Part shown: one piece after another, positions 1 through 64,000 of the stretch
How the letters are laid out: the number at the start of each line of letters is the position of its first letter
How positions within the stretch are numbered: position 1 is the stretch's first letter
Made by a program: the position numbers and the translations under genes
The notes under the pieces: generated by a model
What the model was told of the DNA's origin: nothing
The model's database searches: none
Seen by the model: the letters and a program-made list of their open reading frames with translations, nothing else
Source of the DNA: Cenococcum geophilum
Lineage: Eukaryota
Direction of reading: 5' to 3'
DNA: 64,000 nt
Assembly: GCA_050273025.1 (NCBI GenBank)
Contig: CP158635.1
Span: 11,284,001 to 11,348,000, forward strand

Positions 1-3000
1 TTAAGCTTTAAGGGGCATAAGCCATATAAGATATATTAAAATCCTTAAGGATAGCTAAGGGAGAGACCGTACTATTATAGCTATACGATATAAATTACTA
101 CAACTCTAAGAGGACAATCTACTTCTCTATAACTCGCAAACGAAATTATAGAACACTTAAGAGGTAAATAAGTAGATAGCTTTATAAAGCCTTTCCGAAG
201 ATAAGCTTAAAGTTAGACGCGCGGAATATGCCATTTAAGTATAGATCTTTACGGGTGGCACGTACAGCAAATTTCTTAAACATTATAACTTAGTAAGACG
301 TCAATCTCTAGGCGGATTATAGCCCCGACGTTTTCCAACTCTATTTTTACCTATACCTCTATATTTTCTACTTATCCTAAATATACAACTAAGGAGAAAT
401 TACATACATAGGGGCGCCTCTAATTTCCTATCTAAAGGGAAGTAGCGGAGATAATAATAATGACTTAAAGAAGCGAATAAGTGTATAGATCGTAACGCTA
501 CAAATATTAGGTGACCTTTTTTTCATATATATAATTAGGTAGGGAATATACACCCCTACCTAATTTATTATTTTAATTTCTTATCTATGACTTATTTAGT
601 ATAGGATTTTTATATAGCCTATCGTTTCCACGCGCATTTAGCGCAGGGTATTTCGTAGAGCAAAAGGCGTAATGAGAAAGGCGTGGTATAACCACAATTT
701 TTACTAATTCTGTTAATCTTACCAAATTCTTAACTTTATTCCCAGATTCCCTAGACCACGTTTATAGGTTTTCCTACTTAGTAATATAAATACTCTATAC
801 CCGTTAATATTTATTTTTAATAAAATGATAGAAATCTAATAAGTATAATAAAATCGCAAAACTAACGTCTTTAGGTTATTAATACTTCCGTCGCTTAAAT
901 ATTTATTATACTAATAATATAAAAAGAACCCAGGAGATCTTTATATCCGCACTATACTTAAAGAATAAAAGACTATATTCGAACCCTTTTATTCCGTAAA
1001 GGTTTAACAAAAGATATTAAGCTATCTTCCTCTTAGTAGACATAAATTCTTAAGAGTAGGCTATAAAACGATTATAATAGACCTAGAAACATTATAGAAG
1101 ACGCTAAATAGAAACGCCACCTTAAATAACTAAAAGTGGCAATACGCAATTTAAGAAAAACTAAGGATTGAAGAGACAATAACTATAGAGATATACTAGG
1201 CAAAGTCCTAGCCTAGTTATAAGGGTCTTGTCAGAGAGTAATAGGAGTTAAAGGAGTTAGGGAAGATAATAGTTAACAACTATAGCCTACTAAAAGAAAG
1301 AAATTACATAAAGATATTAAAAGGGTTCTTTTATATAAGCTTATATAATACTAGTACAGATATTAAGTTGGTAAGAGCAGACTTATTTAAGTAGTATTAG
1401 TATAAAGGATTAAATAATACAGTTAACTGCTTCCTAACGGGAAATTGTATAAATAATAAATAAAATCTTATATTATACAGCCTTTAGATTAATATAAATT
1501 AATCCCAGGTTATACTTTAAAGATAATCCTACTTTATTCCCCTGGGAAAACTAAACAAAATTAAAGAAGATTTAATTGGCAGAGATTTATATTTCTAGTA
1601 GGTATCTTTCTTAAAACTAAAGCAAAGCGTAAGTTAGCTATACTAGAGGCTATATTCTTTCTTAGTAACTATTAACTTACTAATTTAATGGCTACCTAGG
1701 TCCCTTAGCTGTGGCTTAGAGTACTTATTTTTACTAAACATTATTATTAATAGCGAAATCCCTTATTCTATTATTGATTTTATACTTCCGAATTCTCCAT
1801 AGCCAATACGCCATCGGAGTTTACCCGACCAACCCTTAAATTTATTCCTTCCACCTCTTTTATACAGGTACTCTCTTTTAAGAGCTATATATATTAGTTT
1901 AGTTATAGATAACCATTATAATTAATCCCTTAAAATAAAGACCATTATTTACTTTTTACTCTACAATATTATATAAGTTTATAGCTCTTCGTCAGTAAAG
2001 TAAAAGAGCCCCCACCTATAAAGCATATCTAACTTTTTATTTTATAGATTATTTTTATCTTAAAAGTAAATAAGTAGGGCAATCTTATAGGGGATATAGG
2101 ATATACGCGCAATTATAGTAAAGACTACTCTCTTTTATATATTTTAAACTAATAGGCTAATTCTAGAGTAGCTAGCATTTAAGAGTTTTATACTATACTT
2201 AGTCTTAACTCTTTAGAATCCTTCTATAGTGTATTTTAAGAACAGCAGTGCTAGATAAAAGGGTATTTAAGACTTCAGGCTGCCCCTAGCTCTCCCATTA
2301 ATGCTTACTACTAAGAGAACGGTATAATATCTACTCCAAAAGTATAGGATAGCATTATAGGCAATATGTACTAGTTTAGAAGTTACTAGCCTAAAAGTAC
2401 GGACGGCAGTTCTAGTAGGCAGGACACTACCTCATGGAATGAGGTACAAACATAAAAAGTAAATTAAGGGAAACCAAACGTATTACTAAGAGGGAGAGGT
2501 AAGAATTCCTTCTTTTTATTAAATTACTTACTAAAAGCGCGGAGTGTTAAATATTAGCCTATTTAATAAAGGAACATATAGCAGCGATAGCAGTAACAGG
2601 CCTTGCTAGTGTTTATTTAGAATACCTTATAATGTTCAAGTTAGGAGCGTATACAGAGTATATTAGCTTTAGGATTTCTTAGGTTAATATAGACCACATA
2701 CTAACGCGGTTTAGGTAAGATTTATAGGCCTATTTAGTTTTAAGCTAACTTAAGCAGTTCTACACCTCCTATATAGATATTAACATTATAGATAAATAGA
2801 AGTAGCACTTAGCTTATAAGTTAAGAGGCGTTAATAGTGGCTATATATAATACAGCAAATAGCTATTTTACTCTAGTCTAGGGCTATAAAATTTTTATAA
2901 AGACACTCTCAATTAACGTAACGTTTAATTATACTATACTTACTAGTCTATAGCATGCTAAACTCTACCTATTTACTATACACTACTTAATTATCTCTAA

Positions 3001-3195
3001 CGTGTTAAATACTAAGATATAAATATTCTATATCTACTAAATTTAATCTATATAATTTAAAGTAAGTATCTCTATCGTTAAGCACAGCCGTATAGGAGGT
3101 ACATTAGCTGTAATCGTAATTTACTAAAACTAGGCTAGACGCTAATAACACTAAATCAATCCAGCTTGCCTTTAAGTTTCGTACTTAAGATACCT

Positions 3196-3924
3196 CTAGC
3201 TTCCTTTAAACCTAAGGTATTTTAGCGGAACCCCTATCTTGCTTATCTCTCTAATAACTGCCTTATAAAAGCTAAACCGAATCTTAATAGGACTATTTAT
3301 AAATAGGAACTCATCTATATATTCACCTTCCAGAGCTATAAATTCAATATTAAGTTCCAACACGTTGGCTTTTATAGCGTCAGAATTAAGTTCTAGAAGA
3401 CAGTAGGCGGTAATCATTACTATAATTCTAAAAAGTAGAGATTTATTAAGAAAATCTAACACCATATCTCCGGAATCTAGGGGGAAAAAGGTATAGAATA
3501 CGGTCACTAACAAACTTTTAACATTTTTGATATATTCCCCAAACCTAACTAAGGTCCTTAGTACATAGTCTCGTAGTCCTAAATAGGTAATATCCTCCCT
3601 TATAAACTTGTAAATGTGTATAATATAGCCTATATAGTCATTATAGATATATCTTTCGCCTAGGTACAGTTTGCTATAAAAAATCCAGTTAAAGAAAGCA
3701 ACTAAAAGGTATAAAGGGTAGTTCTTATAATTTAAGTCACTTATTTTAAGCTTTTTGGGGCTCCTAGTCAGCTTATTAAGAAAGCGATTACTAATACTAT
3801 ATAAAAGCGTACACGGGGTATATAATTTTATATTATTATCGCCTACGCTATTAGTATAAATGGTAATAATATTAAAGTTATAGCTCTTAGTTGTAAGTAA
3901 GTCTTTCTTTATATTAAATTCCAT
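3196..3924 (-). pseudogene. RIP-mutated BTB/POZ-like domain protein (longest surviving ORF)
   Basis: The 242-aa ORF is skewed to I/Y/K/N, as expected from RIP. The segment 'IITIY...VG...LLYSISNRF...LLVAFFNWIF...LVRFGEY' resembles fungal BTB domains. Confidence 0.4.
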
Positions 3925-4077
3925 AGCTAAAAACTTACCTATAGAATGTAGTGAAAATTAGATCTAGGTAGTTAACCATTTTTAGGCTAATGTATATGCT
4001 TTTAGGTATATTCTTATAGCAGAATCCCTAAGGATCTCTATATTATTAATAAGCTAATAAGATAGGAATGGCTATAA

Positions 4078-4170
4078 CTACCTCGCCTACTTACCTACTC
4101 ACCTACTTACCTACTTACCCGCCTTACCTACCTTATCTACCTTATCTACCTTATTTGCCTCACCTACCCC
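4078..4170. repeat. Degenerate 8-9-bp tandem repeat (CCTACTTA / CCTTATCTA type)
   Basis: cctcgcctacttacctactcacctacttacctacttacccgccttacctaccttatctaccttatctacc is directly visible. Confidence 0.75.
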
Positions 4171-7100
4171 TCTACCTAAGATAATAAGTACAGCAAGCTT
4201 TGTAATTTAGTTTCCGAAGCTTATTTAATGGGCCTTGCGAGGGTTAGCTCCTCCGAGCTAGTGAGGGTTTTCTCTTAGGTGGTCGCGGACCACGACTATG
4301 CCGCGTATGGGCTAGGATTGCACGAGCCGGGCCAGATCAGCCAGATCCCTTGCAGCTAAGATTATCCCCTATTTATAAGCGCAGACTCCATCTAACCTGC
4401 ATTACATTAACGCCAGCTCCCTACTAAAGCTTTTCTACACTTTATAAAGTACCTCTACCGCATATTAGACGTGGTGGCGCAGAGTAGGATATTAAGGGAG
4501 AATCGGTGATTGCGTGCTATTACCTAACACTAAGCGACGCCCGTTAATTACGCTATTTTATATTACTAGACGTTTTTTAGCTGTTTATGTTGTTGCTCCT
4601 ATACTAGAGGTTTATAACATTTATCTAATAACCTATATTACTTATTTATAAAAATGTTATAAGGGAAGCTCTTATTAAACAATTAAATACTTAAGGGGCA
4701 GTTACCAAATATATAACGCTACGCTCGGTACTTAACCAGCTCTTAGTAATTCTATTAACCTTTTAATTTATAAAATGGCTTTCCAACCGTCTTTTAATAA
4801 TAGTAATGCACCTATATATATCACCGACGTAGAGAATATTATTAGTTATTAATATTAGTAAGTATTTTAATATCTCCTTACCCCCCTAAATCCTCTAAGC
4901 GACCCCCTAACTTATTCGTCATAGAATATATCTATTAACAGCTTAATTACGCGGAACTTCTTATACCCTAACGTTAGTGGGAATAGTAAGGCATCTAGTT
5001 AAACTTTTAAAAATTAAGATTAAGAGTTATATACTCCTACTCTATATATAGAAAGTCTAGAGGATAAGTTAGCGGTTAAAAGGGTATATATACCCCTATA
5101 AAGTGTTTTCCTTATCTAATAAGCGGTAACTATAGAAGGAAAGGGCAGCCTTATAGTAAAAGGTAGAGAAACTAAAAAGTATAGAGGCGGAGCTTATAGC
5201 TTTATAGGTATATATACCCTCCAAACTATTTTTTTAATTTAGTTAATAGAGTAGCAACTATAGAAATAAGGTAAAACCCTAGAGTAAAGGGTTAAAATAA
5301 TAGAGGACGCCATAAAACTATTAGTTAAGGTTACGTTTAAAATATATCTTAAGGGAGATAAGGTATAATATATCCTCCTAGCGTAGTATAAACTATCTAA
5401 CCCAAAAGTCTAGGTTGCTGTAAGTCTTATTAAATGCTATAATAGTCTATTAAGAGACAAGCGGTAAGTTTTAGTAAATAGTAAGTATTTAAGCAGCTGT
5501 TATTCCTATTAGATTATAGGACGCTAAAAGTTAGTCTTTAAATTACTTTAGCAAATAAATAGTAGATAGGTTGTACTTACATTAGCGACTATTACTTTTA
5601 CCTTAAGAGAATGCCTTAGTGGCAGCATTTAGTTCTAATAATCTATTTAAGGTATAAGAGCGTTATATAGCTTAGCTAATCGTTATAGTTACGCATTACG
5701 TAAACTGCCCTTTTATAGTTTGGCGCGCCCTTATCTTTTAACCTAACATCAACACCCTAAGCTCCATCGCGCTTTCCGCTACCACTATCTCCCCCCTAAA
5801 CTTTCCCTTATCTCTTCCCTAGCCGCATTACTTTATAAGGCCAATTAATAACATTTACTGCCCTAACTACCACTTTAAGATTTTATACTAATAATACTTA
5901 TAGGCGCATGGCAGTCTCTTAAATAATCCCTTCTCTCCTACTTCTACGGCCCCTCTTCTCTAAATTTTCTCTACACGTTTTGCTCCGGCTTTACCTTTAT
6001 TACTTTTAACCATTTTAGTTAAATACGCGCCTTAGTTATTATTATGCTCTTCTAGAATTAGGGTTTTACTATTAGGCCTAACTTTTTAGCATTAGCTTTA
6101 GTTACTCCGGGGAAAGCCAAAAACTAAGCTATATAGAAGCTAGAGTATAAATTCGGCGCTAGAGCTACAAAAGATAGCCAGTCTTAGCAGCTATATTAAT
6201 AATATGGCTATATAGTACCAATATTTCCAGCTTAATAATTAATGCGCCTCTATTTTAACTAGCACATATATAAAAGGAGTATAGGCCGCCGCTACCTTGC
6301 TGCTCGTATAGAGTTTAATAGCTATGTTAGCTGCCATTAACCAATCTCCTAGCTAGCCTTAGTAACCTATTAAAGTCTACCTTATCCTTTCGTATACGTC
6401 CTAATAGGTTATACCTTGCCAAACTTAACGGAAATCGTCCCTAGATAAATGGCGGGCGCTATAGGTAGTTGTCAACCTACTAACTCTATCCTTTGCGGCA
6501 TTTGAATAGATCTTATATCTATAGCGCCGTATTTACCCTCCCTACTATAATAGGAAGATTGGCATGTAAGAGTAGTATTAGATTTACCGTCTACCTCTTA
6601 AACTACGGAGGATTTAAAGTATTTATCTAGCTAAAATGTCTAGAAGTCTATTATTTAGGATTATTACTTATAGAACGGACTTCCCCTTACAATTAGTTAG
6701 ACGGTACCTATATTAGCCCTTTTACTAGCCCGTTATTCCTTTAGTCCCTATATAGCACGAACTAAGATTCCCTATTTATAAGGCGGAGTAAGAGAAGTAG
6801 GTGTATTAGTATTAGCTAAACTTATACCAATAGCTATAAGACGCTAGAGGGGGGCTCCGTAGCTAAAAATTTAACAAGGGCATTATCTCTATTTAAACCA
6901 TTATATTCCCTCCTATATTATATTCTATACCCCTTATATCTATATCTTAGTATCTACCTAGGCTTTAATTTCCGCTATTAATTATATACCTTTAAGCTTT
7001 CGTCTTTAAACTATCTCTCCCAGTTTCCGTCTAGCAAGTCTCCCTACTAAAGAGCCTACGCACCTCCTTTTATTGCTCTAAAAGTAGATTACGGCCTAGC

Positions 7101-9543
7101 TCTAAAGGTAACTAAAGGAGACGGCATAATCTAGAGCTTAGAACGTAGGCATATATTAAATACCTAGATAATTAAATACGCTAAGTTGTTCTAACTTTAG
7201 AAACAGGATAAGTACCCCTTTACAACGCTTAGCCTATATATTACGCCCTTAAGCAACTAAATTTATCCATTTTTTAAAAATCTAAATAATAACACTTCTT
7301 ATTACGACTTAGCTTTATTATATATAAAGCAAAGTAAGCACTATATAAAACATTTAGAAGACCTATACTAACACCTTTAGGTAATAAAGCGGCTTATTAC
7401 TTTTATTATCTTCCAACCTATCCTCCTACTTATTAAACGGCGCACGAATATCTAGCCTTTCCTTAACCACCGCATCTAAAACTTTAATGTCTACCTTAAA
7501 GCGGCCACTATCTCTGGCTAGAAACTTGGGAAAGTAATAATATATAATACTAGACAACCTAAAGACGATTATACTACTTTATAGTTATTCTTCTAGGATA
7601 ATACTGCCGCGCAGTACCCTTTACAGTTTGGTATACACTATTGGAAAATATAAAGTTACTAGGGATTCTAAGCTTACACCACCGCAATTTATTAAATTAA
7701 AAATAGCAGCGAATTTAAATATAGGGGATAAGTAGAGCTAGTTAATTTGTAACAATTTTTATACCTACTTATTATTTTATATATATTAGCGCTTAATAAA
7801 AATAAGATCTACCCTATACTGGGCCCCCTATATCTGCCATATCGCGATTATTTAGATAAATGCTAAGAGCTATAATAAAAGATAAATCTCTATATTTTAT
7901 AGGGTAATCCTTAATATTAAACCTAGCCCTCCTAGTAATATTTTTACTCTAAAATATAAATGATTTAGCCATACTACTAGAATAAGACTTAGCCCGCTTT
8001 ATATATATATCTAGCAGCAATATCCTATAACTATAGGCCTAATAAGTCCCAAGTACGGCAAGTATATTAACTTTAAATTTACTCCCTTTAAAGTACCTAT
8101 ACCAAATTAGTTAAAAGTATTAGACTTCTATATAACATATACTTAGATTTTATAGCTTCGGTTTACATACGGTATAACTTAAGCGCCCCTATATCTCTGT
8201 CTTTACTTAGGCTTTAAACGTCTTCTTTAAGGTATTTAAGATAAGCTATTAACTTTATTAGCGAATTATTTAATATTAAGTAAGGTTTACATATACCTTC
8301 ATCGCTATTAAATAAGGACTCTTCTTTTAAGCCGCTTACTATTGCGATACTAATAATAACCCTGCCATCCTTTCTTGCGCGGAGGCATCTCTAGGGAAAA
8401 GTTTTTAGAAACTCTTCTTATTCACTTAGATTATAAAAATCCTCTAAAATAAAAATTAGATTATAGTTTAAGAATACGTTAAGAATTTAAAGCTTAAAGT
8501 ATCTTAGGGGGCCCCTAGGGCATTTATTATAGCTTAGCCGCTATAATTAAAATACTAGGGAATTGGAGAGCCCTCCTATACAGATAAATAGTAGATCTTA
8601 TAGATCATCTAACGTAGCTAGGCGAACACTGCTAGAGTAGAGCGTTCTATCTATAGTGACCTTAAGAGCGCATTCCATAATCCTTAAAAACCCCCTAGTA
8701 TCCTCTATATCGTAGCCTTCTTTACAAATATCTATATATGCTTTAAAGCTTTCCGCTATAACCTATATCCTAAATAGAGGAGTTTTATTACTAATCTTAC
8801 TATAAGTGCACTAAATAAGCTTTAAAAGACTTGTTATAAGGCCCTACGCCTCTTAGGGGTTCTTTTTATTTAGTATCCCTATTAAAAGGTCGTATATTTC
8901 CCCTAGTTAACACTTAAAGAGCTAGCAAGAGAACTATTTATAATTAGTATTTAAGAGACCATCTTTAGATACTATGGCCTGCGCCTTTATAATGGAATAT
9001 TAGTCTATACTTAAACTACTACTTTAACTGCTAGACGTACTATTCTTCCTTTTAGGTTATAAAATAGTTAGACTTTAAAGGGGTAAGGTAATAGACTATA
9101 AACTTAAGGATGGTTATTAGTATAACCTTATTAACTATAAATTATTATAAGTATAGAACGGTTTACTAGCAAAGTAGCTAATACTTTAGTATAGGATGCG
9201 TTAGGTTATACACGTCTCCTTTATATCTCCTTTTATTCTTACTTATCCCAACTAATATACCCTAATCTTCCTAGCAATTACCGCACTCCACAACTACTAT
9301 AATAGTCCCGTAATTATATCTACGGTCATAGCCAGGAATTTTAATAAAGTGGATTAGATTTAGCGATTAGTCTTTATAGGTATAATGAGGAGCTACTTAG
9401 CCTTAGGTATATTAGTGTGCCTAGACTTTATAGCCTCCTTAAACGTCCTCCACACTACCTATTTTAGGGTATATCTTCCTCTACCTTTAATAGGAGTAAA
9501 ATAATGTGCATTAAAAATCTAAGATCATCTAAGATTATCCTCT

Positions 9544-9639
9544 AAGATTAACTCCCCGTCTTCCTCTAAAACCAACTCCCTGTCTTCCTTTAAGACCAAC
9601 TCCCCGTCTTCCTCTAAGGCCATCTTCCTATCTTCTCCT
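9544..9639. repeat. 24-bp tandem repeat x4, probably an acidic repeat (EEDGELVL) in a minus-strand pseudogene
   Basis: Units: aagattaactccccgtcttcctct / aaaaccaactccctgtcttccttt / aagaccaactccccgtcttcctct / aaggccatcttcctatcttctcct. Confidence 0.75.
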
Positions 9640-11879
9640 ATAAGGAACTTTAATAGATCCGACCCCTAATACTACTCCCCTTAAGAAATCTAACAATCTA
9701 TAATAAAAAGGTTATCTATTAGTTCCTCTAAAAGGATGCTGATTATATAATAGTCTAAGCCATTTCTAAGTAAAGTAAAGGTTAACAGTTTACCGCGTAA
9801 TCCCTAGCACTTAACCTATTTTAAGAGGTTAATTACTAACTAAAGCTATCGCATAGTTCCTGGTTTATAGCTACCTTAATTAGTGTTATCTATTTCGTTA
9901 ATGCAATACCTAGCAGCATTCTTTACTTAATTAAGGAGAGTTTTCGCCTCTTCTTTTTATATATAATGACCCCCGCCCAAGTATTCGGATATAGCTTTAA
10001 CGACCGTTATAATTAATATATATCCACTACTATAACCACTAATCCTAGGTAATAATCCTTAATTAATAATAATAACTAGTATCTCTGTCTAAGTGACGAT
10101 TAAAGGCAGATAGTGCGGAGTAGGAAAGGAAGCTCAAGATAGAGCTGGCGTAGGAGGTAGAGTAGGAGGTAGAGTAAGAGACGCAGAATTATACGAATTA
10201 GATATAATTAACTTAACTATTATACCACTTAGGTAGTTAAAGTATACTAAGAGAACGAGTGCACCTTATTAATCCTTAAGCTGGTACCGATCTTATTCTA
10301 TAGCCCTGATTATATTCGTGTCCGTGTCCCTACAGAGCCAGTATAAGGCGTAGAGAATGGCCCTGCGTATGCCCTAGAATAGTAGTAAGATATAGCTCTT
10401 ATACCGAGTTTAAGTCAATATACCTCAATAGGGTAGTATAAGTTTATAGGTAACACAACCCGTAATAGAGTATTATTAACTATAAGGGTAAAAAATAGGG
10501 GCGACACCACGATTCTTATAACCTTGCCTAACTTCCTTTTCTCTATACACCTTATTATAAATAGTCCCCAAGCGTCTGGCGGAATGATCCTTCCCTTCCT
10601 ATCCTCTAAATGGAATTTGTAATTCAGAATAGCATTATAAGTTTGTGGATTTTTAAACCCTTTTAATATAGTATTTCGCAGCGTCTAAATATAGTAAATG
10701 TAAGCACCAGAAATATCTAGCTAGTTATACCTTATATATAAGGCACAAGATAATCGGATAAAGGAAATAATTGCCATACTGGTCGATAAGAGAAACATCA
10801 ACGACCATTCCGTATCAGTAGGGCCTAGTAGGGCTTATAGCGTGCCTAAGTCCTTAGAAGCCCCTATAAAAGCAACGTACGTCAGAGAGGATTTTAAAGG
10901 CATCCTATTAGAGATATAAAGGCCAGAAGGCTATTAAAAAGGAAGAGTAGTTTTCATTTTCTATTAGAGCTAATAAAGTGTTGCTTAACCTAACAGAATA
11001 AATCTAAGGCCGAGGAACTCTCTATTATATCTAAATTCAACCCTATCTAATAGCAAGTATAATTATAGGCTAAGCCGGCTAACCCTTCCCCTTTTCATAC
11101 ATATTAAAAGCAAGCTACTATTCTACTAAGACATCTAACACCCCTATCCAATCTACACATTCTAGAAAAGCTATAATTAGTAAATATTATAGCTCCTTAT
11201 AGGGAATGTAAGGATATAAAGGCGGGCTTATATACTTATTACGGTTAACACGCCATATTTAGCAATCCGGGTTTACAAAGACACGTCACCCTACCTAGAC
11301 GCTTTATACGCGAGAAGGGCTAGTATCTTAAATCCTAGTAGTTTTATAGGCTTAGCTCGCAAATTAATAACGATAAAAAAAGTAAACTAAGAACTGGTAT
11401 GCTATATAATAACAATATTAAGCCAGCCTTTATAAAGCTATAATGGGCCTACTCCTTAGGCCTTACCTAATTTAATAATATAAATACACCTGCCATAATA
11501 ACAGTAAAGAAACAACCTACATAACTAGCGATAAGAAAAACCTACGGCTACTATAAATAAACGAACTTTAGAGACTCCGTAAAATAGATATTTCAAGTAA
11601 TAGTAGAACAGCTAAATATCACTACGGGTATAAAAATTAGAACTATAATACCAGCAAGGACAAAAGTGGGATCTATATAGTATTAGGCCTAATACTATAG
11701 AAATAGGGTAAATATTATAAGTGTGGGAGAATATAAGGTAGGAAAAATTAGCGAGGCATTAGGGCAACGGGGCAACTTATAGTTAACATACACCTCCAGC
11801 CACTAGGGTACAATTCTCTATATACCCCCAAGTTTCCATCCTCCCCTTATAATGCTATTAAAATTCAGATATATTTAAT

Positions 11880-12270
11880 TAGGAACTTCCCTCTTTAGAA
11901 GCTAACGCCAGCTTCCCCAGTAAAGAGATAGTAAGCACTTCTTTTCTTTTCTTAGAGCTTAGTGCCATAAAGGTAAAGCCGTACTAAACTTAATAGTTAT
12001 TAAAGCAACCTATTAATCTTTATTAAGGCGTTAAAGGTTTCTATACTTTCTCTTAAATAGGTATCCCCTCTTATAGGGGATTGCGATCGCCAAAGGCTTA
12101 CGGGCATTATAGTGGCGTCCTACTATATAGGAATAAGTACAAAAGAGAGTATTTATAGGGGTACTTAAAGTTATGTAAAGGACGCCACTAAGAACGCTAA
12201 TATAGCCATAGCTACATTAGCGCTCTTAATGGCGCCCTTCGCTCTTAAACTAGGTTAACTCTATACCTCG
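11880..12270 (-). pseudogene. Small hypothetical gene relic, paralog copy 1 (copy 2 at ~16173-16600)
   Basis: Direct similarity to 16173-16600 (e.g. aagagatagtaagcactt...gttattaaagcaacctatt...cttaaataggtatc). The minus frame reads DTYLRESIETFNAL...LSLYWGSWR.LLKREVP. Confidence 0.55.
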
Positions 12271-15200
12271 CTACAAACCTATTCCTCTTCTTACTTAAAG
12301 AGATGCAAAGTTTATTAAATATATTTATGCCCCTAATCCCCCTAAACGACGGCGATCACTAAAAGGAGAATCTACTACTATAACCACTACTACAATTTAC
12401 CGACTAGTATATAAATAAACCACTAAAAGACCTCTAGAGTTAATACTAAACCCCAAAAGCAATTAAAAGTAAGCAGCTATATAGCTCGCACCTTTCTACA
12501 CCTACTAACCCTATAGGCATCCCGTACCTCACGTTTAACCATATACACCTCCACCGCCTATTTAATCCGCAGCCTTCCTACTTACTAGTCGCAGCTTATT
12601 TATACCCAATTAGTCTTCTATAGGTATTTAGTACAGAGGAGTAAGATTAATAATGAAAAATGCCCTAAAACCTACCGTAATATTCCAAAAAGGGTAACTT
12701 AGCTAAACTGCCCCTTAATACATCTAAACGCTATATAGAGTACTCTTACATAACATAAATAGGCTTTTCGCGTAGCCCATTAAAGGAGTTATCTATAATA
12801 CTCTCCACCAACTATTAGCCGCTATAGCAATATCATAGCTTCTTATTACTAGAAACAGCCTTCCCACCTACTAAAACTACCGCTTTACTACGTTAGCTAA
12901 AGAGCCCAATTTCCAGACTTTTCTTTTGGTCTATAACTTTAAGAGCAACTAGGAGGTATTAGCAGTAATAATTAAGTCGTACTAGGTAAGGTCTTCTTCC
13001 CTAACCCTAAACGCTTTATATTTACACTTTATAGCAAGCTGCAACATTTTAATTATACGGCTTATTATCTGCTATTATAACAATCCCTAAAAACTTCTCT
13101 AATGTCCTAAGCGCGGCAATTAAGAGCGCTATAAAATACAATTTAAATATACCGCAGCACTATTTACTATATATATTTAGATAGCAGCAAAATTCTAGCA
13201 GCGGGAAGGAAAATGCAATTTGCTATTATTTTCTAAAGTGGGCCTTTAAACAGAAGAAGTAAAAAGCGTAGATTAGTACTAGTGGGAAGCCTATACTATT
13301 AGCTATTAGAAACTAGGGTAGACTTACCTAAAGTCCATAAGAAGGCAATTTTATTATATAGTGGGAGTAATACCAAATAACCGGAGGGCTAATAAACACT
13401 TTCACCTAAGCCTATATTTAGATGGTTCTTATCTATAAGTATTTTATCCGTATATTATTATATATCTACTCTTTTCTAGTGCTTAGAGCATACTTTAAAG
13501 TGCATCTAGCTTACTTAAGTACCATTATCATCTAATAAATTAGCCGCGAGACCTCCTTTGGTGACCTCCTAATAATAAGCATACTAGCTATGCGCATTTA
13601 CCCCACTTTATATAGTTACATTTATCTCATAGCGGCTTTAAGCCATCCCTAACCTTTATTGCTTATTAATTATCTTACACTCTGTTACTATCTAGAGCAT
13701 AACTAGAAGCAAGCGGTATTTGTCCGTTTATAGCCTCTAAATATACATCATGGCACCCTCCTATTTATAGTCTCGGCTTAACGCCTCGCATATAGGCATT
13801 TACCGGTCTTTGTTATCCGCAGCAACTATATTATACCGCATACTCCTATTAGGAAACTATAAGACAGTATACGTGTCTACAATACCAGGTTGGAGATAGG
13901 GACCGTATTTAGTTAATCTAGCCTAACCCGCATACGTATAAATAGGCTCTTTAAACCCTCCTTAGCATCTAGCTTTAATTATATAAGACCTTTATCTCTG
14001 TCGCCTTGAAAATTATCTTATTATTCTACCGAAATCACCATTACCCCTCTTAATACAATGGATTCTACCGCAAATGAGTAGGTATTAGGCGTTGCGAGCC
14101 ATAAGAAGTTTATTGCGTCTGAAAATTATAAAACATTTAAGGATAAAGAGATTTTATCCCTAAAAGTAGGGCCCCTACTTATCTAATATAGAGGATAAAA
14201 TCCTAATATTATAGATTACAGAGGTATCTAATATAAATTTTACTACCTATCTCGTAGATATAAAGGTAACCCTTTAAGAAACCAAGTATTAAGTAACCCT
14301 TACTATTAATAAAATATGTATAAGCCAAGGTGCGGAGCTCTTAGTTAATATAGTAGAGGGTTCCACTTTTAATATTCCTACAGAACCTACGTTGCGAAAA
14401 GCTTATCTCGCTAGTTTTATAGCATACGGCTAAACCCTATAGAGGGTTTATAAGAGGCAACTTAAAAATATATATTCCAAAGGGAGACTATATAGGGAAG
14501 TAGTAGTCCAGTATTTAGTGGGTTTCCTTATAGTATTAACAGTTGGTAAATATCTTGCCTTCTAGAGCTATATAGCGGGGAACTATTAACAGATAGATAT
14601 CGTATAGATACTTAAACTAAACCTTCTACTAACAGCCTATATTTCGCCCACTACAATTTAGTTACTTAATATTCTTTATTTAATGTTAACTAGCCTAGTA
14701 GCGGCGCAGAGTAGGTCTCTAATTAGATTACCTCCCCGCTACCTTATAGCCTATATATCATTCTATCGCCGCCTTTTTGGCAAAGGTTAGTCTATTTAAT
14801 ACTAGCATCTATTATCTAGTTAGCCCTACTATTATTATATATAATTACATTTAAGCCCACTATAAGCGTACCCACTATCTCCGCTATATAGGAAGATCGC
14901 TTCCCGCCCTAAAAGGTAAACTTACTTTAGGGAGTTATATACCTCAAGGGACAAACCGCTTACCCATTCTTAAATTATCGCCATAAAAAAGCTCCTTTAA
15001 TGCACAGCGCTATCTTATATAAGCTTCGACCATACTGCTTAAACGGGCGAGGAAATATAAATAGGGTAAAGATCGAGCGCACCATATAGAACCTTAGCAG
15101 CAGTTTAAAGCTTTAGAGATATTTTCTGCAAAGTAAAAGCAAGCAGTAAAGAGAAACTTAATATAGCCGCAAAGATATCCACTATAGCCAGCGCTCCTTT

Positions 15201-16172
15201 AACAAAGAATATACCTAAACTAATTAGACGAAGTTTATGCACCCTACTATATCATTAAAGTAGTGTACTAAAGGGCCGATTGCGATCCCTGCTAGCGTAT
15301 AATAACTTATTAGATTATAGGATTAAATAAAGCTACCGTATAACGGCCTCACTAAAAAAGAGGAGCTCTTAAAAAGAGGGCAAGATCTAATTACTATCAA
15401 GTAGGTTAATATCTAGGCATTGCTATACCACTAGTAGTAACTTTAGAACACTACGGTAATGTAATAACGCTATATTATATTTAACGGCTTACGTCCTACG
15501 CTCCTAATAGCTAGGGTATAGCAATATTAGGTTCTAGTTTAATAGCATTTTTACACTAAAGCAAAGCTAATATCTTAAGCCTCTATGCCTATTAAAGTCC
15601 CTTATTAGCTACTCAAGTCCTCCATTATAGTTAACTAGGACAGCTTAGCTTCCGCTATTAAAGATAGTATCTTCTTCTATACTTCGTATTAATCTTTTTA
15701 GTATCCGTTTTACTTAAGCAATTCTATCCAACTAACGAAATCGTCCATCCCGTCTATTCTTAGTGATTCCGTTTAATTATTTATTAACTCTAAGTTATAT
15801 AACTTCTAGTAACTATCTAACTATAGCCCATTCTAGGTAAACTATATAAATACTAAAGAATTGCATAGCTTTAAGGGATTAGGGCAAAAGGCTAATATTT
15901 TCTCTATCTATAAAACAGTTAGAGTGTAGGATATATATATAGAATAGCTCCTAACCTTAATAGACTTAGGTTTAGCGAATATTATACGGAAAATCTCTTT
16001 ATATTTACTTTTAAACCTCTAGTTCCAGTTATTATTAATACCCTTTTTTAAAGCCATTTAATACGCTGCCTTATATAAAAAGCTAAGATATTAAAGAGAG
16101 GGCAAAGGCTAAGGGAATTTTAGAGCGGGAAGAGGGACAGGTTTACTATTAAGATTTAGACACATCTAATTA

Positions 16173-16600
16173 AGAATTTCCCTCCCAGAAGTTAATGTTA
16201 GTTTCCCTAAAGAAGAGATAGTAAGCACTTATTTCCTTTTTTTAGAGCTAAGTACCGTAGAGGTAAAACTATATTAGACTTAGTGGTTATTAAAGCAACC
16301 TATTGATTTTTATTAAGGCGTAAAATGTCTCTATACTTCCTCTTAAATAGGTATCTTATAGGTTAAAAGATTAATACAAAGTATCCTAAGCGTGGCTTAT
16401 ATAACTCTAAGGATATTATAGTCGCTTTTATAAAGGATTGTATTACAGTAGCGTCCTACTAAGGAAGGGTTAATAAAAGTGTAGGAACGGTCTAAAAGTT
16501 AGTAAGCCACTACGCCTAACGCGAAGTCTCTATAGGGATACTCGGTTATATAAAGGGCGCTTTTAGTAGCGCCTTTACTCTTAACCGGGTTAACTCTCTA
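16173..16600 (-). pseudogene. Small hypothetical gene relic, paralog copy 2
   Basis: Aligns by eye with 11880-12270. Confidence 0.55.
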
Positions 16601-17162
16601 TCTTACTGCGTCGCAAGGGGAGGATATAGAGAATTATGCCCTAGTGGCTAAAGGTGTATATAAATATAACTAAAGGACTTCTCCTAAACGTGTATATTCT
16701 ATCTCTACTAGAGTATATTATAGAGCAAATAACCAATATAGTGTTCCTAGGCGGTTAGGTCCCTAAAGATGGAGAGAATATTTCTAAGGTAGATAGGGCT
16801 TCTTTACACAAATTTAAAGAGTTTTCAGAGCCGGAGCTAGGAAAAGTTAAAGTAAGGCTATTATCCGCATAATTACTAAGCGAAATTAACAAAGTTATAG
16901 GTTGTTAAGATAATTAGTGCTTATTTTAGCCTATACTCCAAGCTCAGAAGTTATATAACTTAATATTTAGACTATCTCTACTAGACGAGTAACTATAGTA
17001 CTAAGATCCTAGCACAATTTAAGCATAATAGACGCTAGGTCCGGTGTAAGAGCTAGTCTAATCGTATTTTATATATATAGGATAGAGGATTAGCTCTAGA
17101 TGGTTTAGGGAAATATATAATAAAGCTTAACCAAAATTTCATAAAAGTGGTTCGCGGTGCGG

Positions 17163-17378
17163 TTTAGACTAGTATATATATAGGTTTTAGAACCTTAACA
17201 GCCAGGCACTTCAATAGGCCTATAGCTATGGCGGCGATTAGGGCTTCAAGTGCTTATTTATACCCTTTTATTTAGACTAGTATATAGGTGGGTTTTGGAA
17301 TCTTAATAACTGGGTACTTCGTTAGGCCTAAAGCTACGGCGGCGCTTAGGACTTAAATTTCTTATATTTACCCTTTTA
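17163..17378 (+). repeat. 108-bp tandem duplication x2 (36-aa unit if coding)
   Basis: tttagactagtatata...tacccttttta occurs at 17163 and 17271. One frame reads LD(W)YxxGFWNL...SYGG(Q)...PFY twice. Confidence 0.7.
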
Positions 17379-17749
17379 TATACTTAGGAGACCTAAAGCT
17401 CTAAATAGTAGCTAGCCTCAAATCTCAAGAACTAAGTGCTCGGATTAGCAAGCTATTTCCCTACCCTATCTCTATACTTATTAAGAAATAAATCTTATTC
17501 TTCCCTAAAATATAATATCCGTAAATAAAGTTCATTATTTAACGCCTACAGTAATAAAACTTTAACCTTTGCCTATCTTTACTACCCGCAATACTAATAG
17601 CGTCCCTATATTTCTTAACGCCTAGAGTATAGTTAGAGAGTGAAGTAATATATACCCCCGTAGGGACCTTATCCGTATTATATACGCTCTAAGTTCTACA
17701 GACTTTTAGGTACATAACCTTTTATACATTTTCCACTAGTGTATATATA

Positions 17750-18955
17750 TGCATGCCTATGACCGGCTAAACTCCCTATTGGAAATTAGGTAGTAGAGCA
17801 TCCTTATATTTTTAGGAAGTTATCATAGTTTACGAGCTATATCTATAACTTAGCTTCTAAGATAAGTCTTCTATAAAACGCTATAAACAGTATTATAATA
17901 ATCTCACCATATTACACGCCCCTCTTTTTCGTAGAGATATTAAATAACCTATCTATAAATTAGCCTAGATATCCTAGATTAGTCCATCTTCTTATTAGAA
18001 TCACCTTTAATCCTCTTCCTAGATTATTAGTATCTCCTTTAACCCTCTTCCTAAAGCAGCTATTATAACTCTTCTATTACAGCCATTACCACTACTACCG
18101 CCGCCTCCGCCTCCACCTCCTCCGCCTCCTCCTCCTCCTCCTCCTCCTCCTCCTTATCCTCTTCAGGATAGCGATAGTCTAGAATTTAAGGATAAAACCT
18201 AGAAACTATGGAAACCGGCTATATTTATATAGCAAAAACTGTTACGGGAGATCGGCATCTATAAAAAAAGCAAAGTTATACTACTTTAGGAGGTTGCTAA
18301 GCGTATAACTAAGTACCTATCTATAAATAGTCCTAGGCTTAAGGTAGAGACTCTTTTAAAGGGACCTAAAAAAACCAAAAAGGAAAGGGACTCCACTCTT
18401 AAGAAGCTTAAAATATATTTAGAGGCATAGGGCGTAAAGGCTCTTATAGAGGAGGTCAAAAAAATTGCTAAAGATTCTCTAAAGGGTAGAAATAATACTA
18501 ATACATATTACTTTGGCCCGAATATTATTTAAGAACTTCAGTTAATAGCAAATATAGATAGTAGGGTTATAGTTAGCAAAGACAGGGAGCCTTTCTCTAG
18601 CATACTTAAAGCTTTCTCTAGCCTTCCAAAGATTTATATTCTTAATCTCTTCCTAGATAAGGAAAGAGACGATCTTTATTTTATTAACTATTCTATTTCT
18701 AAAGCCGAGTAGTTTTAAGGTTTAAAGAAAGTAGATTTCCTAAAGGAAGATTAGTATCTATCTACTAAGGATACAGACGTACAGGAGGGTAGGGAGACAG
18801 CGAGCTTACTAAACAAAGATTTCTCATTGTCTACTAGAAATAAAGCCGTATAAGAGGGTAGTAGAGCTAAAATAGGGGGAGATAGTTTTACAGTTCTAAC
18901 TATAGTGGAGTAACTAGGTAAGAGTTTCGGGAACAAAATTACGGGTTAGTAATAA
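17750..18955 (+). pseudogene. Proline-rich hypothetical protein relic containing a (CCT)n tract
   Basis: The poly-Pro (ccg/cct)n tract at ~18098-18153 is in frame with ~250 downstream codons interrupted only by TAA/TAG. The 5' boundary is uncertain. Confidence 0.5.
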
Positions 18956-19260
18956 TGTTAAGGGTTAATAAATAGTAAATAACTAAGTCCTATATATTTC
19001 TTATATATAATTAGCAGTAATATATTCCTCCTATAGGTTTAAAGCCTTTAATGTATACAAATTGCCTAATCTCCTATATTTAAGGTACTTTATCTATTAG
19101 CTAACTTATACAGAAATTGCCGGGAAAGGGTGCTTACTAAATAGTCTAAACAGTTTACTAGAGTACCGCACCAAGGATAGTCTTTTCCAGAAATTACCTA
19201 ACTTTTCTTACCATTTATAAGACAAGTTGGGCATTGCCTTAAAGGAACCTAAATATAAAA

Positions 19261-19440
19261 TATTAGCTATACTATCAGGAATAAGGCAAGCAGTCGTTAC
19301 ATAACGCCGCGGCACTAGCATAGCGAGGAGTCTTAAGCTCCTTACCCTTCCTTATTCTAATTAAATAAGATTTATCACCTAACATCACTATAACCCTACT
19401 TAAGTAGTCGTTATTAGTAAGTTACCCTATATAACCAACA
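19261..19440 (+). mobile_element. Degenerate solo LTR, family B (related to 27383 and 53069)
   Basis: Shares the core gccgcggcactagc..gcgaggag.cttaagctcctt and the 3' end aaccaaca. The 5' end and TSD are not resolved. Confidence 0.6.
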
Positions 19441-21672
19441 TATACCTTAAATTAGATTAGCGAGTTCCATTTACTATTATAGCTTTAAAGAGAATTTAAA
19501 TAGAGAAATCCCAACTAAAGTCCTAACTCTAGTTAAGATTCTCTATAGAGATTTAATTAGGGGTGCTGAAAGATATAGTAGGTATATAGTAGCAGACGCG
19601 AACGCTTTAAGCTAGAGGTAAAAGGAGTTAGAAAGAGGATTAATAGAATAGTAGGCAAAAGGAAGGAAACTTATCAGATATTTATACTTACTTTTAGCCC
19701 TAATTAGACATATATAAACTTATATTATCTAATCCGGTCTCACTACACCCCGCTATATATACGGCATATTATAGACACCTATCACTAAAGGGTATACCTA
19801 CGCTCTAGTAGCTAGACAGTAACCCGCATTTCAATTAGAGATATATATAGTATACACAGCTAAAAATCTACTTTATATTGGGGTGTAAAAAAGGGAACCG
19901 CCTTTCGACTATTAGAGATATTTTAAATTAACGGCGTATTATATAAACTATACCTAAGTCTATAGGAAAATTTAACCAATCCGTAATAAGCTTATAAGTA
20001 TAAAAATAAGGGGATTATAAGCGCCAATGGAATAGAAAGAGTGTATATTATAAGAGACTAGTGCAACAAGGCAACCGGGGCAAAAAGCGGTAGAGATAAT
20101 AAGGTAGGGCTAAATAACCAAATTAACAAGCAGGTTAGGGCGAACTTGCATTCTTAACCTTATATTAGGTATAATAAGTTCTATATACCATTAAATCTCC
20201 CTATCTTACCTTTAAAGGTTTATTAATATCTCACTACACCCTTCTAGAACCCAAGTTAACTTCCCTAAAGGGAGCGTTTTAGGAAAGTGTATACTACGAG
20301 TCTGGATATAATAACTTATAAACATATTTAACAAAGGACACCACGCTAAACTGTTTTAAATTTTCGAAACGTGCTAAGGCCTTTACTAAAGCGTTTTCTG
20401 CAATATAGGCAATGACCACTATATTTAGAGCTGTTCCACTTTATAATATAGTTATAGCAGAATAAATAGCCTATAATAGTTAGACTTTTCTTAAAATTAT
20501 CTAAATATATATAGGAACTTACTATAAGGGGTAAGAATTTAATAAATAGCATTATTAGCTCTTCTCTAGCAGATCAAACAGTTAATTCTAAAAATCTTAG
20601 GTGCATTCTGCACTCCTTAGTAAAAATAATCCCAGCGAGGGCAGTTAAACTATTTAACCATTATCCCCAACTTATCCTTGGCTTTTAGGCCACTACTAAA
20701 AATACATTTACCACAGACAATCTGTAATAAATTAGTTAATCTATTAAAATAGTTATTAGCTCTAAGGAGTTACTTATATAGCAGCAGCGTTCCAAAACAA
20801 ACATACGCGCGCTATTGTTCTTCCCTTTACTAAGAATATTTATATAAATAGCGCAATGCTTAGTATCGTTAGTTAGATTAATAACCTACTACCACTAAAT
20901 AAATATAGCGCTTGCTAAAGTTAAGTTAGTAGAGAAAGTTTTTTTAATATATTAATCCGATAACTCGACATTAAATGCAATATTTACCTATAATTAGAAA
21001 ATCGAAAATCGAGATAAATATTAGATATTACCTTAAGAGGATATCTTTCTAGCGGTCTTTATTTTAGTTTTATATATACGACCTAAAAATTTGCCATTTA
21101 CAGGTGCTTTTCTATAGGAGTATATCTGGGTGCGTTTATATCTAACTAACATACTATCTAATTTAAGGGTAAAGGCCGACGCTATAATGTAAAAAAGTAA
21201 AATATATAAGGAAAAAGAATTAAATAAAGTTTATAGTACTAAGGCGATTAAAGAAATGTATAAATGTAACCAGGTTCACCTTTTACTCCTAAAAAAGACG
21301 TATATATAAGGGTATATACCTAGTTTAGAATTATCTATTACCTTTATCGAGCTACCAGGTCGTTAAAGAGCCGTTTTAAAAAGCCTACCTAACCTATCTA
21401 ACTAACCTAATCCATCTAATCTACCTAATTCATTCTTTAGATAACGAGGCGTATAAGATTACGTTAGTAGTTCCTTAGGGAGTAACGAGCAACCCTACCC
21501 TTGCCACCGTAGCTATTTAAAAACTCTTTAAAAGGTAGAAGATAGTTTCTTATTAGGGGCATTTTTCTATAGGGTTATTATAGTAGGGATACGGCGCGTT
21601 ATAAGAGGATTTCATAGTAACTTATATCCTTTTACTATTACAACAAATCCCCTTATACCTTATCTTATTAAA

Positions 21673-22602
21673 ATGCTAAAAGAAATATCATAGCCGCAGG
21701 TGGTTGCATCACTAATCTATATCGCAGCGTTTTTCTTATATTTTATACTTACACTCCTAGTTATCTACAAAAAGGCGAACTTAAACGCTAGTATTGTTAC
21801 ATTAATTATAGGAGGCTAACTCTATTATTATATCTTACAGGAACTAATAGAAGTATAGTTTAACTCCCCCTCTCTTTAGGTGCGGGATAGTTTATAGCTT
21901 TAATTATATAGCTTAGGAATCCCAGATCTAAATAACTTAAACTCTTTACCTAATAAGGTTTAAAGTGCCGCTGTGGGAGCCCAAAGCCTTATTAGCGTAG
22001 CTTATAGTGCTATTACTAGTGCTATAGGTGCGGTATAAAGTTCTATAAATAATGTAGTGCCAAAGAACTGTAGTTTAGGCACGGAAAATTACACTATTAT
22101 ATTTAACGACCATGCCGATTATAGAAGCCTGCTACTTAACCTTATAAATATTCTACCCAAAGCCTTTATAAAGATCCTAGGCAATTAACTTAAGAAACTT
22201 TAAGCTATAGATGACGTATTAATATAAGTAACTTCTATAAATATTATATACTACTTAATTCCGGGTTTAGTTTTAGTCGTAATTCTAAGCTTAATATTTT
22301 TTTCATCTATATTTAAGCCTCCATCTTACTTTAAGGCTCGTCTTTAGGCCCTTAGTATTTAACTAAAAAGAATCCTTTATACACTATATTGTTTAGTTTA
22401 CTATATCCCCTTTTTAATTCCAGCTATTATTTTGCAAATTTTACTATTTAAAACCAAACACCTCCCCGATCATATTAAGGCGGAAAGGGGGGAGGTTAGT
22501 GGATATTGCTTAGGAGCTCTATGTTATATTATAGTTATAGTCTTATTAACCCTCTTTACGCCATTCTCAACTTCGGACATAAGTTACCTCTCTAATCTTT
22601 AA
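21673..22602 (+). pseudogene. Multi-pass membrane protein relic with a 'VPKNCSLGT' cysteine motif
   Basis: Hydrophobic N-terminus, an Ala/Ser-rich stretch, VVPKNCSLGTENY, then several hydrophobic segments, with RIP stops throughout. Confidence 0.5.
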
Positions 22603-22869
22603 GGGTTTTATACATTAATAGGTACTACTAATACTAAAAGCGTAGCTTTAAAAAGAAAGCAGGAGGGGGGTGTCCGGGAATTATATATTTAGTATAAATA
22701 TGTTTAAATCTATACAGTTTTCTTAAAGGTAGCACTAGGAGGAATAGAAATATATTAACCCTTCTTATAGGTTTTTAGCAATAATTATACTACGTTTACA
22801 TTATATAATCCATTTAAAGATTTAAATTACAGGTGGGTTATATTAGAGGGATATAGGATAAAATAATAG

Positions 22870-23375
22870 ACTAATAACTAATACTTAGACATTTAAAGGC
22901 AGACAGGCTAGCTTTTAGCACTCGGTATATATATTTACACTATATATCCTAGAGTATTAAGCTTTGTCTAAGCTTTCTATATAATAACTACTTAGTTTTT
23001 TATATTATAGAGAGTCTCTAGCCCCTAGGTATAGGCGAAATAAGTAATACAGAAATCCTTACTTAGTAAGGTCCCATTAAACCAAAATTGGAAACCTATT
23101 ATAGCTGTCTAGCTATCATAAGTTGGTACTATTTAGTTAACCTTTAGGGAGGTAAGATTATTATAAATAAGGCAAGACCCTCTAGCGTATTTATTAATGC
23201 TAAATAAAAACCATTAGTTATATATATTATCTAAGGCAGCATTATAGTCACTAAGCAGCGGAAGGCCGGGTATAGTATAGCTTTAGATAGGACCTATATC
23301 CATAGTAAGCGGGGCGGCGGTAGCGGAAGGAAGGAGGGAGATAATAGGGAGGATAATAATGGATATATATATAAT
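22870..23375 (-). pseudogene. Small secreted protein relic
   Basis: Signal-peptide-like N-terminus (..SIIILPIISLLPSATAAP). Downstream Tyr codons are compatible with RIP-converted Cys. Confidence 0.35.
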
Positions 23376-23679
23376 ATTATAACTTATTCCAATTTCTTAA
23401 ATATAGAACTTATTTAGATATTATACTTAATTATTTAAGGTCATATTAGACCTTAGAAAAGAATTTAGAAACTACTATAAGGCATAATATAACTAGAGGG
23501 GATAGAAGCGCTAAAATACGGAGCTAGAGTTAGGGATCCTTAATTAAGGACATTACAATTAGTAGTGCAGAGAACGCCTAATAGTGAACCTCTTAACCCT
23601 TCCTTCCCTAGCTATCTCCTAGAGACTATTAACCACGCGCACGCCTATAACTATTAATAGCTACTACTAACCAATACCG

Positions 23680-24760
23680 AAGCTACTTTAGGCCCCTGAA
23701 AATACCTATTATATTAAGGAAATGCTTCCTTCTAAAAATTAGTGGCCTTATATAATTACTCTCTTAAAATTACTACTTAACCTAGAAAGCAGATTTACTA
23801 TAAAGGACCTAATTTATTAATAAATCGTAAAGATAATTACCTATATAAAGCATACTTCTTCTATTTTTATAAATTTTACTAGTAACACCTAGTAAATACA
23901 TCTTCCGCAATTATAGAATAGATATCTTTTAGGAACAGTTTTACAGTTGCGATAATCCCAAGACACGCCCCACCCTATATTATTAATTAAATACAACTTG
24001 CCGTAAAGGTGCTCTTAACGCAATAAAACCTAATATCTGCTATAATTTATACTCCTACCTTTACAGCGATACGGACTAAAAAGATGCGCTTATACTTATA
24101 GACGATGCTATTTATAATAAACTGCTTATAGGTATAACTAATAAGAAGATTGTATTAACCCTTAACCTAATACCTAGTTAACAGCTTACAACTTTAATTT
24201 TCTGGCTTAAAGAGTCATATTATATAAGAGTCCTTAACTGCATAAGCGAGTAGGAGTTAGGAAGAGTAACTACAATTCTTAAGGTACGGAATCTAAGTCG
24301 TTATTATTATCCATATTTAGTTACGGTCGATCCATTATTTAAGTAATATAATAGCTATAAAGATATATATTCTCTAGGGGAAACTTAATAGATTATAGAT
24401 TGTAAGGTTTATACCGTCTATTAACGATATAAGTTAGATAAGAATAAGTGCCCAATTTATATACCTCTAAAGAACATTATCTCTTATTAATCGTCGGATT
24501 ACCTTATAGCAATTAAGCCTATACGTATAATAGTGCTTAGCATTATCTCTTAGCTAAATAATTTAATTTATTACGCCTTAGTACTCTTTAAAGAGGACGG
24601 GCCGATATATTAGTATAAGGTGCAGGTATTAGAAAGTTATTTCAGTAATATATTTACAGATAATCTTAAAGTTTTTAACTCTCTTCTAGTTAATTCACGA
24701 TTCTATAAAGTATAGTCTATAAGTAAATTCCTACTTAAATAGCTAGTATATCCTTTAATG
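23680..24760 (+). pseudogene. Hypothetical gene relic, tandem paralog A
   Basis: About 1.1 kb similar to 25405-26530 (e.g. aaagcagatttactataaa, aaagcatacttcttctattt, gataagaataagtg.cc.atttatatacctc). Confidence 0.65.
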
Positions 24761-24781
24761 GCAATTATAAAAGACTATATT

Positions 24782-25029
24782 TGTGACGGGCTTATATAAA
24801 TTCCTCTAAGACGAAGCTTATAGATTGCTACTATACAAAGATACTAAGCTAAAGAGAAGAAGAGGAGGAAGGCCCTTAGGGGTTAACGCAAATATAAAGG
24901 GGTCGCCAAGGTGCTAAGTGGTAAGCGAGCCAATAGCGATTTTCCATGCCTAGTATGGAAAATCCTAATTAGTTAGCAGATGTTAGGGTCGGCGGAATTT
25001 AGCAGGTAACGCGCCCTAGTACTATTATA
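24782..25029 (-). mobile_element. RIPed solo LTR (family A2)
   Basis: Termini tgtgac...agtactattata (= RIPed agtgccgttaca). The flanks atatt/gcatt are a TSD differing only by transitions. Shares acaaagatactaagctaa with 31549-31717. Confidence 0.7.
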
Positions 25030-25404
25030 GCATTAATATAGAGGATCTTAAGTATATAAGCTAGTATAAAGAAAAAATAATTAGTTTCTTATTAACTTAA
25101 AGTAATAATTTACGTTAATATATCTATACAGCCTAGATATAGATAAGATAGTACGTAAAAGAAAATACGATTTAGATTTAGATTCTATGGTAAGTTTCGC
25201 GGCAGAGCGGATAACTACTGCGGTTCTAGAATATCCTTAGGCTAATATATAACTATATAATTATCGGGATATAAATACGCGTTTAATTATCGCGAAGATA
25301 TTCCTAGTCTTTATAGAGTATGTCCGCTAGTATATACTTGAACCTATTTAGATATATGCGATAATATCACAACTAGCAGTCCTAGCCGTCGACCTCGCTT
25401 ATGC

Positions 25405-26460
25405 CAATGCTTTAGGTACCTAGAAATACCCATTACATCAATAAAATGCTCCCCTCTAAAAATTAAGGGCCTTACGCAATCATTTCCTCGGAATTACTAC
25501 TTACTTTAAAAAGCAGATTTACTATAAAAGACCTAACTTATTAGTTAATCGCTAAGATATTAAAGCATACTTCTTCTATTTCTATAGATTTTATAAATAA
25601 CACCTAATAAATATATCTTCACTAGCTCCAGAATAGATATCCTTAAAGAAGAGTTTTATAGCTGCGATAACCCAAATACGCGCTTTCGCCTATATTATTA
25701 ATTAAATGCAGTTTATTATAGGGATGTCCTTAGGGATATAGAGCATAATACTTACTATAATTTATACTCCCGTCTCTACACTAATTTAGATAAAAAAGAG
25801 GCACTTACACTTATAGATAATGCTACTCGCACTAAATTACTTACGCGGATGGCTAATAATAAGGCTAGAATATTAGCCTTCAACCTAATAAACAACCAGA
25901 ATTTCTTAACTATATTACGCTAGCTTAAAGAGCCACTTTATATAGGACTCTTAAAGGATATAGGCCAGGCAGAGTTAGAAAGAGCAATTTTAATTATAAC
26001 TATCTATAATAAAAGAGGAGGAAAGCAGCTGGCTCCTTCGCCATTAATTACGACCGGTTTATTATCTAAAATATACACTTAGTACAAAGATATTTATAGT
26101 ATAGGGGAATCCATATAGTCTACAGACTATTATATTTATTTCTTCTATAAGCGGTACAGACCTAATAACGATAAGAATAAGTGTCCCATTTATATACCTC
26201 CGAAGAATATTATCCTTTGCCAATTATAGAAATACCTTAAAGCATAGACTGGCAGAATAATAATAATCGGCCTTATATCTTAGCCAATATCCTTAATTCG
26301 CTATATCTTAGTAACCTTTAAAGGCAATAGGCAGGCGTATTAGTATAAGGTGTAGGAAATTAAATTTTATATAGGCAGGGAGAATTTTAGGGCATTGCTA
26401 GATAAGTTTAGAGCTGTTCCAATTAATTTACAATTCCGTTAGGTGTAATCTATAAATAGA
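25405..26460 (+). pseudogene. Hypothetical gene relic, tandem paralog B
   Basis: About 350 codons in one frame broken only by TAA/TAG (CFRYLEIPITSIKCSPLK...IFTSSRIDILKEEFYSCDNPNTRFRLY...). Confidence 0.65.
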
Positions 26461-27382
26461 TAAGCAAATAAAGGACGAAATTAAACCCTATAAGTATCTA
26501 AAATTCCTATTTAACTAGCTAGTATATTATTTAGCTTTAAATAAAATAATTAATACTACATTAGTATAAATAGTCCTAGGTAAGCAAGCAGTATAAAGAA
26601 AATCCATTAATTTTCTTATTACCTTTGGAAGAGGTACACTATCCCTTATAACGGTAGCGTCCTACTACTAAGTAATCATGCACTAATAAAATAATAATTA
26701 AAACATCTTAACTTAATCTAATTAGTTTAATAATTATAGGACATATTTTACAGTTATAAGGGATAACGCATCTACGTGCCAGGCCATCCCTTTATGCGGC
26801 AGAAGTCACTTTTTATATTAGGCGCTTTTAGCGCTTTTACTTAGGTTAGCATGCTATAGGCACCCTAGCTAGCGCGATTTTATTAGCAATCTCCACCAAA
26901 ACACGTCAATATTGCGATGCCGACAAAATATTATAGAAGGCCACCACTAAAAACACTAATATGTATTTAAGGAAGTTGAGCAAGAAGTCGTAATATATAA
27001 CGCTATATTTATAAATTTCTACCCTTCTTCTATTAACTAGCTACTAATTATATAGGAAAATCCTCTATTAAAGTCCACTAAATTACTACTAGGCAGTATA
27101 AGGACAACATTTTACTAATAATTTAAGGATTAAATAGACGGCGATAATATTAAAGCTTTTTAATTAACTACACTAAATATTATATAGGCTTTCTAGCCAC
27201 TTCGCTGCTGTTTACTAAGCGTTAATAAGGCGCCGGCACCCCTGCCACTAAGTAACCGCACTAACTAGAGGCTTTAATACTAAGCTATATATAATATAGA
27301 GCCTTTAGATAGGCTTATGGGCATATATATACAAAAAGTGCAAGAAACGGTTGCCATATAAAGGGATAGGTTAAATAGTACA

Positions 27383-27582
27383 TGTTAGGAATAAAGGTAA
27401 ATAGTTACTATATAAGGCATATTGCCGTCACGTATAGCAAATTACCATCACGTGCCGCCGCGGCACTAGCGTAGTGAGGAACCTTAAGTTCCTTACCCCT
27501 TTCTTAAAATTATCAAAAAGAAGAACAATTATTATACTATCTACAAACCGTAGCTACGTAATATCCCCTTATATAACCAACA
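27383..27582 (+). mobile_element. Solo LTR, 200 bp, family B
   Basis: Termini TGTTAGG...ACCAACA with TSD gtaca/gtacg. Homologous to 53069-53268. Confidence 0.8.
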
Positions 27583-28332
27583 GTACGTAAAAAAACATAA
27601 TATTTAGATTCTAAAGTATATCACTATACTTATAGAGAGTTTATACAAACATTTAAGCGCTATTCACTTCTTTAACCTTCCTTTTTAATGCTCGTATTAG
27701 CCTTCATTTAGTAACAAATCCTCCCGTAAATCCTCCCCAGTATTCTCTATTCCGGCTTCACCTCTATCTAGTCTATTATCTAGGGGATCTCTAGAAAGGT
27801 ATAATGGCGTAGAGGCTAAGTTATATAAAGGTGAAGATAAAGCTGCGGTGGGCGTTTCCGGTATATCTTTGGCCCAGTAAAAGGCCCAGTGGCCTATTTA
27901 AGAAATGCGAACCTATATATAACAACAACAGACTTGCCTTAGTATTGTGTTTTAGATAAGGATAATAACATATATATTTAGATCTTTAAGAGGATAAAGA
28001 TTTAAGTAAGTAGGATAATTATAATTATCCTAATATAGAAAGATAAGAACATGCTTACTAAAACTCCTACTAAAGAAATTTAATATTTTAAGGAGAATGA
28101 CTCCGCGTAATTCTAATAAAGGGTTTATATAATAGGGGGGTAAGACTAATAAAACTAATAAGACCGGTAACACATTACTTTTCGGCTAAGGGTAAAAAAA
28201 TAATATTTGACTATTATGACCTAGCCTTATACTAGAACCTTTTAGTATAATACGCTAATCCTTATACCCTAGTAGAGAATAATTTGAAATAATCTACGGA
28301 ATATTAACTCTATTAGCGGAACAATACTTAAA

Positions 28333-28851
28333 ATACAACTTCTTACTATAGCTTCCGTAGCTATCCTAGCTATCACTTCTATTATATAAGCTGCTTAAGC
28401 CAAAATCTATAATAAATGCTTATTTAAAGTCTACCTTTAGTTAGTTACTGCGGACTATTTATCTAATATAATTACTCTTTAGCCCGCTAATATCTATAAT
28501 AAGACATACCAAGTGCCTAATTATGGCGGCGTGTCGTTAAAACTCTTAATTACGGAAATAACTACAGACTCTGCCCCTATTACCTAATTTAAATACACTC
28601 TAGTAGAAGGCAAAATTTGGTATAATATATCAAATGTTAATTATATAACTAACTCCTGCCCTTTATAGCCCTACGGACTATATATATAGAGTGGCCTAGG
28701 CTGCCCAACTCGTAGCTATATTACTGGCGTACCTATTTACGCGGGCGCATATAATAACCCAAACGATAATAAAAATACTCTCTCTTATGGTGGGAATTCC
28801 AATATATTACTCTATCTATGCACTAAGACTCTTCCGCTTTCGTACTAGTAA
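28333..28851 (+). pseudogene. Bys1-like secreted protein relic
   Basis: De-RIPed frame: signal peptide, then AKIYNKC.FEVYLWSV...GGVSLKL...PITQFEYTL...IWYDISNV.C...CPF...AYNNPND...LYLC. This matches the recalled Bys1/thaumatin-like pattern. Confidence 0.7.
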
Positions 28852-31152
28852 GTAGGATACTTTAGCAATTATCTAGTCCTACGTTTCTTTACTAATCTTT
28901 ATTATAAAACCATTTTAAATATCTTGCTAAGAAAACGTAAATTAAATTTACTGTTTAGTTACCCTTAATATAGAAATCAATTATAGCTTAATATATACTT
29001 TTCATAGCAGAAAATATAAATCTTTTATAGCTAGAAAATCTTACTCTATATTTATTTATTAATTACTTAGCCTAAACTAAAACTAAAACTTACCTCTACT
29101 TAGGGCTAATTATATAATAAGTTACTAAGCAAACAGGCGCAATCTAGAGACTCACTTAATAGGCGAACTCGCTAGTCCTAGAGCTAGTATAGTACTAGCA
29201 ATATATTTAGGCCCAACTATTCTATAGTAGCTATTACTTTTATATATCCGTACCGAATACAAATAATCGGCGCATATAGGTAGGCTAGCTGCAAATATCA
29301 AGTTTTACCTTTACCTTACTCTTACTGCATTACTTTAACCATAGCAGCGAGCATTATTATAGCGCTTTTATCCATCTTTTATCTTACTTAGTCGCACCTC
29401 TTTATAGGCAATCCGCCGCCTTTCTAGTAGAGTGAATTTACTAATACTACGCAATTAGTTATACCAATAAATGGGATTAAAATTTATAGCTAGCAGCCTT
29501 TCCTATATAAGGGGCACTATATTAGTAATAACGAAGCTACTAATAAACTAGGAGTTATATAGCGGGCTAGGTAGAATATTACCTTCTAGTATAATAAACT
29601 AGTGGTAAGACTTAATATATATTTACTAACACTTAGTATTAGACTATTTAATTCTATAAATACTATAGGCCCTACTATAAACCAAATAGAGGGAGCCGCT
29701 TACAGTAGCGGTTTATATTAAATTTCATTCTCCTATAATTAAGGTATAACGTAGGTTATAGTTTAGAACTTTAAGGGAAATTACCCCTAGGTTAGAAAGG
29801 GTGAAAAGGGGATAGTAACCAATCATTATAATATTAACTAAGACTACTATTTCGTAGTCCCCAAAGATTTTCCTTTAGAAGATAACGTCATTGTTATATA
29901 GTAAGGCCTTTATTTCTACTATACTCAAATTAGTAATAATAATTCTAGGACCTAGATTAATAACACTAGAAATTAAGAATTCTATATATTATGCTCTCCC
30001 GTTAAGATAATAGGGGTTAGAGCATCCGTTTTAGTCATACTTTAGGGTTTGCCGCTACTAATTGCTAATCTCCAAGCTAATCCTTCCGCTCTTCCTATAA
30101 ATGATTAAATTTAGGCAAGCTGTTATACAGATGATTTGATAGCTATTATCTACCTAGATATATATAAAGGATATAACCCAGTTATACGAGCGCTAAAGGC
30201 GCTAAATCTTATGCCCTTTCCAAGAGGGGAAAATCTTATTTATGCCTCTAATAATTTAAATACGGTAAAGGCGCTTTAAAGAGGGCTTTAAAGTAGGGCA
30301 TTTTAGAGTAGAGTTTAAAGTAAGACTATCCCCTAGATTCTCTAAGGGCTATACTTACCACTATAAATTTATATAGGTAATATATATCCACAGGCATTAT
30401 AGGGAGAGGCTTTGCTGCTAGTTCCCTCGTTATCTTCGTCTCTTCCTCTACTATTGTCTTCTACCTCCCCCCCCAATGCACCTTCCCGCCTATTATTAGA
30501 GTTAATCTTTTCTTACTTAGTACCTTTAGTCCTTCCTCTCTTAGAATCTTCGGCTTTTACTTTTACCTCTAAGCAATAAGGCTCCCTAACTTTATCTATA
30601 TTAAGCACTTAGGTTATAAGTACTTCTACTTCTAACTCTTCTTTACCTACTAGTGGATTATATTTATAATCAATAAACTCTAGTATAATCTCCCCTAGCA
30701 CGTTATAGACGAGTAGTATTTTTATAATAACTACCGTACTATCTAGTTCGGACGCGGTTATAACATTAACTATTACTACTATTTTAAGCGCTGCGACTTA
30801 TTTACTTATTAAGATTTTCTATACAAACCCAAACTCGCCACATCCCTTCTATATAGCAATTTATTAGTCTTTATAAAAATATAGATAAGGTAAAGGGATT
30901 TTAGAACATTCTATTATTAAATACTACCTTGTTTTTATTTAAAGCGTTTTAGTATAGATAACAACTAGGGTTTTAGTTATAGGGGGAAATTAAACTAAGC
31001 CAACTTACTACGTTTTTACACTATAATAGAATATTCTATTAAACTTTCTGCTATTAGGCAGTTTACTACCATATTACTTACTACTAGTTTCTATTACCTA
31101 CACCTACCTTATATATATAAGGTCCCTCCCTAAGTGGCGCAAAACCCCCTAT

Positions 31153-31379
31153 TATTACGGCACTAGTAGAACTTGGCAGAACTTCACACTAGCAAGTTGT
31201 CACAGATTGCCGCATATTGCGGTCACGTAACGCGAAGATATTATAAAACATTAAGCGGCGCTACTCTTCTTCTCCTTTCCTTTCCCTAGCTTTAAATTCT
31301 TATTTATAGATAATCCAATTATATAGGCTTACGCGTCCCTCTTACTATACTCGTGCCTTAATTAACTAAGTCACTAACA
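31153..31379 (+). mobile_element. RIPed solo LTR, family A
   Basis: Termini tattacggcact...attaactaagtcactaaca (= tgttacggcact...attgactgagtcgctgaca). Flanks cctat/cccgt. Homologous to 53744-53970. Confidence 0.8.
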
Positions 31380-31548
31380 CCCGTACCGTAATGAATCCAT
31401 TATTTATATATCTTAACTCTCTCCCCCACGATTCTATCAAGTTATAATTATAGTAGTAGTATTCTTTAGATATTTCCCTTTAGGAAACTAGTATACAGCC
31501 TAAAAAATACAATGCTTTTAATTATGCTATTAGTCGTTCTTTTTAAAG

Positions 31549-31717
31549 TATTATAGCTTAAATAAATGCCTCTAAACCAAAGCTTAAACAAATGCTGTAT
31601 TACAAAGATACTAAGCTAAGGAGAAGGAAAAGGGGTCGCTAGGACCAATATAAACAAATATATAGGTTGGCAGAATTTAGTAGAATTTGGCAGGTAATAT
31701 ATAATAGCGCCGTTACA
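31549..31717 (-). mobile_element. RIPed solo LTR (family A2)
   Basis: Ends gcgccgttaca. TSD taaag/caaag differs by one CpA>TpA change. Homologous to 24782-25029. Confidence 0.7.
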
Positions 31718-32999
31718 CAAAGCATCTAAAATTGCGTTAGCTTTACACCCCTACTAAACTACAACTCTCTATAAAATTTTAAGCTTCGGAGTATTTAATT
31801 AATAGAACTATTATAGTCCTAAGCTTTTAAAGACACTTAGCTCTTAAAAATATACATTCCGGATTTATCCGTAAGAAGGGGCCTATAGGGTATCTTAGTA
31901 TAAGAATTTAGCGCGCTTATATAGTGCAGTATTAGATACTTAGCTAGCCGTATTATTTTCTACGCTATACCAAATAGGCTCCTAGGTATAGCGCTCTTCT
32001 AAAAACGTCTTTAAAAGGTTATATGCTAGCTATTTTTGGCAGCCAAGCATTGCCAGCTATCTCTTATGCCGGCTCAGCGGCTGCCTTTAGTGCCTTTCCT
32101 ATTACTATAGTCGTAGACCTAAATGCGTGGCGCACTCTCTACAAACCGGCTAGTTTAAAAGAGGGACCTACCACAAGCGAAGCCTGGCGACGCGAATACT
32201 ACCCTCCTTTATATTCGTCTTTATTACAGAGTCTATTATATTAATAAAGCGTCCGCAATCTCTTAAGTCGTACGTTTAGTGGTTTTTTATCTTCCTACAG
32301 GCGCAGTTACCTTATTACTGCAGGGCATTCCAACCGGTGTTTATACCTTATCAGCAATAGGGAATAAATTAATGCTTAACTTTCGCATATTATCTTATTA
32401 TATTTAATGCAATTTTGACTTTAATTAAATATAGTATTAAGGTTATATAATTTAAGCCCTTCTAACTTACTTCCTAAGCAACGGTTATTTAAAACTCTCG
32501 TATAAGGCTAAGCTTATTATTACTATCACTGTTATAAACTACGTCCGCGCCTAGGTTAATGCCACCCTATTATCTTTAGAGAACTTTAAAAAACCTACAC
32601 ATTAAATTTCCCCTTAATCTTATCTTAAACGAATGCGTTGCTTTCTAAACTCCTATTAATAAGTCCGCCCTAGACCTAACCCGTTATTACAATTATCCGC
32701 GGTTAACTCTTTTAAGATAGACTCTATTACTAACGCCTCTTCTATTACTTTACTTAACTTAAAGAGAAAATTAAAAGTAATAGGTCCGTTAATAAAGTGT
32801 AAAGGCTTATAAAGTCCTAAGCAAACCTAGCGCGTCTTACTTAAATAAGGGAGACCTCCTATTTATATCTAATAACCAGATAGTATAAGTTAAATTATTC
32901 CATTATAGGAACTTTAAGGTATACTTTCCAAAAACTTTTCTAATAAATTCGTTCCAATATACTTTAAGGTACGCTACTATAGGCCTTTCTTTTACTCTA

Positions 33000-34050
33000 A
33001 TGTACTAGAAGCTAACTAGCGTCTAGTCTAGCGCCGCCTTCGCCAAGCTAACCCTATAGCTTTTAAAAACGATATTTGCTCCTATATATTTAACCAATTA
33101 AATAAAACACAATTAGGTTAGGCAGAAATGGATAGGCTAAAGTTTTTCTAGAGTTGCGTGTAACGTATTTATATAAGGGCGAAACGATATAACGATAATA
33201 ATAAAGATAAAAATGCTTAGGTAAGAGTTATCTAGGACGCCCTAGAGGTAGTAGTTAAGGAGAATAATATTACTTCCCTAGAAATTAACAGCGTGTAAGT
33301 TTTACTACTATTATTTAGTCTTTAATCTATATTGCTAACATCTAAGCTATGTAGTTAATCTTAGAATATCTATTCCAATTTCCTATTTATAGGCACTTCT
33401 GGGCTAACCATATTAAAAAAGGCGGACTTTATAATTGCATTTAACCAAGACAACAATAACGACGTTCGCAGAGTCTACGAGAATTTCAGGTATAATAATA
33501 ATGGTGCTATACTTAGCCTAATAACAGACGTATATACTTCTAGGGTTGCTCTTATATATACTATAGAGCTAAAGGAGGCCAGAGGAAAAGCTATAGAGGC
33601 CGAGATATAGCTTACAGTCTACTATATAGCTATGTTATAGAAAATTTAGGAACTAATTAATATAAGATAAAGAACACTAATAAATAAAGAGGAGGTTAAG
33701 AAGCTAGTGCTATTAGTAGTAGAATAGACTATTATTAGGCATAAATAGTTATTATATATTTCCAGCTTATTGCCTAACAATAGTATTATACGCTATACCT
33801 CCTCTCTCTCTTTAGAATCTCCTTGCTTTTAGCTAATACTTTATTTATTAAATATGCTAAGGTCCCTTTAACGGGTTGTAGGCTAGTATATCCACCCACT
33901 ACAGTATACTCCTCCTTCTTAACTTGTTAAAACGTATTGCTATTATAGCTTCTAGTAAGCTATAGCCTATAATGCAAGAGATACTTAATAGGGACGAGGT
34001 TTAGGGATAGAGATATTATTTTAGAGAGCTAGACAACAATAAGATATAAA
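33000..34050 (+). pseudogene. Fungal PD-(D/E)XK nuclease-like protein relic
   Basis: De-RIPed reading KKADF.IAF...LSP.TD.YTSRVAL..AIELKEA.GKAIEAE.QL...VVGWT.IGHEW.LYIS shows the D...ExK...Q pattern of fungal PD-(D/E)XK-like proteins. Confidence 0.65.
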
Positions 34051-34069
34051 TTAAAGGGAGAAATATAAT

Positions 34070-35070
34070 TAACGACCGTTATAAACATTATAAAAAGTCT
34101 TTACCTATATCTTCCATTTCCATATAACTTATAACATCGGACTTTTATACTTTAGCACTTTATAGACGTCTGCCTTACCTTTATATAAATACATTTAACT
34201 CTATTAAAGCAAAGTCTTGCCGCTGTAGTTCTTTTCCAAACTACCATATATTCTATTCTAAGTTCACCCGCGATTACTAAAAGGATAGATCTTTTAGTGC
34301 CTGCTATACCAAATTAGCTATATTACCGCGTATATATAGCTCTAAGCCGCTATAGGTTATACAACCTTTCTAACTCCTTTAATAGCGGCGGTGGGTTCTT
34401 ACTTTCGGAAAGACGGGAGATAGATAGCCTAGACTAGTTCAATAAATAACTATATATCAACCTATGGTGTAATAGAAAAATTAATTTACCAAGCTACTAT
34501 TTTATTTTACTTAACTAATAAACCTTGCTTTTTAGTTCTTTAAGGATAGCGGACTAAGTGTCTTTAATAAGCCCTTTATATTCCTTAAGGCATTCTCTAG
34601 TAAATATAATATTGCCTATAGACCTGTGCTAGTGTTAGCTCTAGTCTATATAAGTACGCCTTTAATATATAACGTAACATCTATTATCTTTATTATAATA
34701 GTAGATATATATATTTTCAAAGTACGTATAAAGCCAAAGATATCCTAGCCCATATACTTAAATATGGCCTAGTTATAAGCACCTAATTAAGCCACCTAAC
34801 TAATCTATTTATTAAGCTCTTTATAACACTTACTATAACTTTACAGAGAGAGCTCTAGTGCTATAAATTCGGCATTTATTATAGTTAATATCTAGGCAAG
34901 CTTTTCCAATGCTATATTAAGGGCTTTAAGCGGTTCTATAAGTTTAGGTATAGGGCTTTAACTTAGAAGGCCTCTGGCTATAAGGTATAGCAATTAACTT
35001 AACTAAAGAGTAGATATTACTAGGTCCGCTAGATCAGAAGTATTTTTTATTAAACCTATTATTTCATTAC
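34070..35070 (-). pseudogene. HeLo-like / fungal STAND N-terminal domain protein relic
   Basis: Helical pattern L.ALNIALEKLA...LELSLQSC.KCCKEL...W..FKYMG.DI.GF..TL..Y.STI.I, recalled for the fungal N-terminal (Helo-like) domain. Confidence 0.5.
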
Positions 35071-36599
35071 TTGTCGTATTAAGATAGGGTATAACTTGCT
35101 AGATTTACCGCGTCAAGCTATATATATAAAGCACGCTCTTATCTTTAGTTATCGCATTATTTAGGCCAGACTACCGCAAAAATAAGTTATACTAGGTATA
35201 AAGATAGTAAGTATAGAAGCCACAAGGATAGCTAGTGGGGTTAAGTAGGGTTATAGTATAGATCTATACCTATTAAGAGCGAATAGGAATATATATATAT
35301 AGCGTAAACAACATTCTATAGGCTAGATAATTGAAAGATAAACCTATCCTAAGAATGCTATAGCTGCAGTATAAATAGACCTTCTTTATATACTACTAAG
35401 TTGCGATAATAAATTAAGCAGCTTTAGGAAGCGATACTAAAACACAAAGTAGTAGAAGAGTTATAGGTTATATAATTGTGTTTTTTAGGTATAGCTACAG
35501 CAAAAACTTATTTAGTAGATTTAAAGTAAAAAATATATTATAACCACCTATATGCCACACAAATAATTAAAAGCCCCTTTTATAGCCTATTCTAAGTTGG
35601 CCTAATTAAAAAGCCTACCGGGCGCTGCTTTATTATAGCTTAAGGCCGGCATATACTAAGGGTCTTACTACTCTTTATTATAAAAGGTTTTAAAGGTTAT
35701 AAATTATACCAACTTAAAACCTAAATTGGTACTCTTTACTAACGTAATACCTTAGCAATAGTAAGGTGCAAGCCTAAGTATATAATTACTATTACCTAAG
35801 TAATCTAGTTAGCTATTCCCTTAATTTTGGTCATAAAGTGCCTTTTATTATTCTTTAAAAAGATTAAAGGATATTAGTATTATAAAGCGATACTATTCTT
35901 CTAACTTAGATAAATCGCTAGATAAACCAGCGTGGTCTAAACAGGCGTATTTAAACAAAAGGATCTTTGCGTAAAACTATTATATAGTAAAGCATTATAT
36001 AACTAGGCGCCCCTTATAGCTAGGCGTTCCCCTTCGTTAATAGTTCTCTCAATCCACTCACGAGTTTCTTAAAACTGCACAGATGTCGAAACCATTATCC
36101 CACGTTATTTAAGTAGTACGTCTTAGCTTAATCGGCTATAATCTAGATTAACGCTTTAAGACGCTTTAAGAATAAGGAGGAAAGGAAGGTTATAAGCTAT
36201 AATACTATGTTTTAATAGTTAAAGGAATAACAAATGCTATTATACTAAGTTTGGACTTTCTTTATAACCTTAGGGCTAGCATTATAAATGGGATTGTAGT
36301 AGTCTTAATAAGGGTCGTCTAGGCTAGTAATAAAACGCCTAAGACCGGCGGCCGACAGCGGAAGGAAAAACTGCAAAAGTAGGATGCTTTAAGGCATTAT
36401 ATAATAAATTCACTATTGCTAAAGTAAGAGACGTCTATAAGGAGATTATTTATACAATTAGTGCATTTATAAATCTCCTAAGTTAGAGAGACAGCGCGTC
36501 TTCAAACTATAATATAGTAAGGTGGCTTTATTAAGCCACCTAGGGTCAGCCGCGCTACGCCACACCCTTTAAGCTGAACTTTTAATTAATATATCCCTT

Positions 36600-36935
36600 A
36601 CCCCGGCAGAGAGTTTCTATACTTACAATATTAAATCCTTACTCCTCCCCACTATTATTATAGTCCTTTTTATATATAAATTAGATCATTTTCTTAACAG
36701 TACCGAAATTAAACTCGTTAATACTTATAATATTAGTCGCCGCCTCCTACCTATTAGTTAGTTCCTAGTTAGGGTTAATTCCACTAAATATTTAGTTAGC
36801 TTTTACCTAAAAGTCTCCATTATAGGCAGCTATAAGTACGGAAGATTAGGTATATATAATCGCTTTATAGACTTTAAACTCTAGTCCTTAGCATATAAGT
36901 TTTAAGTCACTATTTCTTACTATCTATAAGCTGCG
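36600..36935 (-). pseudogene. BTB/POZ domain protein relic (domain portion)
   Basis: De-RIPed SDL.LIC.GLEFKVHKAI.CTQSSVL.AACNGDFQ[intron]EAATNII.IDEF.FGTV.KMIQF.Y..DY. Confidence 0.75.
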
Positions 36936-38680
36936 CTAAGCTAAGTAGAATACTTTTAGATAATATATTTCGTTAGTTTTCTTTCCTAGTCCTAGTTTTA
37001 ACTACGTCTTAAGTAATATTTAAGGGAGTAATTTAGGTCTATTCCTTCTCTTAAATATAGGTAACTAAATTAAAGAGGGAAGCTCGGAGAGGGATTATAG
37101 ATTAAGTAATTACTCTAATTATATATAGCTAGAAGGGTATTAACCTGCTTTTATTTAAGTAGCTCTAATAGAAGAAATGCAGATATAGAGTAATTTCTAT
37201 TACGTTTAGAGATCCTTTAGGGTCCACAGTTCTTTTACTACCTTCCGTTGCCCTCTATAAGGAATAGGCTTAGAGAATTAGGTATAATATGTAATGGCCT
37301 AAGGAACTTGGCAAATATAACCTAGTAAGGCCCTTTAAAACAACACGGCCTAAATTAAAAAGTGGAGTCTAGTTTAGGAATAAGTTATATCTTATAAAAT
37401 GCGCTAGAAATAATCCTAAGCGGGGCCTAAACTAGACCTGCGTAACTCTTAAGCACGGAAACTCAGAAATCAGCTATACTTACCTAATCACAATTTAGCG
37501 ACATTTCGGCTAAGCCTACTGCCTTAGGCATTGCTGAATTTTGGTTACTAATAGGGTTGCTAAAGAGATTAAATTAAAAGCGTGGTGAAGTATAAGAATA
37601 AAAGGGGTTCCATTTTAAGTTAATAACGTATCCTTAGTTATACTGTTTTTAGCTCTTCTATAATTATAACATTTACTTATAATATTAGCTTTAATCTTAT
37701 AGGCCTAAGTGCTTAGAGACTATTATTTAGTCTTGCTACCTAGTATAGCTATATTAGATATTACTTAGAAATAAATAGACTTTTCTATACTACTACTAGA
37801 CTTAGAACCCATTAACAATACCTATCTCCGCCGCTTTCTTATTCTCTTCGCGATTAAGCTACTAAAGCGTTTCCGTTAACGTAACGGAACTATTCTTATA
37901 CTCTCTTTTAATATCTACGTTAAATATAGCCCTCTTTAATACCTTTTTAAAGCACGCACTATGCAATTCCTAACCTAAAATACTTTAATTCCGGTTCTAA
38001 AAGTTCTCTGCTCTTTTACATATAAAGATTAAACTTATATTATAATGGAGAGGATTTATAAAAAAATAGTAGGATATAGGTAGGTAGCACGGAGCTCCGA
38101 GTTAAAGGTAAAGATCCTCTCCTAAGTTAAAGATATAGTCCAAGAGATGCGAAAAATACCTCCTTAAGGTATAGATATTGCAAATATTAACGACGGGCCT
38201 TTAAACAATTGCCGGCTTCTAGGTCCCTCCTTACGGTATAAACCCTTTAAATATATTTAAGATTTTTATAAGCATTTATAATAAGGGCTAAAGTTTAATA
38301 TAAAATTTAAACTAGAGCTAAGACAGCTTATAGCTAAATATAACGGGCCCTAGCTTTCACCTGTTTTTATATATAGTAATTTAAGCAGCTTAAATATTCT
38401 TATACATAGAGATAAAGTTATTAGAATCATTAATTAGGAGACCGCTAGGTAGTTCCCACCGTACTAGGAGTACACTATAGCATATTAAGTCAATCTATAA
38501 AACTCCTTTTAGCGAGATAAGGTCGATAAATTTCTTAATCCTATACCTAAGGAACTAGCTATAGAGAAAATTCGTTAGTAATATTTCGGAGATTTCTAAA
38601 TACTCTACTTTTAAAGGACCTCTTTCTCTTTTCCTAGGGTAAATAAGGATAAATTCTAATAATCTTATTATAATAAATAT

Positions 38681-39337
38681 TTAGGGAATCGTCTCTATAC
38701 CGTCCATTAAGTTATAAGTTAGGGTCTTATTTATATTAAAGTCGCCCTAACTATTAAAACGATACTAATCCTTCTTTCTCTAACAATACATTATTGCCCT
38801 ATTTTATACTTAATTTTACTCTATTACACTAGTACCTAAGGCTTTCCCATTAACCTTTAGCCCCTTAAGTGCCTCTTTTATCTATATTATACAATTCTAA
38901 CCTAAATCTCCTTATCTAATAGGGTTGTTGTATAACACATTTACAAGCTAATCCCTATCCTCTACTTTACTAATTATAATATAGATAAGCAGCATGCTAG
39001 TTAAAGTAAGAGAGGTATTACGCTCTTTATAGTACTACTCTATTTCCCTAATTTATATTAGCCTTTCCTTTATATAATATTATATGCCTATTTCGCCTTT
39101 AGCTTTAGTCTTCGGCCTAATTAGTAAAGCCTAGTAATACCTAGTTATTAATATAGTGTTAGCTATAATATAATACCGCTATAGAATGGCCTTTAATCCT
39201 ACCTTTATGCTTACTTATATTACACCTAAGAGGAGTAAGGGCTCCGGCATTACTTACTTGTCTTCTCTATCTAGCATAGTAGGATTACCGCCACGAGCGT
39301 AAAGGGTAATGTAAAGACAATCCTTATTAGAAGGCAT
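38681..39337 (-). pseudogene. Conserved fungal hypothetical protein relic (DUF6914-like, recalled)
   Basis: MPSNKD.LYITLYARGGNPTM...EDK[intron]YWALLI.PKTE...WNC..WIKEAL..LK.DGKALGTSV...TYNLMDGIETIP-stop. Confidence 0.6.
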
Positions 39338-39574
39338 TATGTTATATTTATAGAATATTATCTAAAGTAGTTAAGCCGCTACCTTGCTTTAATATTTACC
39401 AGCTAATATAGGGTAAAGTATCTATAAGTAGATAAGATATAATACGGGATTGGCGTAAACCGGTACCAAAAGTTAAGGACTTAGCTAATAAAGGAGTAAG
39501 CCTTAGCAAAAAGGCAATAAAATAGTTTAGTTAGAGTATTTTACTCCCCAGCACAAGGCAATAGCGAACTACTA

Positions 39575-40056
39575 TAGTAATGTGCACAACTAGCTTCTAC
39601 CCCCCCTCTAAAAAAAATATTTTTTCGCTTTAGTACGCGGGCTCGCTAGCAATCGTAGCAAATGCCTATGCTTAGCTATAAGAACTTTACTTCTAGTAAA
39701 CTTCGCGATTAGCCTTCCTCTACAGTATTATAATCTTTGTTAAATATTGTGAGGTTTTTACCAGTATAATATTACTAAATTTTATCGGCAATTGTAGGAA
39801 CAGCTTTATATTCACGTTTTGGCGGCATAGTAGGGGGGCACGCAGTTAAAGGGAAGGGGAGGGCGCGTACGTCCTCAGTTTGGTTCTCCTGGCCAACTAA
39901 GGCAATTCTCTAGGGCAACTAAAAAGGTCCTTGCGTGCAGGCACATGCGTTCACTACAATTACTATATATAGTTAGTGGCGATTTAGCGAACCCGCGTAC
40001 CGAAGCGAAATAATTTTTTTTTTCAGAGGGGTAGAAGCTAGTTATGCATATTACTA
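39575..40056. mobile_element. Non-autonomous Tc1/mariner-type TIR element (MITE), 482 bp
   Basis: About 80-bp terminal inverted repeats (tagtaatgtgcacaactagcttctacccc...gtacgcggg / cccgcgtac...ggggtagaagctagttatgcatattacta) flanked by TA on both sides. The terminus is compatible with RIPed CAGT. Confidence 0.85.
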
Positions 40057-40955
40057 TACTCTAAGTATACGTTATAGTATAATATAGGATTAAGGATATT
40101 TGCTATATAAGCGCATAGTATCTAAGCCATAATGCAATATTATTATCTCTTTAGCTACTTCCGTTAAAGTCTTACACAATAGCTCTTTTGCTACTATAGT
40201 ACTCATTACTTTACTTAGAGACAGCCCTTAAAAATCCCCCAAATGCCCTTATTCCGTATACTGCTTAGCTTACTTCTTAGCCTAGTAAGCCTTTTACCTT
40301 AACTTCTTCTATTTTCACCTCTAATTATATATTTACTAAAAGCACCTAGCTTACGTATAAGCACTCTATAGCTTAGGCTGTATTAGGTTTTAGCTCCATA
40401 TTTATAGCAGTACAGTTACTTTCTTTTTAATTGGAATTAAAAACACTATCTATTATATTTAAACCCTCTACTTCCTTAAACACCTTATTATACTCTAGGT
40501 CGCTTACTTCTAACTTAAACACAAAGTTTAACGGACTTTCGCCTGCGTTTATAGCAATATTTAGGTAGTTAGGGCTAATAAAATTCATCAGAACTATGTC
40601 GCCTTAGCTAGGCCAAGTATTACATTCCTTTTAGCGTCTTCGATATAGTAGAACCGCGGCTTATTAGGGGATAAATAGTAGAGGCAAAGGCGAGGGGGTA
40701 GTCTTTAGCTTAACAGGTTAAAGACCAGGGGAGCGACAAAGCGTATTATTAGAGTCGTAGTATAAGCTAGACATAGAAGGACACAGAAACGTAAAATGTA
40801 GTCGGTTAGGAGGTATAAGTAAAAGAGGGGATCTTAGGAGTATTCGCTTATTAAAATCGGCTTATTATTCACTTAGGTGTATAAGGGGATAACATCAATG
40901 CGTTAGACGCCCCCCCTATTAGTATAGGTTAAGAAATAAGCAAGTCTAAAGTGAC

Positions 40956-41157
40956 TGTTACGGCACTGACGCGCGTAACCTGGATAGGGCCTAGTCAGGG
41001 GGGTTCGCTTACGTCTTGGCTCCATGTATATAGACGTGTCCTTTCCACGACCTTCTTCTTCTCCTCATCTTGATATCCGGGTCAATAGACTACCAATTGT
41101 ACAGGCTTGCATACGTTCTACGGCGCTCATGCCTCGATTGACTGAGTCGCTGTGACA
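40956..41157 (+). repeat. 5' LTR
   Basis: tgttacggcactg...gagtcgctgtgaca, with a TATATA box at 41027-41032. Confidence 0.97.
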
Positions 41158-41159
41158 TT

Positions 41160-41169
41160 ATATCAAGAT
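41160..41169 (+). promoter_or_regulatory. Putative self-priming primer-binding site
   Basis: ATATCAAGAT lies 2 nt after the 5' LTR and is the exact reverse complement of LTR-internal ATCTTGATAT (41067-41076). There is no TGG-starting tRNA PBS. Confidence 0.7.
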
Positions 41170-42142
41170 CCCTCAACCGATCGCAGGCTGTTGTATCCCA
41201 GGTCAAAGAAGCCCTGTGGCCTAGGGTAGTTGATGGGTGACGGAGCCCTATATACTAGCAGGCAAAGGAAGGAAGGAGAGCCTAACTCCTATAACAAAGA
41301 AGGCAGGAGATGCATACTCTGAGACAAAGCAGGAATCATTGTTATTGTTATTGAAGCCCTACAATCGTAGGAATTATCGAAGATCTACAATCGTAGGCAC
41401 CCTTACTGTGGTCCTGTGGTGGCTGGGTATGGAATCCCTACACTTATAGGTACCCTCCCTTATGTTCTCTTCTTTTTTTCTTTTCTCTCTACCAAACGGC
41501 CGCCTATGCTATGGGGAAGCACGTGCCGAGACGGTAACCTCTTTCCGACCGTACGAACTCGACGACCGACCGTACGTCTCCTTCGGACGCTTGCACCGTA
41601 CTGCTACCTAAATAGTCCTTTTTGATGGATACTGAGCTATGTATACTGTGAGGAACGAAATCGGTTGATACTGAGACTAGTGCTATGCACTGGCTGCGAA
41701 GAACGACCCCGACGGATACTGAGTTGTACGAGCTGTGAGGAACGAAATCACCAGGACTATCAACGCTGGCATCACTCTGCTATTGACTACCGATCGTGCC
41801 GATATGCATACGATCCATATACTCGACAACAGTAGCGCCAATACGCCTGCTACTACGACCTGACTACAACTGTGCCGATACGCCTACAGTCTTCTGACCG
41901 TACGATCGTGCCGTTACGCCTGCGATCCACGACTTCCGCTTGCATCGTACTGCTACAACAAACGACTGTACTGCCCTGCCACAGTCGACGAGACAATGAT
42001 CGTGCCTCTACGCCTACGATTACTCGACCAATCGATAGCCCGAGCTCTACGTTCGACCTGCTATCACAAGACAACCGATAGACGAGCTCTGCGCTCGACC
42101 ACTATCGTTACCGCCGCTAGTACCGTACTACTACCCGAACAC

Positions 42143-42331
42143 AGCTGCTCCTACCTGCAGCTAAACCTTAATTCGACCACTACTGCTCCTGCCTGCAGTA
42201 CCACAATTGACTTCTGCTGCTACGCCCGCAGCACTACGATCGACCCTCGCTGCTCTGCCTGCAGCATTCCAACTGACACTTGCTGCTCTGCCTGCAGCAT
42301 CTCATTGACTACTGCTGCCCCACCTGCAGCA
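42143..42331 (+). repeat. Six ~33-bp units, each containing a stem-loop (TGCTGC-N7/8-GCAGCA type)
   Basis: Stems start at 42143, 42181, 42215, 42249, 42281 and 42313. Confidence 0.85.
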
Positions 42332-42413
42332 AATAACTACAACTGTACAAGAGGTAGAAGACAAGCACCTAAGGATAAAGCTTGAGGGCAAGCTTTTTTG
42401 AAGGGGGGGGTAA

Positions 42414-42615
42414 TGTTACGGCACTGACGCGCGTAACCTGGATAGGGCCTAGTCAGGGGGGTTCGCTTACGTCTTGGCTCCATGTATATAGACGTGTCCT
42501 TTCCACGACCTTCTTCTTCTCCTCATCTTGATATCCGGGTCAATAGACTACCAATTGTACAGGCTTGCATACGTTCTACGGCGCTCATGCCTCGATTGAC
42601 TGAGTCGCTGTGACA
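42414..42615 (+). repeat. 3' LTR
   Basis: Identical by eye to 40956-41157. Confidence 0.97.
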
Positions 42616-43753
42616 GTGACATAGCGGGGCCAGGTTATTTTATTTGCTATACTAGCAGGGGGGGCATCTAACCCATTTATATTACCCCCTTATAAACGTC
42701 CTGTCTCCTTTACAAAGTAAATTATAGCTTTAACCGCGCTAATGTCTAGGAAACGCCACCTCGACAAGGGTGTGGCCGGTATAGGTCGGCTACCTCCCTA
42801 TTTATAGTGGCAATATCTAGTCAAGTTTACTTTAATTACCGTTATATATCGCTTATAACCACACTTATATAACCTAAAAAGTATTCGCCTAGCCCGCTAT
42901 TATTACACAACGCTAGTGTTATAATGACTTAAGCGGTAGGGATTCTCCTTAAGCAGCGGCAATAAGATAAACCTAATATTAAACATTATCGTCTAGGCAC
43001 CTATTTCGCACCTATCTAGGGGTTTATATATATATATATATCAATTAGAAGTCCGTGCGCAGATTTTAGGTAAGGAAAACTTATATAAAGATTAATCTAT
43101 AAAGAAAATAAGGCTATATATACACGGTAGTCCTATAGTAAAGGAACACTATTTCACGTAATAAGAACGATCTCCGTAACTTAAGCATAATAGCAACAAT
43201 ATAATCGTAATTTTTAGGTAGGAGAGGTCTTTAACGTTTATAAATAGCTATAATATAAAGTATATGCAGAACTATAGCAAATATTAATATATATAAAGAG
43301 ATTGAGTTACTAAAAGTTAAAGTACCCCTTATATATCCCGGCTTGGTGTGTCTCGCTTTATAGTAGGGGACGTTAATAAGTACAATATTAGTAAGATTAG
43401 GGGCCGGTCTACCAGGTTTAAGGCAATTTGGTAATATAAATTATAGCTACTAAAGCGGATCCCTATTAGGCCTATACGGACTACGCCTTATATATATATA
43501 GGGAGAAAACTCCGTCTAAGAAAACCCCGTATTCCATCTCTCCGCCATTAAGCCCCACCTATATAGTACCTACAGGTTGCCTATCCTCTATATCCTTACC
43601 TTTAGTCTCTTTAGGGACCGCTACTACCTATAGACGCGCTAGTATTTTAAATTTTTGCTCCACTACTATAATGCTCTTAAGGGGCGCCTGTTACTATCCG
43701 CCCCCTTACCTTCTACCGCTATTCTTCCTAGCTAGAAGGTATGTAAATAAGGG

Positions 43754-44137
43754 CTAATCAAGACGCCTTTTAGTATTAGGGGCCTTCGCAGCCTTTTAAG
43801 AGGCGCTAATTTAGTAAATATTCCCTTTAACGGGTTCTTTTTAGCCGTACTAGGGCTGAAGTCTAATAATATCTTTTAGGCTGGCGAATAACGACGCTAT
43901 TATATAAATGGTTAGCTTTATATACAGGAGGGTAAGAAAGTATATTACCACTTCTTCTATAGAAAAAGGCTAGGAGGTATATAGCGTAGAAGTATATATA
44001 TAGTATTTACCCTACCTATAAATAAGAATATATATATTCGCACTATACTATATACTAATTTCATAGGCTCTCTAAAGGAAATTATTCCGACGTTTACGGA
44101 ACAATTCCTAGACTACTCTTTTCTTTTTATCTACCAT
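43754..44137 (-). pseudogene. MADS-box (SRF-type) transcription factor relic
   Basis: MVDKKKRVV(Q)ELFRKRRNNFL(Q)RAYEISI(Q)..ANIYILI.R(Q)GKYYIYTS...(W)P matches the MADS-box pattern. Confidence 0.7.
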
Positions 44138-44383
44138 AATTTTTAGGGTTAATGCTAGGATTAGGCACTTGCTTCTTTATAAATTTTTACCTACCTAGCC
44201 TAGGACGGCTTTATACCCTACACCTAGGTATAAGCTAAGGAAACCAGATACTACTACCCTTAGAAAATTACGGGCATTATCTCTTACACTTCGCTACCTT
44301 TAGATTTAGCTTATAATGTCTTTAATGCTATATTAAGTAATACTACATTTAAGTTCTACTCCGCGCCGCATAAAGGTAAAAAA

Positions 44384-46128
44384 ATGCGACTTATAATAAA
44401 CGTTACCACATAGTATACGGCTGTAGTAGTGGGCGGCTTTACGCTTCTACTACTATACCGCGTAATCTCTTATATTATACGTTTTCTCTATACCTTATCT
44501 ACCTTCTTCCTTTTAAAATATCTTATTTATCCTTATATTTAGCGAGGAAATACTATACCTAGGAGGCCAACTCGAATTTTTCTTTTAAGCGTCACCTTAT
44601 ACGTTATTACCAACGTTTTATACATAACTATTAGAGTTAGATCCTTTGCTTAAATCGGAACACGCGCTAGTATAATATCCCTTACTAATATAATCCCAGT
44701 CGTAGCGGGATCGCTTAGCATAGTCGCCAATTACCTCGGCGTTTCTATGCAAACGTAATATAAAATCTATACATATATAGGAACAGTCACTTTTCTACAA
44801 GGGTTAGTCCATACGGTCACTCCATTTATAAATTAACAACTATTTATACTTAATATATCGGGAATTTGGGGGCTTATTATACGTTTAGCCCGCCTTTAAA
44901 CTATCGCCCAAAAGCAAATTAACTTTTAACGCCAGGGAGGCTCATCATTAACATTAATATACCTTCTTTCTACTTATTTTATTTAGAGGGCTGTTTACGA
45001 ATTTTTCTTTCAGTTCTATACGCTTCTCTCTAAGATCTTTATCTTTGCTCTTTAGCTTTATATTAAGGGGAACCAAACAGCAGAATTATATCTACTTATT
45101 AGGGCATCTACATAGGCTTCCTCTATAGCCTTAAAATAGATCTTCTACTTATACCGGAACTTTTCTTAGAACAGATCTCAAACCAAAGCAGAAGTAATAT
45201 AAAAAAGTGGAGCCCTTTATGTCTTAGTTTATATACCTAGACCCTAGAAAGTAAAAGCTAGCTAATATATTTACCTTTTTGTTCCTAAAGCTAGCTTCTA
45301 GTCTATCTTCTAACGTTACCCTTTTATAATATTAGGCTGGGATAGTAACTTAGATCGATTAAAGATACATTTACTTATTAAACCCCGGCAAGGGTTTACT
45401 AGAAAGCTTACGAGTTATATAGATACTTTAATATCGGCATTTATTGACGGGCCATACGGGGTTAGATATAATTTTAGCAATTTTAGAACGGTACTAATGT
45501 TTATAACTAGTATTGGAGTTACTAGCCACCTAGTATATATTAATAAGCTTATTTAAGGCTACAGACGTTATAAAGTTAAAACGAGGCGGATAGTACTTAT
45601 ATGGGAGCTGGATACAGATGGTACATTTACCTTAGGTTAGACTGGATTAAGTGCTAATACTATCAAACTAGGTCAGCAATTATAGGTAAAACTATTTATA
45701 GATCAATTACTAATAGATAATACTAAGGAATACGTAAGTAGCACTCTATATATATAAGAGCAAACCTAAGTAAGTTAATAGAATATTAAGGTTAAAATAT
45801 ATCTTCCTTAAATAAAGGAACCTAAAAAAGAATATAGTAAGAGAATTAAGGCAATATAAGGGAGGCTAAATATTACAAATGTTCTAAAAGAGAAATTGGC
45901 AGTACTTAATAAAAAAACAGTAATATCAGGTAGCAAGTCCACGTTAAGCCTATGCTAAAGCTGCTAATTTTATGTCCAGTCAGTGCAAGAATAGATATTT
46001 GGGATAAAATTCGGGATTACGTTTCTTATAACCTTTATCAGGATTTACGCCTAGTTAACTTAGAATTTTAGCCTCTAAATAGCCGTTTAAAATAGCTCGA
46101 TTTCTCTTATAAAGGGCTCCCTAAGTAA
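44384..46128 (+). pseudogene. Ferric reductase / NADPH-oxidase-like (FRE) relic with introns
   Basis: N-terminal TM part (..TWY..VVGGF...FFLLK.L.YP...GTRAS..SL.N.IP), then LLI.PRQGFTRKL, AFIDGPYG, TVLMF.T.IGV..HL.YI..LI.GY..C.VKTRRIVLIWELD and C-terminal LEF(Q)P. Confidence 0.85.
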
Positions 46129-46579
46129 ATTAGTAGCAAGTACTGTAGAGTCTTAGTAGACAGATATAAAGAAATAGGGATTATATAGCAAGTGCTTAGA
46201 GGATTTCTTTATTAGGCTCTTATAACTATTATCTTTATTTTTATAAAAATAGCTATAGTATTCATAGCTTAGATAAGAGAAATTAGGTATAAATAGCGTC
46301 CGTTCTAAAGTATACCGCTACTATGTCTATATATTATTATATAAGTGAGAATCTATAAACGCTCTAGAAAACAAGAATCCTAATAAATAATTTACGTTCT
46401 ACTTAAGATATATTAAAATAAGCGAAATAACTACTATATTCGTGCTACGTATAGCGAAACGTAATACCTTTCTAGCTAGCAATCGTCTAAAAGCACCTAG
46501 GTATCAATACCAACACTAACGCACCTAAGGATAACGTTACTGCAACTAAGCGAAGGAGGGATCGGAATGATTTAACTTA

Positions 46580-46650
46580 CCCATCTTATCTACCTCATCC
46601 ACCTCATCCACCTCATCTACCTCATCCACCTTATCTACCTCATCCATCCG
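46580..46650. repeat. 9-bp tandem repeat (CCTCATCCA)n
   Basis: cctcatccacctcatccacctcatctacctcatccaccttatctacctcatcc. Confidence 0.8.
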
Positions 46651-46912
46651 GTTTAATCACTTTATCTACTTTATTACCCGCTTAGGCAACCCTTAAAAAG
46701 AGACGCCCTCTAGAACGAAACGCCTTTTACTACTATATAATATAAGCGGGTTACGGGTAGGTTATAATAAATTATAGTATTTCTATTATTAGTAGATCTT
46801 AATAAATAATATATTATACTAATGCCTTTATTAATGGAGTATAATAGATTATACAAATAACAGTCTCTAAATTCACTCTATAAATGTAATTTAAGAAGCA
46901 TTCTATAAAGAT

Positions 46913-49237
46913 ATGCGTTTTTAGCGTGGCCTAAGTTCCTATAAGGGCGAGCCTAAGCTTTATTCTTTAGATTAACTCTTACACCCAAGCCTTAATCTTA
47001 GTGATATTCGCCTATAAACTTTCTACTTATACACACAACTGCAAATCCACATAGTATTTAGCGACTAAGTAGTAATATAGGAAAAATATTTAGCGACCGT
47101 ATATAACAACCAGACCTGTTACTATAATAACGGCAAATATTAAAAAGTGCGGCTTACGGCGTATAGAAATTAATGCTAAAGATTAAAAAGCTGGGTAAGT
47201 GGCCGATGCCGAGCCTATAGATAAGGGAGATGAACTTAGAGCAAATTCCCTAGTTATTTATAGATATCCTAACGGAATTTCCAAAGGGGTTATATTACGC
47301 CATTTCGGTTTAGGTAAGATAACAACGCTAGGCATATTTATAGTACCTATAACCAGGTAGCCATTACCACTAAGGGTAGTAGTTATGTCTGGATAAAGAG
47401 CTCCCGTTTTAGAGGCAAGCTATATCTAGGTTATATAGTGAAGTAAAGTTTTAAATATAGTCCTAGTTATATTTAGTAGGACTTTTTAAAGATTTTAGAA
47501 ACGCTACTTACTTCGTTAACTAGGAATCTAAACAATTACAAGTTACTTACACAGCGATCATATATAGAAAGGTAATTAATTTAAATAGCATTACAGTAAA
47601 AATTCCAAGAAATGCTTATATATTTAGATTGAACAGGTATAATGCGGTAGTTATATTTATACTAAAGGATAAGCAGAAACAGAAAGTGGCTAACTTGCCT
47701 TAGTCCGGAGATATTTTAAATATAGTTTAGATCCGCCGCGAATAGCTAATATCTAGGCCCTCCTAAATAAGAGGTTACTATAAAAGTGATCCTTAACTAA
47801 TTCTTCCTTTTCTATAAGCCTAGTACTAAATAATAGCCAGCAAGTATAGAATGGTCTAAATATTAACATTACGAGGACTCTATATATTAGGGTGACTTTA
47901 CGGCCAAATCTAATAAATATATTAGTAAGAAAGCTATATTTAGCAATAGGCCCTCTTTCTTAAAAATGCTAAGAGTTAAAAAAACAACTCGCTCCAAAGT
48001 AAAGGAAGGAAATGCCAAGGTTGTTTAGCAGTAAAATGAAATTAAAGCTCTAAAACTTTAATTAGCGGCTGCAAAGGAGAAGAAGAGTGGAGAAGGGAGT
48101 AGCGAGTAGAGTAAAGAGGATAAAAGAGAAATTGAAGAATTAGATAGAAAGTTATAGGAGTTAACGTAGGATAGCTAAATAGTATTAGATAACGAAGATA
48201 GTAGAAACGGCGTAGGCTCTAAGGGCGTAAATGAAAGGCCTATAGAGTCTATAGAGCCTAATGAAGAGAGAGAGGCGCTTTTTATTCTAGAGCTATGGGA
48301 TATAGACCCCTAGGGCGTAAAACAAACGCCTATAAAATAAGAGCCTCCGAAATAAGAGTATATAGGGTTAAGGCCTGCTATAAAAAGCGAGTTATAGGAT
48401 AAAGTTTACGGGGAGCCACTTTATATCGCCGCGAACTCGCAACCTAATTATAATACTACTTATAGGTGCACCATTGCATAGGCAGATGATTAAAAGGAAG
48501 TCATTAACTGCTACGGTCCGCGTAATGCGTCTATCTATAGAATTATAAGAGGGGAAGTAGAGGGGGATTACGCATTTCCTCTAAAGGAAAAATATACCAA
48601 CCCTAATTTCAGACTTAGGGAGGTAAGAAGACCAGACGGGAAATTTCTATACACTATTAAGAATATTACTTGCCTTTATATAGTCGCGTGGAAATCCAAG
48701 TACCTAGAAAACCCTTAAGAAGATTTAAATTTAATTTATTGGAATAAAGCAATAAAGCCAGTAAAACGGTTTCCTACTACGTATATTCTGGTTAACTAGC
48801 GCATAGACAAAGGACTAAAGCAGTATTAGGAGACTAGAGGAACTATTTAAAATAGGTACGGCACTAAACTAGCTAATTAAATAATTTATTAAGTAGCTAA
48901 ACAGGCTAAGCTAAGACTTAAGGAGCACTTAACTAGTATACGCCTAGCTGTAGACAGATCTCCTATACCTAGTATTCTCTTCCTAACGTCTCAGCATTTC
49001 CGCAACATTTTAGGTACTCTGGCTCTGACTAGAACTCCGGCTCTAATTAAAACTCTAGCTTTGGCTATAGGGGCAGCTAATATAGCCACATTGACCGCTA
49101 TCCTTAAAAATTTTAAGAAACTCTACTATAAGCTATCCGGGGTTAATAGTTTTAATAAACTTGACCCTATAAGTAAGGTAGGATAAATAGACGCGTAGAA
49201 GATAGAAAGGGTAAGGTATATAACAATAGCTATCTAA
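46913..49237 (+). pseudogene. Large hypothetical protein relic (possibly two genes) with an acidic linker and a C-terminal 'YGP...VAW...PTTYILV.W...WETR...DRSP' domain
   Basis: Long frames broken only by TAA/TAG. I recall this motif from fungal accessory-region proteins of unknown function. Confidence 0.55.
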
Positions 49238-49965
49238 TTCTTCCCTAATAGTTATTTATTTTATTTTTTCTTATATAGCTTAAAAACAAAAGACAAAAAA
49301 AGAAACTTAGAAGGGGGGCGTTTTCTTATTTAAATTTTATTTGTCTTATAGCTTTCCTTTATTATACTTCCTCTTCTTTATTTATAAAATAACTATACTA
49401 TAAATAAAACTACTCTTTAGTGTTATTTATATCACAAGCCTTACGTTTAAAATCTTACCTCCTATTAAATGCGAGATTCTTTACAAACATAAATTCCTAT
49501 ATAGCATTGCCACGATTTACAAAAAGCATATAAAATCTCTATAGGTTTTTATTTATAGTGCCTTAATATAAACTATATTTCCGTTTAGTGTATTCTTTAT
49601 AGCTAGTTATTTTAACATATTAAACTAACTTACTTAATCCGCCTAATCTACCTAATCTATCTAATCTATCTAGTCTACCTAATTTACCTAATCCGCCTAA
49701 GCCATCTAAGCTACCTAGTCCTTTCAATCCTTCTAGGCAGTAATACCTACGCTTCCCTATTGCGCCTTACACTAATCGACATAGATTTTAAGACGGTGGG
49801 ATAGTACCGCTAGGGAACAAGTCCTTTTTCCGTTAATGCCTCTATAACAAGGCGTACTTAGTAGGGCTCAATCTATTAAATACTAAAGAACTATAATAAA
49901 TTGGCGAAGAATGACTAAGGTAGGCCTTAGCGACTCTAAGCTAAAGCTAAATCGTACCCTACTCA
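49175..49965 (+). repeat. Segmental duplication copy A (copy B at 53274-54725)
   Basis: Colinear similarity: acgcgtagaagata...aaagaaacttagaaggggggcgttttcttatttaaattt...gcattgccacgattta...ggcgtacttagta...agcgactctaagctaaag. Confidence 0.9.
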
Positions 49966-51363
49966 CAGCTTACTTTAGCAATTAAAAACCCTTAAATTTA
50001 GCTTTATAAAAAGGCTTATATAACTATAGAGTCGGTAAGGCATATATTAAAGCTCTATAACGGTAGTATAAATACCTATCTAAGAAGTTCATCTATTTAT
50101 CAATCCTCCAGCTTAAGACGTTTCGCTATAGGTTATATAAACTCAAAGACTAAGAAACCGGAGCATCCGATCCCTAAGACTGCTTTCAACCCAGTATAAG
50201 CTAAGCACCTTCCTCCAGGATATAAGTAAACGATATATTCCGTTTTTAAATATTTTATAGACACATACCCGAATGTTTTAAGTTATCGTTTTAAAATCCA
50301 TATCTACGACGGCCAGATATCTTAACTAGCTAATATCGCGACCTAAAAATGCGTAGTAAACCTAATCTACCTGGCCCTAAAGCTTTAGGGGGCAAAAGTC
50401 ACTGTTTAGTTTATATTATACTCGAATCCAGCCTTAATAGATAATGAATTAGCTATAGCACTTGGCCTTATAAACGATATATTGTCCTGCGCGAGCTTTA
50501 TAGATCTTTGTAACCTATAGACAGATCGTAAAAAAGAGCTAAAGGACAAGCATAATAAAGGAGACTTTTAGGGCGCAAGTTGTAGGGGGGAGCTTAAGGA
50601 CAAAGAGGATAATAAAATTGTCTCTCTTATTAGCAAAGCCATCGCCAAAGGCACGCAATTAAAATCCAAAGGGGTTAATAGTAAGACTATTATGGCCAAC
50701 ATCTACCAAGTGCTATACTTAGCACGTTATCGCTACCACAAAGGCTAGAACCTTAATAATTATATAATGAAGCGTAATGGTTTATAGGAAGACGCGTAAT
50801 GGCATAAATCTCAGGATAAGGCGTTCGTTCTCCCAGCTCGGTTTAAGTCTCTTTTCGCTAGCGCTATATAATCCTTTTAGGCAGCCGCGGAAACAGCTAC
50901 AGTCCCAATAGAGCACATTGTCTTAGTCCCTAAGGCTATTATATAAACAGCGATATTAAACATTAAACTTACGGCTAAGAGTGTAGTTAGCTCCATTAAA
51001 CAGTATAATAAACTGCATAATACTAATAGGACTTAATAGGATCTTTTTGGGATATCTATAGTTCCGATCAGCAGTAAACTAGGTTAGCGATCGAAATAGC
51101 AAAGTATAGATAACCTATTTACTAAAGAACTAGACTTCCTAAATTGCACCCCAGTTAGTGGTGAAATTCGAATAAATAGGCCTGGGTACGAATTTCTGTC
51201 TAAGATAATCTTAGGCGCAGTTAATAAATCACTTAATTGTGGCAAAAAGCTGCAACTCTATAGGAATGAACTTTGCGAGATTCCTTTTAAAGAGGATATA
51301 AAAAAGTTCCTTAAGTTTACAGGGGGAGAGCGTAACAGTTTACCAATATTAAGGGCGCTGTAA
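49911..51363 (+). pseudogene. Hypothetical protein relic
   Basis: Begins ATG ACT AAG, continues in long frames with only RIP-type stops, and ends ...FLKFTGGERNSLPILRAL-TAA. The frame shifts once (intron or indel). Confidence 0.5.
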
Positions 51364-51546
51364 CAGTTTAGATAGTGACATTAATATTATTTAGTATTTT
51401 TATTATTTATTTATCCTATAGTAGGGACAGTAAATATTATTGCTTACCCTTACTATATTACCTATATCTTAATTCTACAATTAATATTTAGGCCTCCTCC
51501 TTTCGTCCTTATTTATAGAATATAAATGCTAAGTTACTTATTGTTT

Positions 51547-53068
51547 ATAATAATAATAATGAAGTTTATTCCACCCGGAGGCACTAAGCCTAAAGGGTAC
51601 TAGTATTATATTATATAATTTCACTTCCTTTAATATCGCTATATTCTTATACAAGCCCATATATCTACCTTATTTAGTACTTCCTAGTCTTACTTATACT
51701 TTATTCTACAAGATCTTATAAATAGTTAGTAGCAAGTTGTCTTAGGGTCTATTCCTCCAAGTATTCAGTGTCCTATCTTCGGCGATTAAAGCGAGATCTG
51801 CTAGTAGCACAAGGGTGCGTAGTATAGGTTAGTTAAAGCGTAGAGGAGGGGGGGGAGTTTCTAACTGTGGTGGACGGGTTATTGATTTAATTCTACCTTA
51901 AGTCATCTGGTAGCTATTGCGTATTTTACTATCGCTCGGACCGCGTCCATATTTAATATCTACTATCTAGAGTTAGTTAACGCCTTCCCCCCAAAATAGA
52001 AGGATAAGCTGCCTCTTCTTATATCTATTTACTGCAGCATTTACTCTTAATATAATATCCATTTTATACACCTAAAGAGAAAGTATTTAACTATTTCTCT
52101 TACCTATCCGCAATTATATTAATCTAATTCTGCCGCTCCAATGCGGTGCAGATACCTATTAAGTTATATTATTCCTATCTATAACTAGGCCAACACATTT
52201 ACCTCTTCTCGCTTAAGGGAGTTATATAGCCTACGGGTATATTTACCTAGTAGTACTATGTCCATTTTTCTTAAATACCTTCCTACTCCTTCCGGTAGTG
52301 TTTTCCTACCCCACTATTTTATTCTTGCGGTGTTTATTATTATAGCCTTAGCCTAATATTATTGTCCTCGCGGTAGGCGTCCTTATATAGTAGCTCGCCG
52401 TACTACTACTTTTGCCTTCTTACCTAGTTCAAACTCCCCTTAAGGGACCCATGCAATAAAAAAACAGTTACTTCTTTACCTTAACGTGCGGGCTATATTA
52501 TAGATCTATACAATACTTATTTAGCTAGATTATTGCTTAGGTTAGCTAATCGCCAGTAATACTACCTAATTACTAGTAAATATAGTAATCTATCTCTCCT
52601 GTAGATCTGGTAGTAAGCACCTTATTACTATTAATATTGCCGCCAGTTTAGCTATATATAGGTTCTGTTCTGCTCTTAGTCCTAGTATAATTAAGTATAT
52701 AACAGCTTCCCTATTTAGCGTATTGCTAAGGGTGTTATAGACAACACCTCCCATCCCCACCATGCCTCTCCTCCTGGACGAGCTTGTTGCGATCTATATG
52801 CCTTAGGTGGAGTTAGCGGCTTCAGTTACCCTATCTTTATCTAGGTTAATGCTTATAGGCAGTCGGTCCTCCTATAGTAGTACTACGTAGGGCTAAATGA
52901 CCTCTATCTTATCTATTGGTATATGTTAATGTATATAGGCTATCTTCTACAGTGGGGACATAAACCTCTAGAGCACCTTTATACGGAGCCTTAAGAGCGG
53001 GTTCGTCTTATACAGCGTATTAAGGTCGACCTATAACTTAGTGGCCCTCTCTAAATGCCGCTCGCGTA
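51547..53068 (-). mobile_element. 5'-truncated fungal LINE (Tad-like): RNase H plus C-terminal zinc-finger region and 3' tail
   Basis: De-RIPed minus frame ...GVGRY.RKMD..LPGKHTRRLYDSLKREE.NVLAQL.TG...LN.YLHRIGAAE.DQC.CG..RET.KHFLFRC.KW. The 3' end shows AATAAA followed by (ATT)n at ~51547-51570. Confidence 0.85.
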
Positions 53069-53268
53069 TGTCGGGAATATAGGGAACTGGTCATTATATA
53101 AAGCAAATTGCCATCACATATAGCAAGTTGCCGTCACGTGTCGCCGCGGCACTAGCGTGGCGAGGAGCCTTAAGCTCCTCGCCCTTCCTCATTCCTAAAG
53201 TATATAATAAACAACTATTATACTATCTACAAACCGTAGCTATATAATATTACCTTATAAGACCAATA
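53069..53268 (+). mobile_element. Family B LTR, 200 bp, without a matching TSD
   Basis: Termini tgtcggga...gaccaata, homologous to 27383-27582. The flanks gcgta and gttta do not match. Confidence 0.8.
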
Positions 53269-53354
53269 GTTTATAAGGTAGAATAAGTAGACGCGTAGAA
53301 GATAAAAAGGGCAAAGCATACAGCAATAGCTATCTAATTTTTCCCTAACAGCTC

Positions 53355-53580
53355 TATTACGGCACTGGCAGAAAGCGGTAGCTATAGTAGACGTTATAGT
53401 AGACGTAGGGCTTACGTAACTCTTACGTAACTAGGGGATTATATATAACTCCTCACGTTACTACTTATCCTTTCCTTTCCTTTTCTTCAGCTTTAGATTC
53501 TTGTTTATAGACAATCCAATTATATAGGCTTGCGCGACCCTTTTACCATACTTATAGCTTAATTAACTAAGTTGCTAACA
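53355..53580 (+). mobile_element. RIPed solo LTR, family A, 226 bp
   Basis: Termini tattacggcactgg...aactaagttgctaaca with a perfect TSD AGCTC. Absent from paralogous copy A. Confidence 0.9.
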
Positions 53581-53743
53581 AGCTCTTTAATTATTTTTTT
53601 CTTATATAGCCTAAAAATAAAGGACAAAAAAAGAAACTTAGAAGGGGGGCGTTTTCTTATTTAAATTTGTTTCTTTTATAGCTCTCTTTTATTAGTATTA
53701 TTTAGTATTATAAGCCTTACCTTTAAAACCCACCTCTTATCGA

Positions 53744-53970
53744 TATTAGCGACTTAGTCAATTAAGATATAAGCACGGCAAAAGGGTCGCGCAAGCCTAT
53801 ACGATTGGATTGTCTATAAACGAGAATCTAAAGCTAAAGAAAGGAAAGGAGAAGAAGGGGAGCGCCGCTCGAAGCTATATACAATCTTCGCGTCACGTGA
53901 CCGCAATATACGGCAATCTATAGCAACTTGCCAATATATAGTTCTACTAAGTTCTACTAGTACTATAACA
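53744..53970 (-). mobile_element. RIPed solo LTR, family A, 227 bp
   Basis: Reverse-complement homolog of 31153-31379 with a perfect TSD ATCGA. Confidence 0.9.
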
Positions 53971-54466
53971 ATCGATCTATTATATATAGCCTAGCCACCC
54001 TAATATAGCTACCCCTCGCTACTTAAATATAAGATTCTTTACTAACATAAATTCCTATAGGGCATTGCCACGATTTATAAGAAGTATAGGAAATCTCTAT
54101 AGGTCTTTATTTATAGTACCTTAATATTAATTATATTTCGGTTTAGCGTATCCTTTACAGCTAGTCGTTTTAATATATTAAACTCATCCGCCTAATCTAC
54201 CTAATCTACCTAATTTACCTAATTTACCTAATCTACCTAAGCCATCTAAGCCACCTAGTCCTTTTAATCCTTCTAGGTAGTAATACCTGCGCTTTCCTAT
54301 TGCGCCTCCCGCTAATTAATATGGATTTTAAGACAGCAGGATAGTACCACTAGGGAATAAGTCCTTTTTCCATTAATGCCTCTACGGCAAGGCGTACTTA
54401 GTAAGGCTCAATCCATTAAATACTAAAGAATTATAATAGATCGGCGAAGAATAACCAAGGTAGACC

Positions 54467-54681
54467 CAGTAATATCAGCGGGTAGGTTAGTTAGGTTACG
54501 AATTTTAGCCCTTAACTAAACTAACTAAGTTAGTAATTTAACTAGTTAAACCGGTTAAACCAATATAAAATTACTAAATTAAGTAAGTGCTAAGCCTATA
54601 TAAGCTAGTAAACTAATTAAGAATTTTAACCGGTTAGCCTTTTTTTATTAGTTTAACCTAACCTAACCACTAATATTACTA
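54467..54681. mobile_element. hAT-type MITE, 215 bp
   Basis: TIRs cagtaatatcagcgg / ccactaatattacta (RIPed), subterminal ggtta/taacc repeats and an 8-bp TSD ggtagacc/ggtagact. The empty site ggtaggcc is at 49919-49926. Confidence 0.9.
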
Positions 54682-54799
54682 GGTAGACTTTAGCGACTCT
54701 AAGCTAAAGTTAAATCGTACCCTACTGTCCTTAAGTTTTAAATTAATCTAATACTTCTTTTCTTCTACCCTAATTTTTATTTTATTTATTATATTTTAA

Positions 54800-55930
54800 A
54801 TAACCCCTAAGGCTCTAACGACCTTTCTTACCCTTATCTAATTTATCGTATAGGTTTTAGGTATAAGCTCCTCTAAAGAAAGATATTCTTTAATTTCCAT
54901 TCCACCTTTAATCTTAATTTCACCTTCTTTAACACCGAGTTTAGTGACCCCTTTCGCAACCGCTACCAATGGCAACAATATAAAACTCCACGTCATCACA
55001 ATTAGGAAGCTAACTTAGCAATTTATCCCAAACACTATAACGGCAAACGTAGGAGATATTATTTATTTCTAATTCTTCCCGCCTAACTATTCCGTGGTTC
55101 GCGCTAAGTATAAATATAAGTCTAAATCGTATTAGTTCCCTCTATACCTTCGTTACTAAACCAATGTAAAAAAGACCCGTATATTCCTTATAAGATAACG
55201 GGGCCGTAAAAAACTAGCTTCTTCTCTAGATTTTATCTAATAGACGTAGTATCCAACAAGGTAAAAGCATATTTTTTCTATTTTTAATATATCCGCTTTA
55301 TTCAATCGGTAATTTATATTTTAATAGCCGCCGTCATAAAACCTTACCATTAATAATACCGCGCCGATATTCTTCTACTGTTTAGCTTCCGGATCGTGCA
55401 TTTAATAAGGAATAGTAGGAGTAATAAATCCTATAAGGGGATAAATTATTTACTATTTCCCCCCCTCCTTTTTTACTTTATTATTATTACTATTGCTATT
55501 TTAAAAGCCGTATATATCTTATCTTAGATTAGCCTATTAAAAGTAGGTATAGAACAAGACCGAAACCATCGCCATATAGAGGGCATATGCTAAAAATTTA
55601 ACCTTTATACTAAACCCTGGCGAACCATTCCCAGCTAAAGCCTTAAGCATAGTCACCTTAACTTAGGCGCCTATATTAACCTCCCCATTAACCGCGATAA
55701 CTAGCAGCGCCTTATTATCTGCAACTTTAATTCCACCTTCACCTTCCTAAGACCTTTCCAGTGCAGCAGTAGCAGGAATAGTCGTTGGCGCTATAGTGGC
55801 ACTCACGCTCCTAAGCGCCTTATTCGTCTATATTAGCAGAAAAAGATCATCTAGTTTAGATAAGGGCGGCACTATAGTACTCCCTCACGAATTAGAAGCT
55901 TTATATCCAGCGTACCATAAAGCAAAAATA
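54800..55930 (+). pseudogene. Extracellular Ser/Thr-rich cupredoxin-like protein relic with a C-terminal TM helix
   Basis: HVITI.KL..QFIPNT.TANVGDII.F.FFPPN.SVVRA.Y...P.IPY...FFS.F...NLTIN.TAPIFFYC.A.GSCI..G.VGVINP, then LSSAAVAGIVVGAIVALTLL.ALF. Confidence 0.8.
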
Positions 55931-56144
55931 TAATAAAATATAATTTTTCAATTATAACTAGATCTTAAGTATTAAATTTGTAGTTAGGTAACTTAAATGC
56001 GTTTTATAGAGGAATAGAAAGGGAAAAAAACAATTTCCTTACGTCAATAGTAAGATAGAGAAGAAATTAGTCAATATAAAATAATTAAACAAGTCTATAT
56101 ACCTTAGGTACTTTCCTTTCTTCGCTATTTAACTTAAAATCAGC

Positions 56145-57850
56145 TATCTCAGTAACTAGCAGCCAGAAGTCTGGCTATACTTATAAGCGTATCTAGGTGC
56201 ACCAGGCCCTATACATTAATTCTCGTCTTTATCACCTCTATATTTAACTTTTAAGCCTCCTTCTTTCGTCCTTACTTATAGAATATAAATGCTAAATTAC
56301 TTATACTGCTAGCGGTATCTAAATAATCATTGCCAAAAATCTCTCTCTTTATCTTAACCACTTGTTTCTACAGCTCCTCCGCTTTTAGAAGTCGGTTCTT
56401 TATATAGTATTCAAAACTTAGCTCTTCTATACTTTTTAGAGTCTCGGGATGCTATAGGCCTAGAATTCTCTTTCTTATCTCTATTACTTAAGTTTCCAGC
56501 TTATCGGCTTCCGTTCGCCGTTTTTAATAATAATAGACTTCCGCTAAGACGGCCATTATACTTAATATCTGTAAATAGTATTAGCCTAATACCCTATTAC
56601 TAGTCTCTAGTAACTATAGTAATAGCTCTTTAGCATTAGTTAGCTGTTCCTACTTAACGTAGATATAAGCTAGGTAGATTTTGCTTTCTAAAGTATCCCT
56701 ATATTCCGGCCCTTTTAGTTTCCTAATTATCTCTACTAGCCGCACCTAGTACTTTTCAGCCTCTATAATTCGGCTAGTTTTAAAATATATCTCTACTAAA
56801 AGAGGAATAAGTTCTATCTTTTCTTTCACTCTATTATACTCCGCTATATCTTTTTTATAAACTCTATAATACTAACACTAACATACCTTTAGTAAGCAAG
56901 CTTTATATAACCAGTTAATACAACACCATAGCCGGACAATATTATCTCCGCTAGGCAACTTCCTAAAGCATATACAGCAGTGTTCTTTAGTGCCAATTCC
57001 AGCAACATCTTAGATAAGATACTTCTTAGGTATCTAGTTAAAATCGGAGGCCTTTATAGATATTAAAATAAGAGACGGCCCAAAAATAGATAAAAGGGCC
57101 TTAAAGAGAACACTTAAGCGTTAATAAAACTTAAGTATAAGAGTTATACGTTAGGGGTAAAGATATATTCAAATTAGCTAAATATAAAGCGAATTAATAG
57201 ATCCTTAGGGTTTAAAGCCTTTATAGGCGGCAGATACAATATATTAATAGTATCAATTTCGGCTATAGCCTAGCCGGGGTTAGCTCCCCGGTAAAGCTCG
57301 CGTACTACCTTAAGTATACCTAGCTCAACCAATACCGGGGATAATCTTATATTTAAACACGCAGGGCTCTTATAAATAAATTAGTAAACCTACCGCAGCA
57401 TTTATAAAATTTGGCAGTCTGTATTTTAAGGTTATAAGGATATAAAATGGCGAATAGAAGAAATTAAATAAATTAATCCAAGTATAGAAATAATATTTAT
57501 TTTAACTAGTCTAGCCATATAATATATCTGCAAATTTATCTCTTTATTCCCCTACGCTTTAGCCTAAAATCAGCTAGAGTTCTTTTTTTAGGTACTAGGA
57601 AGCTTTAATTCTACATTTTATTAGTATATACTATATTAAGAGGGTAAGTAAGGTATATAATATACTCTTTAGACGGCGGCTAAAAAAGCTTATCTCTAGA
57701 TAAATATAAGTAGTATCTCCCCCCATTATATACAAGAAGGTAGATATACGCATCGCTTATTTTTCCTAACTCGTCCGCCTTTTTAAAAAGTATTTCTCTC
57801 CGTCAGCGGATCGCCTCCCTACTAATACACTTATTCGAATCAGACAAGCG
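56145..57850 (-). pseudogene. TPR-repeat (kinesin-light-chain-like) protein relic
   Basis: About 42-aa repeats such as EA.KLE.QV.E.RKRILGL.HPETLKS.EEL and AEEL.KQVV.IKREIFGND..DTASS.SNLA at ~56150-56820. The N-terminal extent is uncertain. Confidence 0.75.
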
Positions 57851-58181
57851 AGTCCCTTCTCCCTAAGTCTCATTTTCTTCTATAGTCTCGCTGTTATTGC
57901 TAGCTTCTATTAGTTATATCTAATAAAGGGAGGTATTAAAGTAGTTAACACCTATCTTAAGTTAATAGTTATAGAGTGGTATTATAATGACTAAATATGT
58001 AATAGGCGATCATATTAATAGTAAAGTTGGTAAACCCTTTCCTATTTAGTAAATCCCTTAACTTTATACCTACCATTAAGGGTAACAATAAGGCACACAC
58101 TAATATTATTTAGCAAGCGGTATTAACACCTAGAAAACAAGTAATACACCTATAACTTTCCTTATATTAACAAGTATAAAA

Positions 58182-60600
58182 ATAGCAACAAATCTTATCG
58201 TAGGTCTTCTGCTTCTTCTCATCCCTTACTTCTTCTTAGATTATAATAGCGTTAAAGCAACGTTATCCGCGGCCATAATAATTATATAGGCTCCTAGGTG
58301 GCAAAATACTACTATAAAAAGAACGTCTTCGACGCTACCTAGCGACTTCACTACTTATTCTTCAGCACAGACCATAATCTAAGAAACTCAGACTAATAAG
58401 TTAACTTCCGAAGATGGCGTTCGCACTGTTATTAGCTCATTAGACAGTCCTATAGATTTTTAAAGCTCTTCCATCCTTTCTAAGAGCACTAGCCTCGTAG
58501 AGCCTTAAACCATCACAATCTCTTTTAATATTGGACCCCATTATTCTCGCATAAGCACTAGGATAAACTCAAGTTTAGTATCTACTACCTTACTATTAGC
58601 AGTAATAACAATTACAAATATATATAGACCTCTACTTTTAAAGAGCTATTTAGTCCTCTTTATAGCCACTAGTCTTATAGGGCCTTAGAGCAGTATTACA
58701 ATTTATATTAAGGTCGAATCTTAGCTTTCTCTTATAGGTACTAGGATAGATATAACTCTAACACCCACCAACCTTTAATAAACGGTAACAACTATAGCAA
58801 ATCTAAACGGATTATCACGTTTAGAAAGCTTTTCGATTATCTTAAAGGGCACTAGCTTTATCCTCTCTTAAAGCCTTAGTATAACTTATACTAAAGCCTT
58901 ATCCTAGCTCTCTCTTATAAGGACTAAAAATAACTTAACTTTAATATCTATTAATTCCACAGGGGCAACTATAACTACTACAGAAATTTTAAATGGTGTT
59001 TAAACTTTAAATAGTCTTCAGATTTCCTTAAAGAGTAATAGCCCTATAGAACCTTAAAGCGCTATTATAGCTTATACTAAAGCTAATCCCTAGATCTCTC
59101 TTATAAGCACCACAACAGATCTAACTTTAAGATCCGTTAACTCCCTAGGGACGGTTAAAACTATTACGCAACCCTCTAACGGACTATTATACTCTACGGT
59201 ACTACCGCTTATATCGGATTTAAGCCAGATATCTAGGTTAATATATACTTCTCTAAATTCCCTTAGTAAAGCTTCCTAGTCTACAAGTTTAATCCCAAGT
59301 TTAAATAGATATTCAAGCATTTTAACCACCCTTTCCAAATCCACACAGCTACTCTCTTTCCTATTAACACGGCCTACAAACAGGGAGGGCCTTATAATAG
59401 CTAGCAGTACTTTTACGTTCAGCTACACCGTATCTATCTTAAATTCTATAAACCACGCATCTATTTTAGTTCTCGCCAGTACCATAGCTATCTTAGTTTT
59501 AACTCGCAACACACCTATCTTAGTTCCTATTAGCACCAAAACTGTCTCAGTTTTTACCAGCACTATATTTATTTTAGCTTTTACCAGCACTATATCTACC
59601 TCAGTTCCCACTAGCACTATATCTATTTTAATTCCTACTAGCGTTATATCTTCCTTAGTTTCTAATAGCATTATATCTATTTTAATTCTTACCAGTACTA
59701 TATCCATTTTAGTTCTAACCAATACTATATCCATCTTAAATCCTATAAGCTCTACTATTAGACTTCTATATATATCTCTAGATCCTACAGCCTCTATTTC
59801 TACCTCTATCTCTTCTTTTTATATTATAAAAGTTATAGCTACTATATATACGCTTATACGGATAATTCCAACTTCCCTAATAACGCTATAGTCACTTAGA
59901 CGATTTTTAAGCGCTTTAGACGTCGCTCCTAGTTCCTTAATTTCCTTAAGTTCCGCAATTCCAGCTAAAGAAATAGCTACGGTTTTACTACTAGGTTTAA
60001 CTAGACAGGACTAGATAGACTAAAGCAGCACAACAAATTTTATACTAGCTACCTTAATAATAGATTTAGGGTCCTTAAGTACTAAGCTTCTTAGTATCTT
60101 TCCTATATTAACTTCGGAAATTGTTCTATTAAATATAGCTATAGGTAGAAGCTACTCTAAAGCTTAGACGAGCTCGCAGATCTTAGATAAACCTAATACG
60201 CTAATTACTTCTTTCCGTACTATTATTTCCTCTAATAACAAGTATTATACCGCTTCTACCACTACGCAAATATAAGTGCCAAATAACGGCACTCTATTTG
60301 GTAATTCTTTACAAAGTTATATAGTAAAGGCTAAAAGTATTAGGGTTAGTCTTAGTACAATCACTAGGATACTAGCCTTCGCAGCCGCGATTATATTACT
60401 ACTAAGGCAATATAGGCGGCGCTAACAGGGCATAATAAATATAAGAAGGCCAATTATTTCTCGCCCTTTTCCAATCTAGGGATACGTTTTAGCTCTACTA
60501 TTTAACACTATATAATATATACGGGAGTTTAGATATATTATTTATCGTTCTCTAATATATAAGCTAGCGTAAAGTACCAAAGTAAGTTAATAGTACTTCC
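58182..60600 (+). pseudogene. Ser/Thr-rich type-I membrane/cell-surface protein relic with an internal 27-bp repeat
   Basis: Signal peptide (M)ATNLIVGLLLLLIPYFF, a long S/T-rich frame, 9-aa repeats at ~59430-59740, and a TM segment I.V.L.TIT.ILAFAAAIILLL followed by RQYRRR near 60340-60422. Confidence 0.65.
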
Positions 60601-61471
60601 GTTTTAGTAAATAAGATTACGGCGGCTTATTTATAACATATTAATAGGCGCATCCCTTATAATAAGTTAGGTTATAGCGATAGATTAGTATTACTAAAGG
60701 CCCGGTTAACTTATCCATCAAATTTTAGGTAGCAACTACTTCTTAAAGTACTATATTTACGTTTATATTAGAGGCAGGTACCATCTTCTACTACTATATT
60801 CTAAGACTAACTTTCATAATATATAAATTACTACTCTCCCTAGTATTCTTTTTTCCGACCACTTTTAGGCTCTAGAACTATACATCGGATAGAATACCTA
60901 CTATGCTTATTACTGCAAATTAAGGGGGAGGGAATCCTATATAGAATTTTGGCCTACCACTTTACCAGGATTATAAGGTACCTTTTAATAACACCTAACC
61001 TTATTTTATAGCGGGAGGTAGAACTAGCATCTCTTATTTATATTTTTAAAATAATTTAGAAGCTAATAGTTATAAATTCTACGTTATATAGTTTAGTAGT
61101 TCCTTAACTAGCCTTTTCTCTATAAGTTATAGGAATAGCTATTAAATATAGAACTACTATACCTCTTACAGTCACTCCGCAAATCTTAAAATTATTTCCT
61201 CTTTCTTTAATTAACTGCTACGCACATAGCCATCTTTCTAATAGGACTGGCGCAATCAATTAATTTAACGCCTTAACTCCGCCGGAAAATCCATATATTA
61301 TTCTTATCAACTTAATAAGCTATAGTTCTACTATTAGTATATCCTCTTAATTATATAAAACAACCTCCCTTAAATAGTTTTATTATAAAATTCTCTCGTA
61401 AAACGTAATTGTATATTACTTATAATTTATATAGTCTTAATCTACAGCTATGGCAGAATTGCATACATAAA

Positions 61472-61705
61472 TGTATCGACCTAAATTAGGTTATCTTGTT
61501 ACTGACTTAGCTACCTCTATTGACTTAGTTATTAACTTAGTTATTGACTTAGTTACCTACCCCTTATTTCCATTGCTACCTCCCTCCCCCCTTCTTATTC
61601 TCATTTCCTATACCTTTCTTATATATATATAGAGGCTCTTAGAGCTATATTCAATAGACAGAGTCCTTATTCTTTTCTTATAATTGGTATACGGACATCC
61701 GATTA
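61472..61705 (+). mobile_element. Solo LTR, 234 bp (family C)
   Basis: Termini tgtatcg...ccgatta (CA>TA) with TSD ATAAA on both sides. Internal 12-bp repeats (gacttagttatt) and a TATA-rich core. Confidence 0.7.
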
Positions 61706-61711
61706 ATAAAA

Positions 61712-62010
61712 TGTTAAAATATCCGGGGACACCAAATTTAGTAATCGGAGGCTCTGCGATGCCCTTAGCTTTTTTAGGGTAGTAGTTAATATAGGGGATA
61801 AGGATGGTGTAGGGGGTGAGGATAATGTAGGGGATAGGGGTAGTATAGGGGGTGAGGATAATATAGGGGATAGGGGTGGTATAAGGGATAAAAGAAGTTT
61901 AGTCGTCATCTTAGTCACCTTTATCACCCTACTTAACCACCCTCTCCGCAATCATAGATACTTAGATAGCTAAGAATTTGTAGTTTATAGCCATACCGAT
62001 ATGTATTATC
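61712..62010 (+). mobile_element. Possible 5' LTR of the adjacent Gypsy fragment
   Basis: Starts tgttaaaatatcc, carries G-rich 18/36-bp repeats and directly precedes the chromodomain fragment. The 3' end is not resolved. Confidence 0.35.
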
Positions 62011-62059
62011 TTAGCTACTAATATCGCCTTAATTGGAGTTTTTTTACGCTCGTAATTTC

Positions 62060-62587
62060 TTCCCTAGTAGCCACCTCGTCCCCTTAGTTAGCTTATTTAA
62101 GCTTAATCTATACTCTTCGTGGCTGCAATAACCCTTATCCTAAAGTACCTACTCTAAGTGCAGATACCATATACTCCTAGAGGTAGTCTCTATAAGGCGT
62201 TTTAGCTAGGTTTAAAAACAAAAGGCATATCTATTATTGAGAGTAACTTCCTTAAAATTCAGAGTTCCCCTATCTTCTCCCCAAATCGACTACAAAAGGC
62301 CGCGGACAACCTATTATCTAGACAGTATAACGGCCCCCCCCCGCTAATCTAGATTATAGAGGACGAGGAATAGGAAGTTAAAGAAATCCTAGCAGTTAAA
62401 AAGGACCATAATGTCTTAAAATACTATACAAGCTAGGTAGGCCATGATAAAGACCTAGAATGGTATCCTGCATCTAATTTTAAGTATTCCCCCCATAAGC
62501 TACGGGATTTCCACTTAGCCTAACTAGACCTCCCCAAACTACCACGCAAACTAGAAAACTAGATTAAATGCTAGGAAGAAGGGTTGG
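62060..62587 (+). mobile_element. Gypsy/chromovirus integrase C-terminus plus chromodomain relic
   Basis: [21 protein letters not shown]...EDEE(W)EV.EILAVKK...LKY..S(W)VGHD.DLEWYPAS.FKYSPHKLRDFH. The fragment is cut off at 62587. Confidence 0.9.
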
Positions 62588-64000
62588 TGTATAATTACAG
62601 CACCTATTGTACCAAACGCGTGCTTACGCGTTCGGTACACTAGGTACGCGTTTACGCGTTCAGTGCACTAACCACTCGCTTACGCGTCTGGTGCACTTAT
62701 AAAGCACTAACTAATTAGGGGGGAGGTGCATTAGTATATAGACCACGTAGTCTGCTTTATATAATTAACAGTTACCATCTAAACAAGTATACAATACTAC
62801 ATGTATTTCGTGCCCGTGGATACGACTCACTTATGCTATTAAGTTAGTACAAACACTGATCAGTAAGCGCGCACAGATCAGCAATTACTTAACACCTCCC
62901 CCTAAGCGATACACACGACAGCGACCACCCGTTTAGACTCCTAGTACGACCTGCTAGAAGGTCGGAAGTTGGGGATTACGGACTTATCTCCAACTCTATA
63001 TACTTATTTAAGTCTTAGTACAGTTTACTAGAAGTTATAGACGCGAATATAGACCTATACAGAACCCCTATCCTTAACCCCCTTAAACCTTAAACCTCTT
63101 TAGACCTTTTACGGAAACTTCCTACCCTCCTACGAACTATTATGGACCCGTTAATTGATTTTACAGACTGTTATAAGACCTCCCCCACCCGTTATAAGCT
63201 GCTACTACCCGCTACGCACTATATTACACTATAGTATGGTAGATATTAGTAAGCAAGTCAGCGAAGGTTAAAAGAAGTGGAGATAAGGCGTTGACGTTAC
63301 GTCTATAAACGATGTTAACGACTATATTAGCTTTAAAATCCTTAAATATAAATACTTTAAGCTTATAAATAACGACCTGTGGGAGTAATATAAGGAAGAC
63401 TTTACGGACTTTACGGAAGCTATTTTTAAGGCTTACAACCCTACTGCCATCCGTAACCTACGAACCCTTTTATGTCACCAAGGCGTATAGGTTAAAAGGG
63501 ATAAACAAGTCACTGTTACACGGTCTCTATATAATATACTACGTAAGGAGGACCAAACGGAATAGATTAAAGAGCAGATCTTAGATTATATTAAAACCAG
63601 CGACCTCTTTACCTTCTTTAAACTTAATAGAATCTCTAGCCTTATAGCTAACCTATTTAACCGAATTCGTTCCACAAACCTAAGTGGCATTAGAATTAAT
63701 CTTACTGGCTAAAGTATACTTAATACTTAAGTTACGGACTATAATACCCCCGTAACCCAAATTACGGACCGTAATACCCCTATAAACCAAAATACGGACT
63801 AAATTACCCCTATTGTTTAAGTTATAGATCCGCAAGCCATATATCTATAAGCCACAGATCCGCAAGTTATAGATCCGCAATCTACCTAAGTAAAGACCTA
63901 CGGTAAGGAGCTAGCTAACCTAGCTAAGCTCTATACCGACGAATCTAAGTATAGTAGTAAAAACGATAACTTTAACTTTAAACTTACTATCTTTACGGAC
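62588..64000 (+). mobile_element. Nested LTR retrotransposon (Copia-like): 5' LTR, leader and gag start; runs off the window
   Basis: Starts TGTAT and interrupts the Gypsy frame. The LTR-like block runs to ~62900. A gag-like frame from ATG 63236 reads DLWE(Q)YKEDF.DFTE...LRTLL..QGV(W)V...GKELANLAKLYTDESKYS..NDNF.FKLTIF. Confidence 0.75.

Follow-up and report, generated by a model that had tools for sequence, protein, structure and literature searches.

Our analysis indicates that the window, by which we mean the whole stretch of 64,000 nucleotides of Cenococcum geophilum DNA analysed here, is probably one copy, now dead and rearranged, of a large mobile block that carried genes. This block would most likely be the cargo of a Starship-type (tyrosine-recombinase) element, with a captain that has been lost or sits beyond the window. 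On this reading, the block would have spread as cargo of the element, RIP would then have killed every gene, the copies would have recombined at internal repeats, gaining or losing segments, and smaller TEs would have inserted both before and after RIP.

RIP is the mutation of duplicated DNA during the sexual cycle, so that within a repeated block genes and spacers alike are expected to be mutated evenly. Across the whole window, the composite RIP index was above 0 in 64 of 64 1-kb bins and lay between 0.55 and 1.62 in 63 of them, bearing out the description of the genes, made from the sequence alone, as saturated with C>T/G>A changes. The signature is that of a RIP-mutated repeat family, with an excess of TpA (observed/expected 1.47 over the whole window), depletion of CpA (0.54) and TpG (0.35) and a low GC content (29–41% per 1-kb bin; 49% and 48% at 41001–43000), and only four stop-to-stop ORFs of at least 100 aa are present. 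The indices are high and flat window-wide, but RIP is not uniform as had been claimed: the sole exception is a young 1.66-kb LTR element at 40956–42615 (GC 50.8%), which is unRIPped and was inserted after RIP. The features of the window are as follows.

1–61400: AT-rich, RIP-affected block of gene relics (composition, codon model); the element ends, not located, may both fall outside the window.
2033–2452, plus strand: weak DUF7492 relic (E 1.4e-5, 24.9 bits against a cut-off of 27).
3196–3957, minus strand: unnamed stop-free frame of 253 aa with RIP-like composition; BTB-like by eye only, no Pfam family.
11783–16664: probable nested TEs, so read from 47-nt inverted repeats around a 211-nt direct repeat pair (11855–12065 and 16146–16355).
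18161–18910, plus strand: unnamed coding relic (codon model score 23.6; no Pfam family).
21673–22599, plus strand: SUR7/Fig1-like membrane protein relic (tblastn to L003:7717–8484, E 7e-16; that ORF grouped with SUR7/Fig1 clusters at 0.87–0.90 in Atlas).
23686–26461, plus strand: tandem duplicate of an unnamed ORF, the two copies diverged (67%; repeat comparison, codon model) and the second 88.6% like L004.
28372–28821, plus strand: Bys1 small secreted protein relic (PF04681, E 9.5e-17).
29434–30830, plus strand: unnamed secreted-type relic with a Ser/Thr-rich tail (codon model score 13.7; Pfam match at chance level only), which we take by eye to be LPMO-like.
31117–43431: 12.3-kb segment missing from paralog L004 (alignment), containing the next six features.
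33377–33706, plus strand: weak PD-(D/E)XK nuclease relic (PF20516, E 1.4e-3, under the cut-off).
34553–34960, minus strand: PF17111 (PigL_N) relic (E 8.6e-7, 29 bits against a cut-off of 27.2), presumably of the HeLo-like N-terminal family of fungal NLRs.
36654–36911, minus strand: weak BTB/POZ relic (E 6e-3, under the cut-off).
38687–39142, minus strand: DUF6914 relic (PF21858, E 5e-31).
39573–40058: MITE-like element (inverted repeats).
40956–42615, plus strand: young LTR element, non-coding and untouched by RIP (pair of identical LTRs of 202 nt, TG...CA termini, target duplication of 5 nt).
42700–62000: stretch that is multi-copy by the contigs of three samples (30/30 bins covered in X1, X6 and X15).
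43943–44140, minus strand: MADS-box (SRF-TF) relic, divergent from FRE (E 4e-3, under the cut-off).
44567–45990, plus strand: ferric reductase (FRE) relic (FAD_binding_8, E 7e-4, under the cut-off; homologue search).
47870–49234, plus strand: relic of a Pfam-less Pezizomycotina family of 400–500 aa (homologue search, 54 matches).
50140–51336, plus strand: unnamed 400-aa relic (codon model; 73% like the L004 copy), for which a search from the two-copy alignment gave no homologue.
51415–54010, minus strand: high-copy repeats, a LINE 3' piece (by eye) and short repeats (X1 depth 4,000–210,000; no Pfam match).
54697–55900, plus strand: relic of an extracellular Ser-rich membrane protein, read by eye from the translation and presumably cupredoxin-like (no profile match; 85.6% like L004).
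56173–56856, minus strand: TPR-repeat relic (TPR_10, E 4.8e-20).
57650–57802, minus strand: second MADS-box relic (E 6e-4, under the cut-off).
58256–60865: long low-complexity coding relic with 27-nt repeats (codon model; strand uncertain, Ser/Thr-rich on plus; no Pfam family).

Relic names come from Pfam, phmmer, tblastn or Atlas, run on translations in which X replaced each stop. Twelve were named in this way (FRE, two MADS, Bys1, TPR, HeLo-like, PD-(D/E)XK, BTB, DUF6914, DUF7492, SUR7/Fig1-like and the Pfam-less fungal family), no core gene being among them, and only four (Bys1, DUF6914, TPR and PigL_N/HeLo-like) exceed the Pfam curated cut-off. A codon model trained on these relics, superseding earlier models from generic frequencies that gave few segments, returned 30 segments scoring at least 10, compared to 1–5 in each of five Markov-shuffled controls. 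Twelve of the 30 are the model's own training stretches, correctly framed, two belong to retrotransposons and some probably reflect antisense shadows, so that the earlier figure of about 20 non-TE relics is fair. The frames had been described as mostly intact, in agreement with the comparison to the L004 copy, in which five of nine stretches have no frame-changing offset and four have one or two. The FRE relic has a single homologue, P0068 (E 3e-4), which carries all three FRE domains; the search took in long proteins only (623–2000 aa), and one match is too few for a tree. In the family at 48 kb, none of the 16 members examined contains a Pfam domain. Several candidates were set aside: the Nrap and DUF1958 profile matches as chance, the Atlas leads for the 48-kb family as too weak (best 0.80; chromodomain clusters 0.77–0.78), and 47035–47937 on the plus strand as probably a wrong frame, with no homologue and the stop density of off frames, which leaves 46.7–47.9 kb unnamed.

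The block was proposed to have been multicopy once, and this is supported wherever it could be assessed, namely at 42.7–62 kb and in the stretches matched by L004. Over 42.7–62 kb, the contigs of cultured isolates reach about 5–10 times the single-contig depth. Specifically, summed depth in X1 is 605–1452 (median 991) in the 22 bins, out of 30, that are free of a TE peak, compared to 108–127 for single long contigs; this sum is inflated by short overlapping contigs and is no copy number. The X1 contig identical to the window has a depth of 108 and those differing from it by 8–18% have depths of 115–127; such near-equal values fit equal-dose paralogs. Of the changes listed between X1 contigs and the window, 2080 of 2237 (93%) are transitions. 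In X6 and X15, cover is likewise flat and made up of several contigs. At least 19 kb (42.7–62 kb) has several sister copies per genome, 82–92% identical, in the three samples. The word shares of 10–15% in other samples were rejected as a measure of presence or absence: X6 and X15 show diverged sister copies, and a missing locus and a re-RIPped allele are indistinguishable by it.

L004, a metagenome contig, is co-linear with 14.3 kb of the window and was RIPped separately; this copy is 85–93% identical and aligns in six blocks that match 25.5–26.6, 27.5–31.1, 43.4–51.5 and 54.6–56.4 kb. The two differ by 1436 transitions and 226 transversions, at 61% of CpA sites compared to 9–18% of other CpN sites; the C/T and G/A transitions run in both directions with this CpA bias, as between copies of a RIP-mutated repeat family. 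Gene and spacer order is preserved between sister copies over kilobases. The proposal that the whole window is one block is not supported, since L004 joins 31117 directly to 43431 and has two segments in swapped order. The X1 contigs likewise show the L004 order, with joints at 49927–54632 and 50933–56151, and the breakpoints fall in or beside short repeats. Relative to this paralog, the window is a rearranged composite. In addition, window and L004 have 66 stop codons in common, compared to 23 expected under independent RIP at one rate, an excess hinting that the copies multiplied once already dead.

The assignment to Starship cargo, put forward by the sequence-only reading, is plausible in view of the FRE relic adjoining a MADS-box relic, the BTB relic nearby and the HeLo-like and TPR pieces, but stays unproven, with neither captain nor ends. 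That reading had recognised no DUF3435 captain, DUF3723 or patatin, and our six-frame Pfam scan of the whole window agrees, with no match to these, NACHT or NB-ARC; no DUF3435 captain stands as first gene, PF11917 being unmatched in all six frames. RIP reduces the sensitivity of profiles, the FRE relic itself scoring only 20 bits. We found no ends of such an element within the window, and neither a target duplication nor an empty site for it. FRE belongs to a set of four families associated with Starships according to the available part of PMC9156397, where a Degraded Starship has at least three matches among DUF3723, FRE, PLP and NLR, without DUF3435, and homologues in Starship-specific clades; within that set, FRE alone is certain here. 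Separated by 21 kb, the PF17111 and TPR relics might represent the ends of an NLR.

Multiplication of the block by segmental duplication (TEs recombining ectopically in accessory DNA rich in repeats) or by a non-YR carrier, with RIP then killing the copies likewise, appears unlikely to us. Such an origin agrees with a window devoid of captain and ends, with L004 breakpoints in or beside short repeats and with the 66 shared stops (23 expected), which fit the copying of dead DNA, whereas the gene set is of the accessory, element type (FRE-MADS, BTB, TPR, HeLo-like) with no core gene named, and the multi-copy cover is flat in all three samples.

A nesting of two or more mid-sized cargo elements, each multi-copy (for example 1–25 kb; 25–31 plus 43–62 kb; and the 12.3-kb insert), would in part fit the Starship-type reading too; as an account of its own we hold it to be doubtful. 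The absence of 31117–43431 from L004 means that the window may be several units, and the swapped order in L004, shared by the X1 contigs, points the same way; however, the ends of the 12.3-kb segment show no target-site duplication, and relic families from the left (21.7 and 2.0 kb) and the right (48 kb) of the window are neighbours in L003. On this unRIPped fungal contig, a gene of the 48-kb family is flanked by a DUF7492 gene on one side and, on the other, by the homologue of the 21.7-kb relic, so that the three families travel together elsewhere; the window's DUF7492 relic gave no tblastn match to this intact gene. A scan of 43 of the 56 ORFs of L003, covering 20.8 of 97.5 kb, found neither DUF3435 nor DUF3723, so that L003 is not demonstrably a Starship.

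RIP leaking from adjacent TEs into single-copy genes, to which the sequence-only reading had allowed a contribution from 'many TEs', is refuted for 42.7–62 kb and most improbable overall: although TEs and short repeats occur at many places in the window, further TE relics may have escaped recognition, and most of 1–25 kb and 31–43 kb had no copy-number test, recognised repeats total merely about 11.9 of 61.4 kb, the genes have sister copies, and the composite index does not fall with distance from repeats (1.01 at 0–1 kb, 1.06 at 1–2.5 kb, 1.11 at 2.5–5 kb and 1.14 beyond 5 kb; rho 0.05, n=98; rho 0.17, p 0.12, n=86).

If the Starship-type reading is right, the window is one more RIP-dead relic of a giant element, known in kind, and gene-like cargo belongs to the genome's repeat load, invisible to ORF calling. 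Starships are described as low-copy in the accessible portion of PMC11162782. We consider it unlikely that a giant cargo element, of a class described as low-copy and cut-and-paste, reached 5–10 or more copies per haploid genome and went on multiplying once RIP had killed its cargo, dead copies being mobilised in trans between rare sexual cycles. If so, the genome would preserve successive, dated rounds of RIP on one gene block, and the intact cargo could be read from the copies, including the Pfam-less family, which would mark such elements across Pezizomycotina. The result would gain weight if copy number and shared stops hold on the whole assembly, bearing on how Starship-type elements multiply and whether dead copies still move.

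Derelict Starship-type cargo is already a known kind of genomic fossil, and the parts at hand of PMC12506042, PMC13562431 and 10.64898/2026.07.27.740988 contain nothing on multi-copy RIPped cargo. As far as PMC9156397 could be consulted, the window resembles the Derelict and degraded Starships of Macrophomina phaseolina, captain-less, bearing cargo of Starship type (FRE) and alignable over large tracts between copies and between isolates. A Starship moves as one large unit with its cargo, giving co-linear copies elsewhere; here, co-linear sister copies extend over 14.3 kb and multi-contig cover over 19.3 kb, their loci and ends not being placed. In Derelict, DUF3723, FRE and OCH1 all belong to Starship clades, whereas in the window FRE only is certain and its clade unplaced, every gene is RIP-dead and three matches to the set are not clearly reached. 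The RIP-mutated 'derelict' Starships of Paecilomyces variotii and Spiromastigoides, from the available text of PMC11623301, are similar in having RIP on duplicated parts and a giant element immobilised. A second copy is held responsible for RIP in them, and their unique cargo is spared, while in the window all tested cargo is RIPped, several copies exist and no captain was found; the escape of unduplicated cargo there fits a requirement for duplicated cargo here. Finally, Logos h1 of Aspergillus fumigatus, in the consulted part of 10.1101/2024.06.28.601215, is unlike the window in being intact and expressed, with DUF3723 and a kinase, but is like it in gene content, a MADS-box gene being numbered next to freB and a BTB gene following four loci on.

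The whole window carries a strong RIP signature (TpA observed/expected 1.47, CpA 0.54, TpG 0.35), with only four stop-free frames of at least 100 aa. GC content is 29-41% per kb, rising to 48-49% at 41-43 kb, and the composite RIP index is 0.55-1.62 in 63 of the 64 1-kb bins. The outlying bin is caused by a 1660-nt element at 40956-42615 (identical 202-nt LTRs, 5-nt target duplication, no Pfam match). This LTR element is young and non-coding and was inserted after RIP since, with its GC of 50.8% and identical LTRs, it is unRIPped; the uniform RIP claimed for the block therefore stands everywhere but here. An older, 68% relative of the LTR lies elsewhere in the block, at ~1144-1279 of L004, a RIPped metagenome contig. 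In addition, TpG observed/expected is below CpA in all eight 8-kb blocks of the window and C exceeds G throughout, which hints at strand-biased RIP or gene orientation.

A Pfam scan of all six frames, with stops read as X, and homology searches named the following relics.

28.4-28.8 kb: Bys1 (Pfam, above cut-off)
34.6-35.0 kb: PF17111 (Pfam, above cut-off)
38.7-39.1 kb: DUF6914 (Pfam, above cut-off)
56.2-56.9 kb: TPR (Pfam, above cut-off)
DUF7492 (Pfam, below cut-off)
PD-(D/E)XK (Pfam, below cut-off)
BTB (Pfam, below cut-off)
SRF-TF/MADS, two relics (Pfam, below cut-off)
FAD_binding_8 (Pfam, below cut-off; backed by a match to a three-domain ferric reductase, FRE)
21.7 kb: SUR7/Fig1-like membrane protein (homology)
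47870-49234: member of a 400-500 aa family, the 48-kb family (homology, 54 phmmer hits)

The LINE, cupredoxin-like, LPMO-like, gag and chromodomain labels used for the window were given by eye, without a profile hit, and are presumptive. A codon model returned 30 segments scoring at least 10, against 1-5 in each of five shuffled controls, which makes the earlier estimate of about 20 relics reasonable; 18 of the 30 are not training stretches in their correct frame, two beyond 62 kb come from retrotransposons, and part are probably antisense shadows. The 48-kb family had no Pfam domain in any of the 16 members tested, and its named members are hypothetical proteins of Geoglossum, Trypethelium and Alternaria. 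Its homologues (P0005-P0067) are conserved, Trp, Arg and Glu being invariant at many positions, and the family could mark cargo regions. On the minus strand, a 253-codon frame at 3196-3957 matches no Pfam family and has zero stops amid saturating RIP, comparable relics having ~5% stops; this may reflect chance or selection. A tandem array of 9-nt period recurs in five intergenic copies (4078-4168, 21385-21433, 46581-46646, 49631-49721 and 54191-54257). By eye, 62050-64000 holds the end of a Ty3/gypsy-type element with a chromodomain, then a gag-like frame, and forms the boundary where the gene block yields to retrotransposons.

When the 48-kb family was used to scan metagenome contigs, 4 of the 294 candidates held up. 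L004 (GC 34.5%) aligns with six blocks of the window.

25491-26557
27530-31117
43431-49922
54632-55975
49506-51485
56111-56370

These show 85-93% identity, with 1436 transitions and 226 transversions, and the two copies differ at 61% of CpA sites but at only 18% of CpG, 13% of CpT and 9% of CpC sites. Genes and spacers were thus copied together, the alignment totalling 14.3 kb and including an uninterrupted stretch of at least 6.5 kb. L004 lacks segment 31117-43431, whose ends show no target duplication, and carries the segments at 49.5-51.5 and 54.6-56.0 kb in swapped order, beside a 460-nt repeat that both copies contain twice. Contigs of X1, a DNA sequencing run, are arranged as in L004 (joints at 49927-54632 and 50933-56151), so the arrangement in the window is probably the derived one.

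Across the 1934 codons of eight relic frames, the window and L004 have 66 stops in common, against 23 expected under independent one-rate RIP, with 27 and 23 private stops and 27 at-risk codons unmutated in both. Either both descend from an already RIPped ancestor or some CpA sites are far hotter; amplification of the cargo after its death by RIP is improbable.

On L003, an unRIPped fungal contig, the 48-kb family gene has a homologue of the 21.7-kb relic (E 7e-16) on one side and a DUF7492 gene (E 6e-97) on the other, all within 5.5 kb; the window's DUF7492 relic gave no tblastn match to the latter, and neither DUF3435 nor DUF3723 was found among the 43 of 56 L003 ORFs that were scanned. At L003 1025-6778, a gene for adenosine deaminase and a weak match to nucleoside hydrolase sit next to this three-gene module, which two Hikeshi-like_N matches flank.

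The word share of 42700-49200 was 0.66-0.71 in five runs (four from one sample, one from a second) and 0.10-0.15 in 15 further DNA rows. Of the 24 runs listed, four were aligned to 42700-62000 at 80% likeness. In X1, which has the highest share of these words and may be the source of the window, long single contigs have a depth of 108-127, whether window-identical (0 differences in 362 nt for one) or 8-18% different. Summed depth was 605-1452 in 22 bins (median 991, 5-13 times one contig), the other 8 of the 30 bins being left out for their TE-level depth; per-site totals in 36 of 40 rows, four LINE rows dropped, were 106-1946 (median, by hand, ~670, ~6 times a single contig). Because short overlapping contigs inflate summed depth, which is not itself copy number, we give the copies of 42700-62000 in X1 only as several, roughly 5-10. 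Transitions, in both directions, make up 2080 of the 2237 changes listed. The LINE-like piece at 51072-53003 reaches depths of 4,000-12,000 in X1, 800-2,200 in X6 and 51-92 in X15, which suggests a lineage-specific expansion. X6 and X15, DNA runs of other samples, leave none of the 30 bins uncovered, at median summed depths of 106 and 330, above those of single contigs (6-11 and 16-24), so the family is multi-copy there too; the longest pieces are 8-17% unlike the window, and this very copy may be either present or missing in those samples. The proposal that the block was once multicopy is thus supported for 42700-62000.

In X21, an RNA run of another sample of which ~12% was read, 349 reads aligned to 42700-62000, at 49.8-51.7, 53.6-56.9 and 61.4-62 kb; the FRE and the 47-49 kb relics received no reads. 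Of these, 286 were less than 90% alike and 86% continue into sequence unlike the window; 316 changes go towards G/C vs 54 towards A/T. Less-mutated relatives of some window parts are transcribed; this copy itself may be silent.

According to the accessible text of PMC12910237, RIP acts on duplicated DNA during the sexual cycle and affects 73% of one ectomycorrhizal fungal genome; Starships figure there in the reference list only. A large element would have taken the block to several places, RIP would then have killed the copies, and these would have recombined. What is seen directly is the duplication, the CpA bias of the transitions, damage spread evenly across genes and spacers alike, and the later insertion of an unRIPped element. 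A Starship-type carrier is probable, and the likeliest, because of the cargo content: FRE is described as a Starship-associated family (PMC9156397), Starship Logos h1 has a MADS gene beside freB and a BTB gene nearby (10.1101/2024.06.28.601215), and in one published RIPped Starship the unduplicated cargo came through undamaged (PMC11623301), as far as the accessible texts go. Segmental duplication or another carrier is unlikely as the source of the copies, and several nested units are slightly more doubtful still. RIP leakage from TEs is very improbable, as the composite index does not decay with distance from recognised repeats (rho 0.05 with a first list, 98 bins of 500 nt; rho 0.17, p 0.12, 86 bins with a wider, 11.9-kb list, the index being 1.01, 1.06, 1.11 and 1.14 at 0-1, 1-2.5, 2.5-5 and >5 kb), a test that unrecognised TE relics could blur.

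In line with the sequence-only reading, which had recognised none, the six-frame Pfam scan of the window found no captain (DUF3435), DUF3723 or patatin gene; their absence is only likely, because RIP lowers profile sensitivity. The Starship-type carrier fits by content, and the block behaves like derelict Starships, but we withhold the class assignment, with no captain or element ends in the window and with the three-family rule for degraded Starships yielding FRE as certain and NLR ends as possible, short of a clear three. In the accessible texts, 'low copy number' is the general expectation for Starships (PMC11162782), and three elements of M. phaseolina have copy ranges of 0-1, 0-3 and 0-5 (PMC9156397); a search mostly outside subscription papers turned up neither a description of this block nor one of any RIP-dead cargo family with so many copies. 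In conclusion, the feature is real, and its derelict Starship-like kind is already known, RIPped derelict Starships being described in the accessible parts of PMC11162782 and PMC11623301.

What the first reader, a model, noticed from the sequence alone, without database searches (positions are those of the whole stretch)
40956..42615. Pristine, recently inserted non-coding LTR mini-retroelement inside a RIP-destroyed region
Seen: identical 202-bp LTRs, a perfect GTGAC TSD, a PPT and abundant intact CpA/TpG, in a window where nearly everything else is RIPed. The interior has no gag/pol and is built largely from short repeat families. Inference: this is a young, possibly still active parasite of an autonomous Gypsy element that inserted after RIP stopped acting here or that evades RIP. 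RIP in Neurospora needs roughly 400 bp or more of duplicated sequence, so the paired LTRs alone are a poor trigger, but multiple genomic copies should be hit.
Basis: partly seen in the sequence, partly recalled or inferred. Interest (0 to 1): 0.8.

Follow-up and report, generated by a model that had tools for sequence, protein, structure and literature searches.

The report
Young self-priming non-coding LTR retroelement
A 1.66-kb non-coding retrotransposon with identical ends sits freshly inserted in mutation-wrecked repeat DNA of an ascomycete fungus (probably Cenococcum geophilum); it belongs to a multi-copy, strongly transcribed family derived from Tf1-like Gypsy elements, a tidy but fairly ordinary case of a known kind.

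Summary
Two identical 202-bp TG..CA LTRs (40956-41157, 42414-42615) are flanked by a GTGAC target duplication and a polypurine tract. The interior is 1256 bp and non-coding. GC is 0.51, against 0.34 in the RIP-type flanks.

It is one copy of a multi-copy family. Ten metagenome contigs hold sisters (81-92% identical; 1.35-1.54 kb; 5-bp target duplications; GC about 0.5 in AT-rich flanks). One contig carries a gene 100% identical to a Cenococcum geophilum protein.

The element has no tRNA-type primer site. Ten bases just after the 5' LTR are complementary to an LTR motif 34 nt downstream of a TATA box. A related 6-kb RIP-killed chromovirus has the same arrangement with three compensatory changes. 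This indicates Tf1-type self-priming.

RNA contigs identical to this copy are about 1000 times deeper than the flank.

LTR differences in sister copies are nearly all transitions, all of them at CpA/TpG or CpG, so the family is not RIP-proof. The simplest reading is that this insertion is younger than the last RIP episode in a rarely sexual fungus.

No intact partner was found, and transposition is not shown. I rate it a new member of a known kind, of moderate interest.

The parts
40951..40955 (+). Left copy of the 5-bp target-site duplication, GTGAC
40956..41157 (+). 5' LTR, 202 bp, TGTTAC...GTGACA. Predicted U3 is 40956-41066 and R-U5 is 41067-41157.
   Evidence: 202/202 identical to the 3' LTR. 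The U3/R boundary is inferred from the self-primer motif.
41027..41033 (+). TATATAG box in the LTR, 34 nt upstream of the predicted RNA start
   Evidence: Read from the sequence. TATATA is kept in 16 of 16 LTRs and the full TATATAG in 15 of 16; L009's is TATATAT. Promoter function is inferred.
41067..41076 (+). ATCTTGATAT, the predicted first 10 nt of the RNA and the self-primer
   Evidence: Complementary to 41160-41169 (2 of 5000 LTR shuffles reach 10 nt). Invariant in 16 of 16 family LTRs. Paired with the primer site in the MFE and centroid fold.
41160..41169 (+). Primer-binding site ATATCAAGAT, 2 nt (TT) after the 5' LTR; self-priming type, no TGG
   Evidence: The related L009 chromovirus has ATACTAAGCT paired with LTR AGCTTAGTAT, which is 3 compensatory pairs.
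41158..42413 (+). Non-coding interior, 1256 bp, 46% in short direct-repeat families. Repeat positions: 41348-41450 (26-nt units), 41588-42134 (20-27-nt families), 41624-41749, 42189-42331 (33-nt units with GCUGC..GCAGC hairpins).
41306..41405 (+). Segment nearly private to this copy; on average 0.9-1.9 of 7 sister copies align here
   Evidence: An RNA contig identical over 41307-41437 has depth 5911 (table 8).
42378..42395 (+). Hairpin AAGCTT-GAGGGC-AAGCTT, followed by a T-run (42396-42399)
   Evidence: Folded. The L009-type and L002-Gypsy-type elements have AAGCCT..AGGCTT at the same place, a compensatory change.
42400..42410 (+). Polypurine tract GAAGGGGGGGG
   Evidence: Kept in the sister copies, with one G-to-A variant in L002.
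42414..42615 (+). 3' LTR, 202 bp
42616..42620 (+). Right copy of the target-site duplication, GTGAC
24782..25015 (-). RIP-mutated LTR relic of the related L009-type chromovirus; carries AGCTTAGTAT and ends CCCGTCACA
62257..62586 (+). Relic of the integrase C-terminus/chromodomain region of the L009-type chromovirus
   Evidence: tblastn: 71% aa identity over pol residues 1699-1808, E 5e-31. Also seen by tblastx.
53357..53576 (+). RIP-mutated LTR relic of a third related LTR type, the type found at the 3' end of the L002 Gypsy. Further relics lie at 53748-53858 (-) and 31280-31375 (+).
   Evidence: nhmmer E 3e-8, 1e-11 and 5e-7; alignments

Best explanation
This is a recently integrated copy of a non-autonomous, non-coding LTR retrotransposon family. 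It is TRIM-like in plan but 1.35-1.66 kb long. The family descends from a clade of self-priming (Tf1/MAGGY-like) chromodomain Gypsy elements in an ascomycete, most likely Cenococcum geophilum.

Proposed mechanism:
1. The LTR promoter (TATA at 41027) starts RNA at about 41067.
2. The first 10 nt fold back on the site just after the 5' LTR (41160-41169) and prime minus-strand synthesis as in Tf1, with no tRNA.
3. The G-rich tract at 42400-42410 primes the plus strand.
4. Gag, RT/RNase H and integrase come in trans from an autonomous relative.
5. Integration makes a 5-bp duplication.

The copy is unmutated because it inserted after the RIP episode that wrecked its surroundings and has seen no effective RIP since. 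RIP acts only in the sexual phase, which is rare or cryptic in this fungus.

Shown: the anatomy, the family, the related chromoviruses, the complementarity and its covariation, and RNA presence.
Inferred: the RNA start, self-priming, trans-mobilisation, the species of the window, and the reason for the lack of RIP.
For: Anatomy. Identical LTRs, target duplication and polypurine tract. No coding signal. No Rfam family.

Family.
- A 23-nt U5/primer-site pattern found 10 metagenome loci. Four hold complete copies (L001, L002, L008, L010), four are cut by contig ends, and two are truncated or interrupted.
- 4 of the 5 complete copies, counting the window, have perfect but different 5-bp target duplications.
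- Copies have GC 0.489-0.512; their flanks have GC 0.310-0.357 and a RIP index of 0.43-0.57.
- In the DNA run X1, summed contig depth over the interior is 4,173-18,226, and up to 47,859 over the 3' LTR. The 8 X1 contigs listed have depths of 65-110 each. Interior length variants also occur as DNA.

Self-priming.
- A 10-nt complement sits 2 nt after the LTR; 2 of 5000 shuffles reach it.
- The LTR motif is invariant in 16 of 16 LTRs although its surroundings vary.
- The 5,977-bp L009 element has the same layout with AGCTTAGTAT/ATACTAAGCT, which is three compensatory pairs. Its own target duplication is CCCGC. Its Pfam hits are RVT_1 at 54.4 bits and RT_RNaseH_2 at 75.6 bits, with sub-threshold SH3_Tf2-1 and chromodomain-like hits.
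- The helix is in the MFE, the centroid and the alifold consensus.
- Self-priming is documented for Tf1, Tj1, Maggy, Skippy, Cft-1, Boty and others (passages in PMC4600332 and PMC6934838).

Relatives. The polypurine-tract regions are 86% identical over 42 nt. The L002 Gypsy (RVT_1, RNase H, Integrase_H2C2) has an R-U5 resembling the element's (72 nt at 79%; alignment).

Transcription.
- 20 runs from 14 studies hold part of the stretch; 10 are on record as RNA.
- In RNA run X5 a contig identical to 41307-41437 has depth 5911, while the contig identical to flank 40573-40804 has depth 5.6.
- Raw RNA reads of X21 lie almost only with the first mate on the minus strand, for example 273 against 0.5. 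This means sense RNA if the library is of the usual stranded kind.

Timing. In L009 a sister copy with intact composition lies 334 bp from the RIP-killed chromovirus (GC 0.365, 122 in-frame stops).

Species. The L008 gene is 100% identical to a C. geophilum 1.58 protein. PMC12910237 reports that 73% of that genome is RIP-affected, that the fungus is putatively asexual, and that some TEs are unmutated and expressed.
Against: - No intact autonomous partner, and none with this LTR, was found. Both relatives are RIP-killed, and the best intact Pol in the protein search is only 56% identical to the RIP-mutated query.
- The RNA 5' end was not mapped. Depth bins only show a rise between 40932-41053 and 41054-41175.
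- The primer-site side of the helix was fixed by my search pattern in 10 of 11 copies, so only the LTR side and the L009 element are independent.
- Contig depth is a poor measure of expression and of copy number. X5 and X6 give the same numbers and are probably one data set.
- X21 reads are mostly 90-95% alike, so they come from relatives, not this copy.
- Zero differences in 202 bp bounds the age only loosely.
- That the window is C. geophilum is inferred, not shown.
- Lying in RIP-affected DNA is expected for most insertions if 73% of the genome is such DNA.
Confidence: 0.75

Rival explanations
1. The family actively escapes RIP. Its copies are short, indel-ridden and diverged enough that the homology search of RIP rarely recognises them, so copies stay GC-rich even through sexual cycles.
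For: All 5 complete copies keep GC 0.49-0.51 although the family is multi-copy. Pairwise identity is 81-92.5%, with 271-506 gapped columns. The longest exact shared stretch is only 43-177 bp. GC-rich TRIMs and MITEs in the RIP-active Parastagonospora nodorum were proposed to escape by compactness (PMC8549362, passages).
Against: The copies are 1.35-1.66 kb long and at least 81% identical. That is above the roughly 400 bp and 80% limits quoted for Neurospora in PMC8549362. 22 of 23 LTR-LTR differences in sister copies are transitions, all at CpA/TpG (12) or CpG (10). In L010 and L002 they are all on one LTR, 10 of 10 and 5 of 5. So RIP-type or methyl-C deamination does reach the family. Rare sex explains the pattern without any escape mechanism.
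Confidence: 0.15
2. The element no longer moves. It is kept as an LTR-driven non-coding RNA gene family, and the identical LTRs reflect gene conversion, not youth.
For: RNA contig depth is very high relative to the flank. The interior holds hairpin arrays (z -1.87, with 2 of 100 shuffles folding as well). No live partner was found.
Against: The interior evolves fast, with no conserved core beyond the primer-site and polypurine-tract regions: 0.59-0.94 identity per 50-nt bin and many indels. There are several independent insertions with their own target duplications. The priming and integration signals are exactly the conserved parts. The fold energy of the 5' region is ordinary (z -0.44).
Confidence: 0.07
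3. The insertion is an assembly artefact, for example a chimeric join that placed a repeat copy into the wrong AT-rich context.
For: No listed contig in the DNA run spans the whole stretch. No junction-spanning piece is among the rows shown (most rows were not shown).
Against: A perfect 5-bp target duplication flanks complete LTRs. The same architecture occurs in independent metagenome assemblies. Run X1 holds 0.70 of the sampled words, more than the element alone can give (at most 0.62).
Confidence: 0.03

Closest known systems
TRIM, terminal-repeat retrotransposons in miniature (Witte et al. 2001, seen only as a reference; definition as quoted in PMC6934838)
   Same: Direct terminal repeats of 100-250 bp (here 202 bp), a non-coding interior ending in a polypurine tract, a 5-bp target duplication, and dependence on an autonomous element.
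   Different: It is 1660 bp long and its sisters are 1352-1536 bp, against 'less than 1000 bp'. There is no tRNA-complementary primer site; the site matches the element's own LTR instead.
Self-priming chromoviruses: Tf1, Tf2 and Tj1 of fission yeasts, and Maggy, Skippy, Cft-1, Boty, Grasshopper and Afut1 of filamentous fungi (PMC4600332 and PMC6934838, passages)
   Same: The primer site next to the 5' LTR is complementary to a stretch inside the LTR at the presumed RNA start. The autonomous relatives in the same contigs have RT, RNase H, integrase and, below Pfam's cut-offs, Tf2-type SH3 and chromodomain-like hits.
   Different: The element encodes nothing. The complement is 10 nt, whereas I recall 11 nt for Tf1. 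Cleavage of the primer and the RNA start are untested.
RLX_TRIM_Sinope and other GC-rich TRIMs/MITEs of Parastagonospora nodorum (PMC8549362, passages)
   Same: High-copy non-autonomous LTR elements that keep a high GC content in a Dothideomycete genome with strong RIP.
   Different: Those elements average under 400 bp, and compactness was proposed as the means of escape. This family is three to four times longer, so that argument does not carry over.
LARD, large retrotransposon derivatives
   Same: A non-coding interior between LTRs. In L002 a longer non-coding array of the same interior motifs (over 3 kb) ends in a polypurine tract and an L009-type LTR.
   Different: LARDs are several kb long (a size limit of about 4 kb is recalled, not checked). 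The window element is 1.66 kb.
ta-TRIM of Echinococcus multilocularis (PMC4558846; title and start of the abstract only)
   Same: A small non-autonomous LTR element with massive transcription.
   Different: An animal host and an unrelated sequence. I read nothing beyond the search listing.

Membership tests
TRIM | Two direct terminal repeats of 100-250 bp | tested here: met
   202-bp identical repeats
TRIM | Whole element under about 1000 bp (definition quoted in PMC6934838) | tested here: not met
   1660 bp; sister copies are 1352-1536 bp
TRIM | Interior starts with a primer site complementary to a tRNA 3' end | tested here: not met
   The bases after the LTR are TTATATCAAGAT, with no TGG. 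There is no tRNA gene in the window. Priming by an internal tRNA fragment could not be tested because the host tRNA set is not available.
TRIM | Interior ends with a polypurine tract and has no gag/pol | tested here: met
   GAAGGGGGGGG at 42400-42410. No Pfam hit, no pol similarity and no codon-position bias.
Self-priming (Tf1-type) LTR retroelements | Primer site next to the 5' LTR is complementary to a sequence inside the LTR | tested here: met
   10 nt; 2 of 5000 shuffles reach it. The LTR motif is invariant in 16 of 16 LTRs. There are 3 compensatory pairs in the related L009 element.
Self-priming (Tf1-type) LTR retroelements | The complementary stretch is the very 5' end of the RNA | tested here: inconclusive
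   A TATA box lies 34 nt upstream. RNA depth rises between bins 40932-41053 and 41054-41175. No read-start peak was listed there.
Self-priming (Tf1-type) LTR retroelements | RNase H cuts the folded-back 5' end to release the primer | not testable with these tools
   Needs biochemistry or cDNA mapping.
Derivative of chromodomain Ty3/Gypsy elements | Shares LTR termini, polypurine-tract region and priming layout with elements that encode RT, RNase H, integrase and a chromodomain | tested here: met
   L009 3495-9471: RVT_1 at 54.4 bits, RT_RNaseH_2 at 75.6 bits; Tudor-knot at 19.7 and SH3_Tf2-1 at 17.1 bits are below their cut-offs. L002 3724-6489: RVT_1 at 80.6 bits and Integrase_H2C2 at 30.8 bits. 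Intact relatives carry PF00385 Chromo.
RIP-mutated repeat | CpA/TpG depletion with TpA excess and low GC | tested here: not met
   The element scores 0.91 at GC 0.508; the rest of the window scores 0.53 at GC 0.338. The flanks meet the criterion and the element does not.
LARD | Non-coding LTR element of several kb (limit of about 4 kb recalled) | tested here: not met
   1660 bp

The most novel reading that the evidence does not exclude
A self-priming, non-coding LTR family is transposing now in a putatively asexual ectomycorrhizal fungus. It is among the most abundant RNAs of the mycelium. It is steered into RIP-made heterochromatin by the chromodomain integrase of its helper. Its fast-changing hairpin and sub-repeat interior is what lets it out-compete the helper's own RNA for packaging. 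On this reading a parasite keeps expanding the genome after RIP has killed most of its autonomous relatives.
Probability: 0.25. Interest if true: 0.5.

Novelty: new member of a known kind. Interest (0 to 1): 0.35.

Why it matters
The finding gives a concrete, sequence-defined example of the 'TEs that escaped RIP and are expressed' reported in general terms for Cenococcum geophilum (PMC12910237).

It also shows that a non-autonomous LTR element can inherit the tRNA-independent, Tf1-type self-priming of its parent lineage. A full-text search for 'self-prim' + 'non-autonomous LTR' + 'fung' found only a bivalve paper. The C. geophilum genome paper contains no TRIM, LARD or non-autonomous wording in its text or held supplement.

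The family would be a handy marker for three questions:
- dating RIP episodes, and so cryptic sex, in this fungus;
- strain typing by insertion polymorphism;
- testing whether an intact helper chromovirus is still active.

It does not change how RIP or LTR retrotransposition are understood.

Tried and rejected
- **Whole genome.** It is not held, so copy counts, RIP index per copy and the search for a partner in the source genome could not be done.
- **Earlier notes of this scan.** None, either by place or by sequence.
- **Other copies in the window.** blastn found none. A purine/pyrimidine-collapsed (RIP-tolerant) ungapped scan at 82% or more over 120 nt also found none. Only distant LTR relics appeared, with a profile.
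- **L005 as a possible autonomous copy.** The LTR plus about 200 nt is followed by unrelated RIP-mutated DNA. 12 of its 24 frames of 55 aa or more gave no Pfam hit, nor did six-frame read-through. I rejected it as a partner.
- **Pfam on 24 long frames of the window and loci.** Nothing relevant.
- **Rfam on 40800-42800.** No match up to E = 1. The element carries no known small-RNA gene of the Cassandra kind.
- **tRNA scan of the window.** None found.
- **Viral-contig scan with the U5/primer-site pattern.** No match.
- **Protein Atlas for the L008 gene.** It gave only 'Ascomycota'.
- **Target preference for a palindrome.** The window's empty site lies in the loop of a palindrome with arms of about 60 nt, but 0 of the 4 other complete copies show this. 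Rejected as a general feature.
- **Empty-site alleles.** No joint from 40955 to 42616 is among the 15 joints shown (72 were not shown), and the runs laid are probably of the source strain, so nothing can be said.
- **Chromodomain targeting.** All 10 evaluable sites have flank GC of 0.39 or less. With 73% of the genome RIP-affected (PMC12910237), this is weak evidence, so I keep it as an inference only.
Full report
**1. The observation**

- Two 202-bp direct repeats (40956-41157 and 42414-42615) are identical. They begin TGTTAC and end GTGACA.
- GTGAC flanks the element on both sides (40951-40955 and 42616-42620).
- GAAGGGGGGGG (42400-42410) lies 3 nt before the 3' repeat.
- The element has GC 0.508 and a (CpA+TpG)/(ApC+GpT) ratio of 0.91. 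The remaining 62,340 bases of the window have GC 0.338 and 0.53.
- In the rest of the window the observed/expected values are CpA 0.53, TpG 0.32 and TpA 1.47. CpG is barely depleted, at 0.92. This is the classical RIP signature.
- Short direct-repeat families cover 581 of the 1256 interior bases.

**2. The element is not coding and carries no known RNA gene**

- The longest open frame (173 aa, stop to stop) has no Pfam hit. It was the only frame of the element that I scanned.
- A related Gypsy Pol finds nothing in the element by tblastn.
- Across eight aligned copies, substitutions fall evenly on the three codon positions of that frame (0.167/0.170/0.166).
- Only 4 of 32 indels are multiples of three, and the open frames differ from copy to copy.
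- Rfam gives no match up to E = 1.
- The window has no tRNA gene.

**3. It is one copy of a family**

No genome is held for this window, so I used two other routes.

*Route (a): a scan of JGI metagenome contigs.* A 23-nt pattern spanning the U5 end and the primer site gave ten loci.
- Four loci hold complete copies (L001, L002, L008, L010; 1352-1536 bp).
- Four are cut by contig ends (L003, L004, L007, L009).
- Two are truncated or interrupted (L005, L006).
- Counting the window, 4 of 5 complete copies have perfect but different 5-bp target duplications: GTGAC, CTATT, ATACG and AGGAC. L008 has none.
- Every complete copy has GC 0.489-0.512. Their flanks have GC 0.310-0.357 and a RIP ratio of 0.43-0.57.
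- Copies are 81-92.5% identical over aligned columns, with 271-506 gapped columns per pair.
- Much of the length variation lies in the sub-repeat parts of the interior.

*Route (b): public sequencing runs.*
- 20 runs from 14 studies hold part of the 2660-base stretch I gave. Ten hold half or more of its words, and ten are on record as RNA.
- In the DNA run X1, the summed contig depth over the interior is 4,173-18,226, and it reaches 47,859 over the 3' LTR. The 8 X1 contigs listed have depths of 65-110 each.
- Several interior length variants (skips of 34-140 nt) are present in that DNA run too.
- Summed depth is not a copy number, but this does indicate tens to hundreds of related copies.

**4. 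Host**

The only real gene in the loci is a 1015-aa frame on L008. It is 100% identical to a Cenococcum geophilum 1.58 protein and 75% identical to the next species, Glonium stellatum.

The DNA runs that hold the window's words have contig totals of 167-209 million letters. This fits the 178.5-Mb genome reported for that fungus (PMC12910237, abstract).

That the window itself is C. geophilum remains an inference. For that genome the paper reports the following (sections 7-10 and 12 read):
- 78% of the genome is TEs, and 94% of TEs lie in RIP-affected regions.
- Sex is putatively absent or cryptic.
- TEs are expressed.

The paper contains none of the words TRIM, LARD or non-autonomous in its text. 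Its held supplement contains neither TRIM nor LARD.

**5. How it is primed**

The bases after the 5' LTR are TT-ATATCAAGAT, with no TGG, so the canonical tRNA 3'-end primer site is absent.
- ATATCAAGAT (41160-41169) is the exact complement of ATCTTGATAT (41067-41076) inside the LTR. Only 2 of 5000 LTR shuffles reach 10 nt at that position.
- The motif lies 34 nt downstream of TATATAG (41027-41033).
- ATCTTGATATCC is invariant in 16 of 16 family LTRs, although the sequence on both sides varies. My search pattern fixed the primer-site side but not this LTR side.
- An RNA starting at 41067 folds with its first 10 nt on the primer site, around a U5 stem-loop, in both the MFE and the centroid structure. 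The overall energy is ordinary (z -0.44).

The strongest evidence comes from a relative, the element at L009 3495-9471.
- It is 5,977 bp long and has LTRs of 242 and 233 bp, 89% alike, and its own target duplication, CCCGC.
- It has a single reading frame, broken only by 122 stop codons.
- The frame matches RVT_1 (54.4 bits) and RT_RNaseH_2 (75.6 bits). Tf2-type SH3, chromodomain-like and integrase zinc-finger hits fall below their cut-offs.
- Its LTR begins TGTGACGG, contains a (CTT)n run followed by AGCTTAGTAT, and its post-LTR sequence is TT-ATACTAAGCT.
- This is the same layout, with three positions changed on both sides so that all 10 pairs are kept.

This is the arrangement described for Tf1 and Tj1, where the primer site is complementary to the 5' end of the element's own mRNA (PMC4600332, passages). 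It is also listed for Maggy, Skippy, Cft-1, Boty, Grasshopper and Afut1 (PMC6934838, passage citing Lin and Levin 1997).

The RNA start itself was not mapped. RNA depth only rises about tenfold between bins 40932-41053 and 41054-41175.

**6. Its relatives**

Three LTR types in these data share several features: the termini, a (CTT)n run followed by a 10-nt primer-like motif, and a hairpin, T-run and G-run just before the 3' LTR.
- The hairpin is AAGCTT..AAGCTT in the element and AAGCCT..AGGCTT in the other two types, a compensatory change.
- The polypurine-tract region is 86% identical over 42 nt between the element and L009.
- The third type sits at the 3' end of another RIP-killed Gypsy on L002. 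That Gypsy has RVT_1 at 80.6 bits, RNase H, and Integrase_H2C2 at 30.8 bits; SH3_Tf2-1 is below its cut-off.
- The R-U5 of this third type resembles the element's (72 nt at 79% by blastn; alignment).

The window itself holds RIP-mutated relics of both relative types:
- an L009-type LTR at 24782-25015 (-);
- a Pol C-terminus at 62257-62586 (+);
- third-type LTRs at 31280-31375 (+), 53357-53576 (+) and 53748-53858 (-).

On L002, an array of more than 3 kb of interior-like segments (8018-11295, minus strand) ends in a polypurine tract and an L009-type LTR. So the sub-repeat interior occurs behind more than one LTR type.

No intact partner was found.
- Both autonomous relatives are RIP-killed.
- The search used L009 Pol residues 880-1780 read with X at stops. 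It returned 906 proteins at E of 1e-50 or below among 8000 scored.
- The best hit is 56% identical. All but one of the 120 listed carry the Tf2-type SH3 domain together with RT and RNase H (most also rve), and many carry Chromo.
- None of the 120 listed is named as C. geophilum.
- TE genes are usually left out of annotations, so this is not evidence of absence.

**7. Transcription**

- In RNA run X5, a 131-nt contig identical to 41307-41437 has depth 5911. Most sister copies lack this segment.
- The only contig identical to the flank (40573-40804) has depth 5.6.
- X6 gives the same numbers and is probably the same data set filed twice.
- Variant contigs with skips, at depths of 334-13,367, show that several family members are represented.
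- Raw reads of X21, which carries a second coded organism label and was added for sharing X1's species label, are mostly 90-95% alike and only partly on the stretch, so they come from relatives.
- Those reads lie almost entirely with the first mate on the minus strand. In the usual stranded libraries this means sense-strand RNA.

**8. Why it is not RIP-mutated**

The family is not exempt from RIP-type mutation.
- The LTR pairs of the four sister copies differ at 3 of 184, 5 of 204, 5 of 184 and 10 of 202 positions.
- 22 of these 23 differences are transitions, and all 22 lie at CpA/TpG (12) or CpG (10).
- In L010 (10 of 10) and L002 (5 of 5), the A/T state is always in the 5' LTR.
- Private substitutions over whole copies show a mild excess of the same kind in L010 and L002, and none in the window copy.
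- In DNA run X1, more places show C-to-T or G-to-A variants (105 and 99) than in the RNA run (29 and 31). This fits the presence of mutated, silent copies. I could not separate element from flank in that count.

The copies are well above the size and identity limits for RIP quoted for Neurospora, about 400 bp and 80% (PMC8549362, passage). The compactness argument made for the short TRIMs of Parastagonospora therefore does not apply.

The simplest account has three parts:
- Insertions accumulate during long asexual phases.
- They are hit lightly or heavily whenever a sexual cycle occurs.
- This copy, with 0 of 202 LTR differences, has not yet met one.

Two observations fit that order of events: the sharp composition boundary at the target duplication, and, on L009, an intact-looking sister copy only 334 bp from a RIP-killed chromovirus.

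Zero differences in 202 bp bounds the age only to roughly less than 1/(2 x 202 x rate).

**9. Where it lands**

All 10 evaluable insertion sites have flank GC of 0.39 or less. Chromodomain integrases can direct insertion to H3K9-methylated chromatin (MAGGY; PMC4600332, passage citing Gao et al. 2008). That would explain the pattern. However, with 73% of the host genome RIP-affected, and with selection against genic insertions, the pattern is weak evidence.

**10. Verdict**

This is a real, young, non-coding LTR retroelement of a multi-copy, transcribed family. The family descends from Tf1-like self-priming chromoviruses.
- It works like a TRIM but fails two points of the strict TRIM definition, size and a tRNA primer site.
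- GC-rich TRIMs in RIP genomes are in print, as are TEs that escaped RIP in C. geophilum and massively expressed TRIMs.
- The self-priming layout in a non-autonomous fungal element appears not to be. The search returned one paper, on bivalves.

I rate it a new member of a known kind, with an interest of about 0.35.

Noticed in passing
window 40877-40939 and 42635-42697: The insertion site lies in the loop of an imperfect palindrome. The arms are 63 nt and 79% complementary, and would be about 30 nt apart once the element is removed. None of the 4 other complete copies has such a context.
   Followed up: partly
window 3199-3957 (-): A 253-aa stop-free frame in heavily RIP-type, AT-rich DNA, with no Pfam hit. 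That is unusually long for such sequence; it may be a relic of a TE gene.
   Followed up: partly
window 59280-59888 (+): A 203-aa stop-free frame rich in Ser/Thr/Ile/Leu with repetitive STISIL-like units. It has no Pfam hit and is probably a low-complexity repeat.
   Followed up: partly
window 49255-49926 and 53586-54466; also 11855-12065/16146-16355 and 23686-24626/25410-26356: Further degraded direct-repeat pairs spaced 1.7-4.6 kb apart, probably LTRs or tandem copies of RIP-killed elements. The 53.6-kb member starts right after the third-type LTR relic at 53357-53576.
   Followed up: no
window 62600-62700: A short run of ACGCGT-containing units (GCTTACGCGTTCGGTACAC-like, three to four copies) follows immediately after the chromovirus Pol relic.
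   Followed up: no
L002 8018-11295 (minus strand, my orientation): An array of more than 3 kb made of at least 7 segments similar to the element's interior motifs (nhmmer E from 7e-4 to 3e-26). It ends in a polypurine tract and an L009-type LTR (7439-7620), like a larger non-coding relative. Its 5' end lies beyond the locus.
   Followed up: partly
L002 757-6489: The sister copy on L002 (1281-2761, target duplication ATACG) is inserted inside the Pol gene of a RIP-killed Gypsy. A reverse-oriented solo LTR of the L009 type (3105-3286) sits in the same gene, so this is a nest of three related elements.
   Followed up: partly
L004 2077-8876 (my orientation): Another LTR pair (249 bp, 93% alike, TGTAGAAGG...CCACA, with a (CAGT)n run) 6.5 kb apart. 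It is a different LTR family and was not characterised.
   Followed up: no
L005, about 10800-12700: By eye, the read-through translation shows protease-like and integrase-like motifs in Copia order (for example MLDTRAA and LVFGAYP). Pfam reported nothing, so this rests on reading alone.
   Followed up: no
Runs X5 and X6: The run filed as a fungus metatranscriptome and the run filed under the organism's own label give identical contigs and depths at this locus, so they look like one data set deposited twice.
   Followed up: no

Follow-up and report, generated by a model that had tools for sequence, protein, structure and literature searches.

Positions 40956-42615 of the window (the whole 64,000-nt stretch of DNA analysed here) hold a young non-coding LTR element of 1.66 kb (1660 bp), hereafter the mini, which is very probably a non-autonomous LTR retrotransposon that primes reverse transcription as Tf1 does, with the enzymatic steps inferred from Tf1. 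The element has LTRs, a TSD and a PPT, lacks coding capacity, belongs to a large family, carries a covarying complementarity between its LTR and its primer-binding site (PBS), and has cis-elements in common with a chromodomain Ty3/Gypsy family. A sequence-only reading of this DNA had proposed tRNA-independent self-priming, and this is strongly supported by the sequence comparison of related families, between which primer and PBS have changed together.

Anatomy and setting of the element

The features of the mini, from left to right, were assigned as follows.

40951-40955, + strand: left TSD, GTGAC, the same 5-mer as at 42616-42620
40956-41157, + strand: 5' LTR, 202 bp, TG...CA ends, 100% match to the 3' LTR
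40956-41066, + strand: putative U3, variable among subfamilies and at about background identity to the sister family
41027-41032, + strand: TATA-like TATATA, from the sequence and its spacing to the primer in the family
41051-41070, + strand: pyrimidine tract ending in the initiator-like TCATCT, whose A is 41067; putative function, from the sequence
41067-41076, + strand: putative self-primer, presumed transcript nt 1-10, from complementarity and comparison with the sister family
41077-41157, + strand: remaining R-U5, with predicted nested stems within the primer-PBS helix, from the fold and sister-family homology
41158-41159, + strand: spacer TT from LTR end to PBS, common to the sister and two further families
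41160-41169, + strand: primer-binding site, complementary to 41067-41076
41173-41183, + strand: leader segment, candidate third duplex with U5 41135-41145, weak in the window copy and strong in some others
41158-42413, + strand: non-coding interior, 1256 bp, largely short degenerate repeat modules, longest frame 173 aa
42377-42413, + strand: 3' motif, T-run and PPT (42400-42410), with little difference from those of the autonomous sister family
42414-42615, + strand: 3' LTR, 202 bp, TG...CA ends, 100% match to the 5' LTR
42616-42620, + strand: right TSD, GTGAC, the same 5-mer as on the left

Since the two LTRs of the window copy are identical, the mini family has moved recently. The earlier claim that the element is non-autonomous held up: the three forward frames of the interior contained no Pfam domain above the cut-off, and tblastn gave no match on either strand between the interior and the Pol protein P0001, the best database relative of the sister family. 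We do not take the 173-aa frame at 41864-42385 for a gene, its sole match being MBT with an E-value of 0.17.

The AT-rich repeat DNA of the window bears a RIP signature throughout, with TpA/ApT of 1.4-1.9 and (CpA+TpG)/(ApC+GpT) of 0.44-0.72, from which the host would be a RIP-active filamentous ascomycete. The indices of the mini itself were milder (1.31 and 0.90). Modules of its interior (window 41580-42340) recur outside these LTRs at 70-89% identity (L012:6260-6473, L045:4785-5153, L048:8723-9241 and L028:8657-8936), so part of any internal RNA signal may stem from other repeat families. The mini was inserted in the middle of an inverted-repeat, MITE- or hairpin-like host element of ~160 bp, with arms at 40877-40939 and 42635-42697 that are 79% complementary; this host element had one weak match elsewhere (L009:7031-7077). 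A second MITE-like element has arms at 39573-39648 and 39985-40058 that are 82-87% complementary.

The primer-PBS duplex of the window copy

Two bases (TT) past the point where the 5' LTR ends, ATATCAAGAT at 41160-41169 is reverse-complementary to ATCTTGATAT (41067-41076) without a mismatch. All ten pairs are formed, as the earlier reading had described, and the duplex is exactly 10 bp long, with no extension on either flank. TATATA at 41027-41032 ends 34 nt before 41067 (40 nt from start to start), in agreement with the ~35 nt given in that reading; the hexamer is frequent in the AT-rich window (336 on the + strand) and alone is no evidence. When 41060-41200 was folded, the MFE and centroid structures both contained the primer-PBS helix, though the fold of this region was ordinary overall (z -0.73, with 44 of 200 shuffles folding equally well).

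That the duplex is a chance inverted repeat is extremely improbable. AT-rich RIPped DNA does yield complements by accident: when 27 LTR/orientation cases were scanned, 5-8 pairs were seen in cases of wrong orientation or of copia type, and 11/12 in one AT-rich repeat. Against this, dinucleotide shuffling of the LTR produced a 10-nt complement in only 17 of 20,000 trials, when a match anywhere was accepted with the PBS starting 0-4 nt after the LTR. Position, spacer and pairing are moreover the same across related families with different sequences, and the cross-family covariation described below largely refutes a chance origin.

Canonical priming by a tRNA 3' end is excluded because there is no TGG at the PBS; the first TGG after the 5' LTR lies at 41217, 59 nt downstream of the LTR. 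Scans of the window with Rfam and ARAGORN gave 0 matches and 0 tRNA genes, and one tRNA gene was found across all metagenome loci examined. We consider it very unlikely that the helix is real but structural, serving packaging, dimerisation or translation control, while a host tRNA or tRNA fragment acts as the primer. Half-tRNA priming is described in some Ty1/copia lineages (PMC6317226), yet the sources consulted report it only from copia lineages, whereas the gypsy elements of the Tf1/sushi group are reported to self-prime. A tRNA partner would also fix the PBS, whereas three related families have different PBSs, each of which matches the family's own LTR.

Conservation within the mini family

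The family of the mini was collected with a degenerate U5 pattern in metagenome contigs, which gave at least 125 stretches, and 124 loci were analysed. The last 25 LTR bases are fixed by the search pattern, so their conservation is by design. The family is large, with at least 128 distinct LTRs, mostly solo; the 128 listed comprise 83 solo, 18 3', 13 5' and 1 middle LTR, and 13 of unclear status. Copies are dispersed, each with its own target site, and in other mini copies the LTRs are spaced 1168-1460 bp apart. Every listed copy with a readable interior has the interior of the mini and none has gag-pol; among the 124 loci listed, the mini's own LTR did not occur in any autonomous element.

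The primer 10-mer was exact in 100 of the 128 LTRs listed. The remaining 28 comprised 23 with RIP-type changes only, three with T>C at position 10 (all in locus L018), one deletion and one divergent sequence. The distance between the starts of TATATA and primer was 40 nt (62 LTRs), 35 nt (38) or 34 nt (1) in 101 of the 104 full LTRs listed. Indels and transversions among mini LTRs fall mostly in U3, and in the LTRs listed the conservation of the primer is matched elsewhere in R-U5. Fourteen listed copies carry a PBS: six pair perfectly, three include G-U pairs, two are RIPped on both sides and three have one mismatch, so that all ten pairs are kept, with G-U allowed, in 11 of 14.

Some copies combine a G>A change in the primer with a C>T change in the PBS. 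We rejected these paired changes as covariation, because RIP by itself alters both sides; the mini family hence shows conservation and not covariation. A check of whether the two decamers covary across family members had been suggested; covariation was found between the mini and sister families and not within the mini family, where variation is nearly all of RIP type and so uninformative.

Locus L018:6550-9640 is a tandem of two minis with a common middle LTR; all three LTRs carry the T>C change at primer position 10, and both PBSs retain A. On one contig, a mini-type 5' LTR (L098) and 3' LTR (L100) lie ~6.7 kb apart in the same orientation, which may be a nested insertion or a longer, possibly coding form.

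Covariation between the mini and a sister family

The window also holds three solo LTRs of a sister family, all assigned by R-U5 homology.

31153-31379, + strand: sister-family solo LTR (candidate helper lineage)
53355-53580, + strand: sister-family solo LTR, TSD AGCTC
53744-53970, - strand: sister-family solo LTR, TSD TCGAT

Their R-U5 is homologous to that of the mini, with a different 10-mer at the place of the primer. The sister PBS was predicted from this 10-mer and then found in eight copies having 5' LTR and PBS, in which the primer reads AGCTTT(G/A)GAT and the PBS AT(C/T)TAAAGCT, with the same TT spacer and at the homologous place. These eight sisters were aligned with 8 of 15 minis, chosen for an un-RIPped PBS. 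The 16 rows of this alignment are not independent and represent a single evolutionary contrast in which three changes occurred. Of its 160 cells 159 pair, and pairs 2, 6 and 8 of the 10 have changed on both sides by transversion between mini and sister. Transversions cannot be made by RIP; these three paired changes between the two families are compensatory. The covariation score of 0.34 was reached by 0 of 500 shuffles, and slid registers of primer against PBS paired at only 17-41%. RNAalifold, given no constraint, predicted the helix from the joint alignment and placed nested R-U5 stems within it.

R-U5 identity between mini and sister was 65-74%, or 79-84% with RIP-type differences forgiven, as against 47-53% in U3; shuffled R-U5 gave a mean of 48% and a maximum of 58%. 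The R-U5 identity of the two families begins at about the primer.

The signature could also be a relic of a self-priming chromovirus ancestor, with the mini primed in trans, perhaps by an RNA packaged along with it, and its own fold unneeded. The autonomous lineage is clearly the source of R-U5 and PPT, and L018 tolerates the mismatch at primer position 10, both of which would suit a relic. We nevertheless regard it as a poor candidate of very low probability: mini and sister differ at three directly seen positions and are still paired, so that the primer of the sister would be a misfit; the PBS has only RIP-type changes in 14 of the 14 copies listed, while the leader a few bases on is variable; and the identical LTRs of the window copy speak for recent movement.

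A third LTR type was seen at L059:7281-7385 (- strand), with the TATA region of the mini up to the equivalent of 41058, then a 10-mer of its own, GTCTTGGAAT, and a sister-like continuation. Run X2 has a loose end at window position 41058. This LTR type may have arisen by recombination close to the border of U3 and R, or may belong to a closer helper. Its predicted PBS was sought in all loci examined and was not found.

The candidate helper lineage

The sister family is a gag-pol Ty3/Gypsy element with LTRs 5.67 kb apart (L053). With stops read as X, its Pol contained RVT_1, RT_RNaseH, Integrase_H2C2 and SH3_Tf2-1 above the cut-off; Chromo fell below the cut-off on RIPped copies (E-values of 0.011 and 0.043). 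P0001, which has a precomputed chromodomain, matched sister copies at 93-97% identity in the main aligned stretches with RIP-type differences forgiven. Its cluster, of which it is the head, numbers 8 and has members of 1351 and 1352 aa; with such full-size members in the cluster, an intact Pol of the sister family exists somewhere, although every sister copy examined was broken by RIP. No relatives of P0001 were found in viral or prokaryote genome contigs.

Mini and sister have in common the LTR start, R-U5 and the 37 nt that precede the 3' LTR, and differ in primer and PBS. The likeliest helper lineage of the mini, as judged from these homologies, is the sister family with its P0001 Pol cluster. 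The link is drawn from the LTR (R-U5 and LTR start) and from the 3' motif and PPT, and not from the PBS, which differs; with a primer that it brings along in cis, the mini can do without the PBS of its helper. The priming signature had been taken to point to the helper lineage. For the type of lineage this is supported, the relatives of the mini being apparently of chromovirus type; the PBS sequence proved to be no guide, as that of the best candidate differs.

In the proposed mechanism, transcription would start at A41067 and nt 1-10 of the RNA would fold onto the PBS at the base of the R-U5 stem. The RNA would be packaged by the Gag of a chromovirus helper, whose RNase H would cut after about nt 10 and whose reverse transcriptase would extend the cut primer into the minus strand. 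The plus strand would be primed at the PPT, and the helper integrase would insert the copy with a 5-bp TSD.

Transcript start and RNA

The element was found in 20 of 24 listed runs (17 studies), in contigs that are unable to show transcript ends; the Logan contigs of X1, X2 and X10 were taken to indicate presence only, and not start, strand or level. About 12% of the raw RNA run X21 was read, and 1311 reads aligned, 1169 of them only partly. They are mostly 90-95% alike, i.e. from a relative, and RNA of the family is present in this related fungus. Presumed-sense depth, with the usual stranded protocol assumed, was 6-9 over U3, 17 at 41053-41103 and 81-105 at 41104-41205. Reads in the opposite orientation had a depth of 20-46 over U3 and the start of R (40951-41103); U3 is therefore mappable in X21, and these reads suggest that LTR copies of the relative are transcribed in antisense or by read-through. 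No start peak lay at 41067 among the peaks listed; the three begin-peaks were all internal, and depth rose over 41092-41129. For a random-primed library, the X21 reads are compatible with a start in R, without mapping it.

We infer a transcription start at A41067 from three signs in the sequence that agree with it, namely the constant TATA spacing, the INR-like TCATCT centred on A41067 and the boundary of mini-sister homology. The TCATCT hexamer is described as INR-like in Zam LTRs (PMC3601003).

Structure beyond the duplex

Tf1 is described as requiring three duplexes (PMC10085805). Stems 5' of the PBS and a central duplex were predicted in both the mini and sister families by RNAalifold. For the leader-U5 duplex, the number of equally good shuffles out of 300 was 1 in L031, 4 in L048, 10 in L107 and 24 in L040, compared with 99 in the window copy. 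Overall the duplex was good (at most 24/300 shuffles) in 4 of 15 minis, poor in 10 others, and good in 0 of 7 RIPped sisters. The leader duplex and the nested stem compete for the same U5 bases. Reads of X21 carry a fully complementary leader variant, with changes at 41175-41179.

Relation to known systems

In Tf1, the first 11 bases are reported to pair with the PBS and RNase H to cut between bases 11 and 12 (PMC7175516). Chromoviruses of the Tf1/sushi group include Maggy, Skippy, Boty, Cft-1, Grasshopper, Afut1, Tj1, Tosmo and Tcn1 (PMC6934838, PMC10085805, PMC4600332, PMC7175516); a further source is PMC2864245. Like these elements, the mini has a PBS that adjoins the 5' LTR and complements the presumed RNA 5' end, no PBS of the canonical tRNA 3'-end type, further predicted LTR stems and a T-rich run before the PPT, and its closest autonomous relatives are chromodomain Ty3/Gypsy elements. 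It differs in being without gag or pol and in a duplex of 10 bp where Tf1 has 11. The mini appears to work like, and to derive from, the Tf1/sushi group without being an autonomous member of it.

With TRIM and LARD elements the mini shares short direct terminal repeats (100-250 bp in TRIMs), the position of the PBS, the PPT, the TSD, the non-coding interior, the many solo LTRs and the occurrence of a tandem copy with a common middle LTR (L018). A strict TRIM is described as under 1 kb with a tRNA-complementary PBS (PMC6934838); the mini, in contrast, is 1660 bp long and its PBS matches its own LTR and not a tRNA 3' end. Fungal GalEa Ty1/copia elements resemble the mini in being fungal LTR elements with no PBS of the canonical tRNA type. 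They are reported to carry a Conserved Hairpin Site, a palindromic 9-mer with a downstream partner and no LTR complement (PMC5445492), whereas the mini has no hairpin site and pairs with its own LTR.

Self-priming is not new: Tf1 is an established case, and many chromoviruses of fungi, vertebrates and mosses have been proposed to use it. The addition made here is modest: evidence from compensatory changes for self-priming in filamentous-fungal elements, and a non-autonomous example of a known self-priming chromovirus lineage. We found no published non-autonomous self-priming element in the literature searched, which covered few subscription journals and is weak evidence of absence. The mini and its candidate helper, with their different primers, form a natural pair for asking whether the primer-generating cut works in trans, regardless of sequence. 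Pipelines that demand a tRNA match would miss, or leave unclassified, LTR elements whose PBS matches their own LTR.

A possible extension, slightly less likely than not, is that a class of self-priming minis exists with private primer-PBS pairs, served in trans by sequence-blind helpers. If so, and if the sister is the helper, its RNase H would cut a foreign primer duplex by shape and not by sequence, and primer-PBS pairs would drift freely as family labels. Such drift is perhaps free because, in line with the general course of reverse transcription, each cycle would have the plus strand copy the PBS anew from a primer that is retained.

Other families with paired or hairpin sites

In an autonomous family 4 (L066, L001), AGCTTAGTAT pairs with ATACTAAGCT at 10/10 positions, and the 3' motif and TT spacer are the same as those of the mini; its R-U5 is not alignable to that of the mini (53%, inside the shuffled range). 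L079 and L060 showed 8/9 pairs behind a 2-nt spacer. By length alone these matches are not beyond the background of the 27-case scan, so that they were rejected as evidence and kept as leads only. No matches to two LTR/PBS patterns (0) were obtained in viral contigs.

L060:6113-7685 (- strand) is an unrelated small LTR element with an LTR spacing of 1329 bp, a longest stop-free frame of 105 aa and no match to the mini or P0001. Its post-LTR 9-mer, behind a CT spacer, pairs 8/9 with the LTR segment that follows a pyrimidine tract, which makes it a second candidate self-priming mini. On the extension described above, this element suggests a recurring, undescribed class of self-priming minis in RIP-active ascomycetes.

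LTRs in L012, L023, L055 and L069 precede CTGATCAGT or CTAATTAGT, the start of the Conserved Hairpin Site reported for fungal GalEa copia elements. Judged by eye, the window repeats at 19281-19357, 27382-27584 and 53068-53270 are probably also of the L012-LTR type.
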